Source of the DNA: a virus
IMG/VR virus record: IMGVR_UViG_3300024348_000001
Location: 122,055 to 186,054 of that record
Reading direction: 5' to 3' (one strand)
DNA length: 64,000 bases
The position numbers and the translations under genes are program-made. Each line of letters starts with the position of its first letter. Positions within the stretch are counted from its first letter, which is position 1. The notes beneath the pieces are model-generated. The model was not told the origin of the DNA, searched no databases, and worked only from the letters and a program-made list of their open reading frames with translations. This document shows, piece after piece, positions 1 to 64,000 of the stretch.

Positions 1-1
1 C

Positions 2-2281
2 CGCCTTAGACTGGGCAAAAGTTTTAAGCGTTGCAATGCTGCCTTTAGCGTATACGCCGCCAGTTGTAAAAATGCTTTTGTTGTCGCCGTAATTAGTAAT
101 GTTGCCCCCAACTAATAGGTTTACTGGAAGGATTGCGCTGGTTGCGTTAAAACTATACGCAAAATTAACGGTACTGTCTTCGTTGGACGGACCTATAAGG
201 AAATCAACGCTTTTATTGCAGAATACAGCTACACGACTACCGTAGAAATTAATTTGACTGCGTCCTTTGTCAGCGTCCAAATTGATTTGTTTATCCGCTG
301 CCGAACGCAAATACACGTCTCCGCCATATGCAGCAACTACGCTGTCGGGAGCTTTAAATACAATTCCATTTGAAACAACGTCTTGGCCAATGTTGTTTTC
401 GTATTCTTGCAACGAGCCCATTCCCTTGCACTCAACAAGTACACCGCCTTGGCCGCCATTACCTGCCAACATGTGCAAATTGCGTTGTGCTTTAATACGC
501 ACGTCGTTATCAGATGCAGAAATGTCTACAGAAGTTTTAGCTCTCAACACAATCTGATTACCCATAACAACTATGTTTCTTCCGGGTACCAGTTCAATAT
601 CCCCAGCACATTCCAATCGAATTTTACCGCCAACCATTTTGATTGCAGAACCAAAACCGTCGGCTAAAACAACACCGCCATCTTCGAGGAAACACAAGAA
701 AGACGTTGTTTGATAGTACAAGACCTCGGCGTAACGATGATCGATACGCATAGAGCGAGGAGACACCGGTGACATGGTGTTAGCCCCGCCCAATTCTGCA
801 AAATTCAAATTGTCCTGCACTTGTGTAAACGTAGTGCCTTCCGATTCTTCCCGTACCCGGTAATCGTTCTTGTGGTAATGGAAGGGATGCACGCGTTTCC
901 AATTAACTGCATAAGCGATTAATTCATCTACGCCCATAACCCGACGAATGCTTGGATTGTCGTCAGGTACGCGTACATCGCCGACACGATGTTGTGTTGC
1001 GTTACCGAAGTAACCTGAATACCGATAATTATCCGCTTTAGCGTCGTCGCCAGTACCGTCAGCTGCATCTTTGCGCTGCTCCGCAATTGGCATGTTAACA
1101 CGCCGACCTATCATGACGGATTTGGCGCTAAATAAATGGTACGATCCGTCTAATCCAATCCATTCCTCAAACACGCCCTCAGGTGAACGTGCAGAAAGTG
1201 TATTTTTTCCGTCAAAAAGTGGTACGGCAACTTCACGCACATGTCCCTGTCCTAGATATCCGCCGTATTCGCGGTAACGGTAGAATGGGCGGGAATCGGC
1301 CGTGTCTTCTGTGGCACGTGACTCCGTCGTCTCGGGTTTACCGCTTACGTCATATGGCGCATACGGCCACGCCCCTTTGTCAGGATCATCTTGCCGTTTA
1401 AACGCATCAGCATTATTTAAACCGTCAGTGTAGTCACTACCAATTTGCGTATCAGGACGTGACAATCCCAGCGCTTCCCACGGATACGTGGCTACGCCCG
1501 CAACAAAAGTAGATTCGCCTTCATCGTTACCTGTATCAAGTTCGTAGGTTGCGGATTCTACCAATAACTGCTGTCCTGCGATACGTAAGTGGCTATCGAT
1601 CAACGAGCCCCAAATACCGCACATTTCGTTAACACGTAATTGGAACATGTAGTCATCAAGCGAAAATAACAAACCTGTAGCGGTACTAAACACCTTTTCT
1701 TGCGACGTTAGGTCTCGAGGACGGCCTGCTGAAAAATCAAGCGCACTGGCGGCGTTTAAAAGACGTTGCACGGGATACGAATGCACTTGCTCTTGAAACA
1801 TGCCCGACATTCCGCCTTGACTGATAAAGTCGGAATAATTTTTACCTTGAGTTAAATCTTCTAACTTTTTGACGGGATACACCGAAGGAATAGAACCAAT
1901 AATATAACCAAATGGTGAATTTCGAGGCGTATATACCAAAACCGTTGAGCCAGCAGGATACACCGTTGCATCACGTACACCAAACGGCATAAAACTAGCC
2001 GTACTGAGCGAACAACAACGCATCACACCGCGACTATCGTTTAATTGAACGCGATGCCACCCCAGATAAGGAATAGTGTGCGCAACAACACCGATAATGA
2101 GAGATTGACTGCCAAGTACATTGTGTTGTGTCTGCAAAACTCGATTAACGTCTCGCGCGTTAGCGTGAGGACTAATAAACATAGCCTCTAAGTTACGAAG
2201 CGCAGAGTCTAGTTGAGGTACGCTGGAATTGTTGTTATTACCGAAAATATTGTCAGTCGCACCAAGATGCGAGTCATTCAT
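2..2281 (-). CDS. Baseplate spike/hub-like protein (OB-fold N-terminus, gp5/VgrG-like); runs off the window end
   Basis: Absent from the ORF track, consistent with no stop inside the window. Manual translation of both ends from ATG 2281 (or in-frame ATG 2182): ...MFISPHANA...IIGVVAHTIPYLGWHRVQLND...YPAGSTVLVY...GYIIGSIP. It lies directly after the tail tube gene. Confidence 0.55.
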   Translation of the reverse strand, partial: MNDSHLGATDNIFGNNNNSSVPQLDSALRNLEAMFISPHANARDVNRVLQTQHNVLGSQSLIIGVVAHTIPYLGWHRVQLNDSRGVMRCCSLSTASFMPFGVRDATVYPAGSTVLVYTPRNSPFGYIIGSIPSVYPVKKLEDLTQGKNYSDFISQGGMSGMFQEQVHSYPVQRLLNAASALDFSAGRPRDLTSQEKVFSTATGLLFSLDDYMFQLRVNEMCGIWGSLIDSHLRIAGQQLLVESATYELDTGNDEGESTFVAGVATYPWEALGLSRPDTQIGSDYTDGLNNADAFKRQDDPDKGAWPYAPYDVSGKPETTESRATEDTADSRPFYRYREYGGYLGQGHVREVAVPLFDGKNTLSARSPEGVFEEWIGLDGSYHLFSAKSVMIGRRVNMPIAEQRKDAADGTGDDAKADNYRYSGYFGNATQHRVGDVRVPDDNPSIRRVMGVDELIAYAVNWKRVHPFHYHKNDYRVREESEGTTFTQVQDNLNFAELGGANTMSPVSPRSMRIDHRYAEVLYYQTTSFLCFLEDGGVVLADGFGSAIKMVGGKIRLECAGDIELVPGRNIVVMGNQIVLRAKTSVDISASDNDVRIKAQRNLHMLAGNGGQGGVLVECKGMGSLQEYENNIGQDVVSNGIVFKAPDSVVAAYGGDVYLRSAADKQINLDADKGRSQINFYGSRVAVFCNKSVDFLIGPSNEDSTVNFAYSFNATSAILPVNLLVGGNITNYGDNKSIFTTGGVYAKGSIATLKTFAQSKA

Positions 2282-2308
2282 GCAACACCATATAGATCAG
2301 GATAAAGG

Positions 2309-2336
2309 AAAACCCCGTGGTAATAATACCACGGGG
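2309..2336 (-). terminator. Intrinsic terminator after tail tube gene
   Basis: CCCCGTGGTA-ataa-TACCACGGGG 10-bp perfect stem followed by TTTT on the minus strand. Confidence 0.65.
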
Positions 2337-2363
2337 CGCATAATAAGTAACAAACTTTTAAAC

Positions 2364-2840
2364 TTAGTCGCCGGTGTAAGACAGGTCGGCAAACTCAAGT
2401 ACTGAGTTTTCGTTGATAATCAAGTTCTGCGCCTGCACGCTCATACCGATTGAACTGATGACGCATGAATTGAGAAGTACCGAAAACACGCCGCTTGAAA
2501 CTGCGCCTGCGGCAGGACATTGCGCCGAACCAACATTAAGTGCCAGTTGTTTTGGCGAGCAAGCATCGCCGTACGCAGCGTAAAAATTGCGTACGGAAAA
2601 GTTAAAACCAACGATGTGTGCAACGTTGACGTTGCCCTGTGGCTTGCCTTCAACGTAATAAACGTTTGCAGCATTACCGGCAACGCCCAATTCGTACACC
2701 TTCGTAATTGGACGCTGATATTGCAGAGTCAAGCTCTGCATCATCAGTCCGCTAAGTCCACCTGCTGCGGTGATAATGCCCTTGTCGGCACGAAAACCGC
2801 CCGCATACTGTTGAACTTCACGATTAAAAATATTGGCCAT
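2364..2840 (-). CDS. Tail tube protein
   Basis: 158 aa, directly downstream of the sheath gene; QYQRPITKVYELG...YYVEGKPQG pattern typical of tube proteins. Confidence 0.6.
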   Translation of the reverse strand: MANIFNREVQQYAGGFRADKGIITAAGGLSGLMMQSLTLQYQRPITKVYELGVAGNAANVYYVEGKPQGNVNVAHIVGFNFSVRNFYAAYGDACSPKQLALNVGSAQCPAAGAVSSGVFSVLLNSCVISSIGMSVQAQNLIINENSVLEFADLSYTGD

Positions 2841-2868
2841 GTCAAACCTCCTGCCGCGGTAATTCGGA

Positions 2869-5703
2869 TCAAACGATCAGACGTACGGCAATGTTGTTGA
2901 GGGCATACGGAACCGAAATATTGACCGTGACGTTCAACTTGTCCTTAAGCAAACTGTCTTGTACAACGGCAAGATCCGCGTACGCAATCAGCACAGGACC
3001 CGTAGTTGTGGTATTTACAGTAAATGTATCCAGCGATTCACGCAGCGCCAAAGATACACGGTTGATGATGTTTTGGTTGATATTGTAGATGCCGATGAAT
3101 GGATCAAGCACATCGCGTACAGCGTAACTGACATAGTCCACATTACGTGTAACCGATTCTTCACGCTGATTGATGTCGGTATATGCACCGGTCGTGAGTG
3201 CGTGCCGTGCAAAAATCTGGCCGTTGTTACCGTTCTGCGTCACAATGAATACGCCGGAAGCTGCCAACGTATCCAATTGCGCACGGTTGAACTTTACCGT
3301 GGTGCGCGCAGCCCGAGAGTAACCAACGATTTCAACGCGAGTCATTGGTTGCTGTGGAAGCAAGCCGGCAGACAAACCAGCCAAAGACGCTGCAAGGAAA
3401 TAACCTTCCATGACAGTGCCGCTGGATTCGATCGTGTCAGGCCATACTGCGCGAATGCGACGAGAGCCCCAGCTACCAGCATCCAACGCAATTTCAGCCG
3501 CTTCAGCTGTTGCACTGAGTGAACGCCAGATTTCAATCTTAGCCGCGGAATTAACTGGAGCAGCAGGCCCCGAAACAAGTCGCAACTGATCTTCTGACAC
3601 AACTTCAGCAATTGTGTATTCTGAGTAAGTGACGCCACCAAAACCATCGCCTACGTAAACGGCGCGTACAATGTCACCTACACGCACATCGTTGGTGACA
3701 AAATTACCATTAGCGTTAGTGTTGCTGACGATAGTGAATTGAGAACCTGAAGTGTCAGGATCGTCAACAATCGTAGCCAAGCATTCTTCGCCGTCAGAAG
3801 TAGTGGCTGCAATGTGGTTGACTACGGTCGAACCAGCGGACACTACAGGAATCTCTGGAATACCTGCGAGGTTTACCCACAGTACGCGCCACAGTCCGCG
3901 CTCAGGCGACGACAAAGCCGTTACGTGTGCAGCGTAAAGATCCAATACCGTACGGTTGCGGGTCAGCGGCACAAGGTTGTAAACATCGTCGCGACCAAGC
4001 AATGCTTCCAGCACATCGGCCCACGTTGTAGCATCGTCTGGATTACTAACAGCCGTATACCCTACAGCGGTACCATTGCTGTTTTCAAGCGCCTTGAACA
4101 CCCCCCACTTAAGTGGATTGTCTGGGTCAAGTGGTCCAGAAATCGCATCATCAATTTCACCAACGTTGTTAATAAAATTCACTTCGTTAGTAAGAGTTTG
4201 CACCCACGCGCGGTATTCTACATACACAGCGCCGTAATCCTTAGATGCTTCGGAAACAACATCCAAAGGCAATTCAACACCGGAATCGGTCCAAGTTGAA
4301 TCGTAAGCAACCATGCCAGAGTACACACTGAGTTCTGTTTCGCTGGTTTCCCAGTTAATCAGAGGTGCGAATCCAATGCGGTTCTTCGTGACGTTCAACA
4401 CCGGTTTGCGAATGTACAAAGTGACTTCGACGGGATCACCAGCAGCAATACCTGAGTCAAGACTGTGACCAAGTTCGATGGTTTTATAGGCACCCGCAGA
4501 TTCACCTGTGCACGAAATGTAATAACGGTCGCCCTTAACAAGGCCGCGAGATTGACCGAAAGTCAGGGTTACGCCTTTGGTACCAATATTAACAGTGGTG
4601 TTGCTCACCCAGTTTACAAGCACTGTCGTAGGCCCTGAGACATCGCTGCCGTCGTTTGTGGTGACGGAGATTTGTGGGGGCAGTGTATCGATAGCCTTAC
4701 CGCCACGGGTCACCGTAATAATGTAAGTCGTGTCTTTACTTGCGGCATAAGTACCGCCAGCTGTGACACTAACAGCGGCAATGAAGTCAGAAACACTTGC
4801 ACGCCAACGCTGACCGATGATTAAATCATCCGCAGATACGGCGTCAGCCGTAGCCGACGCTGAGCATCCGCCAGCCGCCGAATTGTAAAATTCAACGCGA
4901 AATCCGCGTGTACCGATTGCGGTGCTTTGACCGACTGCTGCGGGCGTAACTTCGGCTACGTCGTCACGGCCAGAGCCTGAGATCACGCGCAATTTAGCGG
5001 TGGTCAAGTCTCCGTTAACAGATCCGCCGGTTACAAGGATGTCATATGTTTCGTTGACATCACCGCTGGCGCGACCTTCGTAGTCGTGAGCAGCGACAAC
5101 GGGGTATACGCAATTGTCAGGGCCAGAAAGTTTAACGATAGATGCGGCATCACTCTGCCACGGTGCGTTGCTTGCGTCAACTTCTACAGTGCCGACAGAA
5201 GAAGCAACAACGTTAGGAACTAATTTCTTGACGTAGGTCCACAATGTCACGGACTGACCGCCGCTGATACCACGAACTTTAACTACGTCGCCGGTTTTAA
5301 CGTCGCGATCGTAGAAATCGGCTGAACGTGGGTAGGCCGTGCCGTTGCTGGCGAACGACTTGGTGTCAGAGATGATGCGGTTGCTAAAACCGTCAACTTT
5401 GGTAATGACTGAACCAGACGACAATCCGTCTTCGTAATATTTAAGAAGAGCGTCTTTGATGTAGACCTTAACGTAACCTTCGTCTACTATGGCGCCAGCA
5501 GGGAGAGTAGGCCACGCATAATTGTTGTCAAGAACGGTATCGTAGTAGCCCAGAAGGCCCTTAGACCGTTCACTTTCTTCCGCATAACGCAATAGATATG
5601 CGTGCGGGCCGGAGATATGGGCGTTCAATGGATTACCATTGGCAACCACAGCTGCTTGAAAATCTTGAAAAACCTGAACTTGCGGAAGAACGTACGTAGC
5701 CAT
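2869..5703 (-). CDS. Contractile tail sheath protein with large inserted beta-rich domains
   Basis: About 945 aa. The C-terminus is sheath-like (LASLAGLSAG, LDTLAASGVFIV, ESVTRNVDYVSYAVR, LNNIAVRL). GGAGG RBS supports ATG 5703. Confidence 0.75.
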   Translation of the reverse strand: MATYVLPQVQVFQDFQAAVVANGNPLNAHISGPHAYLLRYAEESERSKGLLGYYDTVLDNNYAWPTLPAGAIVDEGYVKVYIKDALLKYYEDGLSSGSVITKVDGFSNRIISDTKSFASNGTAYPRSADFYDRDVKTGDVVKVRGISGGQSVTLWTYVKKLVPNVVASSVGTVEVDASNAPWQSDAASIVKLSGPDNCVYPVVAAHDYEGRASGDVNETYDILVTGGSVNGDLTTAKLRVISGSGRDDVAEVTPAAVGQSTAIGTRGFRVEFYNSAAGGCSASATADAVSADDLIIGQRWRASVSDFIAAVSVTAGGTYAASKDTTYIITVTRGGKAIDTLPPQISVTTNDGSDVSGPTTVLVNWVSNTTVNIGTKGVTLTFGQSRGLVKGDRYYISCTGESAGAYKTIELGHSLDSGIAAGDPVEVTLYIRKPVLNVTKNRIGFAPLINWETSETELSVYSGMVAYDSTWTDSGVELPLDVVSEASKDYGAVYVEYRAWVQTLTNEVNFINNVGEIDDAISGPLDPDNPLKWGVFKALENSNGTAVGYTAVSNPDDATTWADVLEALLGRDDVYNLVPLTRNRTVLDLYAAHVTALSSPERGLWRVLWVNLAGIPEIPVVSAGSTVVNHIAATTSDGEECLATIVDDPDTSGSQFTIVSNTNANGNFVTNDVRVGDIVRAVYVGDGFGGVTYSEYTIAEVVSEDQLRLVSGPAAPVNSAAKIEIWRSLSATAEAAEIALDAGSWGSRRIRAVWPDTIESSGTVMEGYFLAASLAGLSAGLLPQQPMTRVEIVGYSRAARTTVKFNRAQLDTLAASGVFIVTQNGNNGQIFARHALTTGAYTDINQREESVTRNVDYVSYAVRDVLDPFIGIYNINQNIINRVSLALRESLDTFTVNTTTTGPVLIAYADLAVVQDSLLKDKLNVTVNISVPYALNNIAVRLIV

Positions 5704-5749
5704 TTTCTGTACCTCCAAGCCTGTATTCGTTATACAACCAAGGCAAAAC

Positions 5750-6463
5750 CTAAGTCAAATTTACGCCGTCCAACAAAGTACTAAGTTTAATACCTTGCAG
5801 ACGCAACGCTTCCTGCCGAATCTTCCATGCTTCCTGATACGCCCAGCCGATAGTCACAGGAATCACAAATGATTCTTTAGCTTCCTCGATTTCGGCAATC
5901 GGTCCAACATCTGTGACAACTAATCTAAATAAATTCAATGTATCCATCAGAACGGGTGCAAACTGTGTAATCTCGCGCTGCACCTCTGTAGCTAAAATTT
6001 CAGCACTTGCACCGGATGCATGAATGCAAAATAACGTATGTGACCCCGCCCACCAAGTTGCGTAACAACTATTACCGTAATCGTCTACACCTGCTTGATC
6101 ACCAACCAACATACGTGTATTTGAATACTGGTTGCGCTTAATCAAAATAGCGGGACGCTTCTCGGCAAGATCACCACGCCAACGGTGAATGCTCTCTATC
6201 AATATACCCGTTGTTAAATCTTCCTTCCAAATGTAACGACGCAAATCGTGCTGTTCTATATTTTCTGCCTGAAAATGCCGCGTTAATAAATCTCTAAAAA
6301 ATCCTGTCAACATGATGGGCTGCAAACCCATCTGACACAGCGAATTAATTTGCAAACCATCTGTCGCACGAGAGCTACGACCTTTGGCCTGTTCGTTATT
6401 ACCGAAGCCCGTACCCTGACTGAGGGAATCCGGCGGGCACCAATTGTCCGGTGTCTGGGTCAC
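5750..6463 (-). CDS. Putative tail completion/terminator protein
   Basis: 237 aa between neck and sheath genes; RPAILIKRN...SHTLFCI...AEILATEV pattern. Confidence 0.45.
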   Translation of the reverse strand: MTQTPDNWCPPDSLSQGTGFGNNEQAKGRSSRATDGLQINSLCQMGLQPIMLTGFFRDLLTRHFQAENIEQHDLRRYIWKEDLTTGILIESIHRWRGDLAEKRPAILIKRNQYSNTRMLVGDQAGVDDYGNSCYATWWAGSHTLFCIHASGASAEILATEVQREITQFAPVLMDTLNLFRLVVTDVGPIAEIEEAKESFVIPVTIGWAYQEAWKIRQEALRLQGIKLSTLLDGVNLT

Positions 6464-6614
6464 GTGTCGTTCCCTTTCCTAGAAGACGCTCCATCAAACG
6501 TTCGTTATCAGGTTCAAACTCTTTCATTCGCATTGTCTCTAGACCAAATTTTAACGCATCACCAGTTTTTTGGGATGCGTTTGCTGCGTTAGTATTATTT
6601 GCGGAACTTGCCAT
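6399..6614 (-). CDS. Small hypothetical protein
   Basis: 71-aa ORF, co-oriented, fills the gap between neck genes. Confidence 0.4.
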   Translation of the reverse strand: MASSANNTNAANASQKTGDALKFGLETMRMKEFEPDNERLMERLLGKGTTRDPDTGQLVPAGFPQSGYGLR

Positions 6615-6620
6615 ATAGCC

Positions 6621-7520
6621 TCACACACAATGAATGCTTTGAAAATCACGTGGAATTTCAATCGTATAAACCGGACTGGTGTACGCAATTGGACGCATTT
6701 CTACTTGCGCCAACAACGGTACTCCACGAATCTCAGCAATGTTTTGCACCGAGTGAATGTAATATCTGTCGTCAGTCTTATCTGAAACCCAAATATCATC
6801 TTCCGACATTAAATCTATTGCGATCATACGCGCCTGTACAATCACGTCGTTAATCGTACCTCTAGCTTGCCCCGCATCTAGTTCGATGTGCCGACGTGCC
6901 GGACTAAGTTCAGCCCAAATACAACTCATCGGATAATAATAGCCACAACGAAAACCAGTACCGTAACAGGTTGGACAATATGCGTCTCGTGGTTCATTAG
7001 TTTGTAAATCTGTGCACACAGGACATCGTTGCCCCGTCCAACGGCGTTTAAGCAGATAACCTTCTTGACCGCCCGGACCCACACGGAAAGCCAAACGATT
7101 TTGTCGGATAATCTCTCGTGCGTGTCGCCATCCACGTCTATCCAGTACACCCAATCCAAAAACAGGCGCAGAGTAATACGTACCCAATGGCGTTGTTAAT
7201 TTTACCCTGTAGTGCGTGTATTGAGTTTTACCCCACACACGTTGTTCTGGATCGATGGCGCAATACTGGTTTTCAACAGGAAGACCTACATTTTCCCAAG
7301 CATCAGTATCGGCGCCAGAAATTGAAGCTACCTGCAATTGAAATACTAACGGACCCGGATCAATAAACGTTTGTAGCAATTCCCACATGATCTTGGAACC
7401 GCCACGGATAACATGACTGACGATAACGCGATCAAATACCGCAGGACATGTCGTACTGCACGGTTGACACGAATTACGATCATCACTTTGTGCGGCATCC
7501 CAGTACATGGTGACCTCCAT
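6621..7520 (-). CDS. Neck/head-closure protein with Cys4 zinc finger
   Basis: LLKRRWTGQRCPVCTD...CPTCYGTGF motif; position in head-tail junction cluster. Confidence 0.55.
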   Translation of the reverse strand: MEVTMYWDAAQSDDRNSCQPCSTTCPAVFDRVIVSHVIRGGSKIMWELLQTFIDPGPLVFQLQVASISGADTDAWENVGLPVENQYCAIDPEQRVWGKTQYTHYRVKLTTPLGTYYSAPVFGLGVLDRRGWRHAREIIRQNRLAFRVGPGGQEGYLLKRRWTGQRCPVCTDLQTNEPRDAYCPTCYGTGFRCGYYYPMSCIWAELSPARRHIELDAGQARGTINDVIVQARMIAIDLMSEDDIWVSDKTDDRYYIHSVQNIAEIRGVPLLAQVEMRPIAYTSPVYTIEIPRDFQSIHCV

Positions 7521-7533
7521 TCAATAAGTGTTT

Positions 7534-8727
7534 TTACCAACCGTATCGAATGGTGTACGAAGATTCCTGAATTCCATAAATTAGTTTAGTGTTAATTTCA
7601 ATTTTCTTGGTCTGACACCATACAGCATATTCTTGCAATAAACGTTGACCTTCTGCCATGTATTCGCGTTCTTTGTTTTTATCGTCAATAGCAACACCAC
7701 CCGCCTGATGCGCTAATCGATTTCGGCGATAATGGTTGGCAGACATTACGTGTAAATGCCCTGCAATAGCTCTGAGCCAAGGTTCACGGTAAGGAAAACT
7801 GCGTGTCGTGTGATAGGCAGAACTGATAGGGGGAGACATTAAATTCCAGTCTTCTACAGGCTTAGTCATGGCGTGCAGAATTTGATCGTCGGAAAACTCT
7901 ACGTCATCTAGAAGGATGTTTTCACTGGCAGACGAATCCATGATCTGTTGTCTAATTTCTTTGATGGTGGGAGGGCCAAAATCCGCAAAAAGGGTTTCGT
8001 TATCTGACGGAAACAAAGACCTTTCTACCAATACGAAAGAATCATCGACGCCAAGAAGTTTGTCTTTACTAGAAAAAACACCCCACGAAATACGATACAA
8101 GCCCGAGTTCTCAACAAGAGCAGCAGGAAGAACGGCCTGCAAAACACCATTAACGGGATCAGGCGAAGTTACAGTCAATTCCCAGTTTGGATTAACGGTA
8201 TCAGACGGACCACTTGCCATAGCTTCTTTGGCTCTGAGTTTGCCGTAGCCTGTAGGACTAGCACTAAGACTTGCCGAATCAGCAATTACAACAATCTCAG
8301 GAAAAATTGAACTTAAATTCATAGGGTTGCCTTTACGGTCCCTGAATATGTGTTCGAGTGTTGCTGTCATACCTTGGGGCACGATGAATGCCTTGGATCT
8401 GGTGGCTATCTTGCAGTCATCAAGTTCAGGAATACCTGCCGTGATGATGGTGCTAAGTTCGCTGACGTCAAACGTGCCTTCGGAAATAATCTGAGTAGCA
8501 GCATTACCCTTCCACTGATAATAGTGCGTGCCGGGTTGAGTTGTCACGAAATCGTACTGGTATTCACCAAAAGCCTTACGCGTAATGGTGCCGGGATAAT
8601 TGGCGTTCTCAAAAGATGTATCAGGCTGCTTAATCGCCAAGATCACTGTGGTGGGGTCTACAGCAATGCCAAGAGCATCCCTGAAAACCACAAGCAGCCT
8701 GACTGTATTTCCAACCATGTAATTCAT
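7534..8727 (-). CDS. Head-tail adaptor with N-terminal Ig-like domain
   Basis: N-terminal ~90 aa are paralogous to 8782..9066. The helical C-terminus (IRQQIMD...LLDDVEFSDDQI) is adaptor-like. Confidence 0.5.
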   Translation of the reverse strand: MNYMVGNTVRLLVVFRDALGIAVDPTTVILAIKQPDTSFENANYPGTITRKAFGEYQYDFVTTQPGTHYYQWKGNAATQIISEGTFDVSELSTIITAGIPELDDCKIATRSKAFIVPQGMTATLEHIFRDRKGNPMNLSSIFPEIVVIADSASLSASPTGYGKLRAKEAMASGPSDTVNPNWELTVTSPDPVNGVLQAVLPAALVENSGLYRISWGVFSSKDKLLGVDDSFVLVERSLFPSDNETLFADFGPPTIKEIRQQIMDSSASENILLDDVEFSDDQILHAMTKPVEDWNLMSPPISSAYHTTRSFPYREPWLRAIAGHLHVMSANHYRRNRLAHQAGGVAIDDKNKEREYMAEGQRLLQEYAVWCQTKKIEINTKLIYGIQESSYTIRYGW

Positions 8728-8781
8728 AGGACGCTCCCTTTGTAGTTACCTAATCCTACCACGGTTGAATTCTTTAAGTAC

Positions 8782-9066
8782 TTACACAAAAGCCGACTCT
8801 GCGACTTTGAACGAACCCTCTACGGCACCTTGCGCCGTTCCAGTTCCTTCCCAGCGATATTTGTGTGTACCCGCTGCCGTGGAAAGAAAATCGTAGTGAA
8901 ATTTACCCGTAGCTGTTTGAGTAATATCCCCGGGATACGTCCATTCAATTACAGTACTGTCAGGCAATTTAATCCTCAGTGTTAAACCCGTAGGATCAAT
9001 AAATGCGCCCGCAGTATTTTGAAACGTCACAAGTAACCGAATTAAATCACCAATCGTGTAATTCAT
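8782..9066 (-). CDS. Stand-alone Ig-like virion domain
   Basis: MNYTIGDLIRLLVTF...DPTGLTLRIKLPD...YPGDIT...GKFHYDF...GTHKYRWEG aligns with the start of 7534..8727. Confidence 0.6.
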   Translation of the reverse strand: MNYTIGDLIRLLVTFQNTAGAFIDPTGLTLRIKLPDSTVIEWTYPGDITQTATGKFHYDFLSTAAGTHKYRWEGTGTAQGAVEGSFKVAESAFV

Positions 9067-9123
9067 GACGCACCTGTTTGTTGTCGGCTGCTGCCTTTTG
9101 TCATGATAATCGCTAAACGGGAA

Positions 9124-12100
9124 TTACACACCAGTAACTGTTGATTGTGACGGTATCGTAGAAACCACGCGCGTAGTAGATGACGTGGATGCCACCCGTG
9201 TCGCCTGTGTTGTTTGGACTAGAGATGTTTTGGAAACAACACTTCTTACAGACGAGACAGCTTGAGTTTTATTCTTTACAGCAATACTTGTGGATGTCTG
9301 ACTTTTAGTTGAAACAACAGGCCGAGTTGCCGATGTAACAATTGTAGGAGGCACAACGTCTATTCTGACTGTAGACGCATGTACCCGCGTAACGTTAGTG
9401 TCTGCAATGTTAACGTCTAAAACAGTGTTGGTTGTCGCCGCAAGTTTGATCAATAATTCTGTGTAAGCGGCGGCACTGGCGGCAGATAAATAACCGTTAC
9501 CAAACCCAAGCCCATCTAAAGGTACAACGTCAACATTAAACAAAGGTACGCTGACGTTTGCCGTACCCGTTGCTGTGCCTTGTGCCGCATAGATCGTAAT
9601 AGTAGGTAGTGTTACACCAACAGATCCATAAGCAGAACCATCAAGAGGCTCAACCGTGATTTCGTTGCTTGGACCTTCAGCCGCAGCACTAATGGTTATT
9701 TCACAAGCAAAACCTGTCAGCGCAAAGGTAGCAGGTGCCGCCGAAACTAAACGATCAACAAGAAGAAACGCACCAATACGATTTTCATTAAACGTTGCGG
9801 TTTGTACACGTAATGGATGATCGTGCGTAAATAGTACAGAGACACCGGTTAAGTTTAAGGTCCCCGTGGCGCCATAAAGTCTTCTACCGACGTATCCTTG
9901 AGCGTCGTATTCAGTTTTAAAGAACACGCCCGTTTCAGCAATAAATGCTCTGCCGTAAAGTAGATTGGCGTCTTGTGTTGTGTATGTGAAAGCTTGAGTT
10001 ACAGGTGAAAGTAAATGGCTGTGACTTAAGTTGGCAGCATTACTTGTAAACGCATATGTTCGTAAAACAGCAAGTAATTTACGTGCAGTACGTGAACCCG
10101 CAGATGTGCCTGTAAGTGTGTACGTTTGAACCGCAGCCGTGACTTTATACCCAAAAGCAAGCCCGGTAATTGTTCCTGTCAGCGTGTAAGTTTGAACTGC
10201 GGCTGTAAGTTTACGCGTAGTACTTGAACCTGCGGCTATTCCTGTCAGTGCGTACGTTCTAATCGCCGCAGTAAGTTTACGAGTTACAGTTAAACCCGCA
10301 GATGCGCCCGTTAGTGTGTAAGTTTGTGTCGCACCGGTAAATTTGTGCGCGCCGACAAAATTAGTTGTCGTTCCGCTCAGTGTGTAAGTCCGAACCGCAC
10401 CAGTAAGTTTTCGTGCCGCAGTTAAACTTGTGTTGTTTCCAAGCGCCTCAAAACCGCGGTATTCTGCTGTAAGCCGTGCATTTAAACGCAAACCGGCAGA
10501 AATACCATTCAACGCAAAAGACTGAACCGTTGGCGTTATGTTGTGATCAGATCTAAGAAAAACATCAATACCCGTTAGTGCAAACGTAACAGTTGTTGTG
10601 GGTAACTGCGCCGTACGCCGAAGATTTGCAGAAATACCTGTAAACGTAAGATCATCTGTGGTAATTGAAAGCGTATATGCAGATGCGCGCGTTATTAAAA
10701 ACCCAACATCGTGATGCCCGACTGTGAACGCAGATACCGTTGCAGTTAACGTGTAACCGCGTAAAAGATTGCTGTCGTTTCCTGTTAATGTTCCGGTATT
10801 TGTTGTTGCTGTAAGTTTTCGAGTAACAAGCGTGTTTGCGGCTATGGTTGTGTATGTGCAAGTTTGAGTGGTGCCACTGATTGCGCGCCCGACAAAGAAA
10901 GCCGTAAGGTTAGATCCAATGTGGTAGTAAGTTTGCGGTTCTACCGTAATTTTTCGAGTTAAAGAAAAATTTGTATCGTTTGTGGTAATTGCATAAGTAC
11001 TTATAGAAGCGGTGAGTGTGTGCGCTGGCGTTAGGGTTGCGGGATTAAGTGTCAGTGCATACGTTTGAGTCGTAGCCGAAATTTTGCGTGCACTGGTAAT
11101 TGCAGCAGCGGTGGTTGAAATGACATAAGTTTGAAAAGTAGCAGTAAGTTTACGTGCTGATGTTAAACCAATTTCTGTTCCTGTTAAGGCATAGGTCTGA
11201 AGAGTAGCTGTAAGTTTACGTGCAGCAGTTAGTCCAGTCGTTGTTCCTGTAATTGAATAAGATTGAACAACGGCTGCAAGTTTATGGCCAAAGGCTAAAC
11301 CAGTTGCTGTTCCTGTTAAGGCATAAGTTTGAAGCGTAGCCGCAAGCGTACGTGTTGCTTTAGGTGTAGCCGCTATGCCTGTTAATGCATAGGTTTGAAG
11401 AGTAGCCGTGAGTTTACGTGCCGGGATTAAACCAGTTGTTGTTCCTGTGAGTGCATAGGTTTGAAGAGTAGCCGTGAGTTTACGTGCTGATGTTAAACCA
11501 GTTGCTGTTCCTGTTAAGGCATAGGTTTGAAGCGTAGCCGTGAGTTTACGTGCCGCTTTAGGTGTTGCGGCTATTCCTGTTAAAGCAAATGAGCTTGCTG
11601 CGGCTGTCAGTGTGTAGTTGTTTAGCGTGGCAAGTGTTTGAGTTAGTGTGGTGGTTTGACCGGTTTCAGAATAAGCGCCGGCTGTAGTGGTGAGGGTGTA
11701 ATTTATGCCGGCAACTGCTTGAGTTAAAGTGGCAGCATTTCCTGTCAATGCAAACGACGCTTCGGGCGTGGCGGACATGAAGTATTTTGATACTCTAAAC
11801 GCAACAGCATTAACGGCCGATGCTTGAAAATCGGGTGGTGCTGCATAACGGCTTCCATAACCGGACGCAGTCGTAAACGGATAGGCTAACGTGTAAGGTG
11901 ATTGCGTGCCTGAACCAAAAACTACTACGTCTGGTCCAGCAGCAACCGATGTGGCTGTTCCTGAAATTTCATCTACCGGATCGGCATATTTTGTACCAAA
12001 ACCTGTGCTGTCAGACCATGGATACGCTACCTGTCGAGGTGCGCTATCCACCGCTCCAATAAGCGCATCACCTGTAAGTGAAAACGCAAGACGGCGCGGC

Positions 12101-15030
12101 ATGTTTGCGGGTAATGTTGTCGGATTAGAAAATTTTGTACCAAATCCTGTAGTGTTCGACCACGTATACGCAAATATATACGGCGTGACCAGACAACCAA
12201 ATGCGACAATATTAGGACGTATGGCCAGACCATAACCACGCGGTGACCCTGACGGCAGTGTCGGATAATTTGTATAGCGCGTGCCAAAGCCAGAAACAGA
12301 TGACCACGCATATGCGGAAAGATACGGCGTACTATATTCCGCTAAGAAAACGGCTTGACCGTCTTCTGCAAATTTAACATTATTTACGTAAAATGTAGGT
12401 GCCGACGCAGGAGTTGTAAAGCGTGTACCGAATCCTGTACCTGTTGTCCACGGGTAAGCGCCTATAGACGGCGCCGTACTAACGTTTCCGCCGACAATGA
12501 CAGCATCGTTTTGCCGGGTTACCGCAATACCGCCGGTAGTAGTTCCCGTATTTACGCCAAAAGGCCCAGTTACTGGATTAGTGTATTTTGTGCCAGATCC
12601 GGAAGCCGCTGTCCAACTGTATGCGTGAATACACGGTGAACTGTCATTCAAAAAGAAAATATCAGTCGCAGAAAAAGTTACGTCGCACGCTTTTGCGGCT
12701 AGCAACGTAGCCGGATTGGCATATTTTGCACCAAACCCGCCGGACGTCCACTGGTACGCATTTAAAAACGGTGAAGCTGCTGGACACGAAGCGATTTGAT
12801 ACGCGCCTGTATAATTAAACGCCGTATTTGTGCCTGTTTGCGTAAAACTGCTGCTGTCTGCAACAAGCCGGTACGCCTTGGACTGCACAGTAGCAATGCT
12901 ACTAACAGCGGAGGTGGGCAGTGTCAAGTATGTAGCGGTTTTAGTACCAAACGAACTGCGACCCGCGTCTAATAACGAATAAATAGAAATGAATGGTGTA
13001 GTGCTGTGCCCAACAAGCAAACTTAAATCGTTAAACGTATTAAGTGCGGCCAGCGATTGACCTGCTCCGGCAGGTAAAGAACTAGGATTACTGTATTTAA
13101 TGCCAAAACCGGAACTGTTATTCCATATGTATCCAGATACGTATGGCGATGCCGTTCCCGCATAAAATAACCGATCACCTGTGCTTAAAAAGAAAGGCGC
13201 ATTTGCCGATGGGGAAGACACCGGATCTGTGTATGCCGTACCAAAACCGCTGGCAGCTGAAAATGGATAAGCTCTTGTTCCGGAAGAACCACATGCAACT
13301 ACAAGAGTAGTTCCATCAGGATTAAATGCTGCTCCCCCTGAGTTAGATGGCGGCAATGTTAACGGATTAGCGTATTTTGTGCCAAAACCACTAACTGACC
13401 ACGGATATGCCGACACAAAAGGCGAAGTATTATGCGCCACGGCAATCGCAGCGCCGGTCGGACTAAAAACAACTTGTGCCGATATTCCGGTAGGCAACGT
13501 TACAGGATTAGTGTATTTTGTGCCAAAGCCACTTACAGACCAAGGATAAGCAGCTATAAACGGTGTTGTGCTTGACGAAACCGCTATAGCGGAACCGTCT
13601 GGTGTGAAACTAACGCCGCGCCCAGTTGTTGCCGGAACCGTGACTGGGTTTGTAAACCGCGCACCAAAACCCGTACGATACGTCCACGCGTACGCAGATA
13701 CGAATGGCGTATTACTATGGGCTACAGCTATGACATCGGATTTCATAGCAACGCCACTACCAGCGCCGGTAGGTAACGTGCTTGGATTGGTATATTTTGT
13801 TGCTAAGGTATTTGTGTCAGCCCAGTCAAAAACTTCTACGTACGGTGTTAACCCTTGCGCCGTAGCGACTACGGCGGGAGATTTTGCATACAACAACGAA
13901 GCTGCAATTCCGGTCTGAGTAAATGCCGCCGTTGTGCACGGCATACTGTAAGCAATTGGCGGTACAAACGAAGTCTGCGCCGGCGGCAGTGTAAATGCCG
14001 CAACGGTTGCGGGCATGTAATAGTAACCTGTGGCCAGAACCGCATCATTAATTGTACCGCCTGTGCCAAAATTTGAAGCGGTAGCCGATGACGGTGGCGT
14101 ACCAAATCCTGAAACCGATGACCACGGATACACAAGAACGTTTGGACCGCCTGAGCTTGAACTTACCGTTAAAGTATCCGCCGTAAACCGCGCGGAGAAT
14201 GCGCCAGTAAGCAACAATGTTGTGGGGTTAGAATACTTTGTTCCAAACCCTGAACCAGCTGTCCACGCATAAGCAGTTACATACGGCGTTGTCGCCGAAG
14301 CAAGGGCAATCGCGTCGCCTGCCGGCGAAAAGTCAACGTGTACGCTTGCACCGGGCAATACCGGACTAGGATTGGCATACCGTGTACCAATTCCCGATAC
14401 AGTATTAAACGGATAAACTGAAACAAACGGACTTGTCGTTTGTGCAACAGCTACGGCAGTAGCTGTAAAAGCAATGCCATTACCTGCGCCTGCGGGCAGC
14501 GTTGCAGGGTTGGCGTATCTTGTACCGAAACCAGTTCCAGTAGTAAACGGATACACACTAAAAAATGATGTGCTGCCTGTTGCAACACCAACCGTTGCGT
14601 TATCGGGCGTAAGAGCAACATCATTACCCGTGGCGTTAGGTATTGTTAAAGGATTTGCATATCTAGTACCAAACCCGGATGCCGCCGTAAAAGGATATGC
14701 GTACAAATACGCCGAACTGCCGGTAGCTACAAAAATATCAGTTGTCGAAAAAGTAACGTCGTTACCCGTAGCAGCGGGTAATACAGCAGGGTCGGTGTAT
14801 CTTGTACCAAAACCGTTTACAGACCACGGATACGCACTAAGACGCGGGCTAGTACTGTGCGCAACAGCAATGGCCGTAGGCTTTGTACCGCCAAACCACG
14901 CAATGCCGTTCCCTGCGCTAGCTGGAAGTGACGCAGGGTTAGAAAAAAACGTGCCTGTTCCGGTGGATGGATGCCAACCGCAAACACCTATATACGGACT
15001 ACCTGAATGCGCTAATGCAAGATGTGCCAT
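9124..15030 (-). CDS. Very large fibre/receptor-binding protein: beta-propeller repeats plus 22-aa repeat stalk
   Basis: 1968 aa. About 45-aa repeats (AVA..TSPF.SAYPW...GFGT[KR]Y.NP..LP..G..V.F) span residues ~1-1075, followed by RKLTATLQTYALTG repeats. Confidence 0.7.
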   Translation of the reverse strand: MAHLALAHSGSPYIGVCGWHPSTGTGTFFSNPASLPASAGNGIAWFGGTKPTAIAVAHSTSPRLSAYPWSVNGFGTRYTDPAVLPAATGNDVTFSTTDIFVATGSSAYLYAYPFTAASGFGTRYANPLTIPNATGNDVALTPDNATVGVATGSTSFFSVYPFTTGTGFGTRYANPATLPAGAGNGIAFTATAVAVAQTTSPFVSVYPFNTVSGIGTRYANPSPVLPGASVHVDFSPAGDAIALASATTPYVTAYAWTAGSGFGTKYSNPTTLLLTGAFSARFTADTLTVSSSSGGPNVLVYPWSSVSGFGTPPSSATASNFGTGGTINDAVLATGYYYMPATVAAFTLPPAQTSFVPPIAYSMPCTTAAFTQTGIAASLLYAKSPAVVATAQGLTPYVEVFDWADTNTLATKYTNPSTLPTGAGSGVAMKSDVIAVAHSNTPFVSAYAWTYRTGFGARFTNPVTVPATTGRGVSFTPDGSAIAVSSSTTPFIAAYPWSVSGFGTKYTNPVTLPTGISAQVVFSPTGAAIAVAHNTSPFVSAYPWSVSGFGTKYANPLTLPPSNSGGAAFNPDGTTLVVACGSSGTRAYPFSAASGFGTAYTDPVSSPSANAPFFLSTGDRLFYAGTASPYVSGYIWNNSSGFGIKYSNPSSLPAGAGQSLAALNTFNDLSLLVGHSTTPFISIYSLLDAGRSSFGTKTATYLTLPTSAVSSIATVQSKAYRLVADSSSFTQTGTNTAFNYTGAYQIASCPAASPFLNAYQWTSGGFGAKYANPATLLAAKACDVTFSATDIFFLNDSSPCIHAYSWTAASGSGTKYTNPVTGPFGVNTGTTTGGIAVTRQNDAVIVGGNVSTAPSIGAYPWTTGTGFGTRFTTPASAPTFYVNNVKFAEDGQAVFLAEYSTPYLSAYAWSSVSGFGTRYTNYPTLPSGSPRGYGLAIRPNIVAFGCLVTPYIFAYTWSNTTGFGTKFSNPTTLPANMPRRLAFSLTGDALIGAVDSAPRQVAYPWSDSTGFGTKYADPVDEISGTATSVAAGPDVVVFGSGTQSPYTLAYPFTTASGYGSRYAAPPDFQASAVNAVAFRVSKYFMSATPEASFALTGNAATLTQAVAGINYTLTTTAGAYSETGQTTTLTQTLATLNNYTLTAAASSFALTGIAATPKAARKLTATLQTYALTGTATGLTSARKLTATLQTYALTGTTTGLIPARKLTATLQTYALTGIAATPKATRTLAATLQTYALTGTATGLAFGHKLAAVVQSYSITGTTTGLTAARKLTATLQTYALTGTEIGLTSARKLTATFQTYVISTTAAAITSARKISATTQTYALTLNPATLTPAHTLTASISTYAITTNDTNFSLTRKITVEPQTYYHIGSNLTAFFVGRAISGTTQTCTYTTIAANTLVTRKLTATTNTGTLTGNDSNLLRGYTLTATVSAFTVGHHDVGFLITRASAYTLSITTDDLTFTGISANLRRTAQLPTTTVTFALTGIDVFLRSDHNITPTVQSFALNGISAGLRLNARLTAEYRGFEALGNNTSLTAARKLTGAVRTYTLSGTTTNFVGAHKFTGATQTYTLTGASAGLTVTRKLTAAIRTYALTGIAAGSSTTRKLTAAVQTYTLTGTITGLAFGYKVTAAVQTYTLTGTSAGSRTARKLLAVLRTYAFTSNAANLSHSHLLSPVTQAFTYTTQDANLLYGRAFIAETGVFFKTEYDAQGYVGRRLYGATGTLNLTGVSVLFTHDHPLRVQTATFNENRIGAFLLVDRLVSAAPATFALTGFACEITISAAAEGPSNEITVEPLDGSAYGSVGVTLPTITIYAAQGTATGTANVSVPLFNVDVVPLDGLGFGNGYLSAASAAAYTELLIKLAATTNTVLDVNIADTNVTRVHASTVRIDVVPPTIVTSATRPVVSTKSQTSTSIAVKNKTQAVSSVRSVVSKTSLVQTTQATRVASTSSTTRVVSTIPSQSTVTGV
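9700..11760 (-). repeat. Degenerate 66-nt (22-aa) tandem coding repeats, best conserved 11090-11600
   Basis: Recurring RKLTATLQTYALTGTATGLTSA units, visible in the DNA (gtgagtttacgtg...cctgttaaggcataggtttgaag). Confidence 0.85.
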
Positions 15031-15043
15031 AGCGCACCCCTAA

Positions 15044-15487
15044 TTAGACGGCTGCCTGTACCCGAGCCGCTTTAATTTCAGCAATCAATTCGCGCATTTT
15101 GGCCATATCTGTCACTTGTGCTTCAAACGTAGCCAAAATCATTTTAGCTTTGCGCTGTTCCATTTTTTCCGAACGAATACGCATTTTCAGCTCGTCACGG
15201 AAAGCCAACCGCGAAACTGTATCAAGCTCGTCGTCATCAACAATTGACGCAGCAAGTTGATCGCGCCCCATGCCTTTGTATTTTGTTAATTCATTAGGCC
15301 ATGTAAGTGGCAAGTCAGCAAACGTGGCAATCATCGCTTCAAAGTTATTAATGTTTACCTGATACTGATACACTTCGTTTTCGCGCATTTCAATTGCTTG
15401 CGCCACATTACGGTCATGTTCGGTTTGCGTAATGCCTCCGTTGTTTGATGGAAATACATTACCGCTACCCATGTCGATGTCCGGCAT
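15044..15487 (-). CDS. Helical hypothetical protein, possible fibre chaperone
   Basis: 147 aa, coiled-coil-like, immediately upstream of the fibre gene. Confidence 0.4.
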   Translation of the reverse strand: MPDIDMGSGNVFPSNNGGITQTEHDRNVAQAIEMRENEVYQYQVNINNFEAMIATFADLPLTWPNELTKYKGMGRDQLAASIVDDDELDTVSRLAFRDELKMRIRSEKMEQRKAKMILATFEAQVTDMAKMRELIAEIKAARVQAAV

Positions 15488-15495
15488 AACGCCTC

Positions 15496-16554
15496 CTAAG
15501 TTACAGTCAAAACACCACCAGAGCCGTCAAAATCAATTGTAAACGTGTCACCGTTTGCCAAAGTAACGCTGCTGGCATAATCGTAATAAGCAATTAAATT
15601 TTTACTGGCCGCCGTGTCATTATACAACACGACGTATCTAAAAGGCCCAACTGTTCCACTAGCGGTAAGAACCAAGTCAGCGCACACTAATTTGTATGTT
15701 CCCGAAGTTTGCGCGCTTGTAGACGTCGTAATGTTGCGTGTCGAACAGTTGGTGTAGGAGATTTCGCTGATGTCCGTCAACACAGCATTAGCCGCAGAAG
15801 GTGCCGTATTGGTAAGAGCTACCTTTAACTGATCCGATCCCAAATTGTGAACTTTTTCCATTGCCGCTTCTACAAATGGTTGGAATTTGTAGAAAGCTGA
15901 CGTGACTGGGGAAGGGCTACCTCCGCCACCGCCACTGTCAGATTGAGTGCCCGTACCTGAGTTGTAGATGCGTGCTATTTCAGTCGCATCAATTGCCGTG
16001 TCGTAAATACGGAGATCGTCGATGAGGGTGTTGCTATACGACTGGTTAAAGATTTGAAACGGAGACGAGGAGTCGTAGCCCCCCGCACCCGGCCCAGTAG
16101 TTGTTGATCCGCTAATGGTGGCAGACGAGCCGTTGATGTAAATGGACCAGTTGGTGCCATCCCAGCGAATCACCGTGTGCGTCCATACGCTGGCGCTCTG
16201 CGCACCGCTGACAGACATGTAGAAATATGGCGAAAACGCTAGCGACTCGATAAAGAGCCCTGTCGGTGTCGAGTAGCCGATGTAAAACCCGGTCATTGAA
16301 AAAATCCGTATCGCCGGACCATCAATAGACGCCTTCCACCAATACGCAATCGTGAATGCGCCTGACGTGGGAAGGAGGTTGGTGGACGTGTATGCGTTTA
16401 CCCCGTCCATCAGGTTGTAAAATGCGGTTTGGTAGCACTGGTTTACTTTCCCACTACTACCGATTGAGCCGTAGACATTCGTAAAATTTGTCGTGCCCGT
16501 AGCATCGTTGTACGTGCCTGAGGTGTCAAACAAGTAATGATGCGTTTGCGCCAT
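15496..16554 (-). CDS. LamG/concanavalin A-like domain fused to a virion structural domain
   Basis: FTIAYWWK...WTHTVIRWDG...YING...IDDLRIYD is a LamG signature. A GGGGGS linker follows, and the C-terminal ~130 aa are paralogous to 16628..17068. Confidence 0.75.
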   Translation of the reverse strand: MAQTHHYLFDTSGTYNDATGTTNFTNVYGSIGSSGKVNQCYQTAFYNLMDGVNAYTSTNLLPTSGAFTIAYWWKASIDGPAIRIFSMTGFYIGYSTPTGLFIESLAFSPYFYMSVSGAQSASVWTHTVIRWDGTNWSIYINGSSATISGSTTTGPGAGGYDSSSPFQIFNQSYSNTLIDDLRIYDTAIDATEIARIYNSGTGTQSDSGGGGGSPSPVTSAFYKFQPFVEAAMEKVHNLGSDQLKVALTNTAPSAANAVLTDISEISYTNCSTRNITTSTSAQTSGTYKLVCADLVLTASGTVGPFRYVVLYNDTAASKNLIAYYDYASSVTLANGDTFTIDFDGSGGVLTVT

Positions 16555-16569
16555 TGCAAATTCCTAAGT

Positions 16570-16602
16570 AAAAAGTTCTGAACGCATTGCACGTTCAGAA
16601 CT
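16570..16602 (-). terminator. Intrinsic terminator
   Basis: AGTTCTGAACG-cattgca-CGTTCAGAACT 11-bp perfect stem, then TTTT on the minus strand. Confidence 0.6.
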
Positions 16603-16627
16603 TACTAAATTTGCGACATTTATACTG

Positions 16628-17068
16628 TTACGCCAACGTCAAAACACCACTCACGTTATCAAAGTCAATTGTAAATGTTTCGCCCGATGCCAACGTAATG
16701 GAACTACCGTAATCGTAGTACCCAATCAGAGGGTTGGTGGCTAGTGTCGCAGAACTGTTGTAAATGTAAACGTAACGGAAAGGCCCTACAGTTCCGGTTG
16801 CAGTCAAAACCAAGTCCGCCAAAACCAGAGCATACGTTCCTGATGACTGCGAACTCGTAGTTGTGGTCAAGTTACGTGAGGAACAGTTGGTGTAAGAGAT
16901 CTGACTGACGTTAGCCAAAATGCAGTTAGCCGTCAAAAGATCAGGACGCGTACTTTCTGCGGATGGCGCCGTGTTACTCAAAGCGACGACAAGTTGATCT
17001 GCACCGAGGTTATGCATCTTTTCGGCAAGATGCTCAACAAAACCGTATACCTTATTGAACGTTGCCAT
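16628..17068 (-). CDS. Conserved phage virion protein (fibre-base-like beta domain)
   Basis: HNLGADQLVVALSNTAP...GPFRYV...LIGYYDYG...GETFTIDF, a pattern seen next to fibre genes in many phages. Confidence 0.6.
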   Translation of the reverse strand: MATFNKVYGFVEHLAEKMHNLGADQLVVALSNTAPSAESTRPDLLTANCILANVSQISYTNCSSRNLTTTTSSQSSGTYALVLADLVLTATGTVGPFRYVYIYNSSATLATNPLIGYYDYGSSITLASGETFTIDFDNVSGVLTLA

Positions 17069-17080
17069 GAATCAAACTCC

Positions 17081-17500
17081 TTAGTTCTGGAACTTCAGTG
17101 GTGTCGTAACCGTAACCGCAAATGTACCGTTTGTTGAGGAAATGTCATTACCAAAATCGACATATCCTACAAGTTCGTCAGCAGATGATGCGCCACCTCT
17201 GGACTTGTATATTACCCCACCTTTTGCGGTGATGGTAGCCGACGTCCACGAAGTTACGACAAAAGACAGCTCAATGTCGTTGTTAACATTGTCTACGGCC
17301 GCAACGGTAACAACACAAGCATTGCCGCCTGCCGTATAACCGACGCCCGTAACTTCGTTCGTGACATCATTGCGCTTGGAATGAGACTTGGCCGCACCGT
17401 AAGCCGATGTCACCAAAGCCAGCTTGAACGTGTCTGTGCTGAAGTTGATGTTTCCTACCAACCCATCACGAATACACGAGTTGTACACAAGACTTGCCAT
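17081..17500 (-). CDS. Conserved phage virion protein, distant relative of 16628..17068
   Basis: DTFKLALVTS...EVTGVGYTAGG...LVGYVDFG. ATG 17500 overlaps the upstream TAA (TAATG). Confidence 0.6.
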   Translation of the reverse strand: MASLVYNSCIRDGLVGNINFSTDTFKLALVTSAYGAAKSHSKRNDVTNEVTGVGYTAGGNACVVTVAAVDNVNNDIELSFVVTSWTSATITAKGGVIYKSRGGASSADELVGYVDFGNDISSTNGTFAVTVTTPLKFQN

Positions 17501-18015
17501 TAAGTTAACTCCCATGCAAGCCAATTTCCGGCAGTAGAATCATAAATTACTTCAAGCGCATGTTTGGACGTTAACGTTTTATCTGTGCCAGTAGTGTCAA
17601 TCCTGTTGGCAGCATCAGACGACGTAGACATGTGTTTAATTGTAACTGTGTCTGTTCCGACGTTGACAATACGAATCATTCTGCCGTCCGCATGCGCTGA
17701 TCCGTTGGGTGGAGCTATTCCTGTAAGTTGACTGGCTTTCGTACAATTCAGCCGTTGAAACGCTGAACTGCTAAACGCCAAATTGTTTGTATTAGTACTT
17801 ATATTAACTGTGCTGGACGGATGCGCAAACGACCCTCCGGCACCAGTACTTCCAATCGTCAATATCGTGGCACCCGAACAACCAGCTTCAACCACAGTCG
17901 TCATGGTGCTGAATCCCGCAGGACCGCCAGCCGCTGTAGTTGCCGTCATGTCTGTTTTGACAGGTACCCGAGAACTGAGTTGATCTATTCTTAAACCTGA
18001 CATAGTTAAATCCAC
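17500..18015 (-). CDS. Hypothetical beta-rich virion/fibre protein
   Basis: 171 aa; DGRMIRIVNVG...VIYDSTAGNW pattern of fibre-associated domains. Confidence 0.45.
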   Translation of the reverse strand: MDLTMSGLRIDQLSSRVPVKTDMTATTAAGGPAGFSTMTTVVEAGCSGATILTIGSTGAGGSFAHPSSTVNISTNTNNLAFSSSAFQRLNCTKASQLTGIAPPNGSAHADGRMIRIVNVGTDTVTIKHMSTSSDAANRIDTTGTDKTLTSKHALEVIYDSTAGNWLAWELT

Positions 18016-18149
18016 AAAAGATAATCGGTTGCGCCACTATTCCACATAATATGATCTGATACCGTATCCCACAACAATTGTTCAATGGGTCCGTCGTTAT
18101 TAGACGGACGCCAGTACAAAGGAATTTGTGTGCCGATGTCTGGCATATG

Positions 18150-18419
18150 TCACCAAATAGCTACGATGTTGGTTGCACTGGTACTTGACGATTTTACGCG
18201 CGAAACACGTAAAGGAAGCAACGTACCGGCTTGAATACCTGCGAACAATACAGTCTGTCCGCCAGCCAATACAACGTTAACACTACCTGCACCGCCAACC
18301 CACAAACCACGCGTCACGTATGTAAGGTCGGTGTCGTTGTTGGGTGTGACAATTTCAGCGTTGTCGCACGGGCTTGATAATATTTCGGGTTGTCCTGCGC
18401 ACGTATCAATTGCAGCCAT
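18150..18419 (-). CDS. Conserved small phage structural protein
   Basis: TPNNDTDLTYVTRGLWVGGAG...GTLLPLRVSRV...TNIVAIW, a widespread phage motif; GGAGG RBS. Confidence 0.6.
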   Translation of the reverse strand: MAAIDTCAGQPEILSSPCDNAEIVTPNNDTDLTYVTRGLWVGGAGSVNVVLAGGQTVLFAGIQAGTLLPLRVSRVKSSSTSATNIVAIW

Positions 18420-18428
18420 AATAACCTC

Positions 18429-18464
18429 CTAAAAAAAAAGCACGCCGTTACCGACATGCTTTTA
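18429..18464 (-). terminator. Probable intrinsic terminator
   Basis: Imperfect AAAAGCATG/CGTGCTTTT stem followed by a long T run on the minus strand. Confidence 0.45.
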
Positions 18465-18591
18465 GTAAAATTAAAATATCAGCCGTAGTGGCGGTTGGCG
18501 CTGTTAATCTTCACCAGCCACTTAAACATTCGCCCGAGCAGGAAACAGCAAAAACACTCCGCATCGAATGACCGGCTGATTACATGTTAAA

Positions 18592-18930
18592 TCAAACCAA
18601 CGATTCCCAGCAAGGATCTGACAAGCTGAGGTTGTTGGCGCGGTCAATACGCACCATCTTGGACTGACCCACACCGTTCAGAAGAATCGGGTTGGGAGTC
18701 TTGACGATTTCCAATGTGCCGTTAGCTAAGGCATTCTGGAAAGCAGTGATATTACGGCGGCTGGCATTACGATCAAGGCCAGTCTGGATGGCTTCGAGGA
18801 TATTCCCGAAAACCGAGAACTCTTCGTTAGCTGCCAACTTGCGTCCGTGAGGAGGCAGGAAGCCAAACGTACGGCTACCGCCGCTAATGTTCTTTACTGT
18901 GCTGAAGAGGCAGGCCGTACTGTAAGCCAT
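18592..18930 (-). CDS. Hypothetical protein, capsid operon
   Basis: 112-aa ORF with AAGGAG RBS. Confidence 0.55.
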   Translation of the reverse strand: MAYSTACLFSTVKNISGGSRTFGFLPPHGRKLAANEEFSVFGNILEAIQTGLDRNASRRNITAFQNALANGTLEIVKTPNPILLNGVGQSKMVRIDRANNLSLSDPCWESLV

Positions 18931-18955
18931 GTCCTAGTCTCCTTTGTATAAGTAC

Positions 18956-19342
18956 TTACTGGTTGCGAAGAGCGGCCTGAAGCTCCATAGCTTCGGCGGC
19001 CTTCAGGGAAACGACCGAGTCGTAGATCTCAGGATTCTGCATCAAAGCAGCCGCAAGATCGCTAGGTGCCGAAACAGGCGCACTGGCAGTCTTGTTAAAC
19101 CCAAGAACATTTTGAAGCGCGTCCTTGGCGTTAGCAATTGGATCATACGCTTCGCTAGCAGTTTTGATCTGGCCCTGCTGATGCATGGCAAACAGCATTT
19201 CAGCTGTTTCGAGAAGATCATGCGCTTGCTTTTCGTTTTGCGGTACAAAACCAGTAGCTGCGGCAAATTTCTCAAAAATCAAACCGTTGTGCACGTTGCT
19301 AGCAAGTCGGGCAAAAGCGGTTTCGGGATCAGGCATGCTCAT
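18956..19342 (-). CDS. Hypothetical head-associated protein with K-x-A motifs
   Basis: 128 aa; EKFAA, EKQAH, IKTAS, NKTAS; TAAGGA RBS. Confidence 0.6.
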   Translation of the reverse strand: MSMPDPETAFARLASNVHNGLIFEKFAAATGFVPQNEKQAHDLLETAEMLFAMHQQGQIKTASEAYDPIANAKDALQNVLGFNKTASAPVSAPSDLAAALMQNPEIYDSVVSLKAAEAMELQAALRNQ

Positions 19343-19351
19343 GGCAATTCC

Positions 19352-19657
19352 TTATGCTTGGTTGTTAAAGAAAGTTTGGCCTACGGCGCCACCATTAGCA
19401 TACAGATCCCGACCAGTCGCCCAATAGTTTGGTGATTTTGGTGGAGATACTGCGCTTGAATTGGCTGCGGCAATTGAAGCCAGAGTCGTCAAACGACCGG
19501 CGACATTGTAAACGGTGATTTCACCCAGAGTCGTCGGACCCGAAGGTGCAGGAGTCGGCGTACCAGAAGACTGCGAGTAAGGACCTTGCAGTGTCAGTGA
19601 TTGATCGACGTATGGACCGGCAGCGGCAGTGCTAGACATAGGAAATCCTCCCGACAA
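19352..19657 (-). CDS. Hypothetical protein downstream of major capsid gene
   Basis: Co-oriented ORF; likely start at ATG 19639 behind a GGAGG RBS. Confidence 0.5.
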   Translation of the reverse strand: MSGGFPMSSTAAAGPYVDQSLTLQGPYSQSSGTPTPAPSGPTTLGEITVYNVAGRLTTLASIAAANSSAVSPPKSPNYWATGRDLYANGGAVGQTFFNNQA

Positions 19658-19658
19658 A

Positions 19659-19682
19659 CCCGGAGCCCCTAAGAGCTCCGGG
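19659..19682 (-). terminator. Hairpin/terminator after major capsid gene
   Basis: CCCGGAGC-8 nt-GCTCCGGG stem, then TTTG on the minus strand. Confidence 0.5.
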
Positions 19683-19695
19683 CTTGACCGTTTGA

Positions 19696-20634
19696 TCAGG
19701 CAAAGTCAACACGGGCCAGACCGGAAGTGTGTCCGATCGATCCGCCGAGGGTTTCATAAGCGAAGAACTCAATCATGTACGCTTCGCGACGGATGTACAT
19801 GGTGGTGTCTTCGAGAACGTACGACTTGCCGATGAACTTGGGGTCGGCGAAGTGATAGAAGGTGTTGGTTGGAACCAGACCCTTCTTGATGGTGACGACC
19901 CAACGGACACCCATGAATTCTTGAGCGGACCAGCCGTTTTTCATGATGTCTTCGCTGATCTGACCACCCATTTCGTTCCAACCGAACTTGCACACTTCCT
20001 TGATGGTAATGTTGTTCAGAAGGACCGAGTGCACTTCGAGGTTGCTCGGAGTGTTTGGCATGATCTTGAGCGAATCCCAAAGGGTATCGCGAGTGATACC
20101 GCCGGAGATGGTTTCGTACTGGACGGTGCCCGAGGTGGGAACAGTCAGACCAGCGCCTACGAGGGCGGTGTTCACAGCGCGAAGGAACTTGCTGTCTTCT
20201 TCAGCCAGCATGTCCTTGATACTGTTGTCCGACAACACCTGACGGATGTCCATGATCCAAGTTCTTAGTTCATCCACGTCTTTCGTAAAACGTGGGGTAA
20301 CGATACGGTCAAACATAACGCGGTAACGAGGACCACGGATGTAGAGGTTGGTCGGCAGAGTTGCGAAAGGAATCGAGATAGCTGCTGGGCTATCAGGTTC
20401 CTTGTCAACGATCTTTACTGGCTTGTCGGTGTCAACCTGACGATCCAGTTCGTCGTTGGTGATTGGAATCGGCGGCATAATCCGACGATAGAAACCATCT
20501 TCTCTCATTTTCGTGCGGGTAAAGTCATTGACAGCGTCAATAGCTTCCTTTTCCAGCATCGGGTCGCGAGAAGACAACTTCTCGAACACCGCGCGAGAAA
20601 TAAGCTTGCTCTCATCTTGAGTCAAAGCGGCCAT
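19696..20634 (-). CDS. Major capsid protein (HK97-like fold)
   Basis: 312 aa with strongly biased codons and GGAGG RBS, downstream of protease-scaffold-decoration genes. Contains DMLAEEDSKFL and FFAYETLGGSIG...ARVDF. Confidence 0.75.
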   Translation of the reverse strand: MAALTQDESKLISRAVFEKLSSRDPMLEKEAIDAVNDFTRTKMREDGFYRRIMPPIPITNDELDRQVDTDKPVKIVDKEPDSPAAISIPFATLPTNLYIRGPRYRVMFDRIVTPRFTKDVDELRTWIMDIRQVLSDNSIKDMLAEEDSKFLRAVNTALVGAGLTVPTSGTVQYETISGGITRDTLWDSLKIMPNTPSNLEVHSVLLNNITIKEVCKFGWNEMGGQISEDIMKNGWSAQEFMGVRWVVTIKKGLVPTNTFYHFADPKFIGKSYVLEDTTMYIRREAYMIEFFAYETLGGSIGHTSGLARVDFA

Positions 20635-20669
20635 GAGAATCCTCCAGTTAGTTGGTTAAGTCTAATTCC

Positions 20670-21209
20670 TTACGCGTGGAACACAGGGCAAGGCCAGAAC
20701 GCAAGGCCGGTTGAGCCGTACCCGTTGTCCACGAGGCCGCGAGAAACGATACCCACAATCATGTTGGTACCAATTGTACCGCCAACCAACTTGCCAGCAG
20801 TTGTAGAGCCGGAAGTGGACGAAGTCAGCGGAGTATTGGGAGGATAGGAACCGGCAACGTAGGCGGTGCTGACCAACTCGTAAGCGCCGGTGGCGACGAG
20901 GGCCAAAGCCTGACCGGTTGGGTTGATGGCAATCCATACACCCTTTTCGGTTGCGGGATCACCGCTTTCGTTCTGAACGTCAGGATCGCTAGATCCGTTG
21001 AACACGAACAAAGGCATGCGGTTGGTGTTGCCAACGCCCAGTTCGTATTCGCCGCTGCTGTTCAGGTGAACAACAGATCCGGGAAGAACTTCAGTAACAA
21101 TGTCAAAAACACTACTAGCAAACGGAGCACTGTAGTCCAGCGCCGTCATGCTAGGCCAGCCCTTAAGGGCATTCAGCGTGTAAGCGGTAATAGAACGCGG
21201 AGCAGCCAT
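20670..21209 (-). CDS. Capsid decoration/cement protein
   Basis: 179 aa, beta-rich, directly upstream of the major capsid gene. Confidence 0.55.
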   Translation of the reverse strand: MAAPRSITAYTLNALKGWPSMTALDYSAPFASSVFDIVTEVLPGSVVHLNSSGEYELGVGNTNRMPLFVFNGSSDPDVQNESGDPATEKGVWIAINPTGQALALVATGAYELVSTAYVAGSYPPNTPLTSSTSGSTTAGKLVGGTIGTNMIVGIVSRGLVDNGYGSTGLAFWPCPVFHA

Positions 21210-21248
21210 AGTAAAACCTCCAAAGTAAAAGCAACAGGTGTTTTAGAA

Positions 21249-21704
21249 TCAGCCAGCCAATCCGGCTAACTTCATCAGCGGAAGATCAGACGCTTTAATT
21301 TCAGACGTCTTGCCACCTACAACACCGGTAAGTGAGTTGTAAGAACTGCCATTACGTGAAGCAAACCCAGCTTGCTTCTCTTCCCCAACGGCTCTTCCAA
21401 GTTCGCCGGAGGTGGATTCACTAGCTTGCTTGCGGTATCCAGCAGTCTTCTGTGCAAGATTTTCAAGCAATTCCAGTGTGTGGGCGTGCGACGAAAGCAA
21501 TGCAGCCGCTTCCTTTTCGCGTCCTTGGGGCACGAAGCCCAAATTTACAAGCAACTGCAAAGTACCAGAACGCTTTTCAGCGGCCTGTTTCTCGCTGTTC
21601 CTGTACGAGGCGAGTACTGCGTTCGCCTTCTTTTCATACGCACCTGCCACTTCAGCAAGTGTAAGTGCGTTATTCAGTACGACAGCCATATTAGGATCAA
21701 GCAC
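21249..21704 (-). CDS. Scaffold-like head protein
   Basis: Helical 151 aa with six K-x-A motifs (EKKAN, EKQAA, EKEAA, QKTAG, RKQAS, EKQAG). Confidence 0.5.
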   Translation of the reverse strand: MLDPNMAVVLNNALTLAEVAGAYEKKANAVLASYRNSEKQAAEKRSGTLQLLVNLGFVPQGREKEAAALLSSHAHTLELLENLAQKTAGYRKQASESTSGELGRAVGEEKQAGFASRNGSSYNSLTGVVGGKTSEIKASDLPLMKLAGLAG

Positions 21705-21734
21705 TGGATCGTCCTCCTTTAAGACAATGTGTAC

Positions 21735-22991
21735 TTAGCGCTTCTTCGAGCGAGAAAAAACTTCAGTCAAATAGCTTTCGGCCATTTTCGCCAGTGCCCG
21801 TTGCGTACGAGCCGATGACATTTTTTCGGAAGGAGCGGGAGGAAGTCCAGCACCTGCTTCAGCACCTTCATCGCCACCGTGGCCACCTTGCAGCAATGCC
21901 ATGATTTCTTCTTCAGGGATGCCCATTTGCTTGAGGGCTTCAATCAATTGTTCGGCTTTGGCCATTTCGTCGCCGCCTTCGCCGCCACCGTGGCCTTCTG
22001 CGCCCATACCACCGAGTGACGCAAGCATTTCAGCTTCGTTGCCGCCGGGTGCGCCACCCGCGCCACCCATGCCGCCGGGAGGTGCACCGCCGCCACCCTG
22101 AGCAACCGCTTCCTGCAACATGTCAGCTTCGGCCTGCTTACGCAGTTCGGCGCTGTGTGCAAGATGGTATTCAGCAAGCAAGTCAGCCTTCAACGATGCT
22201 GCTTTCACAATGTCGGAAAGCACTGAATGCACCATGTTGTCAGTTGCTTGTTTGTCCGAAATAACATTAGCAAGATCGTAACCAACTAATTGCGCAAGTT
22301 CGCCGTCAACGGCTTCTTTGTGCTCAAAGCGTTCTTGCTTCTTAGTTTCTTTTTTTTCGTGTGCATAGCCGTGGGTGCTTTCGTCTTCTGCCTTCTTAGC
22401 AGTCCACGCCACGTGTGCAATCTGTGCGACAAGCTCGTTGCCAATGTCGTTCATGTACGAAGCCAACTTCTCAAGTGAAGTGTAGTTGTCGTACGAGAAC
22501 TTGTGGCCGTCGAGGCTTTCGTTATCGGTACGGGCGGGATGCGCTGAATCCGAATCCTTCTTCCCGGCTTTGGCCGAGTTGGTTTCGTTAGCTGGATCTT
22601 CGCCGGTGGGTTGTTTGTTGGTACCGATTTGCAATTGGTCATCAGCTGCGCTACCGGGAGTAGAGACAGCGGATTCACTGCGCTTGACGTTGTACGTTGG
22701 CATTGCGGCGTAACGCGAAAGACCAGAAAGAATGTCGCGAGCGGACTTGGCAGTCGCAGCGCTATTAACGCCAACGGCACCCTGATCCTCTTTAACATCC
22801 TTATCGTTCTCGGCGCTGCGCGCACCTTCCTGAGCGACTTCGGTACGATCATCCACATCCTTCACAGGATGCGTTGTACCGCGTTGATAACCGCCAGCTT
22901 CGGTATTAGCTTCCGCACGCTTGACGGAGCCGCCAACGGTTGCCAGAAACTGTTCGATCGTATTGATCGAATTTTGCAATGAGGTGGACAT
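21735..22991 (-). CDS. Scaffold/core protein
   Basis: 418 aa, acidic and low complexity, between protease and major capsid genes; many K-x-A/S motifs and a Gly/Met/Pro tract. Confidence 0.55.
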   Translation of the reverse strand: MSTSLQNSINTIEQFLATVGGSVKRAEANTEAGGYQRGTTHPVKDVDDRTEVAQEGARSAENDKDVKEDQGAVGVNSAATAKSARDILSGLSRYAAMPTYNVKRSESAVSTPGSAADDQLQIGTNKQPTGEDPANETNSAKAGKKDSDSAHPARTDNESLDGHKFSYDNYTSLEKLASYMNDIGNELVAQIAHVAWTAKKAEDESTHGYAHEKKETKKQERFEHKEAVDGELAQLVGYDLANVISDKQATDNMVHSVLSDIVKAASLKADLLAEYHLAHSAELRKQAEADMLQEAVAQGGGGAPPGGMGGAGGAPGGNEAEMLASLGGMGAEGHGGGEGGDEMAKAEQLIEALKQMGIPEEEIMALLQGGHGGDEGAEAGAGLPPAPSEKMSSARTQRALAKMAESYLTEVFSRSKKR

Positions 22992-23066
22992 CTCTTAGTG
23001 GCTCCTCTCGCCGGTTTGGTGTTCCTAAGAACCGCCATCCTCGGGTGGAATAACGAGCGAAAGCTG

Positions 23067-24572
23067 TTACACAACCTGATTTTGGCACAGACTCATCCTG
23101 CAAGTCAACAAAAAGTCAGCATTAGATTCTGTAGAAGCAATTTTAGTAAGAGCAGCAAGTTTATAAATAGCATACTCTCGCGCCAACGTCTCTCCAGAAC
23201 CGCCTACCGCCGCAATTCCATAAGTATCTATTACTTCTGGAACAGGATGCTGCCGCAGTGTAGACAACATACATCGACTATCCACTGCGGTTTTTTCTAA
23301 CGAATAACTTGACACTGCTCTGAGGGCGGCGTCACGTTGTGCTACCGATGATTGTTTTTCCAAAAGGGAATAACGAGAATTGCAAATATGCCGATCCAAA
23401 GAACCATCGGCAAGCATTCGACCATATACTCCCGGAAGTCGTCGCTGTGCATCAACAACAACCTCATGTGCCGTTTTGCAAAATTTAGCGTATTCCCGTA
23501 ATGGTAAAATAATCTTGCGCTCGGCCAAAGCACTTAAGGCCGCAGCTGTCTTTTCTGTGTCATTCACCAGCATCTGCAAATCCGCATAATTCAAACCAGC
23601 CTGTACGTTAGCAGCAAATGCTCTGCGTGTTTCTGAAGGTAACAACGCCCCTTGTTCAAGTACGTCAAGACCATACGCCAATTTTACCTGAACATTGACC
23701 CAAGGCCTATCGTATCTGTTGTGATCTTGCTGCAATACCAAAGATAGTGGCGCAACAACACCAAGAGCTTCTGCGGCCTCGGCTCCAAACTTGTCAAAGA
23801 AACCGCCGTCTGATGCAGCCTTCTGAAGCCAGTCAGCTTTATTGGCATAAGCAATACGGTCTGCGGGACGGAATACAAAAGAAATGTCAAAGTAACCGGG
23901 ATTAGGATTATCGACGTGCAGGTGATGCACGTCGTTACCCACTTTAATTAAGCGTGTGAGATTATCTTTGCATCCGCCTGCCTTGCACATCGAAGACGTG
24001 CAATATTCATCTCGTGTGCGCGCGCTGTGATTGCAGTAACTACAAACATCGTGGGCTACACGACAAGCCATGCTCACAGGGAGGTCTTGGCCCATAGCTA
24101 GTTTTTCAAGTTCTTTGTCCGCAACAAAACCTTTATTGCGTTCGGCAGCTTCTTTGGTTTTGTTAAGTCCTACAAGAAGTTCAACACGACGCATGGTGGG
24201 ATTGTAAGCAGACAGTTTTACAGAACCGTAACTCTGGAGTGGATCTTTGTTCTTGTGGTTGCGGTACCATTTAGCGTGCTTAACAAAAGAATCATGGCAC
24301 GATTTGCAAGTAGCTTCTTTGAATCCATCCCCGTTGCGATTGGGACCATAAGCTTCTGAGGCACCCAAAGCAATAAGATGCACAGGTTCTTCGTCTGCTG
24401 CAAATTTAACTTTGTCTAAGTATGGCAAAAAGATGTTAGCGGCATCTCCAGCCCTTTTAACGAAGTCAGATCTGTCCGCACCAGTAAGGCCACGGGACGC
24501 AATCTTAATCGTCGAAGCGATTGGGGCGTCGAAGTCCCAACCGCTTGGACTGATGATTTTGACCATTGCCAT
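23067..24572 (-). CDS. Prohead (capsid maturation) protease
   Basis: NRNGDGF, YRNHK (candidate catalytic His), PVSMAC (candidate catalytic Ser), followed by a CSYC...C...C zinc ribbon; lies upstream of scaffold and capsid genes. Confidence 0.7.
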   Translation of the reverse strand: MAMVKIISPSGWDFDAPIASTIKIASRGLTGADRSDFVKRAGDAANIFLPYLDKVKFAADEEPVHLIALGASEAYGPNRNGDGFKEATCKSCHDSFVKHAKWYRNHKNKDPLQSYGSVKLSAYNPTMRRVELLVGLNKTKEAAERNKGFVADKELEKLAMGQDLPVSMACRVAHDVCSYCNHSARTRDEYCTSSMCKAGGCKDNLTRLIKVGNDVHHLHVDNPNPGYFDISFVFRPADRIAYANKADWLQKAASDGGFFDKFGAEAAEALGVVAPLSLVLQQDHNRYDRPWVNVQVKLAYGLDVLEQGALLPSETRRAFAANVQAGLNYADLQMLVNDTEKTAAALSALAERKIILPLREYAKFCKTAHEVVVDAQRRLPGVYGRMLADGSLDRHICNSRYSLLEKQSSVAQRDAALRAVSSYSLEKTAVDSRCMLSTLRQHPVPEVIDTYGIAAVGGSGETLAREYAIYKLAALTKIASTESNADFLLTCRMSLCQNQVV

Positions 24573-24589
24573 GGTATTGTCCTCAGTCT

Positions 24590-26344
24590 TTACTTAGATT
24601 GTCCGTCTCTAAACTTTGCCAGCCTTTCGGCGATCAATTTGCGCGCTATTTCATTAAGCGCAGTGCTTTCTCTTGTTTGTTCAAGGAAAGTACCGGGCTG
24701 CTCTGCGGGATTTTTTGGATCGCCGTACAGCAAAGGTTGTACAAGATTTTCATAACCTTTTTCAACAAGATACGGGCCTACGCCTAAAAGAGCTGCCATG
24801 CGCGTGCGTGGTGCTAAATGGTGATGCCACGGCAACAAACCTTTTACGGGTCCTTTAGGATTGTTTACTTCCATTTTTACCTGATCGCGCAATTCCTTCG
24901 GGTTATAAGAACCTCTAGCAACAGCTTCTGCCTGTGCCTTAGTTTGCTCCGTGTGTGCTGCTTCTAGCCGCTCGCTAGTCATAGCTTCATTTCTTGCCAC
25001 TTGTGCTTTAACTTCGGCTTCTCGCAATTCAGCTAATGCCTCTAGACGGGCTTTAACTGATGCACTATTAGACGGTGCTGTTTGTTGTAACAAATTTTGC
25101 TCTGCGGGCGTAAGAGGTGCTAAACCTACGGTAGATTTATAACTTTCAAGTTTTTTACGCAGCGTTTCAAATGTATCAATGTTCGGTTTAAACGCGTCTC
25201 GCGCTGCTTCAATTCTTGCTGCTTCGGTCTTAAACGCTTCTTGTGCCGCAGTCTGACCTTCTCCGACAACAGACGGCATCTTCTTATTACGCCAAGTAAA
25301 AGGATTTTTAGTTCTAGGATTAAGATCGTCGGGTAACGTTACGTTCGACGGAGAGAAATCGGTAATACCTCGAAATGCCGACAAACCATCAACAACTCGG
25401 TTCATTACATTAGTGCGTCGCGCAGCTCGCTCCGCTGGACTACCGTGTGTACCCACAAGTTCATTAATTTTTGTAGCTACCTTTCCTGTGGGCTCTGTAT
25501 TTATAACTTTTTCCAATTCGCGCAAATTTACAGTTCTATCTGTAGATTTGGCTCCCATAACAGCACCTGCGCTCTGTAAACCGGCCTGTATTGTCTTAAA
25601 AGCATTAGCATCAATGTCAGCCGGTCCTCCAAGTCCCTTTAATCCAGTAGCCATATCTTCGTGCATCGTTGGCAATGGTAACGGTTTACCGTCTGAACCG
25701 ACCGGCATCGTGGCGGCTACTTGATCTTGCGTAGTGCCCATATTTTTTATGTTGCCGCTATTTTGCTCGGCCAACACTGCTTCTTGTTCCAATTTTGGCA
25801 CGGTTGCTTGCACAACAGGATCTGGAGACTTGCGTGCAGTATCAAGCTCCTCTCTCTTTTTAGTCGCTGCCGTAGTCGATGCACTGGTGTAATTTGACAC
25901 ATTGTTTTCGTCAGGAGGAAGATACGTGCGATCGCTTGTAACAATGTCTTTGTGCGCTTTTGCTGAATCGGCCGTAGACCGAGGTACATCTTCTTTGGCA
26001 GGATCGGGTGCGCGCAACGCAGAATAACCAAGACCGCCGGCAAGACCCAATGCACCGCCGCCACCGATACCCAACAAAGCATTATTAAAGACGGATTTAC
26101 GGTCTTCCTTTTTGCGGAACAAGTTAGCAGCGGCCGTAGAACCACCACCCAAAACACCGCCCAACAAAGCACCGGCACCTGCGCCAACCGCAGCAGGATT
26201 GTTTTTGAAAGCTGTTACCGCTGTGTCCACAATTCCGGGTTCAGCATTCTTTTCCAAATACCTGTCATAGGCCCGCTTCACACGCGCATGCGCTGCAACG
26301 TTGGCCAAATGTGCCGCAACTTTTTCTAAGATAGCCCGCTGCAT
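24590..26344 (-). CDS. Putative internal/ejection protein with glycine-zipper helices
   Basis: AVGAGAGALLGGVLGGG and GIGGGGALGLAGGLG; N-terminal EKVA, VKRA, EKNA. Confidence 0.5.
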   Translation of the reverse strand: MQRAILEKVAAHLANVAAHARVKRAYDRYLEKNAEPGIVDTAVTAFKNNPAAVGAGAGALLGGVLGGGSTAAANLFRKKEDRKSVFNNALLGIGGGGALGLAGGLGYSALRAPDPAKEDVPRSTADSAKAHKDIVTSDRTYLPPDENNVSNYTSASTTAATKKREELDTARKSPDPVVQATVPKLEQEAVLAEQNSGNIKNMGTTQDQVAATMPVGSDGKPLPLPTMHEDMATGLKGLGGPADIDANAFKTIQAGLQSAGAVMGAKSTDRTVNLRELEKVINTEPTGKVATKINELVGTHGSPAERAARRTNVMNRVVDGLSAFRGITDFSPSNVTLPDDLNPRTKNPFTWRNKKMPSVVGEGQTAAQEAFKTEAARIEAARDAFKPNIDTFETLRKKLESYKSTVGLAPLTPAEQNLLQQTAPSNSASVKARLEALAELREAEVKAQVARNEAMTSERLEAAHTEQTKAQAEAVARGSYNPKELRDQVKMEVNNPKGPVKGLLPWHHHLAPRTRMAALLGVGPYLVEKGYENLVQPLLYGDPKNPAEQPGTFLEQTRESTALNEIARKLIAERLAKFRDGQSK

Positions 26345-26347
26345 GAG

Positions 26348-27727
26348 TCAGCTCCGTTCCTTTTCAGGTGGACGTGAAGGACGCTTAGCCAAAGTAGAAC
26401 CGCCACTACCCAATTCCTTGAGTTTGGTTTCTGTGCCGGTAATTTCTCCCGACTCAAAGGGTTCAACGCGACCAGCTAAACGTCTACGCAATAAAGGCCC
26501 CATAATTCCGGGCTGTTCCGCAGACCGAGGAGCCATAGCCGCAATTTCGTTAAAAGCACTTACCACGCGATCAGGATCATAACCGCTGATAGGATCTTCT
26601 GCATCTGTCATGAACCGATTGAGCATGGCTTGAGTTTTAATTTTACGCATGTCCGTAAGATGGTCTGCACTATCAAGATCCTTCACCATATCAATCGTCT
26701 GGTCTTCTGCGGGACTACCAAATGGCGTCATGGCTGTACGCAACTGGTTGTATGCAAATAATCCCTGTGTGGGAATCACGCCGTTAAACGCTTTTTTTTT
26801 AAAAATACCTTCGTCCTCATCTTCGTCGTCATCTGTATTAATACCACCAGCTTCTTTGTTTACATAAGCGCTTATAACGTCAGCTTCAAGACTCTGAGCG
26901 CATTGAGCAATTTTCAAATACATTTCTTGAGCTTCATGCATTGCGTGCGCCGCTTTAATGTTGTCCCGAATCAAACTGTATGGTGCAGCATTAATGTCGA
27001 TAGGCGCAGCTTGAGGTTTAATTGTTACGGCGGCAGCGCGTTTCTCGCCTGATACCTTAAACGTGCCTACAAACTTTTCCTGCAAACCCAAATGGTTGTA
27101 CACAGAATCCATCAGTGATTTAACGTCAGCTGGATTAAAGAAAGACGATGCGATTTTTTCCACAACCCCAAAAGCTTCTCGATGATCTGCTGGAGTGCGG
27201 AAATATGACACCAGCGATGCAAACTTGCTGTTTACGGCATCTGCTTTAGAAGACAGATCACGCCGTTGTTCTTCTGCTGCAAACTTTAATTTAGTGACGT
27301 GTCCCATTACAGTTTCAAACGTAGGCACAGGAGCGGCTGTCTTTTGAATTTCAGGCAACTTCATGTGCGCTAATTTTTCACGTTCTTTTTCTTTGTACCA
27401 ATTAGATGGAGCCTTGGCGTAGTCCGCGTGCACATCTTCAGCTTTCTTTTCCGATTTACCGTAAATGCGATTAATCACGGCATCAGCATCAGCCAAAGGA
27501 AATTCAGCAAACTTATCAAGGATGTTTTTATTATCTTCTCGTTGTGCTGTTTGTTTGCCCGTGTTGTAGGCAGCGCACACCAACTTAATCTTGCCGGGTG
27601 TGTAGCGTTCGTCTTTAGCAATTTTAGTAATTGCCGCATCAGGTGCCATACCACCGTTAACAAGATCAACGGCTTGTTTAATAGCCGAAAGCAAGTTCTG
27701 CTCTTCGCGTGAATCCAAGGTTTGCAT
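26348..27727 (-). CDS. Putative internal head protein
   Basis: 459 aa helical with more than 10 K-x-A motifs. Confidence 0.55.
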   Translation of the reverse strand: MQTLDSREEQNLLSAIKQAVDLVNGGMAPDAAITKIAKDERYTPGKIKLVCAAYNTGKQTAQREDNKNILDKFAEFPLADADAVINRIYGKSEKKAEDVHADYAKAPSNWYKEKEREKLAHMKLPEIQKTAAPVPTFETVMGHVTKLKFAAEEQRRDLSSKADAVNSKFASLVSYFRTPADHREAFGVVEKIASSFFNPADVKSLMDSVYNHLGLQEKFVGTFKVSGEKRAAAVTIKPQAAPIDINAAPYSLIRDNIKAAHAMHEAQEMYLKIAQCAQSLEADVISAYVNKEAGGINTDDDEDEDEGIFKKKAFNGVIPTQGLFAYNQLRTAMTPFGSPAEDQTIDMVKDLDSADHLTDMRKIKTQAMLNRFMTDAEDPISGYDPDRVVSAFNEIAAMAPRSAEQPGIMGPLLRRRLAGRVEPFESGEITGTETKLKELGSGGSTLAKRPSRPPEKERS

Positions 27728-27738
27728 GACAAGCTCCG

Positions 27739-28806
27739 TTATTTGCTGGTGTGGTCAGCGAGTGCCTTGGTTTGGTCGTCCTTCGTAGGGCGCGGCGGCG
27801 GCAGTGCTGTGCTCTGTATTTCCCTTTGAATATCGTCGTCATCAAACCCAGCCGTTATTTTCAAAACTTCATCCGCACGCAACTCCGCTGCTTCTTCATC
27901 ATAACGTCCAAGTTTCGTCTGCGCCAAAGCCTTCTTGCCCTTATCGCCAATCAACCAGTCAATTCCACCAATCATAGAACTAACAGCCGTCGTCAGATCG
28001 CTGTCATTCTTACGCAAAGAAGTCGCTGATCTATCCAGAGCCAACAACTGAGAGTGTAACCCAAAGATCTCAGCAACGTTGTATCTGTTCAAATCAAACT
28101 TGGTAGCTGCTTGCGCACTTCGTCGCCTGATCGTACCTGTCCAGTACTCGTCCAACCATTCGTTTAGTTTATCAGGTGACTTCAATTTTTTGTCAATTTC
28201 GCACGAAGCAAGGAATGGCTCAAGCACGTGCCTACCGCCAAAATACGCAAACAGCTTTAAAGTCCCATCGTAAAACGGATCGCAAATCGAAATACTGCGA
28301 TCGACAAGATGCTCGTTATGACTATCAGCGTGGCCCGTATTGCGGTTATTAACAAACAGAGACCGCATAATCGAAGGCACGAGGATCATCTTGGTGACCC
28401 AGTCTCGCTTGTCGAGCCTATCACTGACATTAAAAAACAAACGTTCGTACCAGTCGATAGTTTCAAATGTTGTCGGCATCACCTCGGCAATTTCTTCCGA
28501 TGTCATACCCGCCAACAACCGTGCCTGAATAATAAATGGATACGTTGCGTCTTCCGTAGATCGTTCATACAAATCGACTGCGTAATACAGGCCCGGATTC
28601 TCGTAAAACAATTGACGGCGACTTGAATCGTCTTCTTTGTTTTTCCACCTGAGCAAAAAATTACGCGCAACCTTGACGTAATTATCATCCCGCGCGCTGC
28701 ATCTTTTAGGCGCAGGATGATTTTCAAGTAAAGACTTGACGCGATCAAATCTCCATTCCGGTTTACGAAATAGATTAAAGCGTTCAAAATCTGCGTGACC
28801 TAGCAT
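27739..28806 (-). CDS. Hypothetical protein with HTH-like segment
   Basis: ARLLAGMTSEEIAEVM...TIDWYERLFF; largely lacks the K-x-A enrichment of its neighbours. Confidence 0.45.
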   Translation of the reverse strand: MLGHADFERFNLFRKPEWRFDRVKSLLENHPAPKRCSARDDNYVKVARNFLLRWKNKEDDSSRRQLFYENPGLYYAVDLYERSTEDATYPFIIQARLLAGMTSEEIAEVMPTTFETIDWYERLFFNVSDRLDKRDWVTKMILVPSIMRSLFVNNRNTGHADSHNEHLVDRSISICDPFYDGTLKLFAYFGGRHVLEPFLASCEIDKKLKSPDKLNEWLDEYWTGTIRRRSAQAATKFDLNRYNVAEIFGLHSQLLALDRSATSLRKNDSDLTTAVSSMIGGIDWLIGDKGKKALAQTKLGRYDEEAAELRADEVLKITAGFDDDDIQREIQSTALPPPRPTKDDQTKALADHTSK

Positions 28807-28817
28807 TGAATAACCAC

Positions 28818-29285
28818 TTACTTAAAGATTTCCCCAGCAATCGTAACAGCGAAAGTAGCGTTACCTGAAGATCCCGGTACGGTGATCTGGAGGTAAAGCT
28901 TGTGGGGATTACCCAAGCGGTTAGCCATGGTGTCTTTATCTTGATTGAAAAAGACAAAACCACGACCGCCACTGGATGTCTCAGAGAAATATAACAACTT
29001 ACCTGCGGTAGCCGTAAGTGTCGGTGTTACACGGTACAGATCGGGCGGAAGATCGCCTTGGTAATCGCCAACGCTTTCTGACTGATTTGTACCACCAGCA
29101 GCAATAGCGTTGTTAAACAAAATCACTGAGAAGTTTGCTGGAGCACCGTCTGTCTGAATAACGATGATCTTGGAAATCACCGAACGGCTAGGAAAATCAA
29201 TCGTAAAAGTTTCAGTGGCTCCGGCATTTACCACGAAACCACCTTGCGGCGTACATTCATACGGGATAGACATGGCACACTCCAT
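28818..29285 (-). CDS. Hypothetical beta-sandwich virion protein
   Basis: 155 aa beta-rich ORF in the head cluster. Confidence 0.45.
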   Translation of the reverse strand: MECAMSIPYECTPQGGFVVNAGATETFTIDFPSRSVISKIIVIQTDGAPANFSVILFNNAIAAGGTNQSESVGDYQGDLPPDLYRVTPTLTATAGKLLYFSETSSGGRGFVFFNQDKDTMANRLGNPHKLYLQITVPGSSGNATFAVTIAGEIFK

Positions 29286-29293
29286 ACACAGAA

Positions 29294-32200
29294 TTATTCG
29301 CCAGTAGCTGCGTCAATGCTTGGATCAGGACGACCTACGCCGCTATCAAACATCACGCCACTTTGAACCGTCTTTTCCTTAAGGAAGAGTACCAGATCAC
29401 CCAGCACTTCAAACGCATTACGCAACGTATCTTCCAGTTCAGGCAAATCTTGTTTGCCGTACCTGTCCTCAAATTCTTCTTGATGCCAATAGAATAGGAA
29501 CAAGATACGACCTAGCTTGTCAAGAGCTTTCATTAAGTCGCCCAAGTACTTATCAACAAGACTGTCTTGGCGCACGGTCTTCAACATGCCACTAATCATG
29601 GCTGTGTCAAACACTTCTTTTTGCCCGGCTTGCGACGCCTGCTGTCCGACAAACATGGCTTTGGTATCAGGCATGTAGAACGGATCGTAAATCTTTGGAT
29701 CCGTCAGATTACTGTCCATGCCGGGAACCAAAGATGTGTACTCTTCAGGATACCGGGCTGGATACATGCCACGACCCACAGGTTCCTGTCCGTAGAAAGG
29801 CTCAGGGAAACCGGGAGTGTTAGGTCCGCCTGCAAGCACACTGTTGTTAAATGGCGCGGCATGCTTGACGAAATAACTTGTGGCAGAATTGTGCTTAGCA
29901 ACAGCGGATGCTTCCTTGAGCATTACGCGCGCCTGCTTCTCGGCCAAACCATGATCAGCTACGAGGTGAATCACTGCGGCCATTTTCTTAAGACGATGAT
30001 TTCCGTGCGTGGCTGATTGAATGTAGAAATCAGTACCGGTGTCTTGAATCTTAAGTGATGCCATTTTCTCGTACAGCATCAATTGGATATTTACCAAGTT
30101 ACCCAGTTCGATGGGTGAAGGATCAGACCGTGAGCCTGACTGGAAAGGCTTAGATTCGCAGCAAGGCATGAACGTAAAAGGACTATCGTCTTTGCGGCTA
30201 GTATCGTTCTTCTCTCTGACCTTAATCACCTTGTAGTCAGAGGGAATGAACATTTCCCCTGCCACCGTGCGAAGGTTAGTCCCGGGACGATTATTGATTG
30301 TGATCTTAGCGTCCCACGATTTGTAACCGTTCAAATTGTCATTCTGAGGGTGCATGCAAGTACGCGCTGCCAGATTACCGGGACGTGACAAATCAGCGTG
30401 ATCTAACCAACTGACACGATAAGCACCGTTACTCAATACTTCGGTAACTTCAAACGGGCATGTACCCGAGCCAATCTCGTGGATAGCTACATAAGTGTTG
30501 CCTACTTTGCAATCACTGATGTCGCTAAGACCGTTGACCCATTCCCTAAACACCGAGGGCAGTGGACAGTCACACGACTTTACAAACACATTGGTGCGGT
30601 GAGTGTGCAACCACGACCTTGGATCGTCTTTGCGAACAACCAATACAGTGTTTTCACGGCCACGACCTGACGCGGGATTGCTCAGTACAACCATCTCTGT
30701 AAAAGTGCCGGGCTTTTCCAATACCTCGTACACGCCACTCTCATTAGGATTCATCAGTTCCATTTTGACTTGCGTGTTGAACGCCATACTCACGTCTTGG
30801 GAATCACGCTTGTCAGTGATCAGAACGCCATCATCCAAAAGCTTCTTGCGATCATCATCTGTAGAGTTCAGCCTCTTGTTGTCGCCGTCCGTAATGGTCA
30901 CGTCGTTATCAGCTTCGGCTGATCGTTTCATCATGTCAGCAATCTTGTCCTGAATTTCATCAGGCAAAATATTCTTAAGTATGTCACCGTCAAAATCATC
31001 AGCGTCTCCCGACATCTGAATGTTTTGCATGGTGATCTTCAAAGCACCCGTTTTAATAGGATGCGTTTCACGCGCAGCAGGCAAAATGTCAAAAGACTTT
31101 TTTTCTTCCTTTTGTTTGCTGCCTGTCTTGCGACATGAATCATCAGAATATGGTTTCTTGCCGGGAACAGGTTCATATCCTTCCCAACAACGCGATTCTT
31201 TAGTCGAATCTGTAACGTCGTACGCCGTTTTAGGTTTCATCTGCGCCGACACAGGTGTTGTTGGAACCTTGTTCGCTGACGGTAATAATCCAGCAGGTTT
31301 ATTACCCGCAGCTAGTTGCGGCGCATTAGGCGTTGACCGTCCTGTGTTTTGCGCAAACATGGCTCCTGTTTGTGCCCGAGGGGTGCCCGTGCCCGTCAAC
31401 GACATAGAATTAAGATTAGAGTTTGGCTGACTCGCAACGTTTTGTCCCGACTGCGGTGTAAGCGATTGCCCGTTAAAATTCATCATTGATAACGGGAACG
31501 ATCCACCGGACGCACCCGTGTTCATCATCGGCTTATTCATGTCCACAGCGGTAGGCATATTCATCTGCCCACGCGTACGGAAACTAGAAGGATCGGCACT
31601 GGTTTTGACAATGCTCTTTGCGTCTTCCAACGCTACGCTCGCCATGTCAGCCCAGAAATTGGGTCCGTAAAACTTATCAAACCCTTCTTTGATCAAAGGA
31701 TAGGCCTGATACATTTTTTCGTACGCGGCTTTTAACAACGGAAAAGAACGCAACACGTTACGCATATCCAGATTTTCAGCCACCTTGGTATGCCGAGCAA
31801 ACAATATGTCATTACGATCGGCAACAACTGCGGCTAAGAACGGCAAGAATGGTTGTGCCCATTCCGAACAATTAAAACCAAGATCGGAACTAAACTTGGT
31901 AGCTACAGGAGGATTTGCCAAACGATTAAGGTTAGGCAGTAATCCACCTAGCTGGAATGTATTCTTGGCAGACGCTTCACCTAATACGTGAGGCTTGCGA
32001 CTAATGACGTGATTGACCCAGTTCTCTTTCATGGGAACAAACATATCTTGTTTCTTAAGATAAAGAAGTTCGTGTCCCTTGAGATCCCCGTTCAAAAAGA
32101 ATACGGGGGCGTAAAGCCATTGTTCGCCTACTTTAAAGCCAAAGATGCCTACGGCTTTAGTGTTGTCGTCGTTACGTTCGACCAACTGAAAGCCGATGAT

Positions 32201-32407
32201 AAAATCTAGAAGACGTGGAGCTTTGTCCTTTAAATAAGCGTAAGCAAGCGACGAAAATGCCTGCTCAAAACCTTCGGACTGCTCTCCACCAATCGTGGCT
32301 TGTTTCATCCAATGCTTTAAATGCTTATAGTCTGCTTTTTTATCTCGCCAGTACGTACCAACAACTGTAGCGACTTTCTCAAAGGAAAAAGAGAGTGTGC
32401 GTGACAT
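29294..32407 (-). CDS. Large putative head/inner-core protein
   Basis: 1037 aa; ordered-looking N- and C-terminal domains separated by low-complexity segments with K-x-A/S motifs. Confidence 0.5.
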   Translation of the reverse strand: MSRTLSFSFEKVATVVGTYWRDKKADYKHLKHWMKQATIGGEQSEGFEQAFSSLAYAYLKDKAPRLLDFIIGFQLVERNDDNTKAVGIFGFKVGEQWLYAPVFFLNGDLKGHELLYLKKQDMFVPMKENWVNHVISRKPHVLGEASAKNTFQLGGLLPNLNRLANPPVATKFSSDLGFNCSEWAQPFLPFLAAVVADRNDILFARHTKVAENLDMRNVLRSFPLLKAAYEKMYQAYPLIKEGFDKFYGPNFWADMASVALEDAKSIVKTSADPSSFRTRGQMNMPTAVDMNKPMMNTGASGGSFPLSMMNFNGQSLTPQSGQNVASQPNSNLNSMSLTGTGTPRAQTGAMFAQNTGRSTPNAPQLAAGNKPAGLLPSANKVPTTPVSAQMKPKTAYDVTDSTKESRCWEGYEPVPGKKPYSDDSCRKTGSKQKEEKKSFDILPAARETHPIKTGALKITMQNIQMSGDADDFDGDILKNILPDEIQDKIADMMKRSAEADNDVTITDGDNKRLNSTDDDRKKLLDDGVLITDKRDSQDVSMAFNTQVKMELMNPNESGVYEVLEKPGTFTEMVVLSNPASGRGRENTVLVVRKDDPRSWLHTHRTNVFVKSCDCPLPSVFREWVNGLSDISDCKVGNTYVAIHEIGSGTCPFEVTEVLSNGAYRVSWLDHADLSRPGNLAARTCMHPQNDNLNGYKSWDAKITINNRPGTNLRTVAGEMFIPSDYKVIKVREKNDTSRKDDSPFTFMPCCESKPFQSGSRSDPSPIELGNLVNIQLMLYEKMASLKIQDTGTDFYIQSATHGNHRLKKMAAVIHLVADHGLAEKQARVMLKEASAVAKHNSATSYFVKHAAPFNNSVLAGGPNTPGFPEPFYGQEPVGRGMYPARYPEEYTSLVPGMDSNLTDPKIYDPFYMPDTKAMFVGQQASQAGQKEVFDTAMISGMLKTVRQDSLVDKYLGDLMKALDKLGRILFLFYWHQEEFEDRYGKQDLPELEDTLRNAFEVLGDLVLFLKEKTVQSGVMFDSGVGRPDPSIDAATGE

Positions 32408-32489
32408 GCGTGTGTTCCTTAGGTAAGTACATTATTCAAAATTATAACGTAGGAGCGAGGCAAACCAAGACAAATGTCAAACGTTGCGT

Positions 32490-34034
32490 TTATTGCCCCG
32501 CAAGGTCTAAACCTGCGGCTGTCAGTGCGCGAATAATGTCAGGGCTGTTTTTAAGTCGCAACATTAACGGTGACGTCGGGCTAATGTCTAATTTATCGGC
32601 TGCTATCAATTTACTTAATTCTTTTTTAAGTTGCTGCGGATCTTCTAATACAAATTGATTAAGAGTAGCATCTGTTTCAGGTATCACTTTGGCGGCAATC
32701 ATTGCTTTGTAAAGCCTATACCGGTCTGTTTGATCGTTTAGATTTGCTGGAGGTAAGAGGTTGGGTTCTGTTTTCTTTAAATCCGCAGGACGCAATTGCG
32801 ATTCAAGCTCTTTTTTAAGGTATTGCGCTCGTATCGTATCAAGTTGTTGCTCGCTAGCTCCCTGTGCCTGTGCCCGCGCATATTCAGGCGTTCGCTGTAC
32901 CTCGGCATCTGAATAAGCAGCATTTAGCGCTTCTTGTTGCTTAGGATGTAATTGCATAAAGTGGTCGGGGTTTTTATCTATTAATAATTGTGCATGCGCT
33001 TGTATTTTTGCAGGATCATTATTCAACAATACGCCTTGGGTAATTTTTCGTAGCGTCATTTGATTTTGAGCCGCAGGCGTACTCTGATTCGTAATTGTAG
33101 GATCTTCTCGCATAAAATAATCTTGCCATGTTCTTGTTACTTTTGGCGGCGCGTATCCCTTTACGCCATCAGGTAAAAATGCTGGATCCGTTTTAGTAAT
33201 CGGCGCAGTACCGTGCGTTTGCGCTTCTAATGTTTGTCGAATCTTTTCTTTTTGGATTGCATCGGGTGTCAAATTTCTAACAGCCGCTGTATTAGCTAAG
33301 TGCCCTATAGGAGAACTTGCCAAATCAAGCGAAGACCAAAATTGTTTGCGCAACTGATTTGGAACTTCACCAAGCGCTTGCAACATTGTCATTTTTCCGC
33401 CCGGATACCGTTTATTGAACTCTGGATCCATTTGCGGAAATACACCACGTAATGCTGGAATTGTTCTATTCTCGTAATCATGTTGCATTTGTTGTGTTGT
33501 ACGCGGGACCGCCGTTTCCGTTGCCGCATCAATTACCATTCCAGTCACCGGGTGCTTAAAAGGAAATGCCAGTACATTACCCGCAAATCCTACTCCTTTG
33601 CCTATAAGATTTTTACTTAAACGATCAGGCAATCGTATGCCGGGTAACATATCGGGTTCAATAGTTCCGCCCATTAATGCCCCTGCTACGCCGACACCGT
33701 GCGCAAGTCTACCGGCGTCGCGCTGCAATGATGATGCTGGAGATAAAGGCGCCTGAAAAGTTGACTCACTTTTTGGCGTACGCGTTTGATCTGCGAACGT
33801 GCGTATATGTTCAGCGTATGCCGGTGATCCTATTTGCGCTTCAGCTCCGTTGTATAACTTACGGTCTGCTTGAGACATTCCCACAGGTGTAGGCGTTGGT
33901 TTAGGTGCTTTTGGTGCAGGGGGAACGTACGGCAAGCTTGGTCCCGAAATATACGGCGGAATCTTATTAGACGTAGGATCAGCGGCCATCTTTACCCTAG
34001 CCGCTAACTTTCCAAGCTCTGATGCCGTAATCAT
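32490..34034 (-). CDS. Leader-tagged cargo protein 1
   Basis: Begins MITASELGKLAARVKMA; Pro-rich body of unknown family. Confidence 0.7.
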   Translation of the reverse strand: MITASELGKLAARVKMAADPTSNKIPPYISGPSLPYVPPAPKAPKPTPTPVGMSQADRKLYNGAEAQIGSPAYAEHIRTFADQTRTPKSESTFQAPLSPASSLQRDAGRLAHGVGVAGALMGGTIEPDMLPGIRLPDRLSKNLIGKGVGFAGNVLAFPFKHPVTGMVIDAATETAVPRTTQQMQHDYENRTIPALRGVFPQMDPEFNKRYPGGKMTMLQALGEVPNQLRKQFWSSLDLASSPIGHLANTAAVRNLTPDAIQKEKIRQTLEAQTHGTAPITKTDPAFLPDGVKGYAPPKVTRTWQDYFMREDPTITNQSTPAAQNQMTLRKITQGVLLNNDPAKIQAHAQLLIDKNPDHFMQLHPKQQEALNAAYSDAEVQRTPEYARAQAQGASEQQLDTIRAQYLKKELESQLRPADLKKTEPNLLPPANLNDQTDRYRLYKAMIAAKVIPETDATLNQFVLEDPQQLKKELSKLIAADKLDISPTSPLMLRLKNSPDIIRALTAAGLDLAGQ

Positions 34035-34056
34035 GGGTGATTCCTTAAATGCTTAT
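33971..34056 (-). repeat. RBS+leader DNA cassette, copy A
   Basis: 84/86 identical to 42753..42838. Confidence 0.95.
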
Positions 34057-34077
34057 ATTGTTTAAAACTTATTTTAT

Positions 34078-35517
34078 TTATGGAATGGCTTTTCCGTCCG
34101 CATCGTATTTGTTTTGACGCGGGGGTGAAGACGTTGTTGGTTTGTTAATATTGCCCGATGGAATGGCTTTTCCGTCCGCATCGTATTTCCTTTGAGACGG
34201 AGGTGAAGACGTTGTTCGTTTTCCAACAACGCCGGAATACGCCGGCGCCGACCTTTTAGTTTCTTCTCCCCACGCTCCGGGCGGAAGTAAATTATTTAAC
34301 ATGTTTAATGGCGCACTTACGGGTGTTCCCGCTGTTGCCAAAGCAGTTCCTAAAAGAGCAACTCGAGGATTTTGCATAATTCCGTTATAAGCATCTGCTA
34401 GAGCATCTTGCTGCTCAAATTTGCCGTGTTGCACATCTATCATTTTTTGTATTTGCGCGCGGTATTTGGGGTCATTCATGACAGCACTCATTTGAGTAGA
34501 TCCGCCAAGATGTCCACGTCGCCGCAAATCTTCAACAAACGCAGAATACGGCATTCCCATTATTTCGCCCTTTGGCCATTGTCCTGTCGCCTTGTGATAA
34601 GCATCCGCCACGTGAGCACTTTCACTTAATACAGCTGGTAATTCAGCTCCAAATATTGTGCGCGGAACTTCGTCTCGCCGCATTCGTGTTGGCACACTTT
34701 GCGTCGTATGCACGTGTTCGTGCAATCGAGCAGAGTCAGGACCAACCGAAGGATAATTTTTATTTAAAAGTTTAATGGCCGAATTATCTGGCGGATTTTG
34801 CCACGCTGAATCTGGCGGCATGTTCATAATTTGTGCGCTTTCTACGTTGGCGCCGATGGGACCCATTCTAACACCGGGATCCGTAAAATATTCATCGTAA
34901 TAAAACGGTCTTGATGTGCGTTGTTTAAACGCTATGTCTTTCATGTTTTTTAATGTTTTTTCAAATTCTTGTTTTTGCGGTGCTTTTGACGGATCACGGT
35001 ACAGTGCGTTAGCCGCAGAATACGTTTCGTGTCGTTCATCCCCGGGATGGAAACTAAATGCTTGTTGCGGTAAATATTCCGATAGCGGCCCTAACAACGA
35101 AGGCGGCACATTAAACCCAAACGGACGATGATTACTATAATGTTTTGCTAGCAATGTTTGATATGTGCGCATGTCCATCTTAGGACCATCATTTCCTGTC
35201 AAATCTTTGCCTGCGTACGGAAAATCTTTCTGGGGCACAAATTTAGCCGCACTACCGCGAAGCGTAGGATCTCCGTAAGCTTTATTTTCGCTAGGATTAA
35301 ATAAACTTCCAAATATTGGGGCATTTGTGTCAACAGGCTCTCCTATCGGTTTAATGCGTCCTGTCCTTGAACTGGTAGGAAATTTAGGTAAAAGCTCAGA
35401 TTCAAAATCACTAGAAAATTCCGGTATTGGCTTTGGTGTAGCTGCGCCAATAGACGCACTTGCTCCAGCCATCTTTACCCTAGCTGCTAACCGTCCAAGC
35501 TCGGATGCCGTAAGCAT
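34078..35517 (-). CDS. Leader-tagged cargo protein 2, possible zincin metallopeptidase
   Basis: Begins MLTASELGRLAARVKMA; LHEHVH (HExxH) followed by ELPAVLSE; C-terminal 26-aa duplication (TTSSPP...KYDADGKAIP). Confidence 0.65.
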   Translation of the reverse strand: MLTASELGRLAARVKMAGASASIGAATPKPIPEFSSDFESELLPKFPTSSRTGRIKPIGEPVDTNAPIFGSLFNPSENKAYGDPTLRGSAAKFVPQKDFPYAGKDLTGNDGPKMDMRTYQTLLAKHYSNHRPFGFNVPPSLLGPLSEYLPQQAFSFHPGDERHETYSAANALYRDPSKAPQKQEFEKTLKNMKDIAFKQRTSRPFYYDEYFTDPGVRMGPIGANVESAQIMNMPPDSAWQNPPDNSAIKLLNKNYPSVGPDSARLHEHVHTTQSVPTRMRRDEVPRTIFGAELPAVLSESAHVADAYHKATGQWPKGEIMGMPYSAFVEDLRRRGHLGGSTQMSAVMNDPKYRAQIQKMIDVQHGKFEQQDALADAYNGIMQNPRVALLGTALATAGTPVSAPLNMLNNLLPPGAWGEETKRSAPAYSGVVGKRTTSSPPSQRKYDADGKAIPSGNINKPTTSSPPRQNKYDADGKAIP

Positions 35518-35519
35518 AA

Positions 35520-38500
35520 TTACTCTACCTCCTCATCGAGTAACCCCAGATCGGGACTGTACTGGGTTGTCTGCTGCCTTAAAATTTTGTTCGTTTCCAG
35601 TAATTCTTTCAAACGCGCTGCTCGTAATTCTTCTTCTGTAGGTAACGCCGTCTGTGCTACAGAAATTGGTAATTCAGCAGGCTCTGGCGGTTCATAACGG
35701 CGTGCCGCAGCATTCTCAATGTCACGAATTGTTGTTACAGGCGTTGCCTCTCTGATCAAAGAAGCAATATCTGCGGCACGCTTATTACGAGCTCTGGCAA
35801 TACCGTCGGCAATACTATAAACGCTTTTCTTTTCTACCTTTTCAAGTTTGGTGTAGTACTTAAGATCTTCCACCAAATGATCTTTGGAAATGTCCGCAGC
35901 AATGGCAGGATTAGTGGTGTGCTCGGATTCCGTCTTAACACCCTTAGCCATTTCCTTCTTGGGAAAATCAGAGACGTTGTACTTGTCCCCAATGCCCCCC
36001 GGAAGAATGTCATCGGCGTGTTTGTACTGGTTTTTAAAATTGTCTAACAACGAATCAAGATTGTCTGCGCGCGTATTGTGTGTAAGCGTACCGGGCATGT
36101 TTCCAAATCTGCTCATATCTGACTTGTTGGAGTCATACAATTTCCGACCTAACTCAGAACGATATGCTTCAACTTCAGGCGTCCACGGGTTTCCTTTGGC
36201 TTCTACTCTCTGCTTAGTTCTATCTAGTCTTTGTTGCAAAAGCTCTGTTAATGGTGTCGTGACCAAAACACGATGCGGGTATTGCGCTAATTGTTGTTTA
36301 CGCAACGCAGCTAATTGCGTGCCTTCCACAATGGCACCGTCTTTTGCCGAATTAATCGTGTCGAGTGCCATACGTCGAGCTGCATCAAGATAACGCCTAC
36401 GTTCAATCGATCCGGGCGTCATGTGTTTGTTTTCAGGGTCATTCTTAAATATCTGTTTGAGTGCAGGATGATCATCAATACTCGTGACAGGTAAACCCAA
36501 AGCATCACTAAGTTGTTTTGCCACCGTGGATTTGCCTGCGCCACTATGTCCGCTAATTAAAATAACTTTGGATGGATCAGTTTCTGCGCATTTAACAAAA
36601 TACAGGTCGTCACTAGCGTGTTTATCCGTACCAGTACTATTACTTAAAAATCCTCTGTCTGTTCCAAGCATGCTTAAAAGTTTTTGTTTGTGCTCCGGAG
36701 CCATGTCTTTCATGGCTTCATCTTCATCCCTAACACGATATTCTGGGGCCATCGCAGAATACATGGGACGTGTGCCTAAAAGTTGTTCTGCTGCACGACT
36801 GGGGACTGTGCCTGTTAAACCCTTATCTGTAACTGCAAGCCTAAACCGATCAGCCATGTTTTGTTTAAACGTAGCATCGTCGTGCATCGCTGAATCGGAC
36901 GGATCGTACATATTGGACATGCGGTACGCCAAGTGATGTATGGCGTTTAACCTAGCAGCATCTGCGTTCGACAAATTAACTGATGTCATTTGCTGGGGTA
37001 CGGCCAAAGGCGCAAACGTTACAGGTTTGCCTGTTTTTGCTTGGATCCGCGTGGCTAGTTCATCAAAAACATTTTTACGTTGGGCTTCATCGCCGTTAAA
37101 CGCTAATTCGACATTACCTGTTTCTTCGTTGTTGACGCCTAAACCCGATATGCCTTTTTCGTCTAACAAAGCGTGGTACAGCTTTCGCAGACCTACACCC
37201 TGAACACTGTCGCCATTTGCTGTGTACACTTCCGCAAACTTAATGTGTTGCTGAGGCAGAATGTCGTCATTGGCAACTTTGTTGTTAGATTTGTCACCAT
37301 GCCGTTTCAACACAATCCCTGATGTCTGCAACGCGTCCCAAAGGTTTTTAATTTCCTCGACGTTTATAGGCTTCACGGCTTTGCGTGCAATTCTCTCAGT
37401 AGGCATTAACCGAGGATCTTCAGCAAAGTCTGTGGAAGGTAAATGATGTAAGAACCCGCTTTTGCCTTTATAAATCTTTTCAAAGGCACCGGGGTATCGT
37501 TCTTCTAAAACATAAGGTTCGTTGTTAGTACTCCCCAAGGACAAATCAGCATCTGTCCACGGAGCCATAAAACTCAAAGCTAACTCACGATTAGGTGTTC
37601 CAAAAACCGCAGCTTCGTTGTTAATCACACGGCTAGGGCGTGGTTCAATGTTTTTTAATCTTAAAGAAGACCCGTGGTACAACGCGTCACTAGATAACTT
37701 CTCAGTGTCGGTGCTAGGAGTCATAGGCGTGGCTACGGGCGTATTCAAATCAGGCTTTACGCCAGTCTTAGGTTGCTGGATCAAACCAACTCTACCAAAG
37801 TCAACAGTTCTTGCTAATCCGGGTACGAAGCTTGTGCCTGTAGCCGAACTCGTGGAACCTCTGTGTGTAGCATCCAACAAACTACTCTTAAGCCCCGAAC
37901 CATACATCCTCGTCATCCAGTCGGGGTCATGATGCAAATTGTACATCGCCCTAACCATCTCTGGCTGAAACGGCGCAGGCTTGTCGTGAACCGTAACGTC
38001 CTTAACACCAAAGTACGTCATGTCCTTGAGCATGCTTGGCTTTACCTGCGTGCCAATAGAATAATGCAACACAGGTTTCTCTAAATACTTATTCAAAGCT
38101 CTACTGGGTTCTAATGTCTGAAAACCTTCACGGGGTTTGTATCCATGCTCCAACGTTGAATAAGGAATCACGTCATCGGGTACGTGATCTCCGTATTCCT
38201 CTGTCATTCTCACGTGATCTATCAAACCACGACCAATAAGCTCAATGTTCCTTCTGTGGGAACGAAGCCCCATAGATCCCATAGATTCCTTAAAAGCCTT
38301 AACAAAATACTTGCGGCCTTCGCCTATGCCCTTATGTTGCGTAATGATGGAAGGATTGGGCATGCCTTCGCTAATAACATCTCCGGCTTCAACCTCATCT
38401 CCCGGTTTAACGTTAATCTCAAAACCATGACCTACGTACTGGGGTTTGTCATTAATAAATACGTACTTACCGCCAGCAGGAGCGTCTTCTATTTTCTGAA

Positions 38501-39629
38501 CTTTACCGTCTACAAGCGTGTGTGCAGCTCCACCTTTAAATGTCTTGGGTACTTGAATCAATTGGTTGATGTATTGGAAACCACCTACCGTCTTTTCTTG
38601 TCCCGCAACACCACCCGAGTGCTTTGATCCTAATTGTCCTTGGCTGATAGGTTCTGCAATAGCTTGGGCTGCTGTCATGCCCACCATCTCTCCACGCCCC
38701 GGAAGCGTACCTCTTTCCCTAACACCTACGTCACGAGCATAAACACCGCCATCAGGACTGCCACCCGTCATTGGACTGCGCACCAAGATACGATCGAACT
38801 TACGTGCCTTAAGGTCTTTCAGAATCTTAGGCGTTAATACCGTGTTGCGCTTGTAACCACCAAAGTCAAACGCTAACAATGCGCCTTCATTGTCCATGTC
38901 GTCGGTGTCTACGGGTAATCCTCTAATGCCTAAATCTTGACGTGGATCATCTTGATCAACAACGGCAAGCCTGTGTGCTACTTGATTAAGTTGTTTGCCG
39001 AAGAAGCCTGCATCCGCCGTAGCAAACTTAGTTGCAATAACACCCTTACGCGCGCCATATGTACCAGCCCAATACTCGGCAGGAGTTAACCCTTGAGAAT
39101 AGCTTTTAAGTACAGGCACAGGAATGATGTCACCCCTATGATCTTCGTACAACAAGTCGGCACCGCGTAATGATGCCAAATTCATCTTGTTGCCACGAGA
39201 GCCCGACATGATCTGCATAGCGATTGGGTTTTTTTCAGCCAAACTATCTGTGTACACGTCATCCATTAGTTTTTGCTGATATCCGCCAACAGTTTTAATC
39301 ACAAGTTCGTTACGTTGCTTGTCAGTCAGATAAGGGTTAGCCAGCAACTTTTTAACTTTGCCTCTGATTTCGGCCAGAGTTGCTTTAGCTCCGGCTGTTT
39401 GCGTCAATGCGCCTAAACCAAAGCTAAAGCCACCTGTTTCCGTTGCAACCTGTCGTCCGATGTTAGCCAGTTTCTGACTTACCTCTACGTATTTGTCAGG
39501 ATGCTTATCGGCTAATTCTCTTAGCAGTGTCTGCAACGAAGACTTGTTAAAAACCGTATTGCGCCCACGCATGCTTTCAGGCAATGCATCTTCAATCATC
39601 AATTTGCCGACGGTGCTGCGCGTGATCAC
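35520..39629 (-). CDS. RNA polymerase beta' C-terminal subunit fused to ART-like, acylphosphatase-like, P-loop kinase and DUF5661-like domains
   Basis: Bridge helix GARKGVIATKFATADAGFFGKQL and trigger loop AAQAIAEPISQGQLGSKHSGG. After the core come YHGSS, VQGVGLR, GHSGAGKS and ESEHT...DHLVEDLKYYTKL. Confidence 0.85.
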   Translation of the reverse strand: MITRSTVGKLMIEDALPESMRGRNTVFNKSSLQTLLRELADKHPDKYVEVSQKLANIGRQVATETGGFSFGLGALTQTAGAKATLAEIRGKVKKLLANPYLTDKQRNELVIKTVGGYQQKLMDDVYTDSLAEKNPIAMQIMSGSRGNKMNLASLRGADLLYEDHRGDIIPVPVLKSYSQGLTPAEYWAGTYGARKGVIATKFATADAGFFGKQLNQVAHRLAVVDQDDPRQDLGIRGLPVDTDDMDNEGALLAFDFGGYKRNTVLTPKILKDLKARKFDRILVRSPMTGGSPDGGVYARDVGVRERGTLPGRGEMVGMTAAQAIAEPISQGQLGSKHSGGVAGQEKTVGGFQYINQLIQVPKTFKGGAAHTLVDGKVQKIEDAPAGGKYVFINDKPQYVGHGFEINVKPGDEVEAGDVISEGMPNPSIITQHKGIGEGRKYFVKAFKESMGSMGLRSHRRNIELIGRGLIDHVRMTEEYGDHVPDDVIPYSTLEHGYKPREGFQTLEPSRALNKYLEKPVLHYSIGTQVKPSMLKDMTYFGVKDVTVHDKPAPFQPEMVRAMYNLHHDPDWMTRMYGSGLKSSLLDATHRGSTSSATGTSFVPGLARTVDFGRVGLIQQPKTGVKPDLNTPVATPMTPSTDTEKLSSDALYHGSSLRLKNIEPRPSRVINNEAAVFGTPNRELALSFMAPWTDADLSLGSTNNEPYVLEERYPGAFEKIYKGKSGFLHHLPSTDFAEDPRLMPTERIARKAVKPINVEEIKNLWDALQTSGIVLKRHGDKSNNKVANDDILPQQHIKFAEVYTANGDSVQGVGLRKLYHALLDEKGISGLGVNNEETGNVELAFNGDEAQRKNVFDELATRIQAKTGKPVTFAPLAVPQQMTSVNLSNADAARLNAIHHLAYRMSNMYDPSDSAMHDDATFKQNMADRFRLAVTDKGLTGTVPSRAAEQLLGTRPMYSAMAPEYRVRDEDEAMKDMAPEHKQKLLSMLGTDRGFLSNSTGTDKHASDDLYFVKCAETDPSKVILISGHSGAGKSTVAKQLSDALGLPVTSIDDHPALKQIFKNDPENKHMTPGSIERRRYLDAARRMALDTINSAKDGAIVEGTQLAALRKQQLAQYPHRVLVTTPLTELLQQRLDRTKQRVEAKGNPWTPEVEAYRSELGRKLYDSNKSDMSRFGNMPGTLTHNTRADNLDSLLDNFKNQYKHADDILPGGIGDKYNVSDFPKKEMAKGVKTESEHTTNPAIAADISKDHLVEDLKYYTKLEKVEKKSVYSIADGIARARNKRAADIASLIREATPVTTIRDIENAAARRYEPPEPAELPISVAQTALPTEEELRAARLKELLETNKILRQQTTQYSPDLGLLDEEVE

Positions 39630-39642
39630 AGGGAACTCCCGG

Positions 39643-40077
39643 TTATAACACCCTGATGACGCCTTTTTTACCCATATCCAACTGCCCCGTATGCATGTTG
39701 AACAGCCACAACGTCAAACGGGTTCGAGCATGCGCGTCAATAACAGCTCTGACACGCACCAAGTACCGTTCTTCGTCCGCAGCACTCATCAATAATAACA
39801 CGACAGGTGTACGTTTCGTCATGGCGCCATAATACAAGGCCTGACCAATACCTTCCGCCCACTTATGCGCCCAATCTACTTCAATCGCCTCAGTTTGCGT
39901 CAAAATGTCTACCCGCGCTTTATCCGGTAATAGATACTCAGGCATGCCGTTTAAAACTTTGGCAATTAACGCAGCAATTTGCACTTCACCCTTAGGAAGC
40001 ACGACTGTTCGAGAACGTGTAGGCCAGAAAAAAGCTACCCACAGCCTTACACAGAAATCACGGATGAACGCAAACAT
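39643..40077 (-). CDS. PD-(D/E)xK nuclease-like protein
   Basis: EYLLPDKARVDILT...AIEVDWAHKWAEGIGQALYY. Confidence 0.55.
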   Translation of the reverse strand: MFAFIRDFCVRLWVAFFWPTRSRTVVLPKGEVQIAALIAKVLNGMPEYLLPDKARVDILTQTEAIEVDWAHKWAEGIGQALYYGAMTKRTPVVLLLMSAADEERYLVRVRAVIDAHARTRLTLWLFNMHTGQLDMGKKGVIRVL

Positions 40078-40144
40078 GGCTGACTCCTAAAAAAAACAGC
40101 CGACGTGTTTTACCACATCGGCTGCCCCGAGAACATCCGTGTTG

Positions 40145-40543
40145 TCAGGTACCACGGCCGCTACGGTAGGAGCTTCGCCTACCTCGTCCTGATCGACCGG
40201 TGGAAGAAGTGTCAGTGTCCTTTGCTGGGACAGGAACAGTTTCATCCAAAGCGGTCAGCGGATCCGCAACTTGCGCAAAAGCATTTTGCACAGGGGTACT
40301 ATAGGAAACAAGAATCTCATCGTCTAGAGAAGGAAGCGTGGGTTTTGCCGCAATTGGAGGCAATTCAGCAATCGCAGGTGGGATTGCACTGATGCTAGGA
40401 ATCGCAACAGTTGGAGGCAACGCGCAAGCCGAAACAATAGCAGGCGTCGTTACAGGTTTATTAATTCTTGGTGCGCTGCGAACCGGTGTTTTTGCTACAA
40501 CGCGCGTACCCATCCAAATCACAGGAGAAAATTCACTAGCCAC
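40145..40543 (-). CDS. Low-complexity hypothetical protein
   Basis: 132 aa Pro/Ala-rich with basic tail; GAGG RBS. Confidence 0.45.
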   Translation of the reverse strand: MASEFSPVIWMGTRVVAKTPVRSAPRINKPVTTPAIVSACALPPTVAIPSISAIPPAIAELPPIAAKPTLPSLDDEILVSYSTPVQNAFAQVADPLTALDETVPVPAKDTDTSSTGRSGRGRRSSYRSGRGT

Positions 40544-40555
40544 GGTAAATCCTCA

Positions 40556-40822
40556 TCAAGGGGCCGAAATTAACCGAGCACCTGTTGGGGGCTCAGGAAG
40601 TTGTAACGTGTCACAAAGCGTAGTCTCGTGGATGCCTAGTTTTGCCAATACTTCGTTGAAATCGTCATCACCGACATGCGACACGAGCTGACATTTATCC
40701 ATTCCATACTCTGCGGCGACAGCAATAATAGTGTTGTTGTCCTGCCGAATAACAATCTGATTGATATTCAAGCGAATAGGCGCAGAACCAATCCCGGAAT
40801 CAGAAATAATTTCAACAAACAC
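40556..40822 (-). CDS. Hypothetical protein
   Basis: 88 aa; AAGGAG RBS. Confidence 0.55.
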   Translation of the reverse strand: MFVEIISDSGIGSAPIRLNINQIVIRQDNNTIIAVAAEYGMDKCQLVSHVGDDDFNEVLAKLGIHETTLCDTLQLPEPPTGARLISAP

Positions 40823-40832
40823 AAATAACTCC

Positions 40833-41618
40833 TTAGCGACGACCTCGTACAGCAGCGGCTACCCGAGTGGCTCTGTCGTTCGCTTGAAACAACGGCAACG
40901 TCATAGCTTGCCCTGCGGCTTCAGCCTGTTTGATGGTAGGACTGATAAACATGTCACGTACTGTTTGAGCACCTGACTGCATATCACGGCCAGCCTTTTC
41001 GCCACCCGGAGTACCTGCCGGGGTAATGCCTGTAATTCCTTTAATGGCAGAAATGGCGCCACCACCGCTATTACCGGCACCACTGGTAGCGTCACCGCCG
41101 TTAGCCATGGTCATAAGTTTATCTGGCGTAGCGACAAGATCCTGCGCAGGAATCTTGACGTTAAGCGCATCAGCAAGTTTAGCCAACATGTGCTTAATTT
41201 GCATCAATTCTACGTTGACGTCGATCTTAGGTTTCAAGCCACCGCCGCCACCCGAAGCAGCACCAGCACCACCAGCACCCATGGCTTTACGGACTTCGTC
41301 AGCCACAATCTGCTGAATCATGCCGGGATCCATAGGCGAAGGTGGGGGCGGAGCAGGTGGCGCTGGAGGAGCACCACCCATCATCGATGGATCCATAGGT
41401 GGTGCGCCGCCCATCATTGAAGGATCCATAGGCGGAGCACCGCCCATCATTGAAGGATCCATAGGCGGAGCACCACCCATCATTGAAGGATCCATAGGCG
41501 GAGCGCCGCCGGGAGGGGCACCACCGGGAGGAGCACCACCCATAGAAGGGTCTCCTGACGGCACAAAAGCCACCTTATTCAAAACATCCCGCGCCACTTT
41601 GATAAGACTGTAATTCAT
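40833..41618 (-). CDS. Gly/Pro/Met repeat protein with K-x-A motifs
   Basis: Tandem GGAPPMDPSMM repeats; IKVAR, NKVAF, IKQAE; GGAGG RBS. Confidence 0.7.
   Translation of the reverse strand: MNYSLIKVARDVLNKVAFVPSGDPSMGGAPPGGAPPGGAPPMDPSMMGGAPPMDPSMMGGAPPMDPSMMGGAPPMDPSMMGGAPPAPPAPPPPSPMDPGMIQQIVADEVRKAMGAGGAGAASGGGGGLKPKIDVNVELMQIKHMLAKLADALNVKIPAQDLVATPDKLMTMANGGDATSGAGNSGGGAISAIKGITGITPAGTPGGEKAGRDMQSGAQTVRDMFISPTIKQAEAAGQAMTLPLFQANDRATRVAAAVRGRR
41371..41550 (-). repeat. 33-nt tandem repeat (GGAPPMDPSMM x4) plus GGAPP units
   Basis: cccatcattgaaggatccataggcggagca repeated. Confidence 0.9.
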
Positions 41619-41709
41619 GCGTAATCCTCCAAGTGTTCAAGTTAGCATAAACATTTAACGTAAGCCAGAGAAAGCAATTATTCACCGCAAGCGTCAGATA
41701 AAAAACTAA

Positions 41710-42816
41710 TTAAGGCCACAAAGGTGCCGCTGGCGGTATTGCAAAACCAGCAGAGTCAAATTTTTTGTTTTGCATTATTCGGGAATACAGTCTTTCGCCC
41801 GCATCGTCTTCTTCGGAACCAATTGCGGTAGGGTTGTGATAAATGGGTCGCCTGCGCCACGCAGCCGTTTCTTGCGCGGTATCAAACAAATCTTCTTTTT
41901 TCGGTAGTGGCGCTCGCATTTGCGGGCCACTACTGCCAAAATCTTTTGGCGGAATGTGTCCGCGCAAATACGGATTATGTCCAAGTACGCCGGCCTCGCT
42001 TCCGTCAAGTGCTCTATCCAAATTAGCTAAATGTTGCGGCATTAAAAACAAAGGCGTTTTTGGGTCACCGTGAATTAAACCATCTCTAGCAAATTGATGC
42101 GGATCAAAACGACGATCGCCGTTTTCAACTTTCAACGCATTTGCAGGTAAAGATTTTGGTTGTTTTGCATTTGGATTATTTTGTTGAAATCGTAAATTGT
42201 TGCTTGAATGATCTAACATGGCAAGTCCGACATTACCGGGCAAGAAAAAACTTGGAAATCCTTGTTTGTTTTCACCAAATTCATCGTAATCTTGCACTAA
42301 ATCTGGATGATTGCGGGGACGAATTTTACCTTGCGCAAGCGCATCTTGTATATCTTGTTTTGTTGGCTGTCCTTTTTGTCGTTGCATTTTATCGCTTGCG
42401 TCTTGCAACATACGAATTGGGTCTCTTTCACCCGGAAATGCCTCAAACTTCTGGCGAAGACCGCCTGCATTGCGCAATACCGGAACACCTTTTTCTAAGG
42501 TTGAACCGTACAGCATATCTTTTAACGTTTTTTGCGGTGTTGCTGAAAATGCTGGTTGTTTTACAGATTGCAATTGCGTCAATGCTGCCGCAGGCATTTT
42601 TGGCAAAACCACGTTAGGTTTTTGCGGGGCATAATCCCAATTTTCTTTACCACCACCCGGACCTGACTTTGGATTAGGAGCATACGGCGCCACAGAAGGT
42701 TTAGGTGCCGACGACCCCGGCACCGAAGGCATTACGGTATCAGATTTACGAAACGTAGGATCAGCAGCCATCTTTACCCTAGCCGCTAACTTTCCAAGCT
42801 CTGATGCTGTAATCAT
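41710..42816 (-). CDS. Leader-tagged cargo protein 3
   Basis: Begins MITASELGKLAARVKMAADPT, the same as 32490..34034, then diverges. Confidence 0.7.
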   Translation of the reverse strand: MITASELGKLAARVKMAADPTFRKSDTVMPSVPGSSAPKPSVAPYAPNPKSGPGGGKENWDYAPQKPNVVLPKMPAAALTQLQSVKQPAFSATPQKTLKDMLYGSTLEKGVPVLRNAGGLRQKFEAFPGERDPIRMLQDASDKMQRQKGQPTKQDIQDALAQGKIRPRNHPDLVQDYDEFGENKQGFPSFFLPGNVGLAMLDHSSNNLRFQQNNPNAKQPKSLPANALKVENGDRRFDPHQFARDGLIHGDPKTPLFLMPQHLANLDRALDGSEAGVLGHNPYLRGHIPPKDFGSSGPQMRAPLPKKEDLFDTAQETAAWRRRPIYHNPTAIGSEEDDAGERLYSRIMQNKKFDSAGFAIPPAAPLWP

Positions 42817-42840
42817 GGGTGATTCCTTAAATGCTTATTG
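42753..42840 (-). repeat. RBS+leader DNA cassette, copy B
   Basis: Matches copy A (84/86) and copy C (64/65). Confidence 0.95.
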
Positions 42841-43845
42841 CAAGTTAGGGTTTAGTCGCTGCTTGGTGTAAATTTTACGCACCGCAGGGTCAGTTTTTGG
42901 GTTTGCCATTTCTGTGTGAAGCAGTTTTTCACCCTCACGTGTTCGTCCTGTAGTTGGATTTACTGTAAGTGGAAAATATGGATTATCTACAGAAGCCGTG
43001 TTAAACGCGTTCATAACACTCCATGCGTCACTTTTATTTTGCCGCTCAAACGAAGGCCTGTTTCCCCAAAATTTTCTATCGTTAAACTCATCGGTACTTG
43101 CACGCGCAGGTATTGGTGGTTGTTGCGGATATCGCCATGCGTTATATGCATTGTTAACATTAGTTACAATTTTATTCGGCGTTTTGAAACCCGCTAGTAT
43201 ACTAATTCCTGCTTGCGGTCCGGGTGGCAACGCTTCAAAACGATCTATACGGTTGTCTAAACGAATTCTTGGTCTAAACGTTTGAAGGCTAGTGGGCGTT
43301 TGTGCTGCGAAATCATCAGGTTCTAGGCCTTCAACGCGACCGCCTTGCGATTTAGACACACCTGAATACATCTCAGGTTTATACGGAATATTTGAAGGCG
43401 TATAACCGCTTTGTACTGCGTCACGCGGTGTGAACTCAGGCATTTGATTTTTTTGCAAAAAGTCAGAATAATGTGATTCATTAAATGGGTGTAAGTTCAA
43501 ATCTAATTTACGATTAGCTGGATCATTTTCATATTGATGCTTTGCCGTTCTAAATGCATTGGCGTCGTGCACGTTTCTACGTTGAGAAATTGCTTGGGCA
43601 AGTTGATGCTCTGGCGCAGAATTTAATAAATCATTGTAAAAACCTTTACCTCTATATGCAGACGAATAATCTTTTGCTGCTGCCACCGCAGGTTGCGCTA
43701 CTGCTTGCATTGCGCCAAACGGCGAAATCATTGTTTTCATTGCTTTACCAGCTGTAACCGCAGCACCTGCAATAGGTGGTAATTTTTGTTCTTCAGCTAT
43801 CTTCACCCTAGCTGCTAACTTTCCAAGCTCTGATGCTGTAATCAT
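42835..43845 (-). CDS. Leader-tagged cargo protein 4
   Basis: Begins MITASELGKLAARVKIA. Confidence 0.7.
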   Translation of the reverse strand: MITASELGKLAARVKIAEEQKLPPIAGAAVTAGKAMKTMISPFGAMQAVAQPAVAAAKDYSSAYRGKGFYNDLLNSAPEHQLAQAISQRRNVHDANAFRTAKHQYENDPANRKLDLNLHPFNESHYSDFLQKNQMPEFTPRDAVQSGYTPSNIPYKPEMYSGVSKSQGGRVEGLEPDDFAAQTPTSLQTFRPRIRLDNRIDRFEALPPGPQAGISILAGFKTPNKIVTNVNNAYNAWRYPQQPPIPARASTDEFNDRKFWGNRPSFERQNKSDAWSVMNAFNTASVDNPYFPLTVNPTTGRTREGEKLLHTEMANPKTDPAVRKIYTKQRLNPNLQ

Positions 43846-43869
43846 GGGTGATTCCTTAAATGCTTATTG
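43805..43869 (-). repeat. RBS+leader DNA cassette, copy C
   Basis: 64/65 identical to 42776..42840. Confidence 0.95.
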
Positions 43870-46800
43870 AATGATTTCTACAGGATCGTCTGCTTGGATA
43901 TCTCCACGCTTATATGCGGCTATGGCATCTTGTCTTGACGCAAACACACGAGGTCTCCGTGCTGACGTTTGACTCGACGCATGGTACAAGCCTCCAATAT
44001 ACTCGTTAACAGGCCCATGCACGACAGATTTGAAGTCGGCCGGGTGAAATAAGTTCTTAGAAGGCATCATTCTGTCGTAGGCTTCTCTAACGGCAGCTTC
44101 GCTTGTAGGCACGTGAAACTGCATTGCGTCTCCGTCAAAGTCTGCATTGAATCCTTTTACAATCAACGGAGAAATCTGCATAACATCGCCACTGACTAAT
44201 CGTGGTTTAAATGCCATGATGCCAAACCTGTGCAACACGGGCGCACGGTTGATAAACACAGGCCGCGTTTCCATTTCTTTTAACAATGCGTCTTTAGCCA
44301 ATGCCGTCTTATCCTTAACGTGCCTTAACGCTTCACCCATGGGCATACCCAGACGCTTCAATCGCCTAATCAAAAATTTGTTGTAAACTTCAAACGCTTT
44401 ACCTTCAGGAATGCCTACCGTATCCATATCGTAATCGGGGTTAGGCGTAATTACAGCTCGCCCTACGTTGTCCACAGTCGATGACAGCAATTTACGCTGT
44501 ACCGTCCCAAACTTAGGCGAGTTACCGAAAATTGATTTAAGAATGCCTGAAACATTCTTTTCTTGAAGCTTAGGGTGAATAGGATCGCCAAGCCCTGTGA
44601 TTGCTTTAAAAGAATCGTAAATGGCCAACCTTTCCGACCCCGTATCGTTAAGGCCTACCATGTCCTTCATAGACTTAAAATTAGCCGTAGCGTCCAGCAA
44701 TTCTTTGTATAAGTAATTAGGGTCTGCTACCAAAGGAATACCCGAACTGCCCATGACGGTAACAGGTCTAAAGATAGGCGGAAGCACAGGTACAGCGTCA
44801 AGAATCCAATCTTTAGGATGCAGCCCGTATTTCTCTGCACCTTTGAGGTAACCTAACCTGCGAATGGCATTGTCGCGTGCTGCTTTGTTGCTGCCGTTGA
44901 CTTGCGCCCTAGCTACGTCGATCTCACGTTTGACGTTTAGTTCCGCCAAGGCTTTAGCTATTGCTTGAGGCCCTGTGCCATATCTGCCAAGGATATGCTC
45001 TCCGCCAATCGTGTCTCTAAGTTGTTGCTGCGTTAGACCCAACAAACGTCTAGCGGGTTCTTCCATCACAGGATTAAGAGTTGGCTCGGGTAATTCAATC
45101 TTGGCCCATTGTCTGCCGTTGTGTCCTCCAGTTAACTTTGGATCAAACAGACCGCCTGCAATAGGCTCCATGTTTTTATCAAAGCGAACTGTTTCTCCTG
45201 ACCTAACAACACGATCTGCCGTTAATTGTTTAACGTCACTATTGGTCATGGCCATTACATTGGTTTCTTGGCCATTTGATACAACGTTAATACCTGCGGC
45301 TTTAAGTGAGTTTACAAACTTTTCGTAAATCAAAGGCACCTTGGGTTCAATCGGCGTGTGTCCCTGCATGAACTGTGTCCAATACTCTTCGTTCTTTTGC
45401 CCGCGAATAAGCCCTGCGTCTCGAATGGTTTCTGTAGCACCGTGAGACAACAACGCATTAACGTCCAACATGGAAATACGCTTGGACCCTGATTCTCCAC
45501 CCTTTGCAGGAGCATCTTCTGACGAGTATGCGCCTGACCCACGACCTTGCCCTTTTGATTCCGCCGTGTGATGCAACTTCATGTAGAAACGATTACCAGT
45601 AGCAACGTTATTGACGTATTGATTTCTCGTCACGTCCATAATGTTTTCTGTGCCCTTAAGATTGTATTTCTTAAGTTGCTGTTCCGCCCATTCTGTCATG
45701 TCCTCGATGTCTTCAAAGTCGGGTACAGCAATAGATTTACCTGTTAGCTCTGCGATCTTGCCTAGCATCAATTCCACTTTTTGGGCTGGATTGGTTCTTG
45801 TCACAATACCGAGGGGATTTAGCAATACCTCAAATGGTCGGCCTTGGGAATCTGTAGGCATTTGATGGTCAGGAACAATAGCTGCGATAACGCCTTTGTC
45901 GCCATATCTACCACTCATCTTGTCACCCACTTGCGTAGGGACAATTGATTTAACCAACACCACAGGGCCATTCTTGCTTTGTACGATATCTGTTACTACG
46001 CCCGGATCATGGTGTTTCCACAATACAGACACATCTCCAAACGCCCGCGCACCTTGTTTGTGAATCTTGTTCTGTGGAGATTCCTTTTCCTGCGCACCTA
46101 AGATCAAAGGTTGGTCATACGTTACAGTCTGTCCAACCTTGATAATGCCGTCGTCGTCCATCGTATCCAATAATTGCTTATCGTATTTCTGTGGAAACAA
46201 GGATATGTAATTCCTTTTCCCCATTTTATGTTGATCTGTTACTTCAAGTTCGTGTTGATACATATGCTCTGAAGACATGCGCTTAGCCATGCCTTCGGAA
46301 ATGACGTTAGCGTCTTCAAAGTTGTAACCTTTCCATGGCATATAGGCAGTGCGAGCATTCAACCCCAGTGCCATGGCTCCGTCTTTATCCGTAAAGTTAG
46401 ACCTGACGATTGTTTGTCCTTGTTTGAACATATCTCCGGGCTTCAGCGCCGTAGACTGATGCAACATTGTTTTGCGATTAAATGGATGGTTCTGAAACAG
46501 CTCAATTTCGTCTTTGCTTCCATCTGCGTAGCGTAATTTAACAATACCGTCACTTATGTCTGTAATCTGTCCATCTTGGGCCGCTCTAACAGCACCCATG
46601 TGGACGCCAAACTCGTGTTCAAAGTCTTTAGTGCCTTTTGTGCCGGGAAGAGCACCCCGCACAAAAGGAGCTTCTCCGTCTTTCAATGGCAACGCTTGTG
46701 TCAACATACGACTGGCCATAGCCATACGTTGTGCTTTGACCGCAGACTTAATAGGAATCAGATTACCTAGTGCTGAGAATGCATCTTCAAACGCTGGAAG

Positions 46801-48360
46801 TTCGTAATCAATTTCTTCTCTAGGCACATATGTGATTTTGCCTGATTTCATAGCAGGCACGCGGTTATCGTCGCTTTTCAACGCTCCGGGAAACGCTACG
46901 GCGACATCTGCAAGTTCTTGAGGAGAACGCCATACTGTTTCACCTGTCTTCAAATCCCTGAACTGAGCATAGATCTTGCCGTCGGGTCCTTTACGGGCAC
47001 CTCGAGCAATGTGAGTATCTACCCCTGCTCTCATGCTCTCTGGCGTGCGTACAGGATCCATGAATCCCATGTGAGAAGGTTGCACACTGCGAGCTTCATC
47101 GGGAATGGCATCCATGCTTGGGATACCACCTTCTCCCAAACGTGTGATCTTAGTGTGCTTATCAAGGATTTCGGCAGGATTGATTTCTTCAAGGTTCTGT
47201 CCAAGCCCTGAACCAAGAAGTGCCTGTTCAAGTTGAGGTGTCATTACTCCTGTAGGCATGCTTTTTAAACTGCCTTGGAATGATGCTTTGTAAAATGCGG
47301 CTCTGCGCATGCCCGAATGATCTCGTTCAACACGCTCACGCAACAAATCTTCCGGTCCGTGAAAAGTCTGATAGGCCAAATGGTCACGGTCATCCACTTC
47401 TTGTTCACCGCGCGACACCGCTAAGAGTTTTTTAGTCGTAGCAAGAATGGCGTCTTTGTTCATTCTGTCAAAAGCTGTGCCCAATGTTCTTTTAGTAACA
47501 AAGGGATCTAGCTCCATTCTTTCAAACACGTCCGTAAGCTTCTGCCGCGTCGTTGTTTCATCGCCTTCTAGGTCTTTGGCTTTGAGTAATCTGGCTTTAA
47601 GTTTTTGCACAACGGCAGAATCATTCTCTTTGTAATTAGCGGCGTAAATTTGATCTCCCCACGCTTCTTTGATTTCGGCGTCTGTGGCTCCCATAGATTT
47701 AAGCAAAGGCATCAAAGGCAATTCACCCTGTCCCAATTTAAGTTTGTACACATTTGTTTCTGGGTTGAGCATGTACCTGTGAGAAATGCCTTTGCCCGGT
47801 AATACGTTGGCGTGCGCTTCTAATTCTCCGTTAGATTTAATACGCGTGTAGACGCCGGGTTTGAGCCTTTGCTGTGCAGTTAAGGTGTACTCGCTGCCGT
47901 TGTGGACCATGGTGCCGTATTTAGTCACATAAGGCACATTAGCCAACACCTGATCACGGGCATCAATGACTTGGCCCGTGATGTTGTCCATAAGCTCCCA
48001 CGTGCCTTTAAGACGACGGCCCATGGTCTTACCACCCAACACCGCATCTTTGTGCTGTTTGTTGGAATAGAGTTCGGGATCAATGTATCTGACACCATTC
48101 AAACGCAATGTGTGCTTTTCATTAGAAATGGGTTGAATAGCGGATGCCGCAGCTAATACAGAATCGTAAATAGCTTTGCGTGTGGAACTAACGTCCGAAA
48201 ATGATCTGAGTTGATCCATAGACGGTGATGTAAATTGCGGCTTAGGTGGTGCCGGTAAAATCGACATGTCACCGGCCATAGGAGGCACCGGTGACATGGC
48301 ATCTAACTTGGCGGGTAAAGCACTCGCTGTTGGGCGAGCTGGAGGCAATATAGAATCCAT
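43864..48360 (-). CDS. RNA polymerase beta subunit fused to N-terminal (catalytic) part of beta'
   Basis: beta motifs: DPVRTPES, GDKMSGRYGDKG, FYMKLHH, GGESGSKRISMLDVNAL. beta' motifs: LLSSTVDNVGRAVI, NRAPVLH, and catalytic NADFDGD. Confidence 0.92.
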   Translation of the reverse strand: MDSILPPARPTASALPAKLDAMSPVPPMAGDMSILPAPPKPQFTSPSMDQLRSFSDVSSTRKAIYDSVLAAASAIQPISNEKHTLRLNGVRYIDPELYSNKQHKDAVLGGKTMGRRLKGTWELMDNITGQVIDARDQVLANVPYVTKYGTMVHNGSEYTLTAQQRLKPGVYTRIKSNGELEAHANVLPGKGISHRYMLNPETNVYKLKLGQGELPLMPLLKSMGATDAEIKEAWGDQIYAANYKENDSAVVQKLKARLLKAKDLEGDETTTRQKLTDVFERMELDPFVTKRTLGTAFDRMNKDAILATTKKLLAVSRGEQEVDDRDHLAYQTFHGPEDLLRERVERDHSGMRRAAFYKASFQGSLKSMPTGVMTPQLEQALLGSGLGQNLEEINPAEILDKHTKITRLGEGGIPSMDAIPDEARSVQPSHMGFMDPVRTPESMRAGVDTHIARGARKGPDGKIYAQFRDLKTGETVWRSPQELADVAVAFPGALKSDDNRVPAMKSGKITYVPREEIDYELPAFEDAFSALGNLIPIKSAVKAQRMAMASRMLTQALPLKDGEAPFVRGALPGTKGTKDFEHEFGVHMGAVRAAQDGQITDISDGIVKLRYADGSKDEIELFQNHPFNRKTMLHQSTALKPGDMFKQGQTIVRSNFTDKDGAMALGLNARTAYMPWKGYNFEDANVISEGMAKRMSSEHMYQHELEVTDQHKMGKRNYISLFPQKYDKQLLDTMDDDGIIKVGQTVTYDQPLILGAQEKESPQNKIHKQGARAFGDVSVLWKHHDPGVVTDIVQSKNGPVVLVKSIVPTQVGDKMSGRYGDKGVIAAIVPDHQMPTDSQGRPFEVLLNPLGIVTRTNPAQKVELMLGKIAELTGKSIAVPDFEDIEDMTEWAEQQLKKYNLKGTENIMDVTRNQYVNNVATGNRFYMKLHHTAESKGQGRGSGAYSSEDAPAKGGESGSKRISMLDVNALLSHGATETIRDAGLIRGQKNEEYWTQFMQGHTPIEPKVPLIYEKFVNSLKAAGINVVSNGQETNVMAMTNSDVKQLTADRVVRSGETVRFDKNMEPIAGGLFDPKLTGGHNGRQWAKIELPEPTLNPVMEEPARRLLGLTQQQLRDTIGGEHILGRYGTGPQAIAKALAELNVKREIDVARAQVNGSNKAARDNAIRRLGYLKGAEKYGLHPKDWILDAVPVLPPIFRPVTVMGSSGIPLVADPNYLYKELLDATANFKSMKDMVGLNDTGSERLAIYDSFKAITGLGDPIHPKLQEKNVSGILKSIFGNSPKFGTVQRKLLSSTVDNVGRAVITPNPDYDMDTVGIPEGKAFEVYNKFLIRRLKRLGMPMGEALRHVKDKTALAKDALLKEMETRPVFINRAPVLHRFGIMAFKPRLVSGDVMQISPLIVKGFNADFDGDAMQFHVPTSEAAVREAYDRMMPSKNLFHPADFKSVVHGPVNEYIGGLYHASSQTSARRPRVFASRQDAIAAYKRGDIQADDPVEIIQ

Positions 48361-48383
48361 TGTTTACACCGTATTTGAAATGA

Positions 48384-49979
48384 TTACACCACGGCAGAGC
48401 GTTGTTCTTTTCTGGAAACTGGCCTTGAAATGTCAATAGGCTCAGCCGTTGCATACAACTCAGGTGGCGCGTGTTCATATCGAGCGCTGTCACGTTCTCT
48501 CAAAGCACGTTTCAAGGCTTCAGCTTTACTGCCCTTGCGCGTGTAGTCATATGCCAATGCACCTGTACCCAAACCAGAAGCACCTGCATAAAGCAAATAG
48601 AGAGCAGGCAAACCAGCTAAAACATCGTTAACAGCAGATCCCGTAGACACTCCCGGATATTCGGCTACCTTTTGCGTCAACGTCGAATACAACGAATCTA
48701 AAGCCTGTCCAACTTCAGTCATTGTTGCCGTTGAAGATTTTTTCACGTGAGGATCGTGTGACAACGGCGATGCGTAACTACTTAACAAAGCATCATGAAA
48801 ATCACGTTCGGCTTTTTTTCGTTCATCGTCATGTGTTTTTTTAAGCACAGCATCTGTTAAAAGTTGCGTACCTTTGTAACCACCCAACAACCCACCACCA
48901 CCAGCTAATGCTAGTGTCGAAAGCAGTAATGGGTTGTCCAATATTGATGGCGTACGCTCATTCGTACCGAATAAGTAATTAGACCAACCTTGTTCTCCAG
49001 ATTCTTTAATGCGTTCAACGGGGTACGTAAAATCAAAGTTACGATTAATTTTACTTTTGGGTTTAGGCTTGTTAAACATTTTGCTTAATGCGTAAACACC
49101 ACCAAGACCCGCACCGCCGGCAAGCCCTAACAATGCCGCACGACGAACCATGTCATTTTCATACCACGCTTTGACGCCTGCATCATTTTTTGAAGCTAAA
49201 GTTGGAGTAGGCGCACTACTTGTTCCACTTGTTCCATTTGTTTCACTAGGTTTAGACCCTGTTAGTGCTGCCATTGGCGCACCGATTACGCTGCTAATAT
49301 TTTTTGGTGTTACATTGTTTGTAACGCTTTGTCCCCAAGATTTTAATGTATCAGCAATTGCATTTGTGGCGCTCGTAATAAAAGGAGGCGCCCCTGCGCC
49401 ACGCGGAGGAGGAGGAACGGTTTGTGGCGCAGTTAAACCTGTTGCTGCATTGTTTTGTACATTAGGTGTTACTTGAGTTTTTGGCGGTCCGGGATGACTT
49501 GTCGGTAAATTATCAAGTTCGTGATTGCCGCGAAATGGTGGTTTAAATTCCGGCAATCCTTGCATGTCTGGATTTTTAGCTTTTGCTTCTGCGGCTCTGC
49601 GCAATCTAACGCCTTCATCCGACCAGACGTCAAATATTTTTGGCTTACCGTCAGGTCCCACGCCAGTCCGATCTGCTATTTCCTGTTTTGCTTCTCTTTC
49701 TTCAAACAATTTTTTAATTCTTTGTGCTTCTGCGTTTAAATTGTTTTGGACGTTTAAGCCTGCCGGCCCCAGTAAAACAGCGTTGCCTAATGGATTTTCG
49801 TTGTTTGTTGCAAGTAAAGCTTGCGCAATGTCATAAACCGAAGGATTGGATTGATTGTTGCGTACTGCGGCTCCGTCAAAAATAGGAGGAAAGCTGCCGC
49901 CAACCGCCGGAAAATAAGGATTATCACTTTGTTTCTCAAAAATCTTGCTGAGCAACATTCTAGCCATATCACTGTTCAT
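48384..49979 (-). CDS. Putative internal/ejection protein with three glycine-rich hydrophobic helices
   Basis: AALLGLAGGAGLGG, LALAGGGGLLGG, LYAGASGLGTGALA; K-x-A/S motifs. Confidence 0.5.
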   Translation of the reverse strand: MNSDMARMLLSKIFEKQSDNPYFPAVGGSFPPIFDGAAVRNNQSNPSVYDIAQALLATNNENPLGNAVLLGPAGLNVQNNLNAEAQRIKKLFEEREAKQEIADRTGVGPDGKPKIFDVWSDEGVRLRRAAEAKAKNPDMQGLPEFKPPFRGNHELDNLPTSHPGPPKTQVTPNVQNNAATGLTAPQTVPPPPRGAGAPPFITSATNAIADTLKSWGQSVTNNVTPKNISSVIGAPMAALTGSKPSETNGTSGTSSAPTPTLASKNDAGVKAWYENDMVRRAALLGLAGGAGLGGVYALSKMFNKPKPKSKINRNFDFTYPVERIKESGEQGWSNYLFGTNERTPSILDNPLLLSTLALAGGGGLLGGYKGTQLLTDAVLKKTHDDERKKAERDFHDALLSSYASPLSHDPHVKKSSTATMTEVGQALDSLYSTLTQKVAEYPGVSTGSAVNDVLAGLPALYLLYAGASGLGTGALAYDYTRKGSKAEALKRALRERDSARYEHAPPELYATAEPIDISRPVSRKEQRSAVV

Positions 49980-50359
49980 TTGGGAGCTCCCGGCAAAATC
50001 GACGACATGCTCATATTCATCGGAGCGCCGTCTTCCATGTAAAACTCAGCCCATTCAATATAATGCTTGGGTTCCTTATTCACAAAGCGTTCAACATGTA
50101 AACACTTATACCAACCGTTAATGCAAGCATCGAGGACTTTGACGTACTCTGCGTTCTGCTCAGGAATAGTAACGTCAAATATGCCGTTCTTGACGTCGGC
50201 TACCCTGACGGCTCTTGACTCATATTCTTCATCAGGCATAACAGGCGGCTGAATTCCTCTAAAAGGCAATCCGTCCTGTTCAGCCCTTCCCCAAAACAAT
50301 TGTCTTCCGTCCGCTGTTTTTTTCTGTGTCTGCGCGTATTTCACCAAGCTATGCGGCAC
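49976..50359 (-). CDS. Hypothetical protein
   Basis: 127 aa; N-terminal VKYA; AGGAG RBS. Confidence 0.6.
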   Translation of the reverse strand: MPHSLVKYAQTQKKTADGRQLFWGRAEQDGLPFRGIQPPVMPDEEYESRAVRVADVKNGIFDVTIPEQNAEYVKVLDACINGWYKCLHVERFVNKEPKHYIEWAEFYMEDGAPMNMSMSSILPGAPK

Positions 50360-50373
50360 GGCTCACTCCTAGA

Positions 50374-50811
50374 TTAAAGCATCGGTCTACCACCACGACC
50401 CGAATCCTGTTCTCGATACTGGCGTAAGTTCTTCTCGCGTTCAAGCTGTTTAATTTGCCTGCGGTACTCACTCATTAGTTCTTCGTGCTGAATGTCTTTC
50501 ACAGTATCATCTGTTGGCTCCTGCAACTTGGCTAGTGCTCTTCCACCCAAAGCTCCCACAACAGGAGGTGCCATCAACGCCAAAGGAAGGCCAACGTTCT
50601 GAAGCGCAGTACCAGCGCCAGTTAAAGTAGAACCGCCTAATCCCATCAATGTCTTAAAAATACTGTCTTCGGCTTGCTTAACGCGGCTCTGTGCCGTTTT
50701 AACTTTTTCCAATATTTCGTCCGGTGTCAGCCCTTCCTCGGCGCATTTCTCAAGAAACGCCACTTTGAACTGATCCCTTGGCGACAAATCCTTAATCAAA
50801 TCAGAGATCAT
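50374..50811 (-). CDS. Putative internal protein with glycine-rich hydrophobic segment
   Basis: FKVA, EKCA, VKTA, VKQA, then LMGLGG...VVGALGG. Confidence 0.55.
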   Translation of the reverse strand: MISDLIKDLSPRDQFKVAFLEKCAEEGLTPDEILEKVKTAQSRVKQAEDSIFKTLMGLGGSTLTGAGTALQNVGLPLALMAPPVVGALGGRALAKLQEPTDDTVKDIQHEELMSEYRRQIKQLEREKNLRQYREQDSGRGGRPML

Positions 50812-50850
50812 GATAGTTACCTCGTTCGTGAAAAACTAGATTGTTTGGAA

Positions 50851-52029
50851 TTATAACAACTCAATGGCTGGAGTCTTGGGTGGTTTGTCTGTAGGAACAG
50901 GCGCAGGCATTGTTTTAATCCCGTTGCCTTTAGGACCTTTGCCTCGAATAGCCGGCATTAACTCAAAAGGCGGCGGTACTGGGCCTTTAGGTGCGTTACC
51001 GAACCTTGGATCCATTTTGTCCCCGGCCGGATTAGCCGGCATATTAGGTCTAATAGGAAGCCTTGGATTCATTTTGTCACCGGCAGGATTAACCGGCATA
51101 TTAGGTCTAATAGGAAGCCTTGGATCCATCTGACCACCGCCGTTAAATCCCGGCATCACCACAGCCCCACCCATGCCTCGTTGCGGAAGAAATTGATTTC
51201 TACCTCCATTGAGTCCCGGCATTACTACGGGACCACCCATACCTCGCTGTGGTTGTTTGAAAAAAGGATTATTGCCGCCTAAGCTAAATAACCACGACGG
51301 CAAATCAGACCAACCCTCAGCTTGTTTAGTGTGATGCATTTGTGCGGATAATCTTCCCAAGTCGGCCGCAGTGTGCATATTTAATTCGCCAGATTCTTTT
51401 TCAATTTTTGGCTTTTTAAAATACTTTTCGGTTATCACGTCAAGAGGATGTGTCCCGGCAGGAAATGCTTCGTCCCGTTCCATATAATCAGGTGTTTTTA
51501 AACGTAACAATTCAGCCAACCCTGCCCGTGCTTTGCGTGGGTGTTCCATAGAATAGTAATTTGGCATTGAGCTTTCATTTGTATCATCAATTTGCTTTGC
51601 GGCCATGAGCCTTTTTATAGCTTCGTCTGCGGAATACATACTTGAAGGATCAGCATACTGTTCGCCATAAAACTTAACATCGGCTCCGCGTGCTTTTGCT
51701 GCATCTGCCAATGTTTTAGTCATGTCGATAATGCGCTTTCGGCTCCGATGCAAAGGCCTGTCGTCGTAAGCAGGTCCACCATCCAACCAACGATCATATT
51801 CGTATCCAGTGTCACTTCCGCCATACGCCGACTTCTCAACATTTCGTTTTGTTTTATTTGTTTCTTTAAGCCAAGCATGCATGTCATTGCGTATGTCGTG
51901 AAACTCTTCAGGAATGTCCTTAGTCATTTTTTTGTATTCAGCTGCGTCACTTTTAGCTTTGCGCTTTGGCTCAGTGTCCTTAGCTTGCTTTTGTGCGGTA
52001 AGCATTCCCAATTCAGCAGCAGTAAACAT
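50851..52029 (-). CDS. Leader-tagged cargo protein 5 with a second, internal leader
   Basis: MFTAAELGMLTAQKQA at the start; MHTAADLGRLSAQMHHTKQA internally; C-terminal 19-aa repeats (MxPRLPIRPNMPxNPAGDK). Confidence 0.7.
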   Translation of the reverse strand: MFTAAELGMLTAQKQAKDTEPKRKAKSDAAEYKKMTKDIPEEFHDIRNDMHAWLKETNKTKRNVEKSAYGGSDTGYEYDRWLDGGPAYDDRPLHRSRKRIIDMTKTLADAAKARGADVKFYGEQYADPSSMYSADEAIKRLMAAKQIDDTNESSMPNYYSMEHPRKARAGLAELLRLKTPDYMERDEAFPAGTHPLDVITEKYFKKPKIEKESGELNMHTAADLGRLSAQMHHTKQAEGWSDLPSWLFSLGGNNPFFKQPQRGMGGPVVMPGLNGGRNQFLPQRGMGGAVVMPGFNGGGQMDPRLPIRPNMPVNPAGDKMNPRLPIRPNMPANPAGDKMDPRFGNAPKGPVPPPFELMPAIRGKGPKGNGIKTMPAPVPTDKPPKTPAIELL

Positions 52030-52047
52030 GTTTAACCCCTTAAGCAC

Positions 52048-52494
52048 TTATACAGTTGGCCAAGCTGCAATGCCCCAACACTTAAATACTTCGTTGAGAC
52101 GTCCTGTTGTCTTCCACATTCTGTCCCATTTTATCAAAGTTGCGTGCGCATGTCCTATCTGAACATCGTGCATAAAGACTTTATTGTGTTTGACACCTTT
52201 AACTACGACATAGTGAGACACAGCGTCAGGTTCCCAGCACACTAAGCAAATGACAGGTTTATTGGTGTTACAGAAATGCCTAAGATCGGACACAGTCATC
52301 TCACCGGCCAAGACATTGAGCCCAGAAAGCCTAAGAGCGGCCTCCAACTGCCGTGGATCCGCTCCATCTTGGGGCGTGGCAAACTTTTTTTTAGCTGTCG
52401 GAACATCGAAGTACTTGAGGACACAGGCTACCGCCGCTTCTCCGCAATCATGATCTCCCTTTTGTCGTTCGTCAGGTAATGAGATCATGATCAT
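52048..52494 (-). CDS. Peptidase C39-like cysteine protease
   Basis: QKGDHDCGEAAVACVL (Cys), SHYVVV (His), HD (Asp). Confidence 0.75.
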   Translation of the reverse strand: MIMISLPDERQKGDHDCGEAAVACVLKYFDVPTAKKKFATPQDGADPRQLEAALRLSGLNVLAGEMTVSDLRHFCNTNKPVICLVCWEPDAVSHYVVVKGVKHNKVFMHDVQIGHAHATLIKWDRMWKTTGRLNEVFKCWGIAAWPTV

Positions 52495-52518
52495 TCTCCT
52501 AAAAGTGCATATAAATCA

Positions 52519-53259
52519 TCACAGTGCCCCTACCCAGCGTCCCAACCCGTTCAACACCATGGGAATAAACCGCGGAACACCTTCTTGGATTATACCCGCA
52601 CCCAAAATAGGCTTGTATTTCATTGTCCGCCCGTACTTGAAGGCATATGCCGAGTTGTCCACTAAACACCCAACGTTGAATCCCCACCACAGCGATGATT
52701 TGTTCGCTGCATACATAATACCTGCGTGACTATGAATGTGTCCGATCACCGTGGGCCTCATATTGGCTATAGCACAACGACTAGCGCCCAAAGCTCCCGT
52801 AAATCCTTCTCCGTGTTCAAAGACAATACCGTCTATGATCCACTCGTCTGCCCATTTCCAGCCCACAGGTGCCTCTAGGATGTCATGAAGCTCCTTAAGG
52901 ACTCTCTGGGGCAACCCTGAGTCCAAAGCCTTCCTGAATGGCCTCATGGTGTGATTGGATGTGCATATCTTGGCGACGGGAAACAATTCATAGACATCCC
53001 GTAATTGCTCTACGGCTTTATCTAGTTCGTGACCTGCGGATAATCCATCAGGGTCATGCTTGTACTGAGACAAAGCATGACCATCTATTTCGTCGCCTAA
53101 AAACACGACTTCGTCAAAAGCATGTTTGTTTTTTATGGCCCTGAGAAACGCCGTCGTGTCTTTATGCATGAAAGGACAATGTAAATCACCAACGGCAAGA
53201 ATGGTTTTTTTACTGCGTGCGAGGGGTTGGGCCACGAAACGCCTCCCATATCGGGTCAC
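52519..53259 (-). CDS. Calcineurin-like metallophosphoesterase
   Basis: GDLH, GDEID, SNH, EHG, GHIH motifs. Confidence 0.85.
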   Translation of the reverse strand: MTRYGRRFVAQPLARSKKTILAVGDLHCPFMHKDTTAFLRAIKNKHAFDEVVFLGDEIDGHALSQYKHDPDGLSAGHELDKAVEQLRDVYELFPVAKICTSNHTMRPFRKALDSGLPQRVLKELHDILEAPVGWKWADEWIIDGIVFEHGEGFTGALGASRCAIANMRPTVIGHIHSHAGIMYAANKSSLWWGFNVGCLVDNSAYAFKYGRTMKYKPILGAGIIQEGVPRFIPMVLNGLGRWVGAL

Positions 53260-53654
53260 ATGACGCTGTTCTTTCCCGGAACGACAACGGTTACGGGACG
53301 ACGGCGCACTAAATCCCGACGGGCCGAAGCGTCATCAGGAGATCCTTGTTCGCGCGCCTCTTGCACTAAGTTTTCCATTTTATCAATAAACCGCTGCAAA
53401 TCTTCAATGTTGTCCATAGCCATATAAGAATTGTCGCCGGGATTGTCTCTGAGATGCTTGAGGCCGTTCTTAACCATTTCGCTCATGGCGCTCATTCTGG
53501 CTAAGGCTTCTCTGACAGAAAGGATTTGGTAACTGTTGTCGCGAGAATCTTCTATGCGAATAAGACCACGTTCCGCCCACACCCTGAGATGCCTGTATTG
53601 CGCGAGACCGTGATCAAGATTAGTAAAAAGCATGATTACCTCAATAGGACACAA
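53256..53654 (-). CDS. Hypothetical protein
   Basis: Co-oriented ORF; likely start ATG 53633 behind a GAGG RBS. Confidence 0.55.
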   Translation of the reverse strand: MCPIEVIMLFTNLDHGLAQYRHLRVWAERGLIRIEDSRDNSYQILSVREALARMSAMSEMVKNGLKHLRDNPGDNSYMAMDNIEDLQRFIDKMENLVQEAREQGSPDDASARRDLVRRRPVTVVVPGKNSVM

Positions 53655-54195
53655 CGTTACTCGGGGTGATTGTAGTCGGAGTCATTATTTCAATTCTTGG
53701 GTAAATGTCCATCCCCATGTATTTCTCTGTCTGCAACGTACCAGCGTCTTTCGCCGCACGCCAACGTTTTAACGCTTGTTTCAAACCTTTTTCACCAAAA
53801 GTAGTGCGTGATTTGCCTGCGCCTACTACATCAAAAAACGAACTGTTTACGATATTTGGCGCTAATGGAGCTTCGTGCCGATAATCTCCAGTGCCGGGTG
53901 CCCCAAACATTTCATGATCTGCAAGTGTCGCATACAAGAATGAATTGTTGGGATCTGAAGGGACATTGCGCGCGGCCAGACGCTTGTGCAATTCTTTTTC
54001 AAACCAACGTCTTTTGTCTACGTAAGCTTTTACCTTGTCAGGATCGCTTGCCCACCTGCCTTTTGTGCGGTGTGCAGTCAATTCGTCATATGACAATGGT
54101 TTAAGTTGATCACGTTTGTCACGGGCGTAATGGACCAACGTGTAATCTTCTGCATACTTAGCCGCAAGTTGACCGAGTTCGTGTGCAGTAATCAT
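53641..54195 (-). CDS. Leader-tagged cargo protein 6
   Basis: MITAHELGQLAAKYA; AAGGAG RBS. Confidence 0.7.
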   Translation of the reverse strand: MITAHELGQLAAKYAEDYTLVHYARDKRDQLKPLSYDELTAHRTKGRWASDPDKVKAYVDKRRWFEKELHKRLAARNVPSDPNNSFLYATLADHEMFGAPGTGDYRHEAPLAPNIVNSSFFDVVGAGKSRTTFGEKGLKQALKRWRAAKDAGTLQTEKYMGMDIYPRIEIMTPTTITPSNVVSY

Positions 54196-54210
54196 CACTA
54201 ACTCCTTGTG

Positions 54211-54528
54211 TCAACAATTCCATTTACGCAAAGCCTTGTTAATACGGCTGTCAGGATCATTGGCCGTTTCACTACTTGTCAGCTTACTCTTCATGCCACC
54301 CATTCGTGCACAGAAGCTTGCCTTACGTCCTGCGCGCTCTCCTGTGGGTTTGTCTTCCGTCACAGGAGGTTTAATGTCTTGACCCTGTGCTTTGAGGCTA
54401 GCACGTCCTTTGGCGTTTAAGCCACCTGACTCGCTCTTGCCTTCAGCGCGCGTCCATGCACCTTCAGCAGCTTTGATCAAGTTAGCTGTGTGCTGCGCTG
54501 CAAGTACGCCAAGATCGTGTGCAGTCAT
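54211..54528 (-). CDS. Leader-tagged cargo protein 7, DUF6321-like basic protein
   Basis: MTAHDLGVLAAQHTANLIKAA, then AWTRAEGKSESGGLNAKGRAS...RKASFCARM...SRINKALRKWNC. Confidence 0.7.
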   Translation of the reverse strand: MTAHDLGVLAAQHTANLIKAAEGAWTRAEGKSESGGLNAKGRASLKAQGQDIKPPVTEDKPTGERAGRKASFCARMGGMKSKLTSSETANDPDSRINKALRKWNC

Positions 54529-54549
54529 TGTGAGTCACCCCTTAAGTGC

Positions 54550-55716
54550 TTATACGTTTGTTCCGGGTGCCTGTCTTTGTTTGTTTTGCACCACGGACGA
54601 CAAGATCTGAAGAATGGCTTTTCTTTTAAGTTCAGGATTAGACATGATGGTGGGAAGCAATTGTTGAAATTCGGGGTTTACATTTTTTGGTACGGGCTTA
54701 TCGCCGGGTTCTCTGGCAGGATTATAATGTTGCAACAGTGCTTCGGCGGTAGGGATATCATTTAATGCTTTACCGGGATTGTTTTCAATCCAGTGTCGCC
54801 GCAATTCACTTAAATGTGCACCAAATTCAGTTGGCCTTCCGAAATAATCCACACCATATCCACCGGGTTTGCGTAACTCCTCAGGAAATTTACTTTCATA
54901 TCCTTTGAAGATGTCTGGCAACCCAAAGCTCGGAGTCATCGAAAAATCTTGACCTATACGTGACAAACTGTTACTAGCATTATGGTGCATTGCGTGTGTT
55001 AGCTCGTGTCCAAATGTGCTGCGAATCCAAGGGTCTGACGCCGGCCGATTGATCTTGTTCGGGTTCATCATTATTGCATTGGGATTTCGGCTCCAGCCGT
55101 TGCCGGACTGATTAATCGCTTGATATGCACCTGCGTCCCGCGGATTATTTTTATCAGTAAAACCGCCGTGCGTTCCAGTTTCAATAAATGGCGTTTGACG
55201 GTTTTCCCACGGTCCAACAAAACTGCCACCGCGTACGTCAACGGGGTTGTGTAAGTCTTCAGGTTTCCACGTATGCAATCCTTCTCTCTTAGCGTCGTCT
55301 TGCCACCGTTGAGAATGGTCAATTGCTCCCTGATATCCTCCGGGATACTTGTCATACAAAGGTTTAAAGTAAGCGTAAGGTATGATTTGCGTTTTAAAAT
55401 CACCCGTTGGCGGTCGGAAATAATCATACTGCGGTCTTGCGGCTGCTTGTGCAGCTTCTTGAGCTTTAGCCGATCCACTTGCAAATGGGGTTATGGGTTG
55501 TTTTGGATTACCCTTGGGCAAACCCTTAGTTGCACCAAACGGTTGTTCTGATGATTTAGCGTAAGGATTTGGTTGAGCTTGGGGCTTTTGGTCTTTTGTT
55601 AAATTCATCTCTGGTGGTGTAGGTGTAAACCAAGACCGCACAGCTTCCGTTAAATCCGAAGCGCTTTTAATTCTATGCCTAGCACACAGCATTCCTAATT
55701 CACTTGCAGTAATCAT
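54550..55716 (-). CDS. Leader-tagged cargo protein 8, zincin-like metallopeptidase
   Basis: MITASELGMLCARHRIKSA; FGHELTHAMH, then RPTEFGAHLSE; AAGGAG RBS before ATG 55716. Confidence 0.7.
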   Translation of the reverse strand: MITASELGMLCARHRIKSASDLTEAVRSWFTPTPPEMNLTKDQKPQAQPNPYAKSSEQPFGATKGLPKGNPKQPITPFASGSAKAQEAAQAAARPQYDYFRPPTGDFKTQIIPYAYFKPLYDKYPGGYQGAIDHSQRWQDDAKREGLHTWKPEDLHNPVDVRGGSFVGPWENRQTPFIETGTHGGFTDKNNPRDAGAYQAINQSGNGWSRNPNAIMMNPNKINRPASDPWIRSTFGHELTHAMHHNASNSLSRIGQDFSMTPSFGLPDIFKGYESKFPEELRKPGGYGVDYFGRPTEFGAHLSELRRHWIENNPGKALNDIPTAEALLQHYNPAREPGDKPVPKNVNPEFQQLLPTIMSNPELKRKAILQILSSVVQNKQRQAPGTNV

Positions 55717-55726
55717 CGTTGACTCC

Positions 55727-56824
55727 TTACTGCCCAAAGATTTTAGGAATTACTGCGCCGATAACACCTAATGCCACGTTACCCAATCCAAACTGTGGTG
55801 CCGTATAAGGTGTTCCGACAACTTTGTTCAAAGCATATCCAGCCAAAAATCCTGTTGCGTAATTACCCGCAGCGTTGACTGCTAATTTACCTAATTGATC
55901 TCCTGTGACATATCCCGGAATGCGCCTGTCAGAAGGCATGTGAGACGCAGAATACATAGTCGCCAAAGTACCTGCCATCATTTGAGGACTAGCCCCCGTC
56001 TGCCACAGCGTTCTTCCAAGCGCGTCTACATTGACATCAAAAGGCGTAGGCGTGCGGGGAGAAAACGAAGCAGGTCCAAAAGCATCTTCTTCAAATTCGG
56101 CTATCTTTTCGTGTATTAGATCAAATGACAATTTACCAAACATGCTACCGAACATGCTTTTTTTAGGTTTATCCTCGGGGTAAGACACGGGGAATTCTGT
56201 TTCAGGTTTGAACTTAGAATAATCTATTGGGTCAGCGTGGGGCCAATTGCTAAATAAAGACTTACCTTCCATGAGACTAGGATAAGCCCTTAATAAACCT
56301 GCGGCTCCTGTACCTGTTAAGCCACCCAACATAGCTAGACTTGATGGCAATTCATCGCCATAACCTTCAGGCGCAACAGTTTTGATTAATTTGCCCGCAC
56401 CATAACCTAATCCTGCACCGACTAACCCCGACGTAAGCATCGCAGCTAAGGGATTAGGGTGATTAGGGATGGTGCCAAAATATTTACCGGGAATAAAGTT
56501 AAGGTTCTCAGCTATGGTCTTGAGTGTCTGACTATATGCCACTTTAACCCAAGGCTCGCTGTCTAATTCTTCAAGTGTCAATGGCGTTTCTTTGATGTAA
56601 CCGAAGTCACTTGCAAATTTAAGGGCTCTAATTACATCAGCTTCTGGCGTTTTAGGACTAGCGTGTACTGCAAGCTTCTCAATGACAGGTGAGTAGTAAT
56701 AACCTATGTGCCCTGTGGTTGCGACATCTAACGCCGCAACCTTAAGAAGATCCGCGGCGTCTACACACGGCTCCAACCAATCATCAATGGCGGGAATCAC
56801 ATCTGCCCACGTTTGAGGAATCAT
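55727..56824 (-). CDS. Putative internal/ejection protein with glycine zippers
   Basis: LKVA, EKLA, LKFA, VKVA, EKIA; GLVGAGLGYGAG and LGGLTGTGAAG. Confidence 0.55.
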   Translation of the reverse strand: MIPQTWADVIPAIDDWLEPCVDAADLLKVAALDVATTGHIGYYYSPVIEKLAVHASPKTPEADVIRALKFASDFGYIKETPLTLEELDSEPWVKVAYSQTLKTIAENLNFIPGKYFGTIPNHPNPLAAMLTSGLVGAGLGYGAGKLIKTVAPEGYGDELPSSLAMLGGLTGTGAAGLLRAYPSLMEGKSLFSNWPHADPIDYSKFKPETEFPVSYPEDKPKKSMFGSMFGKLSFDLIHEKIAEFEEDAFGPASFSPRTPTPFDVNVDALGRTLWQTGASPQMMAGTLATMYSASHMPSDRRIPGYVTGDQLGKLAVNAAGNYATGFLAGYALNKVVGTPYTAPQFGLGNVALGVIGAVIPKIFGQ

Positions 56825-56868
56825 GGTTTAATCCTTTGAGTACCGTTCCTTTAAACGCTTATGGACAG

Positions 56869-57411
56869 TTAGCGCATCGATCGCATTGCCGCAAGCATAA
56901 GAGCGGAATTATTGTCGGATTGAGTCCTGTCGGCGTCTCTTTGAAAAACAGGATCACTCATGATGTCACGCATACGTGCTCCGGGTGGCAATCGACGCAT
57001 CAATTCTTCTGTGGACTCGTTCTCGGCTTGTCTGCCCCACGCGCCGCCAACACCACCAACAACGCCACCTAACCCCGCCCCAATAAGTCCGCCCGGAAGA
57101 CCGCCTAACGCCAATCCACCGATACCACCTGCGCCGGCACCTAGCAATCCCGTCAGTAATCCTTGTTTGGTGGGACTAGCCATCGTTTCGGCAGGATCGG
57201 TTGCATAGCTCTGGAAAATTCGAGGTATCCAGCGATCTTTACCTTTTTCAATTCGTTCTTGTTCCTCGGGTTCAAATTCTCGTCTTTCATTTATGGGTAG
57301 GTATTGTTGCGCGCCAAATTGCGGCGTTCCATATGGTTTTTCTTTAGCTGTTTTTTCTTGCATGTAAGCGTTGTATGCGACAAAACGTCCAAGATCTGAA
57401 GCTGTGTACAT
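56869..57411 (-). CDS. Leader-tagged cargo protein 9 with glycine zipper
   Basis: MYTASDLGRFVAYNAYMQEKTA; GLLGAGAGGIGGLALGGLPGGLIGAGLGGVVGG; GGAG RBS. Confidence 0.7.
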   Translation of the reverse strand: MYTASDLGRFVAYNAYMQEKTAKEKPYGTPQFGAQQYLPINERREFEPEEQERIEKGKDRWIPRIFQSYATDPAETMASPTKQGLLTGLLGAGAGGIGGLALGGLPGGLIGAGLGGVVGGVGGAWGRQAENESTEELMRRLPPGARMRDIMSDPVFQRDADRTQSDNNSALMLAAMRSMR

Positions 57412-57546
57412 GTGCAGTCTCCGTGCCAAAACATTAAGTGTTTAATATAACATACCACCACAAAAGAACATTATCGCCAAACTCTAAGCAAGATCCTGTC
57501 TGACCGATTCATGACTGGCGTAATAAGGCTGATCATGGGGGCTCCA

Positions 57547-57592
57547 ATAGCTAAAAAAAAGACACCCAAGGCCGAAGCCTCAGGTGTCTTTA
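57547..57592 (-). terminator. Repeated terminator T1
   Basis: GACACC..GGCTTCGGCC..GGTGTC, then TTTTTTTTAGCTAT. Confidence 0.85.
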
Positions 57593-57594
57593 AT

Positions 57595-57735
57595 TTACCA
57601 TCTAATCGACTGACGAACAGTCGTTTGTACGACAGGCGGTCCGTGCCCACCGTAGAACGCCGTTGTCTCAATGTCCATTTGATGCGCTGTGGCACATCCA
57701 CTAGCGCACGCAATCAAAAGCAATAGAAAGCGCAT
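57595..57735 (-). CDS. Small lipoprotein, 46 aa (not in ORF track)
   Basis: GGAGGGG RBS; MRFLLLLIACASGC (signal peptide with lipobox) ATAHQMDIETTAFYGGHGPPVVQTTVRQSIRW*. Confidence 0.65.
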   Translation of the reverse strand: MRFLLLLIACASGCATAHQMDIETTAFYGGHGPPVVQTTVRQSIRW

Positions 57736-57835
57736 TGCCCCTCCATGGTCAATAGTAGCTATTGCTTATGCAGACAGGACTTACGTCGAGTCTGCATTGC
57801 GTCTATAACGTAATCATACGCTATAGACGCCGGAA

Positions 57836-58084
57836 TCAAACACCGATTGGGTATTCCCAATCGGGTTGCCGTTCAATCAAATTAATGATTGAAACGGCTG
57901 CATGGCGGGTAGCCGCCCACCCTGCAAACGGGTGAGGTGCGCCGGAAGAATTTTCCAACGCAGTCAACACTTCGGTGGTAACCGGGTGTTGGGTCTTGCG
58001 GACGAAATTAATCGCCCTCATAAATCTTTGCATAATCTCGTTGTCCGAGACTTCCCCAACGGGTCGCTTATCCAGCGTTGTCAT
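57836..58084 (-). CDS. Early hypothetical protein
   Basis: 82 aa; AGGAG RBS; lies behind promoter P1. Confidence 0.6.
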   Translation of the reverse strand: MTTLDKRPVGEVSDNEIMQRFMRAINFVRKTQHPVTTEVLTALENSSGAPHPFAGWAATRHAAVSIINLIERQPDWEYPIGV

Positions 58085-58111
58085 TAGGTTCTCCTAATTA
58101 AATAGGCGATG

Positions 58112-58145
58112 CATAATATATGACGCATTTAAGCTTTGGATTTAG
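58112..58145 (-). promoter_or_regulatory. Phage-specific promoter motif P1
   Basis: CTAAATCCA-N6-AAATGCGTCATATATTATG. Confidence 0.75.
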
Positions 58146-58153
58146 ATGCTCTG

Positions 58154-58200
58154 ATAGCTAAAAAAAACCCACCCAAGCCCGAAGGCCTGAGTGGGTTAAA
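58154..58200 (-). terminator. Repeated terminator T2
   Basis: CCCAC..GCCTTCGGGC..GTGGG, then T-run and AGCTAT. Confidence 0.85.
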
Positions 58201-58201
58201 T

Positions 58202-58561
58202 TCAATAATCATGTCGTACTGTTATTTCCCCCAAATGGGGAACGAGCCATTTTTCTATGCGGGTGTGCTGACACACTCCGCCGTCAAAATTTCGCTCTGT
58301 AATCGTCCGACGCCCGTATAGGGCGTCGGACATTGATTCTGTTTTGGTTGATATGCGGACAGCCCAGCCAGCCGCAATGGCGGCTTTGGCCAGTCTCTTT
58401 TTGCAAAATCCGGCCGCAATAGCGGCTGGGATGTCGTCAGCAGACGCCAATGTCATGTATTGAATAAATTTCGTATTGACGGTTGGGTAATCGTCAATAC
58501 TTTGTTCTACGGTGTCGTTCCGAGCTGCGTGACTTTTAACATACTCAGTGCAATACAGCAT
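58202..58561 (-). CDS. Early hypothetical protein
   Basis: AGGAG RBS before ATG 58561; lies between P2/hairpin and T2. Confidence 0.6.
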   Translation of the reverse strand: MLYCTEYVKSHAARNDTVEQSIDDYPTVNTKFIQYMTLASADDIPAAIAAGFCKKRLAKAAIAAGWAVRISTKTESMSDALYGRRTITERNFDGGVCQHTRIEKWLVPHLGEITVRHDY

Positions 58562-58627
58562 TTCAGAAACTCCTATTGAATCCACACACCTCTAAACCGA
58601 AATGGCTTAGATAGCGTGTGTCTTCCA

Positions 58628-58661
58628 CATGTAATATGACGCATTTAGGCTTCCAATTTAG
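58628..58661 (-). promoter_or_regulatory. Phage-specific promoter motif P2
   Basis: CTAAATTGG-N6-AAATGCGTCATATTACATG. Confidence 0.75.
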
Positions 58662-58663
58662 GC

Positions 58664-58692
58664 TTGACATTAATTTTCAACAAGACCACAAT
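58664..58692 (+). promoter_or_regulatory. Sigma70-type promoter, divergent from P2
   Basis: TTGACA-17 nt-CACAAT upstream of the plus-strand operon. Confidence 0.55.
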
Positions 58693-58746
58693 CCCTCTTC
58701 GCTAGGCAGGTGATTTGGTTTCTGTTTAGCTTGTTGAGGATTAGTT

Positions 58747-58986
58747 ATGTTGAAGTACGTCGCTCTCGGTTTTATGTGCGTAACCGGTTTTGCCTTTGGT
58801 GGCGAAAAGGGCCAAGATGCTAAGGCTCCCGAAAAGGCCACACTTAAGTCGGCCAACAAGGTCATCGTGGAACAGAAGACCACAGAGTATGCTCCTGTTG
58901 CTAAGAAGAGGAAGTTGCTCTATCGTCCAGTCAGCGTCAAGAAGGTTGTGGGCGAAGTTGAAACCTGCCCTAACTGCAAGAAGTAA
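58747..58986 (+). CDS. Small secreted protein
   Basis: Signal peptide MLKYVALGFMCVTGFAFG; C-terminal CPNCKK; GAGGA RBS. Confidence 0.6.
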   Translation: MLKYVALGFMCVTGFAFGGEKGQDAKAPEKATLKSANKVIVEQKTTEYAPVAKKRKLLYRPVSVKKVVGEVETCPNCKK

Positions 58987-59048
58987 GTATCCTTGTTTAA
59001 TTTAAAATCCTCCTGTTTTGGTTTAAAATCAAAACAGGAGGATTTTCT

Positions 59049-60047
59049 ATGTCACAACTGCTTGGCCCTTATCAGTTTGAGTTGTTTTCATTAAAAGAAG
59101 TGCACATGGATTCATCGCGTAATGTGGTGTTTTCATCTAAGCCTGCGATTGATCGGCGTATTCTTGCGGACAGGATTCAATCTCTGACGCAATCGAAATA
59201 CGAGAGAACAATCAATGACGCCAAAGTAATCGACAATCTTCTAACCGTAAAAATGGACAAAGGACATTACGTTCCAAGTTATCCCGCGTTCTACCACATG
59301 ATGGTTGATGGGTTGCCTCGTACTTTTCCCACATTTGAAAACAAACTTGATTTGATTATCAGCGAGCACAATTTCAATTTATTTAAAGGGCTTAGGGAAG
59401 CTGTTGAACCGTGGTTACCTCATAATTCAATAAGCACTTATGCGGGGAATCCTGAGTTCATACAAGCGGCCGATGGTACGGAACTTTATGGTTCTCGCAA
59501 CAGATTGGAAGCTAACGAACTGTCTTTTTTTTCTGTTAAACATTCTTCTAACTACAACGCTAAAGTCATTAACAAAAGAATTGCGTGTGCTTTCTGGCAA
59601 AAGTTCGCTGTTGATCACTGGATTGACGTTAAGCCAAAACGCAGATTGTTTGTTGCTCGGATGGATCAATACTTCAGATCTATGCGTTGTGGAAACCAAC
59701 CTGAATTGGCAAAGATGCTTAGAAAGAAATATGGCTTTGAACTGTACGAAACAGATAAACACAGCTTCATGGAAAACGCTAAGGCATTTCGCGAAGCTGA
59801 ATTTATCATCGGTGTGCATGGGGCCGCGTTGTCACACATATGCTTCTGCCACCCCGGAATTAAATTCATACAGTTGGCAAGCAAAGATGTGTATAACGTG
59901 TTCTTTGATGTGTTGGCTGAAACGTTGAATTTCAAGTACAGAAACCTATATGGGTTTGATGCGAACAACCAAATTTCCAAAACATACAACGAAGTTTTCC
60001 GCGTGCCTCTACATCACATGGAAAAGGCTATCAGAGGCTTGAAGTAA
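59049..60047 (+). CDS. Glycosyltransferase family 61 (DUF563-like)
   Basis: FYHMMVD, RRLFVAR, FREAEFIIGVHGAALSHICF. Confidence 0.75.
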   Translation: MSQLLGPYQFELFSLKEVHMDSSRNVVFSSKPAIDRRILADRIQSLTQSKYERTINDAKVIDNLLTVKMDKGHYVPSYPAFYHMMVDGLPRTFPTFENKLDLIISEHNFNLFKGLREAVEPWLPHNSISTYAGNPEFIQAADGTELYGSRNRLEANELSFFSVKHSSNYNAKVINKRIACAFWQKFAVDHWIDVKPKRRLFVARMDQYFRSMRCGNQPELAKMLRKKYGFELYETDKHSFMENAKAFREAEFIIGVHGAALSHICFCHPGIKFIQLASKDVYNVFFDVLAETLNFKYRNLYGFDANNQISKTYNEVFRVPLHHMEKAIRGLK

Positions 60048-60048
60048 C

Positions 60049-61134
60049 ATGACTAAAGTTGATTATCTAATTGTCGGATCGGGGCTTACAGGGGCGGTTA
60101 TCGCAAGGTCATTGGTTGACGCGGGTAAAGATGTGCTTGTGGTCGATAGGCGTAACCACATGGGAGGAAACGTACACGACACTGTTCATGAATCTGGCGT
60201 CAGAATCCATACATACGGACCACATTACTTCAGAACGTCATCTAAGAAAATATGGGACTTCGCCACAAGGTTTGCCAAGTTCTATAAGTATGAAGCCGCG
60301 TTACTTTCAAATGTTGACAATGAATTAGTACAGTGGCCAATAGCTGGTTCTTACATCACAAGGAAAGTGGGAATTGATTGGGCGCCCGAGTTTAAAGGTA
60401 AACCCTCAAATCTTGAAGAAGCTGCTTTAGGATTGATGCCTAGATTGATCTACGAAAAATTCATCAAAGAATACAACGAAAAGCAATGGGGCGTGCCTGT
60501 CAAAGATTTGTCAGCAGAGTTGTGCTCCCGCTTTGACGTTAGATATGACGATGAACCAAGACTTAAACCAAATGCTCTGTATCAAGGTATTCCAGAAGAC
60601 GGATATGCCTCGTGGATGGCAGCAATGCTCAATGGCGTAAAAGTCGAATTGGGTTTTGATTATCTAAAAAACAGGAATGAGATCGTTGCCCGTAAATGCC
60701 TGATCTTCACGGGACCAATAGACGAATTCTTTGATTATGAATGCGGTAAGCTCCTGTACAGAGGACAGGTCCGCAAACATACTTACATGCCACTGATTGA
60801 TTTTGTGCAGCCATGTGGGCAGGTCAACAATCCATTACACTCTGGAGGTACACACATAAGAACGTTGGAATGGAAACACATGATGCCAAAACATGTGCAA
60901 CCTCAAATAAAAGGTACCGTGGTTACACAAGAAATTCCCTTCACTCCTGTTACTTCAACTAATTACGAATACCCTTTTCCAGACAATGTGAATAAGCACT
61001 TATACGAAACATACAGAACAAAAGCTGATGGCCTGACAAATACACTCATTTGTGGGAGATTGGGTGAATACAAATACTATGACATGGATCAAGCCATAGG
61101 ACGAGCTTTGACACTAAGTGAGAAGTTTGGTTGA
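60049..61134 (+). CDS. glf: UDP-galactopyranose mutase
   Basis: YLIVGSGLTG (FAD), GGN, HTYGPHYF, FTGPIDEFF, YEYP, GRLGEYKYYDMDQ. Confidence 0.92.
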   Translation: MTKVDYLIVGSGLTGAVIARSLVDAGKDVLVVDRRNHMGGNVHDTVHESGVRIHTYGPHYFRTSSKKIWDFATRFAKFYKYEAALLSNVDNELVQWPIAGSYITRKVGIDWAPEFKGKPSNLEEAALGLMPRLIYEKFIKEYNEKQWGVPVKDLSAELCSRFDVRYDDEPRLKPNALYQGIPEDGYASWMAAMLNGVKVELGFDYLKNRNEIVARKCLIFTGPIDEFFDYECGKLLYRGQVRKHTYMPLIDFVQPCGQVNNPLHSGGTHIRTLEWKHMMPKHVQPQIKGTVVTQEIPFTPVTSTNYEYPFPDNVNKHLYETYRTKADGLTNTLICGRLGEYKYYDMDQAIGRALTLSEKFG

Positions 61135-61187
61135 TAGCTAAAAAAAAGCCCACCCAAGCCCGAAGGCAAGGGTGGGCTTTTTTTATT
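61134..61187. terminator. Repeated terminator T3, bidirectional
   Basis: AAAAAAAAGCCCACCC..GCCCGAAGGC..GGGTGGGCTTTTTTT between convergent genes. Confidence 0.9.
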
Positions 61188-61443
61188 TTCTGGTTTGGCT
61201 GATTTGGTCCAGCGCACCCATGACCGCATACACGGCCCCTCCTACCATATAAATGGTAAATGCCGTAATTGCCGGTACTGGGACTGTTACCCAATACCAC
61301 AGTATCCACTCTGGTCCCTCAAAAATCTGAGGAACCATCAAGAATTCCGCAAGACTTGTTGCCAGAACAATTGCCGCCACAAGGGCGGCAAGTTTTGTCA
61401 CAACGACAATGTTTGTAACATATGCGTTCATGAAATTCTTCAT
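61183..61443 (-). CDS. Small two-TM membrane protein
   Basis: Two hydrophobic helices; lies between P3/hairpin and T3. Confidence 0.6.
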   Translation of the reverse strand: MKNFMNAYVTNIVVVTKLAALVAAIVLATSLAEFLMVPQIFEGPEWILWYWVTVPVPAITAFTIYMVGGAVYAVMGALDQISQTRK

Positions 61444-61506
61444 AACTCAATCCCCCAATAACGACTACGCCACCAAACCGAAGTGGTCTGATGGCGTAGT
61501 CGTCCA

Positions 61507-61540
61507 CATGTTATATGACACATTATTGGGTTGGATTTAG
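61507..61540 (-). promoter_or_regulatory. Phage-specific promoter motif P3
   Basis: CTAAATCCA-N6-TAATGTGTCATATAACATG. Confidence 0.75.
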
Positions 61541-61541
61541 G

Positions 61542-61727
61542 CTAGCTGACTTCCCCTATTCCGGGCAGTAACTCTTCCCTGATGATGTTCAAGGAAGGAT
61601 CAGCCGCTATGCCTATTCTTGCCGTTCTGTCGGGTGCGTCTATGTTCACCAGCATCAGGACAATATCAGGTTTATTGTCCTGCCTGAGAATAATCCTCTG
61701 GCCAATCTTGCGGGTGAGTACAAGCAT
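61542..61727 (-). CDS. csrA: Carbon storage regulator CsrA-like protein
   Basis: MLVLTRKIGQRIIL...ARIGIAAD...IIREEL. Confidence 0.85.
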   Translation of the reverse strand: MLVLTRKIGQRIILRQDNKPDIVLMLVNIDAPDRTARIGIAADPSLNIIREELLPGIGEVS

Positions 61728-61734
61728 CCATACC

Positions 61735-62193
61735 TCACGAAAGAGTTACCATCTGATTGAACTTAAATAGCTTCTTGAAAGACTGCTTGTGCTTTTCCAT
61801 TTCTTTCATGAAGGGTACAAGAGCTTTGGCTATGGCTTGGTCTTCGTAGAAAGAAAAGAGTTGGACCTTGTTGGCAATGGCACCTACAGCGGCAATGACT
61901 ACGTTGTGGGCACTGCAAATCTGATTGTTGATTCTTTTGCCTGTGTTACCAATGATCGTGACTTCAATTCTTTTGCAAGGAACAGAAGCCAAATCAATCT
62001 TGCTGTTAATGCAATGCTTGGGATCTATTACCTCAAACATGTCAGCCAAAGATTTGAAATAATCACAACCAATGCGAGCAGGGCCATCTGTCCAATATTC
62101 AACTCTCCACGTGAAGTAAGGCTTGGAAACTTTAGCTTTAGTTTTGGTTTTGGACTTGGCAATTTTTGGCTTAGACACTTGAACCTGTGACAT
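61735..62193 (-). CDS. Hypothetical protein
   Basis: 152 aa; GGAGG RBS. Confidence 0.6.
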   Translation of the reverse strand: MSQVQVSKPKIAKSKTKTKAKVSKPYFTWRVEYWTDGPARIGCDYFKSLADMFEVIDPKHCINSKIDLASVPCKRIEVTIIGNTGKRINNQICSAHNVVIAAVGAIANKVQLFSFYEDQAIAKALVPFMKEMEKHKQSFKKLFKFNQMVTLS

Positions 62194-62252
62194 GCGACCT
62201 CCATGTGAGAAACAATAAACACTTACAACGAGTTTTAGTTACTCGTGGAGGA

Positions 62253-62281
62253 AGTTTAAAAGTTACAAGGTAAGGAGTCAA
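62253..62281 (-). promoter_or_regulatory. Sigma70-type promoter for the 62193-csrA unit
   Basis: TTGACT-17 nt-TAAACT. Confidence 0.6.
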
Positions 62282-62330
62282 TAGCTAAAAAAAAAGACCC
62301 ACCGTAGCCCTAAGGCACAGGTGGGTTGTT
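62281..62330 (-). terminator. Repeated terminator T4
   Basis: CCCAC..GCCTTAGGGC..GTGGG, then T-run and AGCTAT. Confidence 0.8.
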
Positions 62331-62395
62331 TTGATTTTCTGCACGTCTGGACCTATTACAGTCCAGACGTGCAGAAGCAAGATCAGAAGGTTGGC

Positions 62396-62503
62396 TTAAC
62401 GCCAGCCCTCTAATCTTGCTAGTTCTCCTACGAACCCTGCGGCAAAGTTTGCCGCAAATACCACGGACTCGAACACCGCACCGATAAATAACTCGAATTC
62501 CAT
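62396..62503 (-). CDS. Small hydrophobic peptide, 35 aa (not in ORF track)
   Basis: AGAGG RBS; MEFELFIGAVFESVVFAANFAAGFVGELARLEGWR*. Confidence 0.45.
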   Translation of the reverse strand: MEFELFIGAVFESVVFAANFAAGFVGELARLEGWR

Positions 62504-62567
62504 TTAGGAATCCTCTTGTAACAACTACGCCATCAAACCGAAATGGCCTGATGGCGTATGGCTGTCT

Positions 62568-62601
62568 CATGTTATATGACGCATTTGAGCCGTGGATTTA
62601 G
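62568..62601 (-). promoter_or_regulatory. Phage-specific promoter motif P4
   Basis: CTAAATCCA-N6-AAATGCGTCATATAACATG. Confidence 0.75.
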
Positions 62602-62807
62602 TTCGTGTTTGCGTTGCCACCCTTAGGATCTTCAGCCATGTCAGCTTCCATCCACAGGTTCCATTTCTTGACCACTCTCTTACCTTTGTAGTAAAGCACA
62701 GGCGTGGACAACTTACCCTCAAAGTCTACCCACATCAAAGAATAGTCAGACGTCAATTCAACATCCACACCATCCACACTCAACAACTGATATTTCACGC
62801 CAGACAT
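62598..62807 (-). CDS. Small hypothetical protein
   Basis: 69 aa; GGAGG RBS. Confidence 0.55.
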   Translation of the reverse strand: MSGVKYQLLSVDGVDVELTSDYSLMWVDFEGKLSTPVLYYKGKRVVKKWNLWMEADMAEDPKGGNANTN

Positions 62808-62883
62808 AACACCTCCACAAAAAGCAAACAGGCGGGGAATTGAACCCCCACCTGTAAGAAAAACATACTACTTTTTCTTAGAC

Positions 62884-63999
62884 CTAGAACGCGCAGGCAC
62901 CACCAACACATGCATAATTCTGCGCCGATTCCGTCTGATCGTCATCTTCGTACTGACACAACTTAGACCAATCCACCACAGGGAAATCCTTGGAGAACAT
63001 CGCATACTGATCAGCCGTCAATTCCTCATTAGGTGCGTGCTTGTAAACGCCATTATCCTTGGGGAGGAAACTGAGGCCTGTGATTTCATCGAAGTGATCA
63101 TAGACCCAAGAGCCGACTTGGAACCACTCATAAGGCTCCACATAAATAGTCGCAGATACAGAATGCTCGGCCCAGTTACGTTTCCAGCAGAGCCAGTTTT
63201 CCAATTGTTCAATGGCCGTCATGGAGTTACGCGTGAGACAACCATCAGGAGCAGTCTTGGGGAAACCAAACACATACAAGTCATTAGGCCTTTCGGGAGA
63301 ATCATGGTACGGAACGCCTTGGTCAATTAGGAACTTGGCCACAGGTGAATGCTTTGATTCTCTTACCCACCTGATTTGCCTGTCGGCGTAACGAGGACTA
63401 ACGCCAGAAGCACAATCAAAGAACACGCTGCTGTCGCCTCCCGGTTTGATACACGTGTCAGCCGCCGAACGAGAAATACCAAAGCGCCGAGCTAAAGATT
63501 CATTGGTCGCATTAACAACTGTCTTGAGTTTGCGAAGAAGCTCAGGTCTGTCGGGATGTGATGGATGTAGCAGAGGACAATCAGCATGTCCCGTAATATC
63601 CACACCCAGAAGTGCTTCCTCCTCACAGTTCCTACGCCACTGATCCCTGATGTAATTGAAACGAGTACATGTGGCCTGCATAGTGCCGAAATAAGTCGCA
63701 ACAAGGACTTTCTTCATGAGAGTCGTTTCATTGTCTTCAGGTCTGGCTACAGCAATAGAAAGGTTGCAGAACTCATAGGGCCTAAGTTGAATTTCACCGC
63801 ATGGGTTAAAGCCCCAATCATGTCCCTTCTGCCTACGCTCAGGTGCCTGCATATCCATGGCTTGGCGATTGCAGATACCACGTTCGCCTGAGTAACTACG
63901 GATGAGGGACAGCCACTCATCCATGAACACGTCAGTTGAAGGTTTGGAATGGTACACGGCTGAGTTGTTGGCCATGCTGCGATGCTTGTTGTCTATGTA
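62884..63999 (-). CDS. nrdJ: Class II (B12-dependent) ribonucleotide reductase, C-terminal part; start lies beyond the window
   Basis: RSMANNS, NPCGEI, FCNLS, TCIKPGG, EHSVSAT, terminal CVGGAC; frame is open to the window edge. Confidence 0.9.
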   Translation of the reverse strand, partial: YIDNKHRSMANNSAVYHSKPSTDVFMDEWLSLIRSYSGERGICNRQAMDMQAPERRQKGHDWGFNPCGEIQLRPYEFCNLSIAVARPEDNETTLMKKVLVATYFGTMQATCTRFNYIRDQWRRNCEEEALLGVDITGHADCPLLHPSHPDRPELLRKLKTVVNATNESLARRFGISRSAADTCIKPGGDSSVFFDCASGVSPRYADRQIRWVRESKHSPVAKFLIDQGVPYHDSPERPNDLYVFGFPKTAPDGCLTRNSMTAIEQLENWLCWKRNWAEHSVSATIYVEPYEWFQVGSWVYDHFDEITGLSFLPKDNGVYKHAPNEELTADQYAMFSKDFPVVDWSKLCQYEDDDQTESAQNYACVGGACAF

Positions 64000-64000
64000 C

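Follow-up and report, generated by a model that had tools for sequence, protein, structure and literature searches.

Our analysis of a 64,000-nucleotide stretch (hereafter, the window) of a 186 kb phage genome points to the tripeptide Lys-x-Ala (K-x-A) as the recognition motif of the phage's own prohead protease, which would cut after the Ala, with the number and position of the sites setting the fate of each protein. We give this reading a probability of about two in three on comparative sequence evidence. Recognition of Lys-x-Ala is strongly supported by the positional conservation of sites, a logo spanning P5–P2', avoidance of the motif, its persistence across hosts and a T4 control. That the prohead protease is the cutting agent and, by analogy, that the scissile bond lies directly after the Ala, we infer. 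Lys-x-Ala most likely represents a new specificity variant of a known prohead protease system. The features considered are collected in Table 1.

Table 1. Features of the window; ORFs are named in the text by their lowest position.
Feature	Positions	Strand	Remarks
Tail sheath (2869-5718), neighbouring tail genes and 1968-residue fibre (9124-15030)	2869..15030	-	negative controls
Small site-rich head-module protein	18956..19342	-	6 K-x-A in 128 residues; ortholog ratio 2.75
Major capsid protein	19696..20634	-	profile match to phage G gp27 capsid protein, PDB 6wkk, E 2.6e-6
Small site-rich scaffold-like protein	21249..21704	-	7 K-x-A in 151 residues; ortholog ratio 2.85
Scaffold-like acidic, Gly-rich, site-rich protein	21735..22991	-	directly downstream of protease; 9 K-x-A
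Predicted prohead maturation serine protease	23067..24572	-	gp21/assemblin fold; 14 K-x-A
"Trimmed"-class protein	24590..26344	-	three K-x-A within residues 8-34 (26243-26323)
Site-rich core protein	26348..27727	-	14 K-x-A; upstream of protease
Large virion protein, homolog of Arash gp218	29294..32407	-	N-terminal sites and C-terminal cluster, residues 781-848
Two cargo genes, 32490-34034 and 34078-35517	32490..35517	-	shared leader and K-x-A
Two RNA polymerase genes, 43864-48360 and 35520-39629	within 35520..48360	-	Pfam
40833-41618 and cargo genes 41710-42816, 42835-43845	40833..43845	-	N-terminal sites / leaders
ORFs 48384, 49976, 50374, 50851, with N-proximal sites	48384..52047	-	
Leader-bearing cargo ORFs 53641, 54211, 54550, 56869; also 55727	53641..57429	-	

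Enrichment and Form of the K-x-A Motif

An earlier note on this DNA had described [EIVQNT]K.[AS] as recurring in head and internal proteins, and the ORFs that it named all exist and carry the motifs given for them. Across the 193 ORFs of the genome, with 1000 shuffles per ORF, this motif was observed 211 times versus 150 expected (z 5.2), and K.A 339 times versus 281 (z 3.8). The simpler K-x-[AS] occurred 520 times against an expectation of 470, so that most of its single instances must be due to chance. No enrichment was found for the control patterns [AS].K (z 0.2), R.[AS] (z 0.3) or K..[AS] (z 0.6), and pairs of the type Glu.x.[AS] were depleted. At the first position only Lys was enriched (Arg, 0.87x). 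At the last position the proposed code of Ala or Ser held for Ala (2.62x) but not for Ser (0.99x overall), and Gly stood at 0.76x; some positionally conserved sites do carry Ser, at residue 119 of the protease and residue 164 of 21735. The extended motif reads L/F, E/V/I/T, K, x, A, then A/S/E. Its logo extends no further than P5–P2' and excludes Pro and Gly in the vicinity of the site, preferences that background occurrences of K-x-A do not share. A scoring matrix trained only on relatives found 49 sites scoring at least 3 in this genome versus 5.3 in shuffled sequences.

The K-x-A excess was located in 18956, 21249, 21735, 23067, 26348 and 29294, in all of which it was kept under local shuffling in 15-residue blocks (p <= 0.005). 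Enrichment was also seen beyond the window, at genome positions 75982–77148 and 13996–15033. Helices and a high content of A, K and E characterize the site-rich proteins, as would be expected if the signal were a by-product of such composition, or else of a signal in the DNA. That explanation, to which we assign a negligible probability, was refuted on several counts. Reversed and offset motifs were flat or depleted genome-wide, in the protease homologs and in a 388-residue core protein encoded outside the window, and the signal survived shuffling of local composition. AAR-NNN-GCN occurred 78 times in frame, 12 and 0 times in the other frames and 7–10 times on the other strand, and the choice among synonymous codons was normal; this confinement to the reading frame places the selection at the level of the protein. 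When 1200 spaced residue pairs were scanned blind in gene sets defined by position, K.A also ranked first in two other phages, the cultured relatives Arash and Vibrio phage D181. The same scan of T4 core genes put I.E and L.E in the first two places, which matches the known gp21 motif L/I-x-E (PMC5694885).

Site positions were conserved in ortholog groups from 80 loci, and the conserved sites keep a variable middle residue there, in the protease homologs and in the 388-residue core protein. For the latter, 14.1 was observed over 121 homologs versus 3.6 expected, with 12 conserved sites. The signal persists down to 30% protease identity. It is present in phages of Salmonella and Vibrio and is weaker in phage G (Bacillus/Lysinibacillus); this persistence across hosts favours an agent encoded by the phage rather than by the host.

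Three Patterns of Sites

Proteins of the phage fell into three patterns: site-rich, with sites only near the N-terminus, and neutral. The site-rich class comprises the scaffold-like ORFs, the protease, 26348, 29294 and the 388-residue core protein, and sites in the core proteins are regularly spaced at 20–45 residues. In ORF 18956, five sites score at least 2.4, and those at residues 25 and 60 are conserved in >90% of orthologs. ORF 21735 (local shuffle p 0.005) has an ortholog group ratio of 1.85 (z 22) and seven conserved positions, and 26348 a ratio of 2.0 (z 27), these z-scores over loci exaggerating independence because orthologs share phylogeny; the sites at residues 35 and 72 of 26348 are conserved in at least 95%. 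The Arash homolog of 29294, gp218, was detected in virions (PMC10585845).

The second class consists of the capsid protein and about 13 cargo proteins. K.A fell within the first 45 residues in 22 of the 33 ORFs of the head and cargo block (7.9 expected, z 5.9), in 3 of the 13 of the tail block (1.6 expected) and in 19 of the 126 in the remaining genome (21.9 expected). Downstream of such N-terminal sites the motif is avoided, as the remainders of these proteins hold 5 K.A versus 23.2 expected (P 6e-6). The capsid protein, a homolog of Arash gp226, has a single K-x-A at residues 29–31 (20542–20550) and is otherwise motif-free. Two sites had been cited in this protein, of which that at residues 29–31 is conserved (39/39 orthologs, and the same place in Arash and D181) and the first is not. 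The mature parts of the capsid-protein orthologs hold 6 K.A versus 33.5 expected, and a propeptide of 31 residues is predicted. ORF 24590 behaves similarly, with one site in its remaining 540 residues (5.2 expected, p 0.007).

The neutral class comprises tail, fibre and metabolic genes. The absence of enrichment proposed for the sheath (identified by phrog_279), the fibre, Glf and the reductase-like ORF was confirmed by counts, and the tail set as a whole gave z 0.6 for K.A and local shuffle p 0.3–0.6. The RNA polymerase genes, one encoding beta fused to the N-terminal part of beta' (43864–48360) and the other the C-terminal part of beta' plus extra domains (35520–39629), both have K-x-A counts at expectation and no N-terminal K-x-A, and head-module ORFs 20670, 27739 and 28818 are without a K-x-A site. 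RNA polymerase was the protein most often detected in Arash virion preparations (PMC10585845). Because RNA polymerase genes lack a site, the motif alone fails to predict the head proteome. Thus, of the earlier proposal, Lys-x-Ala specificity gains comparative and statistical support and the prediction of the head proteome goes too far. What a position-weighted score, N-terminal location and conservation together predict is processed proteins, not all head proteins.

The Predicted Prohead Protease

On the basis of its predicted fold and its location in the head module, 23067–24572 is predicted to be the prohead protease. Its AlphaFold model (pLDDT 78.5) has an N-terminal gp21/assemblin-fold domain (~residues 45–235), a disordered linker and a C-terminal helical, scaffold-like domain. 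The best structural match was T4 gp21 (5jbl_B; VIA; Z 11.6, rmsd 3.3 Å, 152/164 residues aligned), which likewise has a head-module location; herpesvirus proteases came next (Z 4.4–5.2). The Foldseek probability was 0.99, and many BFVD prohead proteases matched the model. No sequence-level match to gp21 was found. Unlike gp21, the protease bears an invariant Cys-rich insertion after the predicted catalytic Ser and a C-terminal helical domain of 250 residues. Among homologs out to Arash, D181 and phage G, Ser167 (24072–24074) and His106 (24255–24257) do not vary, and 96% have His65. In these three phages His219, which residue order would make a candidate for the triad, is not retained. The head module with the protease is syntenic with those of phage G and Arash, and the gene order of protease, scaffold-like genes, 20670 and capsid protein is common to them. 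By position alone, 20670 occupies the slot of the phage G decoration gene.

About 16 K-x-[AS] positions are conserved over 120 protease homologs (18.8 observed versus 6.1 expected). They include sites in the linker (K251–A253, 23814–23822), with further K-x-A sites in the C-terminal helical domain. A number of the conserved sites fall within the folded catalytic domain and would become accessible only on unfolding.

A Shared Leader on Cargo Proteins

Many cargo proteins share a short N-terminal leader, although their mature parts differ and are motif-depleted. Twelve copies were found, each followed by K-x-A at a distance of 1–8 residues, and this variation indicates that leader and site are separable elements. 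In 32490–34034 and 34078–35517 a 17-residue leader ends in K-x-A (33984–34034; 35467–35517) and the remainders are without the motif; in 53641, 54211, 54550 and 56869 the site lies 1–8 residues past the leader core. The leaders of 41710–42816 and 42835–43845 are at 42766–42816 and 43795–43845, respectively. ORF 50851 has, in addition to its leader, a second, internal one with its own site near residues 226–243. Other genes of this region have sites at residues 7 and 15 (40833–41618, where 96% of orthologs keep the second), the variant K-Q-S at residue 16 (48384), two high-scoring K-x-A sites (50374), or six K-x-A of which three score 2.4–3.7 (55727). By score, the sites in 52048 and 52519 are chance occurrences.

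The leader is present here and absent from the four closest relatives, as is a stand-alone C39 cysteine peptidase (52048–52494), whose domain, with its catalytic Cys motif, sits among the leader genes. The leader core is also similar to the consensus LSxxELxxIxGG up to position -3, so a double-glycine-like leader cut by this peptidase, or else by a host protease, has to be weighed. Such peptidases require Gly-Gly, or Gly-Ala/Ser, before the cut, whereas the leader, aligned on its Glu-Leu core, has an invariant Ala at -2 and a variable -1. Moreover, PF03412 is missing from the four close relatives and from Arash, all of which keep the K-x-A signature, and the motif spans Salmonella, Vibrio and Bacillus/Lysinibacillus hosts. 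The C39 peptidase could remove the leader in this phage alone without explaining a clade-wide code; as the general agent, it or a host protease is highly improbable.

That the motif ends a targeting-like leader, and abounds in scaffold-like proteins, which have to bind the shell, could also mean that K-x-A is an uncleaved docking motif for scaffold–shell contact, protease recruitment or capsid targeting. A harmless motif of this kind would hardly account for its strong avoidance in proteins that persist in the head. Cleavage sites typically show such an exclusion of Pro and Gly and small residues at P1', and the 20–45-residue spacing and dense sites in the protease fit degradation and autolysis as in T4, where gp21 undergoes autoproteolysis (PMC12991175). 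We therefore regard docking as quite unlikely.

Position of the Cut and Proposed Mechanism

Characterized enzymes of the gp21/assemblin fold read P3-x-P1 and cleave directly after the second fixed residue (PMC5694885, PMC4498786), and the cut is placed after the Ala for this reason. The same protease could instead cut after the Lys, with Ala as a P2' determinant: Lys is required as strictly as Ala, and cleavage after Lys is known for at least one family of phage prohead proteases. The footprint would then span P3–P4', unusually skewed to the primed side, and the T4 control follows P3-x-P1 behaviour. In addition, identity among the four near-identical leaders runs through the Ala and in 2/4 stops exactly there. 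A cut after Lys is thus unlikely. Neither Arash virion proteomics (PMC10585845) nor the phage G paper (PMC12484599) gives mature N-termini or cleavage sites for the clade.

With the cut after Ala, L/F/I would occupy P5, E/V/I/T P4, Lys P3, any residue but Pro or Gly P2 and Ala P1, followed by A/S/E at P1' and A/D at P2'. The number and position of sites would determine the fate of a protein within the prohead. With a site every 20–45 residues, scaffold and core proteins and also the protease itself would be reduced to small peptides able to exit the shell. From the capsid protein and some dozen cargo proteins, internal or ejected, only a short N-terminal propeptide would be removed, in this phage often the shared targeting leader; the mature parts of these proteins have been purged of sites. 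Tail, fibre and metabolic proteins would never encounter the protease and so stay motif-neutral.

Comparison with Known Prohead Proteases

In HK97, the gp4 protease removes the capsid delta domain after Lys103. It, too, is a prohead protease for which Lys is a determinant at or close to the cut. It comes from a different sequence family, and we know of no K-x-A rule or multi-protein cargo processing for it. T4 also has a site-rich scaffold core and protease, and its capsid and internal proteins (IPI–III) lose short N-terminal propeptides; the T4 capsid targeting sequence is likewise a short shared N-terminal peptide ending in the cleavage motif. The fixed residues in T4 are Leu/Ile and Glu, whereas here they would be Lys and Ala.

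The giant phages phiKZ and SPN3US resemble this phage in being large myophages with a packaged multisubunit RNA polymerase and, as far as processing is predicted here, in many processed head proteins, extra motif copies within propeptides, C-terminal protease autocleavage and identical N-termini on paralogous cargo. Their proteases, phiKZ gp175 (S/A/G-x-E) and SPN3US gp245 (A-x-E), cleave after Glu (PMC5694885, PMC10052503), unlike the Lys-x-Ala proposed here. Their ejection and virion RNA polymerase proteins are also processed, whereas our RNA polymerase genes show no N-terminal site.

Herpesvirus assemblin (clan SH) has a related fold, although it is a weaker match than gp21. Assemblins cleave after Ala, at YLQA-T and VQA-S in PrV (PMC4498786), so that, as here, Ala precedes the presumed cut and Ser or Ala may follow. 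Assemblin is also fused to a scaffold-like C-terminal part, and the linker site of our protease would correspond to its release site. It differs in having a hydrophobic P3 and two sites, as opposed to a P3 Lys and dozens of putative substrates.

Significance

Among the published specificities that we found for phage prohead proteases of this fold, all are for cutting after Glu. A Lys-x-Ala enzyme, if confirmed, would widen that range, and its P1 Ala, echoing assemblin, bears on the common ancestry of these enzymes. The motif and its extended logo would offer a sequence-only route by which to recognize scaffold and core proteins, as well as cargo that is packaged and probably ejected, and to predict mature N-termini, such that a genome alone could tell these apart in a very large, almost wholly uncultured phage group whose proteins are otherwise annotated as hypothetical. 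Leader and site together may make a compact, portable tag, itself cleavable, with which proteins could be loaded into capsids. Prohead protease activity also triggers the host CBASS defence (PMC12991175), and protease specificity is relevant to predicting which sensor loops might recognize these phages.

A broader reading, whose odds we put at about even, is that a protease clade of >1,100 members moved from Glu-directed cleavage to Lys-x-Ala with Ala at P1, while its substrates co-evolved a three-tier fate code. Proteins with dense sites would be degraded, those with N-terminal-only sites and avoidance elsewhere trimmed and kept, and neutral ones never exposed. The clade comprises uncultured phages of 150–240 kb together with Arash, Vibrio oyster phages and probably phage G.

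Enrichment of a Lys-x-Ala Motif

Across the 193 ORFs of the genome, K-x-A (Lys, any residue, Ala) occurred 339 times against 281 expected from per-ORF composition-preserving shuffles (n = 1000; z 3.8). The form that the earlier note had proposed as a code for head proteins, [EIVQNT]K.[AS], also stood above these controls (211 observed vs 150 expected, z 5.2). Counts matched expectation when the motif was reversed, when Arg replaced Lys and when the spacing was shifted by one residue. The K-x-A excess was concentrated in the protease, in the ORFs starting at window positions 18956, 21249, 21735, 26348 and 29294 and, outside the window, in a 388-residue ORF, which together form a site-rich class. 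A composition artefact is ruled out as its source, since the excess appeared with whole-ORF shuffles and persisted under shuffling within 15-residue blocks (p <= 0.005). The in-frame DNA pattern of the motif was counted 78 times, whereas the two remaining frames gave 12 and 0 and the opposite strand 7-10 per frame; synonymous codon use at the sites was normal. This indicates selection on the protein level and rules out a DNA-level motif.

A blind scan covered each of the 400 possible residue pairs at three different spacings, with the head gene sets of the cultured comparison phages defined by position. K-x-A was the leading pair for Salmonella phage Arash (z 5.8) and Vibrio phage D181 (z 7.1); in phage G it came second (z 2.8). 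It was also first in the window's own head set, where the z of 9.6 is not independent evidence because that set was picked by motif content; the window's tail genes gave no K-x-A signal (z 0.6). As a check of the method, T4 gp67, gp68, gp21 and gp22 returned I-x-E and L-x-E as the top two pairs, and the T4 tail genes returned no signal. The K-x-A signal is real, conserved and at the protein level.

Residue Requirements

At the fixed positions only Lys and only Ala were enriched (2.62-fold each). Arg (0.87-fold) is thus rejected as an alternative to Lys, and Gly stood at 0.76-fold. The earlier note had allowed Ala or Ser in the last position; the Ala part stood, but Ser is not a general alternative (0.99-fold overall) and is tolerated at a few conserved positions.

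A logo built from 2,649 unique K-x-A contexts in relatives had its information restricted to seven positions. L/F/I was preferred two residues ahead of Lys and E/V/I/T directly ahead of it, Pro and Gly were almost absent from the middle position, and A/S/E followed Ala, with Pro scarce there, and then A/D. The K-x-A of non-enriched families had none of these preferences. When a PSSM trained on relatives alone was applied to this genome, 49 sites scored at least 3 (5.3 in shuffles) and 22 reached a score of 4 (1.4 in shuffles), and the high-scoring sites were overwhelmingly within the head and cargo block and the 388-residue protein.

Conservation across Relatives

Comparison loci were taken from IMG/VR (80 centred on the protease and 15 on the polymerase). 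Observed/expected ratios were raised in the ortholog groups of 21249 (2.85), 18956 (2.75), the protease (2.57), 26348 (2.0), 21735 (1.85), 29294 (1.73) and 40833 (1.69), and were at or under expectation for the capsid protein, 27739, 28818, 18592, the tail genes 5750 and 6621 and both polymerase genes. The 20670 group reached 1.41, but the reversed motif was raised equally (1.63).

K-x-A positions were kept across relatives though the middle residue changes. The protease has ~16 conserved positions among 120 homologs (18.8 observed vs 6.1 expected; reversed motif 3.9), and the 388-residue protein has 12 among 121 homologs (14.1 vs 3.6). The sole site of the capsid protein, residues 29-31, was retained by all 39 of 39 orthologs, and Arash and D181, at ~33% identity, have it at the equivalent position. 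The signature was retained down to 30% protease identity and was found in phages of Salmonella, Vibrio and Bacillus/Lysinibacillus. A host protease is an unlikely cutting agent because the signature spans such different hosts.

Protein Classes

Three patterns were distinguished: site-rich proteins, proteins with sites near the N-terminus only, and neutral proteins. In the head and cargo block, whose cargo-like genes are interspersed with both RNA polymerase genes, 22 of 33 ORFs had K-x-A within the first 45 residues (7.9 expected, z 5.9); the counts were 3 in the tail block (1.6 expected) and 19 in the rest of the genome (21.9 expected). The N-terminal-only class comprises 14 ORFs, namely the capsid protein, 24590 and 12 cargo-block ORFs that mostly bear a shared leader. 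The remainders of these ORFs contained 5 K-x-A vs 23.2 expected (P 6e-6), and the mature capsid proteins of the 39 orthologs contained 6 vs 33.5. Such avoidance in retained parts is expected if the motif is harmful to a protein that survives exposure to the enzyme, and it would be left unexplained were K-x-A a docking motif without cleavage.

The neutral class consists of the tail, fibre, Glf and reductase-like ORFs, for which the earlier note had correctly anticipated no enrichment, and both polymerase genes. Its broader claim, that the motif predicts the head proteome, does not hold for the whole of it. ORFs 20670, 27739 and 28818 of the head module are without a K-x-A site, and so is the window's beta/beta' polymerase gene, although RNA polymerase is the protein most often detected in Arash virion preparations (PMC10585845). 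Lone matches, e.g., in 52048 and 52519, had chance-level PSSM scores.

The RNA polymerase beta proteins of Arash (gp206, L097) and D181 (0263, L098) start with M-P-K-x-A, which implies, from these N-termini, a putative five-residue propeptide missing in the window's homolog. For a site-bounded polyprotein in the beta' C-terminal gene the statistics gave no support (16 K-x-A vs 14.2 expected, ortholog ratio 0.87, only two weak PSSM sites).

The 388-residue ORF, with 15 K-x-A, is the protein of the genome with the highest site density. It belongs to the core genes of the clade, lies on the opposite strand at a distance from the head module, and probably encodes a major scaffold or core protein. 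ORF 40833 has two N-terminal K-x-A followed mostly by PPMDPSMMGGA-type tandem repeats rich in Gly, Ala and Pro; its N-terminal site is kept in 96% of orthologs.

Genome Layout and Protein Identities

The window is the final 64 kb of one 186,054-bp viral sequence, and nearly all genes are on the minus strand. The identity of the capsid protein was taken from a PDB profile match, as its AlphaFold model was poor (pLDDT 42). It could be aligned with the annotated capsid proteins of Arash and D181, and tblastn gave no match for it among cultured phages. There was no match in a single-protein scan of viral contigs, in PDB profile searches with the protease, 29294 and 26348, or in Pfam and PHROGs for most head and cargo ORFs and the 388-residue protein. 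ORF 29294 matched Arash gp218, not the annotated Arash portal, and comparison with Arash revealed no recognisable portal in the window; 48384 is at the syntenic place of that portal, but similarity was undetectable.

Coordinates of features in the window and, where marked, elsewhere in the genome
Feature	Position	Strand	Basis or remark
Tail sheath	2869-5718	-	phrog_279
Fibre, 1968 residues	tail module	-	annotated part of window
Head module	18956-32407	-	annotated part of window
Capsid protein	19696-20634	-	profile match to phage G gp27 in PDB 6wkk, E 2.6e-6
Prohead protease (predicted)	23067-24572	-	
Cys-rich insertion of protease	24000-24065	-	protease residues 170-201
C-terminal part of beta' with acylphosphatase-like, P-loop (kinase-like) and DUF5661 domains	35520-39629	-	Pfam
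Repeat-rich ORF 40833	40833-41618	-	
RNA polymerase beta fused to N-terminal part of beta', one 1498-residue ORF	43864-48360	-	Pfam
Cargo ORF with internal leader	50851-52047	-	
Stand-alone Peptidase_C39	52048-52494	-	E 4e-13
388-residue ORF	genome 75982-77148 (L099:5982-7148)	+	outside window
Tubulin/FtsZ-family (PhuZ-like) protein	genome 18225-19466 (L100:6225-7466)	-	outside window; Pfam Tubulin, E 2.5e-12
Neighbours of the tubulin-family gene	genome 19470-19829 and 21719-24028		

The Prohead Protease and a Proposed Mechanism

The model of the protease was confident (pLDDT 78.5). Its N-terminal domain superimposed on T4 gp21 with Z 11.6 (152/164 residues, rmsd 3.3 Å), herpesvirus proteases were the next-best structural matches (Z 4.4-5.2), and many predicted prohead proteases in BFVD matched it. 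More than 1,100 homologs were found in uncultured phages, on contigs of up to ~240 kb. After the catalytic domain comes a low-confidence linker, whose site K251-A253 is kept in 98% of homologs, and then a helical domain carrying further K-x-A sites. This arrangement resembles that of the release site in herpesvirus protease-scaffold fusions.

Directly after the predicted catalytic Ser is a Cys-rich insertion, which may be a zinc-binding module. In the close alignment six of its Cys are invariant, and four of these remain so out to phage G. By length alone, the 164-residue chain of T4 gp21 is far shorter than the domain bearing this insertion.

K-x-A is best explained as the cleavage motif of this gp21/assemblin-fold prohead protease, with a new specificity and readable substrate fates. 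The Lys-x-Ala code would then be a fresh variant of a well-known kind of system. The statistics, the conservation, the avoidance, the fold and the synteny were demonstrated directly, and the protease as agent and the bond cut are inferences from them. Every characterised enzyme with this fold recognises a P3-x-P1 pair and makes its cut behind the second of the two fixed positions (PMC5694885, PMC4498786), with L/I-x-E in T4, S/A/G-x-E in phiKZ and A-x-E in SPN3US (PMC5694885), and herpesvirus assemblins cut after Ala (PMC4498786). The P1 major capsid protein is cut after Glu, between E120 and S121, by what is presumed to be an HK97 gp4-like protease (PMC9024508). By analogy with the P3-x-P1 enzymes we infer a cut after the Ala of K-x-A, which would give an assemblin-like P1 and Lys at P3. 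Cutting of the same motif after Lys is the less likely reading, with a footprint that would be oddly shifted to the primed side. If K-x-A is the motif of the protease, sites within its catalytic domain would lead to self-destruction, as is known for gp21 (PMC12991175). Virion proteomics of Arash lists 116 proteins (PMC10585845); N-terminal or processing data were sought in the Arash supplement (gene tables), the Table 2 percentages and the phage G multi-omics paper, and none were present.

Shared Leaders and the C39 Peptidase

The leader, a short N-terminal peptide common to cargo genes, has 12 copies in this genome and is absent from all four closest relatives. Every copy has a K-x-A after it, with a spacing that varies between 1-8 residues, which indicates that site and targeting-like helix are separable elements.

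The stand-alone C39 peptidase, in which the catalytic Cys motif is present, lies amid leader-bearing cargo genes, and the leader core is double-glycine-like up to position -3, with Ala invariant at -2. These features could point to it as the cutting agent, but the leader has no Gly-Gly, and the peptidase is missing from the four close relatives and from Arash, all of which keep the K-x-A code. We reject it as the general agent. Both the peptidase gene and the leader occur in this genome and are missing from its four closest relatives, and the enzyme may be a lineage-specific leader peptidase in this one phage.

ORF 50851 has a second, internal leader from a Met near residue 226, with its own K-x-A after it, and by its sequence looks like an in-frame fusion of two cargo genes or a protein released as two pieces. 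In the two neighbours of the tubulin-family gene, too, the leader core occurs internally with a K-x-A after it. In four loci of distant relatives that have a fused polymerase of 2000-2400 residues (L084, L089, L091 and L092), several small proteins begin with a different common peptide (aromatic, x, D/N, E, L, x) ending in K-I/L/M-A, which points to leader families that arose independently and share the K-x-A site.

Follow-up and report, generated by a model that had tools for sequence, protein, structure and literature searches.

A common N-terminal leader on nine unrelated phage genes: a candidate head-loading propeptide

Nine genes with mutually unrelated bodies, lying in a 64,000-nucleotide window (the whole stretch of DNA analysed) of the 186-kb genome of an uncultured phage that encodes a virion RNA polymerase of its own, open with one short peptide that leads into K-x-A. 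On balance we read this leader as a head-loading propeptide, probably removed later by a T4-type head protease. The 12-residue core would dock new accessory proteins to some part of the prohead during its assembly (scaffold, protease or shell are possible), and the tagged proteins would be enclosed along with the virion RNA polymerase. The protease candidate g24572 would then cut after the K-x-A past the core, as the sequence statistics suggest, freeing the mature protein inside the head, and by analogy the cargo would exit with the DNA at infection.

Were this correct, the load-then-clip logic of T4 would also operate in an unrelated clade, 180–235-kb phages with their own virion RNA polymerase, using an address and a protease code (K-x-A, which like the sites of herpesvirus proteases has Ala at P1) that differ from those of T4. 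The K-x-A code would predict the ends of mature head proteins across the clade, including those of Arash, a Salmonella phage in culture; the tagged genes, as fast-evolving and probably injected proteins, would be candidates for host takeover or counter-defence; and the leader could provide a packaging handle for foreign proteins.

A peptide shared by unrelated proteins

A six-frame regular-expression scan and an HMM derived from the copies return ten leaders, all on the minus strand, with the consensus M-x-T-A-x-[DE]-L-G-x-[LF]-x-A. Nine are genuine N-termini with a ribosome-binding site, their start ATG lying 7–11 nt 3' of an AAGGAG-like site; the tenth, at 51378, is internal to g52029 and has no such site. 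Both scans recover, at exact coordinates, the nine ORFs that the earlier note had described as unrelated bodies behind a common N-terminal peptide ending in K-x-A, and its internal tenth copy is confirmed as well. In a six-frame translation of the complete 186-kb genome, per-copy domain E-values run from 1e-8 to 2e-6, the best match beyond the ten copies has E 0.004 and the remainder is noise.

32490–34034, minus strand: g34034 (514 aa); leader in the first 17 codons, 33984–34034, ending K-M-A
34078–35517, minus strand: g35517 (479 aa); leader 35467–35517, ending K-M-A
41710–42816, minus strand: g42816 (368 aa); leader 42766–42816, ending K-M-A
42835–43845, minus strand: g43845 (336 aa); leader 43795–43845, ending K-I-A
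50851–52029, minus strand: g52029 (392 aa); N-terminal leader 51982–52029, ending K-Q-A
51319–51378, minus strand: second, internal leader copy of g52029, ending K-Q-A
53641–54195, minus strand: g54195 (184 aa); leader 54151–54195, ending K-Y-A
54211–54528, minus strand: g54528 (105 aa); leader 54466–54528, ending K-A-A
54550–55716, minus strand: g55716 (388 aa); leader 55660–55716, ending K-S-A
56869–57411, minus strand: g57411 (180 aa); leader 57346–57411, ending K-T-A

Six leader residues are fixed (M1, T3, A4, L7, G8 and A12); G8 is the sole glycine, the core ends in [ATCVS]-A12, and K-x-A stands 0–8 residues past A12 in all ten copies. The invariant residues are written with several codons (three each for T3, A4, G8 and A12; four for L7), which points to selection on the peptide, and by this measure it is the peptide and not the DNA that is conserved. 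A hydrophobic-moment test gave no support for an amphipathic helix in the leader. Similarity among the tagged proteins in blastp is confined to their first 45–62 residues, comprising the leader and a Pro/Ala-rich linker, and the bodies beyond are mutually unrelated. Only two bodies have a family match of any kind: that of g54528 is DUF6321 (PF19846, E 5e-20), and g57411 has a weak glycine-zipper-like match (PF20721, 26 bits, below cut-off). g34034 matched nothing in Pfam or PHROG. At least one additional tagged gene, with a tandem double leader, lies beyond the window at 21719–23911 of the same genome.

Comparison of relatives reveals which parts of these proteins persist. All nine tagged genes lack orthologues in G002, G004 and G005 (94–100% complete), genomes in which the surrounding core genes do have orthologues. 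In G001, L058, L059 and L060 the leader stays the same while bodies disappear, duplicate or give way to others: g42816 and g43845 are missing from the close relative L060, and g54195 from L058; g55716 has three paralogues in G001 and a swapped body in L059 and L060; the internal leader of g52029 is retained in L058 and L059 and gone in L060. Metagenome proteins P0003–P0006 likewise carry the leader and linker on other bodies. Leader HMM and locus comparison in G001 and L058–L060 therefore reveal the variable cargo sets behind an N-terminal tag that had been predicted. Arash, D69, L004–L018, G002, G004 and G005 (the last three scanned whole) gave no match to the leader HMM, and no copy is present in the 25 kb of relative G003 checked. 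Neither megablast of the region nor tblastn of g34034 matched any of the phage records searched, and a degenerate DNA pattern of the leader matched a single IMG/VR contig, G001. By gene content, the tagged genes are lineage-specific, accessory inserts in a conserved module of virion-RNA-polymerase and head genes.

K-x-A sites and a candidate head protease

The tagged genes are interleaved with two RNA polymerase genes and lie upstream of genes for the protease, a scaffold-like protein, a cement-like protein and the major capsid protein.

19696–20634, minus strand: major capsid protein (312 aa), conserved K-x-A at aa 29–31
21735–22991, minus strand: scaffold-like g22991 (418 aa), disordered and helical, four family-invariant K-x-A sites
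23067–24572, minus strand: g24572 (501 aa), candidate prohead protease with a gp21/assemblin-fold domain (about aa 52–250) and a helical C-terminal half
35520–39629, minus strand: g39629, RNA polymerase beta' C-part (aa 1–632) and a lineage-specific tail
43864–48360, minus strand: virion-type RNA polymerase g48360 (1498 aa), beta fused to the beta' N-terminal part

g48360 contains Rpb2_6 (E 1e-51) and Rpb1_2 (E 7e-24) domains, and its orthologue is gp206 of Arash, a distant cultured relative whose two RNA polymerase subunits are among its most abundant virion proteins (PMC10585845). The tail of g39629 has acylphosphatase-like, P-loop kinase-like and DUF5661 domains with K-x-A sites between them. 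For g21209 the ESM Atlas yields only a lead toward cement/decoration proteins, and for g28806 it was uninformative. An initial assignment of g22991 as the protease was dropped, its model being disordered and helical (pLDDT 52.6), and the protein was re-read as scaffold-like.

The candidate protease is visible by fold alone: PF03420 and PF04586 (S77 and S78), the models for prohead proteases in Pfam, have no match in the whole genome. A search of PDB sequences with the A5 profile gave no match. The g24572 model (pLDDT 78.7) has its best structural match in T4 gp21 (Z 9.2, 130 residues, rmsd 3.1), followed by the VZV (Z 8.6) and HCMV (Z 6.2) proteases, with the next, unrelated, match at 5.4; Foldseek against gp21 gives a probability of 0.98. 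The top Foldseek rows for the whole model, efflux pumps, were spurious. H106 and S167 are invariant among 39 homologues, K-x-A occurs at 39–41 and 56–58 just ahead of the fold, which begins directly past the protein's own invariant K56-x-A58, and the Arash orthologue, gp222, is a virion protein. Judged from its modelled fold, that of gp21 and herpesvirus assemblin, g24572 is likely the head-maturation protease of the phage.

K-x-A itself is distributed as a site for such an enzyme might be. The head cluster holds 122 K-x-A against 84 expected (z 4.6), with the extended forms [EV]-K-x-A at 41 against 9 (z 10.5) and K-x-A-x-D at 28 against 5 (z 8.5); the signal is faint or missing in the tail and other genes of the phage. 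Arash repeats this pattern, with 52 K-x-A against 25.6 expected (z 6.0) and 24 [EV]-K-x-A against 3.4 in head proteins, and 15 K-x-A against 16 in its other proteins. Four sites are invariant in the scaffold-like family, and that of the major capsid protein is kept in six phages, Arash and D69 among them. The nine cargo bodies, in turn, contain 4 K-x-A against 18.4 expected (0 of 5000 shuffles were as low), one of the four being that of the internal leader; the bodies of g34034 and g35517 have none, against 3.5 and 2.8 expected, and six metagenome cargo proteins have 1 against 22.1. The mirror pattern A-x-K is not depleted in cargo. K-x-G is depleted in the cargo bodies too, and K-x-S less so, which suggests that the true site may be K-x-small. 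The RNA polymerase core proteins are not depleted in K-x-A, indicating that protease exposure does not always remove sites. Taken on these counts, K-x-A is a real, selected signal that behaves as a protease site. The clipping at K-x-A proposed in the earlier note would be in keeping with this: every leader copy ends in a motif that head proteins carry in excess and at conserved positions, and that cargo bodies avoid. Relatives with the same protease and K-x-A code lack the 12-residue core, so the core is dispensable for general head maturation in the clade.

A C39 peptidase in the cluster and other readings of the leader

One further gene inside the cluster bears on what reads the core.

52048–52494, minus strand: stand-alone Peptidase_C39 g52494 (148 aa); Q11, C17, H94 and D110 present; no leader of its own

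This protein (PF03412, E 4e-13; C17 and H94 invariant in the family) raises the question of what role a widespread family of small phage peptidases has in head modules. It has no fused or paired ABC exporter, and most of 447 related clusters likewise stand alone. Its family profile matches PCAT1, ComA PEP and LahT150; phmmer of the C39 against PDB sequences gave no match, the diversity of the C39 alignment precluded locus scans, and a P0247 search of genome contigs found nothing.

The core could be a recognition leader for g52494, cut near A12 as double-glycine leaders are cut at their own motif, a reading we regard as unlikely. On that reading the cut would activate or release the proteins, in the cell or in the head, and K-x-A, a clade-wide head-protease site, would be separate from it and stand beyond the core by chance. 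The peptidase has intact catalytic residues, and the proteins its family profile matches are double-glycine-motif proteases. C39 and leader occur together in all five loci of one lineage (G000, the genome described here, G001 and L058–L060), and in each the C39 gene sits in the tagged cluster directly upstream of the doubly tagged g52029; C39 is missing from G002–G005, as the leader is from G002, G004 and G005 and from the stretch of G003 covered. Being one lineage (C39 93–96% identical), however, these five loci count as a single evolutionary event, and the leader is missing from three other phage loci with the C39 family (L061, L062 and L064). The hydrophobic residue 2 of the leader, its acidic residue 6, L7 and L/F10 reproduce the -12/-8/-7/-4 spacing of double-glycine leaders if the cut falls after residue 13, but no leader ends in G-G, G-A or G-S, and the canonical register places R, Q, K or Y at P1. 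NCBIfam models of double-glycine leader families match none of seven leader fragments (E up to 10). The C39 homologue of megaphage LR756511 itself bears a T4-type tag, which suggests that C39 is cargo and not a leader peptidase. As in the PCAT1, ComA and LahT systems, a C39 peptidase lies beside many genes with one leader, in which hydrophobic and acidic positions are similarly spaced; unlike in them, the leader lacks Gly-Gly and fits no known model, no transporter is fused to the peptidase, and the candidate substrates are proteins of 100–500 aa and not peptides. A phage might conceivably have captured a bacteriocin-type leader together with its C39, which would read the core on swappable proteins, recruiting them into the prohead or activating them after delivery, with the K-x-A cut as a second step; we give this combined scheme only a small chance.

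Less probable again is that the leader is a docking peptide for some other partner (piggy-back on the virion RNA polymerase, the portal or a structure of the infected cell) and not a capsid address, and it is as improbable that K-x-A then belongs to the linker or marks a cut made at a later stage. Both RNA polymerase genes are flanked by tagged genes, a tagged gene beyond the window comes after a large gene that may encode the portal, and a leader-like copy occurs within a 119-aa ORF adjoining the phage's tubulin-like gene. Avoidance of K-x-A in the cargo bodies nevertheless argues for contact with the K-x-A protease, and in known systems such proteases act inside the prohead; piggy-backing on the polymerase would, moreover, still be head loading. 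Very remote is the idea that the shared N-terminus is a functionless by-product of cassette recombination, in which a promoter box, ribosome-binding site and first codons were copied together. The copies at 34034, 42816 and 43845 do share about 23 identical upstream bases and near-identical leader DNA, and the mosaic proteins P0003–P0006 are exchanged at leader and linker. Yet in the six diverged copies the invariant residues have persisted although their codons differ by synonymous and multi-base changes; the upstream DNA of these copies differs, every copy keeps K-x-A at a variable distance, and cargo bodies avoid the motif.

Comparison with known systems

T4 internal proteins IPI–III and Alt carry an N-terminal capsid-targeting sequence (CTS) that the prohead protease gp21 removes (reviews PMC9026906, PMC9958956). 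The head-loading propeptide proposed here resembles it in being a short N-terminal peptide common to unrelated proteins, behind which comes the motif characteristic of the phage's head proteins, with a gp21-fold protease encoded in the head module and cargo genes hypervariable among relatives. The leader consensus has no sequence resemblance to the CTS, 0–8 variable residues separate the conserved core from the putative cut site, and that site is K-x-A, whose small P1 residue recalls the herpesvirus proteases, whereas T4 uses [LI]-x-E. The phage, known here from sequence alone, belongs not with the T4-like phages but in an Arash-like clade with a multisubunit virion RNA polymerase; clade, leader and putative cut motif all differ from those of T4. 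The T4-like head-loading tag of the earlier note is thus favoured by the location in a head and RNA polymerase module, the gp21-fold protease and the variable cargo; its identification of the cargo as effectors is less secure, with family matches for two bodies.

In phiKZ and SPN3US, the virion RNA polymerase and ejection proteins are cut by a gp21-like protease at [SAG]-x-E or A-x-E (PMC5694885, PMC7411985, PMC10052503). Both they and the present phage encode a virion-type multisubunit RNA polymerase with the head genes and place a short protease motif on many head proteins; propeptides are removed in maturation there, and the same is proposed here. The motif differs, and so do the polymerase fusions, which here join beta to the beta' N-part and the beta' C-part to an enzyme-like tail. 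We know of no single leader sequence common to the phiKZ and SPN3US propeptides.

That tail of g39629, a string of enzyme-like domains, recalls the polyvalent proteins that phages and conjugative elements encode (Iyer et al. 2017, PMC5512222), and like them has putative protease sites between the domains of a protein proposed to be virion-delivered. Unlike polyvalent proteins, the putative sites here would be those of the head protease, and most cargo proteins have a gene and a leader to themselves.

The leader and the turnover of tagged genes

The window covers the final 64 kb of an IMG/VR virus record that is one piece of 186,054 bp (86% complete by CheckV estimate), and its minus strand carries nearly all genes from 1 to 58.6 kb. 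A regular-expression scan of all six frames recovered the ten leader copies reported in the earlier note: nine open the tagged genes (g34034, g35517, g42816, g43845, g52029, g54195, g54528, g55716 and g57411, at the positions in their names), each at an ATG with an AAGGAG-like site 7–11 nt before it, and the tenth, at 51378, is internal to g52029 and lacks such a site. An HMM built from these copies, run on all frames of the whole genome, scored them at domain E-values between 1e-8 and 2e-6; the next match fell at 0.004 and the remainder was noise. Every copy consists of a 12-residue core (M-x-T-A-x-[DE]-L-G-x-[LF]-x-A) with K-x-A 0–8 residues after its last residue, A12. Across 16 aligned copies from the present phage and close relatives, M1, T3, A4, L7, G8 and A12 are invariant. 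Selection acts on the peptide, because these residues are encoded in the window by three different codons each (T3, A4, G8, A12) or by four (L7, CTN/TTR changes included). The claim that the bodies are unrelated also stands: by blastp, tagged proteins resemble one another only over their first 45–62 residues, that is, the leader and a Pro/Ala-rich linker. One further tagged gene lies outside the window:

G000 (whole genome) 21719–23911, minus strand: eleventh tagged gene, ~730 aa, with two tandem leader cores preceding K-x-A; its orthologue in the close relative G001 begins with ATG.

The 636-aa gene directly upstream may be a portal. Also outside the window is a tubulin/FtsZ-family gene (G000 18225–19466, minus strand, equivalent to L063 6225–7466; PF00091, E 2.5e-12), adjoined by a 119-aa ORF that contains an internal leader-like copy.

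Tagged genes are accessory and mobile. Three more distant relatives (G002, G004 and G005; 94–100% complete, RNA polymerase (RNAP) 44–60% identical to that of the present phage) have orthologues of all core genes flanking the tagged genes, with MCP identity of 86–87% in G002 and G004, and none of the nine tagged genes, of the C39 gene g52494 or of the g39629 tail past residue 632. The earlier note anticipated that a leader HMM would find variable cargo in related genomes; this held for close relatives, and the HMM had no match in G002, G004 or G005, scanned whole. Core genes are 95–100% identical in G001, L058, L059 and L060, yet the cargo differs: L058 lacks g54195, L060 lacks g43845 and g42816, the g55716 slot holds three paralogues in G001, and L059 and L060 carry different bodies behind the same leader. 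Searching 5.8 billion proteins with the leader region returned six proteins only, in which the same leader and linker precede bodies of three different kinds. The 12-residue core is confined to this lineage. In relatives, accessory genes adjoining RNAP genes begin with different short peptides that likewise end in K-x-A (L004 13031; L006 13167; L013 14393 and 15101).

Surroundings in the RNA polymerase and head module

The tagged genes therefore lie within a virion RNA polymerase and head module, which also includes the following genes, some of them related to genes of the cultured, distant Salmonella phage Arash:

g48360: 1498 aa, Rpb2 domains 2, 3 and 6 plus Rpb1 domain 2
g39629: 1369 aa, Rpb1 domains 4 and 5, then acylphosphatase-like, P-loop kinase-like and DUF5661 segments
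g32407: downstream of the RNAP genes, related to Arash structural gp218
g24572: downstream, related to Arash structural gp222
g22991 and g21704: downstream, g22991 scaffold-like
g21209: downstream, ESM Atlas lead to cement proteins
g20634: downstream, MCP

The closest named relatives of g48360 and g39629 are the Arash RNAP subunits gp206 and gp216 and genes of Vibrio phage D69; in purified Arash virions, few proteins are more abundant than these two subunits (PMC10585845). A palindromic box, ATAAG-YRY-TTA, stands ~21–24 nt upstream of five tagged genes (box positions 34055, 42837, 43866, 52050 and 54552) and also before several structural genes, tail genes and others genome-wide. The lineage-specific g39629 tail (residues 632–1369; window 35520–37730, minus strand) amounts to a polyvalent cargo attached to the beta' subunit of the polymerase. 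Its K-x-A motifs (784, 797, 1003, 1013, 1203 and 1283) fall between the Pfam domains (806–860, 1015–1150 and 1227–1268), an arrangement consistent with a polyprotein that is cleaved into modules.

The RNAP beta gene of three relatives is broken near residue 958 (L004 12730–15058, L005 12787–13602, L006 12862–13616): the upstream ORF extends ~100 aa and the downstream ORF opens with an intein C-terminal-like block. The gene between the halves (637 aa in L004) begins with a short peptide ending in K-x-A. The arrangement resembles a split intein whose halves are separated by this independent gene.

K-x-A and a candidate prohead protease

K-x-A patterns in the head cluster
K.A: 122 seen, 84 expected, z 4.6 (against 1.4 for the rest and 1.1 for tail genes)
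[EV]K.A: 41 seen, 9 expected, z 10.5 (weak or absent in other genes)
K.A.D: 28 seen, 5 expected, z 8.5 (weak or absent in other genes)

Four lines (enrichment, replication in Arash, conservation and avoidance) argue that K-x-A is a selected site. Arash head-module proteins hold 52 K.A against 25.6 expected (z 6.0) and 24 [EV]K.A against 3.4 (z 11.3); its non-head proteins hold 15 against 16 and 0 against 2.3. In the mostly disordered g22991 (model pLDDT 52.6), K24-x-A26, K247-x-A249-x-D251, K263-x-A265 and K285-x-A287 are among the invariant columns of a 36-sequence family alignment (about 40–97% identity). The MCP keeps K-x-A at residues 29–31 in G000, G002, G004, G005, Arash and D69, and conserved sites also occur in g27727 (four), g41618 and g50811 (one each). 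Conversely, the 2,785 residues that make up the nine cargo bodies contain 4 K.A, one of them part of the internal leader, against 18.4 expected (0 of 5000 shuffles as low), and six metagenome cargo proteins contain 1 against 22.1. The bodies show no such shortage of the mirror pattern A.K; K.G is depleted, and K.S less so, and the true site may for this reason be K-x-small. K-x-A is a hallmark of head proteins, is constant where the leader ends and has been eliminated from the sequence that follows, which is how a cleavage site behaves in proteins that meet the protease.

Pfam prohead-protease models S77 and S78 found no match in the genome. The candidate is g24572. No other protein of the module is as well conserved: it has over 1,100 homologues and shares 41% identity with Arash gp222 over the N-terminal domain. 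Its AlphaFold model (39-sequence alignment, pLDDT 78.7), searched against 48,161 representative chains, best matches T4 gp21 (5jbl_A; Z 9.2, rmsd 3.1, 130 residues, model 52–235), followed by the proteases of VZV (Z 8.6) and HCMV (Z 6.2) and then an unrelated chain (Z 5.4); Foldseek gives gp21 a probability of 0.98. H106 and S167, invariant in the family, are presumably the catalytic pair. The folded domain begins at about residue 60, right behind invariant K56-x-A58, as would be expected of self-processing. Herpesvirus proteases of the gp21/assemblin fold cleave after Ala, which makes Ala at P1 plausible for g24572.

In g41618 (window 40833–41618, minus strand), five tandem Pro/Gly/Met-rich repeats, variable in number among relatives, follow the conserved K-x-A and F-V-P-x-G-D-P.

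Proposed clipping in the head, or possible recognition by a C39 peptidase

Our best reading, held with moderate confidence, is that the tagged set would follow the load-then-clip logic of T4, but with an address and a protease code (K-x-A) that are both new. The clade is not known for a system of this sort: the kind is known, the variant new.

The most novel alternative, which we think improbable, makes the leader core the recognition tag of a peptidase encoded within the tagged cluster, directly upstream of g52029:

g52494: window 52048–52494, minus strand; 148 aa, stand-alone, Peptidase_C39 (E 4e-13)

It retains Q11, C17, H94 and D110, and the profile of its family (447 representative clusters, mostly ~145 aa and stand-alone; no PHROG, and a single match among 50,697 phage records) matches PCAT1, ComA PEP and LahT150. 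The leader's spacing resembles that of double-glycine leaders, but it has no Gly-Gly and none of the known leader models matches it. Leader and C39 co-occur in the present lineage and are missing together from more distant relatives (C39 from G002–G005; the leader in complete scans of G002, G004 and G005 and in the 25 kb of G003 examined); the co-occurring loci nevertheless form one lineage, hence one evolutionary event, and three other phage loci with a C39 of this family lack the leader. In one, the 595-kb megaphage LR756511 (L064, LR756511.1 409948–450427), many unrelated neighbouring ORFs (for example at 1832, 3571, 5940, 9175, 12036, 19950, 28788 and 31075) begin M-x-x-F-x-[EQ]-W-[ILV], which is similar to the capsid-targeting sequence of T4. 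The same T4-type tag opens the C39 homologue itself, which there looks like cargo.

At the other two loci, small siphovirus-like contigs, the homologue (L061 2087–2521; L062 4133–4579) lies between large terminase and portal, and the portal N-terminus is a 20-residue stretch ending V-A-G-G.

Follow-up and report, generated by a model that had tools for sequence, protein, structure and literature searches.

A repeated gene-head cassette in a large freshwater phage looks like a new version of the T4 head-loading tag and shuffling cassettes

In a phage of ~186 kb that is uncultured and belongs to the Arash-like group, accessory genes of the head/virion RNA polymerase module begin with a common peptide tag, and comparison of close relatives indicates that the DNA encoding this tag doubles as a recombination site. 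We consider it probable that the tag is a load-and-trim signal of the capsid-targeting kind, with its coding DNA serving both roles. By analogy, its function most likely resembles that of the T4 capsid-targeting sequence (CTS), i.e., loading into the prohead followed by trimming. These conclusions come from a 64,000-nucleotide stretch of the phage genome (here called the window) and from genomes related to it.

A repeat search of the window recovered a 93-nt family with members at 33964-34056, 42746-42838 (95% identity), 43775-43867 (80%), and 35447-35539 (63%). Within it, a 53-nt core, TAAGCATTTAAGGAATCACCC-ATG-...TTAGC, was found at 34003-34055 (1 mismatch), 42785-42837 (0 mismatches), and 43814-43866 (0 mismatches); these three occurrences with no more than one mismatch compare with 0 expected by chance (none in 100 shuffles). 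The near-identical repeat that the initial annotation had described at gene heads is thus real, with three core copies and a looser fourth one. The cassette consists of a TAAGYAYTTA box, an AAGGA ribosome-binding site (SD), and 17 to 22 tag codons, arranged as follows.

33964..34056, minus strand: cassette copy A, with the box TAAGCATTTAAGG (34043-34055), SD AAGGA, ATG at 34034, and tag codons 1 to 22
42746..42838, minus strand: cassette copy B, with box, SD, ATG at 42816, and tag codons; the TAA of the box is the stop of gene C
43775..43867, minus strand: cassette copy C, with box, SD, ATG at 43845, and tag codons 1 to 17
35467..35517, minus strand: looser copy D, tag codons only (MLTASELGRLAARVKMA)

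Copy D has its own GAGGAGG SD and is without the box, and in cassette C the RNA polymerase gene terminates at the TAA of the box. The B and C copies therefore do contain the CAA-TAA end of the upstream gene, as had been noted earlier, with the box TAA serving as its stop. DNA identity extends to ~codon 17 in copy C and to ~codon 22 between A and B, and synonymous sites are identical across the near-identical copies.

The tag itself is more widespread than the initial annotation had suggested when it confined the repeat to 33971-43869, since the tag heads five further genes and recurs internally at 51378, in each case with other codons. The tagged genes, the polymerase genes that flank two of the cassettes, and a peptidase gene located among the tagged genes are listed below.

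32490..34034, minus strand: cargo gene A, tagged, 514 aa, 96 to 97% identical in relatives L012 and L014
34078..35517, minus strand: cargo gene D, tagged, 479 aa
35520..39629, minus strand: RNA polymerase beta'-C plus extra domains, 1,369 aa, conserved flank of tag D
41710..42816, minus strand: cargo gene B, tagged, 368 aa
42835..43845, minus strand: cargo gene C, tagged, 336 aa
43864..48360, minus strand: virion-type RNA polymerase, beta plus beta'-N fusion, 1,498 aa, conserved flank of cassette C
50851..52029, minus strand: tagged gene, 392 aa, MFTAAELGMLTAQKQA, with the box TAAGTGCTTAAGG ahead of it and a second, internal tag at 51378
52048..52494, minus strand: stand-alone Peptidase_C39, 148 aa (PF03412; E value, 4e-13), among the tagged genes
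53641..54195, minus strand: tagged gene, 184 aa, MITAHELGQLAAKYA
54211..54528, minus strand: tagged DUF6321 gene, 105 aa, with the box TAAGCACTTAAGG ahead of it
54550..55716, minus strand: tagged gene, 388 aa, MITASELGMLCARHRIKSA
56869..57411, minus strand: tagged gene, 180 aa, MYTASDLGRF...KTA, with a glycine-zipper/C19orf12-like body

The tag follows the consensus M-φ-T-A-x-[E/D]-L-G-x-[L/F]-x-A, a spacer of 1 to 8 residues, and then K-x-A. The window holds 10 copies (at least 9 gene heads and the internal one) and the whole genome 12 motif matches, while five distant relatives have none. Codon usage varies from tag to tag, with Ser encoded by TCA or AGT and Leu by CTT, TTA, CTC, or TTG. Since the tag, differently coded, opens no fewer than 9 genes of the window and, across the lineage, precedes at least 8 unrelated cargo classes (unlinked when compared after trimming of the first 25 aa), the sequences indicate selection at the peptide level. 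Within this wider tag family, the near-identical copies A through D form a young subfamily. The earlier suggestion that they arose by recent duplication or gene conversion is supported by their identical synonymous sites and a genome-specific box variant (see below), but the accompanying phrase "rather than protein selection" is not supported, given that the peptide is kept while its codons vary.

K-x-A was present within residues 12 to 26 in 10/10 window tags and in 35/36 tags when relatives were included, versus 14/174 (8%) of other ORFs. The motif is also enriched in the proteins of the head module (122 observed versus 82 expected; z, 5.1), with no enrichment in tail proteins or in the remaining genome. 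Scanning IMG/VR with a degenerate pattern of the exact tag returned no match. In a looser scan, multiple copies per contig were found only in the near relative IMGVR_UViG_3300032310_000320, and the remaining matches were single and chance-like. A related tag (MTAIELLAKLAA...KQA) is present at the start of DUF6321 proteins from other lineages; this family has at least 7,988 members, most of which are ~86 aa long and untagged. Tag-like motifs also occur ~100 kb away in the genome, beyond the head module.

Arash gp206, gp216, and gp226 are homologs of the RNA polymerase and capsid proteins encoded in this module, and in Arash virions the two RNA polymerase proteins have the highest and the fifth-highest spectrum counts (PMC10585845). 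The product of 23067-24572 is a homolog of Arash gp222 and a candidate protease-scaffold. The AlphaFold2 model of its conserved N-terminal domain was unusable (mean pLDDT, 35), a profile of this domain had no match in the PDB, and a head protease was not found.

The cargo proteins are mostly basic and proline-rich and range from 105 to 594 aa. Cargos A to D had no match in PHROGs or Pfam, a search of the ESM Atlas with cargo A gave no usable match, and the mosaic protein P0003 had no relative in IMG/VR. The tag is fused to many bodies, not all of which are unrelated: mosaic intermediates join A, B, and C, partial homology ties the 54550-55716 gene to them, and A and B are 60% identical up to ~residue 52. 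In relatives, metagenome proteins combine residues 26 to 84 of cargo B with no fewer than 5 different tails. Because some of these mosaic joints lie past the tag, at ~residue 84, the tag is not the sole breakpoint.

Cargo exchange was evident in the close relatives. L012 differs from the window solely in the body of D, which is 31% identical at the amino acid level between neighbors that are 97 to 99% identical; DNA homology at this locus breaks at 35468 (tag codon 17) and restarts at 34056, exactly where cassette A begins. In L014, cargo C is 51% identical, whereas the adjoining RNA polymerase gene is 99.3% identical, and nucleotide identity falls from 98 to 100% to 52 to 72% directly past the tag. 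Only a start-less scar of cargo B is left in L014, the product of a deletion within the gene. Other relatives either have tag genes and a box inserted before beta'-C or have zero tag genes after beta'-C. Comparing gene content between cassettes in close relatives, a check that had been proposed for this DNA, thus revealed different cargo (D in L012; B and C in L014). The idea that the cassettes swap and delete cargo is upheld by replacement, loss, and addition whose breakpoints are located at the cassette or inside it, but the loss of B was not a cassette-to-cassette crossover, and the predicted loss of 42776-43804 was not seen: it is B, not C, that is gone in L014. Given that L012 and L014 are independent metagenome assemblies from other samples that place the cassettes at the same positions, misassembly is excluded as the source of the repeats, and the likelihood that they are an assembly artifact is negligible.

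Taken together, these observations are best explained as follows. The tag would most likely carry otherwise unrelated proteins into the prohead alongside the virion RNA polymerase, and the head maturation protease would cut it off at K-x-A. Homologous recombination and gene conversion, in contrast, are shown by the comparison of relatives to act at the common gene head, since the head is the only sequence common to these genes. Both processes keep the A, B, C, and D copies near-identical in DNA and allow related phages to replace, add, or lose cargo bodies.

The TAAGYAYTTA box is probably a phage promoter or operator, and it also precedes untagged genes, a point that the initial annotation had missed. 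All copies within a genome have the same variant of it (TAAGCAtTT in 3/3 copies in the window; TAAGCAaTT in 3/3 copies in L014), a pattern that could alternatively originate from coevolution with a DNA-binding factor. No sigma-70 promoter-like or terminator-like site was found at any cassette. None of the four cassette RNAs folded better than shuffled controls (z, -0.74 to +0.77), and none formed a stem-loop; RNA structure was accordingly rejected as the basis of conservation. It is highly improbable that it is the RNA or DNA in general that is conserved, as a translation initiation region or an mRNA structure, with the peptide being incidental: the box and SD are plainly noncoding signals that untagged genes have as well, but the folding result and the constancy of the peptide across differing codons in the wider family both contradict this idea. 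Less far-fetched, but still improbable, is that the tagged genes are ordinary young paralogs, i.e., recent duplicates whose 5' ends are undiverged or under purifying selection, with no exchange role for the cassette. Such duplicates would show partial homology of the kind that links the 54550-55716 gene with A, B, and C, and they would also account for the 60% identity of A and B. They would leave unexplained, however, why bodies of 31% and 51% identity lie between flanks of 97 to 99% identity with breakpoints at the cassette, why the box variant is genome specific, and why at least 8 unrelated bodies stand behind one tag.

Ahead of simple duplication in plausibility, albeit still doubtful, is that the tag is a double-glycine-type leader that is bound, and perhaps cut, by the C39 peptidase of the phage, which would make the tagged proteins a bacteriocin- or RiPP-derived substrate set, with or without head loading. 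The C39 gene sits among the tagged genes, where an in-frame TAA separates its ORF (52048-52494) from 50851-52047. Its product has the catalytic residues (invariant Q11, C17, and H94 plus, in most members, the Asp of "HDV"), and its profile matched LahT150 (6MPZ, the best PDB match), PCAT1, and ComA (best E value, 2e-9); a single-sequence phmmer search of the PDB was empty, such that the match came with the profile only. If the tag is cut after residue 13, the one register that fits, it reads φ(-12)-x3-[E/D](-8)-L(-7)-x2-[L/F](-4), which would match the published recognition pattern of hydrophobic residues at -12, -7, and -4 and Glu at -8 (PMC6363468), and the published minimal C39 leader motif is 13 residues long (PMC6363468). 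In addition, both genomes of the lineage in which the C39 region was seen (the window genome and L011) carry the tag and C39, and five distant relatives carry neither; this co-occurrence, however, is a single evolutionary event. The tag also lacks Gly-Gly, Gly-Ala, or Gly-Ser at positions -2/-1 (position -2 is Ala [residue 12], and position -1 [residue 13] is variable), and no canonical double-glycine leader was found in the genome. Moreover, a pair of C39 and metallophosphoesterase genes recurs in unrelated viral contigs (L058 to L062) without such tags, and the related tag on DUF6321 proteins occurs in other lineages. A variant in which the tag is a diverged leader of this type, recognized or cut by C39 and co-opted for shuffling virion or host takeover proteins, with its coding DNA also a recombination site, is likewise unlikely and ranks between leader binding as such and simple duplication. 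A C39 leader is thus a weaker explanation than a tag that resembles a capsid-targeting sequence.

[quoted passage not shown] Both are short N-terminal peptides on proteins that are otherwise dissimilar, and both head genes that lie in a head gene context, at variable loci whose content changes from one close relative to the next; the phage tag ends in K-x-A, a candidate maturation protease site. The T4 tag reads MKTYQEFIAE. By-eye comparison with our consensus revealed zero sequence similarity, which makes the two analogs rather than homologs, and the candidate K-x-A site differs from the L/I-x-E of T4. The lineage also differs, since this phage is Arash-like and encodes a virion RNA polymerase of the fused multisubunit type, and the putative cargos are larger (105 to 594 aa) and proline-rich. 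[quoted passage not shown] PeSLs, however, are noncoding and combine a sigma-70 early promoter with a stem-loop terminator, whereas the cassette described here has neither, has a box of another type, and reaches 50 to 65 nt into coding sequence. The leader systems of LahT150, ComA, and PCAT1 (PMC6363468) have in common with the tag, in the one register that fits, the φ-x3-E-L-x2-φ spacing and, with the phage, a C39 homolog with catalytic residues encoded amid the tagged genes. They differ in that the Gly-Gly site is missing here, as is an ABC exporter domain, whether fused or adjacent, and in that the putative substrates are proteins of 100 to 600 aa in a phage head module.

Judged from its sequence, the cassette looks like a new version of the T4 head-loading tag combined with shuffling cassettes, with its function predicted. 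The phage group concerned is poorly known and comprises large freshwater phages that bear a virion RNA polymerase. Phage proteins injected with the DNA are a main source of counterdefense functions, and every T4 internal protein tested to date blocks one restriction enzyme (PMC12373910). A recognizable tag and DNA head would allow such cargo to be listed straight from sequence, and the relatives reveal at nucleotide resolution what appears to be a peptide tag doubling as a homology patch for cargo transfer between phages. Foreign proteins have already been packaged into capsids by means of the T4 tag, and the short tag described here, with its cleavage motif, could serve the same purpose.

A repeat search of the window recovered a 93-nt family with four members, at 33964-34056, 42746-42838 (95%), 43775-43867 (80%), and 35447-35539 (63%). 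Its 53-nt core lies at 34003-34055 (1 mismatch), 42785-42837 (0), and 43814-43866 (0), and matches were obtained in 0/100 shuffles. These data bear out and extend the initial annotation, which had described a near-identical repeat heading cargo genes. The minus-strand sequence of the unit is TAAGCATTTAAGGAATCACCC-ATG-ATT-ACR-GCA-TCA-GAG-CTT-GGA-AAG-TTA-GCR-GCT-AGG-GTR-AAG-ATR-GC. The cassette comprises a TAAGYAYTTA box, an AAGGA ribosome-binding site (SD), and the codons of an N-terminal tag. In cassettes B and C, the TAA of the box is the stop codon of the upstream gene. The genes headed by the cassette are as follows:

32490-34034, minus strand, cargo gene A, 514 aa, cassette at its head
41710-42816, minus strand, cargo gene B, 368 aa, cassette at its head
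42835-43845, minus strand, cargo gene C, 336 aa, cassette at its head
34078-35517, minus strand, cargo gene D, 479 aa, looser cassette copy at its head

The window is the final 64 kb of a 186-kb virus record in which nearly all genes lie on the minus strand, and the cassettes surround a split multisubunit RNA polymerase:

43864-48360, RNA polymerase beta + beta'-N fusion
35520-39629, RNA polymerase beta'-C with extra domains

Among isolates, Salmonella phage Arash and Vibrio phages D69, D148, and D181 come closest (~29% amino acid identity). Spectrum counts from purified Arash virions place its two RNA polymerase proteins first and fifth (PMC10585845). Arash structural proteins have matches at 23067-24572 and 29294-32407, and its major capsid protein at 19696-20634; the cassettes therefore lie within a head/virion RNA polymerase module. 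The beta'-C gene itself varies in length: it is ~1 kb shorter in the close relative L014 (1010 aa versus 1369 aa, the difference falling at window 36616-37678), ranges from 654 to 1208 aa in distant relatives, and in the window holds AAA_18/AAA_33, DUF5661, and acylphosphatase-like segments.

The tag extends beyond the near-identical copies. A survey of N termini across the window revealed five further genes whose products start with M-φ-T-A-x-[E/D]-L-G-x-[L/F]-x-A:

56869-57411, N-terminal motif
54550-55716, N-terminal motif
54211-54528, N-terminal motif
53641-54195, N-terminal motif
50851-52029, N-terminal motif

The last of these also carries an internal copy at 51378 (residue 218; MHTAADLGRLSAQ...KQA), which may point to a fusion of two genes or to an internal start site. 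Codons vary between tag copies for Thr (ACA/ACT/ACG), Ser (TCA/TCC/AGT), Leu (CTT/TTA/CTC/TTG), and Gly (GGA/GGC/GGT), so the motif is conserved at the peptide level, which contradicts the words "rather than protein selection" in the earlier proposal. The near-identical DNA repeat is a young branch of a broader family of peptide tags. Nine of 10 tagged proteins are basic (pI 9.2 to 10.7), and the majority are proline-rich. The window's genome contains 12 tag motifs, versus 0 in Arash, D69, and three of the distant-relative genomes L006-L009. Tag-like motifs followed by K-x-A also occur ~100 kb ahead of the window, outside the head module (G000:C1 19470-19829 and 21719-24028), where a 769-aa ORF bears two tandem tag-like motifs near its start and a proline-rich region.

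The upstream part of the cassette is probably a general expression signal. TAAGYRYTTAARGG is likewise found ahead of three other genes, the tagged ones at 54528 and 52029 and the untagged 55727-56824; the 5' part of 29294-32407 contains a box-like copy; and in three relatives (L013, L015, and L037), the beta'-C gene, which has no tag, follows a perfect TAAGTACTTA with the same SD context. Promoter and terminator scans and comparison of folding with shuffles detected no sigma-70-like promoter, terminator, or significant RNA fold at the cassettes.

We compared the window with close relatives, metagenome contigs found by anchoring on beta'-C.

Amino acid identity (%) of each gene to the window in contigs L014 and L012
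RNA polymerase beta + beta'-N: L014, 99.3; L012, not covered
Gene C: L014, 50.8; L012, not covered
Gene B: L014, absent; L012, not covered
beta'-C: L014, 93.8; L012, 98.5
Gene D: L014, 97.1; L012, 30.8
Gene A: L014, 96.3; L012, 97.3
Portal-like gene (29294-32407): L014, 99.1; L012, 89.6 (with indel)
Downstream head genes: L014, not covered; L012, 97-99.8

In L012, DNA homology to the window ends at 35468 (D tag codon 17) and restarts with the opening base of cassette A (34056). In L014, nucleotide identity is 98 to 100% up to 43901, 95% over the cassette, and 52 to 72% over the body of C. L014:6211-6285 is a decayed cassette B scar, with the box intact, ATG changed to GTA, and the 5' end of the tag joined by B's last codons (PLWP-stop), which implies that B was lost through deletion within the gene rather than by cassette-to-cassette crossover. 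Where the window has only 13 nt between the 144-aa gene and beta'-C, L013, L015, and L037 have an insertion of one or two tag genes (MTTAFELGC...) together with a box; two such genes (MTTAFELG...) stand in tandem at L015:215-580, each behind an identical 28-nt unit that includes the preceding gene's stop codon. This unit is a parallel "stop-RBS-leader" cassette in another lineage. A tag gene is absent after beta'-C in L035, and the four tagged genes are missing from both sites in distant relatives ~60% identical in beta'-C (IMG/VR loci L006-L009). In the near relative L011, a stretch of 11 kb holds eight tag genes, one of which combines a B-type head with a 54550-55716 body elsewhere in the genome. 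Taken together, these alignments show that cargo has been replaced, lost, or gained with breakpoints at the cassette, and they back the recombination role first suggested for it. The 3' end of gene D holds a 78-nt tandem duplication (34080-34235; repeat ...KYDADGKAIP), and L014 D is 26 aa shorter, which would correspond to one unit; the portal-like gene differs from its L012 counterpart by an indel at 31300-31605 (1037 aa versus 963 aa in L012).

A search with B returned 565- to 594-aa proteins that share its first ~84 residues (82 to 89% identity) and then continue into other bodies. Among metagenome proteins, the B head is followed by an A-like body in P0009 and by a C-like one in P0010, and in P0011 and P0012 the tag is attached to B's tail. 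When the first 25 residues were removed, the tagged proteins fell into at least eight unlinked classes, one of which contained the products of A, B, C, and 54550-55716, linked by mosaics; the label "unrelated cargo" therefore holds only in part for A to C. The family that includes the DUF6321 body of 54211-54528 counts at least 7,988 proteins, mostly ~86 aa and untagged, some of which bear a related tag (MTAIELLAKLAA...KQA) in other lineages, so the tag is portable and reaches beyond this lineage.

The box variants are common to all copies within each genome: three of three read TAAGCAtTTAAGG in the window, and three of three, dead scar included, read TAAGCAaTTAAGG in L014. The paralogues W_B and W_C (window copies) are 96% identical, versus 92% for the orthologues W_C and L014_C. 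The D tag of L012 is chimeric (5' end D-type, 3' end A-type), and changes in its A tag cluster in the first 33 nt of a gene otherwise 98% identical. These patterns are consistent with gene conversion among cassettes; alternatively, each genome's box variant could have coevolved with a box-binding factor.

K-x-A follows the tag by 1 to 8 residues in all 10 window tags and is found after 35 of 36 tags when relatives are counted (the remaining one has K-x-S), whereas 14/174 untagged ORFs have it in residues 12 to 26. It occurs 122 times in head-module proteins (window 18956-57411) versus 82.4 expected (z = 5.1) and is not overrepresented in the window's tail part (z = 0.7) or the remaining genome (z = 1.4). 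K-x-A is associated with the tag and is a candidate cleavage code of a head protease. In the head module, E or a hydrophobic residue often precedes it. Separately, the gene at 40833-41618 encodes a 261-aa conserved protein whose N terminus (...LNKVAFVPSGDP) retains a K-x-A/G in the same position in distant relatives; 33-nt tandem repeats (41317-41529) in this gene specify GGAPP/MDPSMM-type units.

The T4 capsid-targeting sequence directs the internal proteins to the prohead and is then cut off (PMC3012670, PMC12373910). Our tag probably works in this way, carrying proteins into the prohead and then being cleaved off at K-x-A. The phage also encodes a peptidase of its own:

52048-52494, ORF, stand-alone Peptidase_C39 (E = 4e-13)

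Its Gln, Cys, and His are invariant, Asp is present, and LahT150 is its best PDB profile match. We consider it unlikely that the tag is a substrate or leader for this enzyme: a cut after residue 13 would make the tag fit the φ(-12)-x3-E(-8)-L(-7)-x2-φ(-4) recognition pattern (PMC6363468), and five tag-free distant relatives likewise lack C39, but the tag has no Gly-Gly site, related tags occur in other lineages, and C39 is also paired with a metallophosphoesterase in unrelated viral contigs in which no such tags were seen. This pair (window 52048-53259, metallophosphoesterase then C39) is 33 to 42% identical in the smaller contigs L058-L062 and may form a module of two genes with a separate function.

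The cassette probably exists primarily as a functional N-terminal tag with expression signals. Read as a recombination site, it has a counterpart in the PeSL cassettes of T4-type phages (PMC2839356), although their composition differs from that of the present unit. The cassette resembles two known kinds of system, here in a new phage lineage, and what distinguishes it is the nucleotide-level evidence for cassette-bounded cargo exchange, together with the neighboring C39 peptidase.
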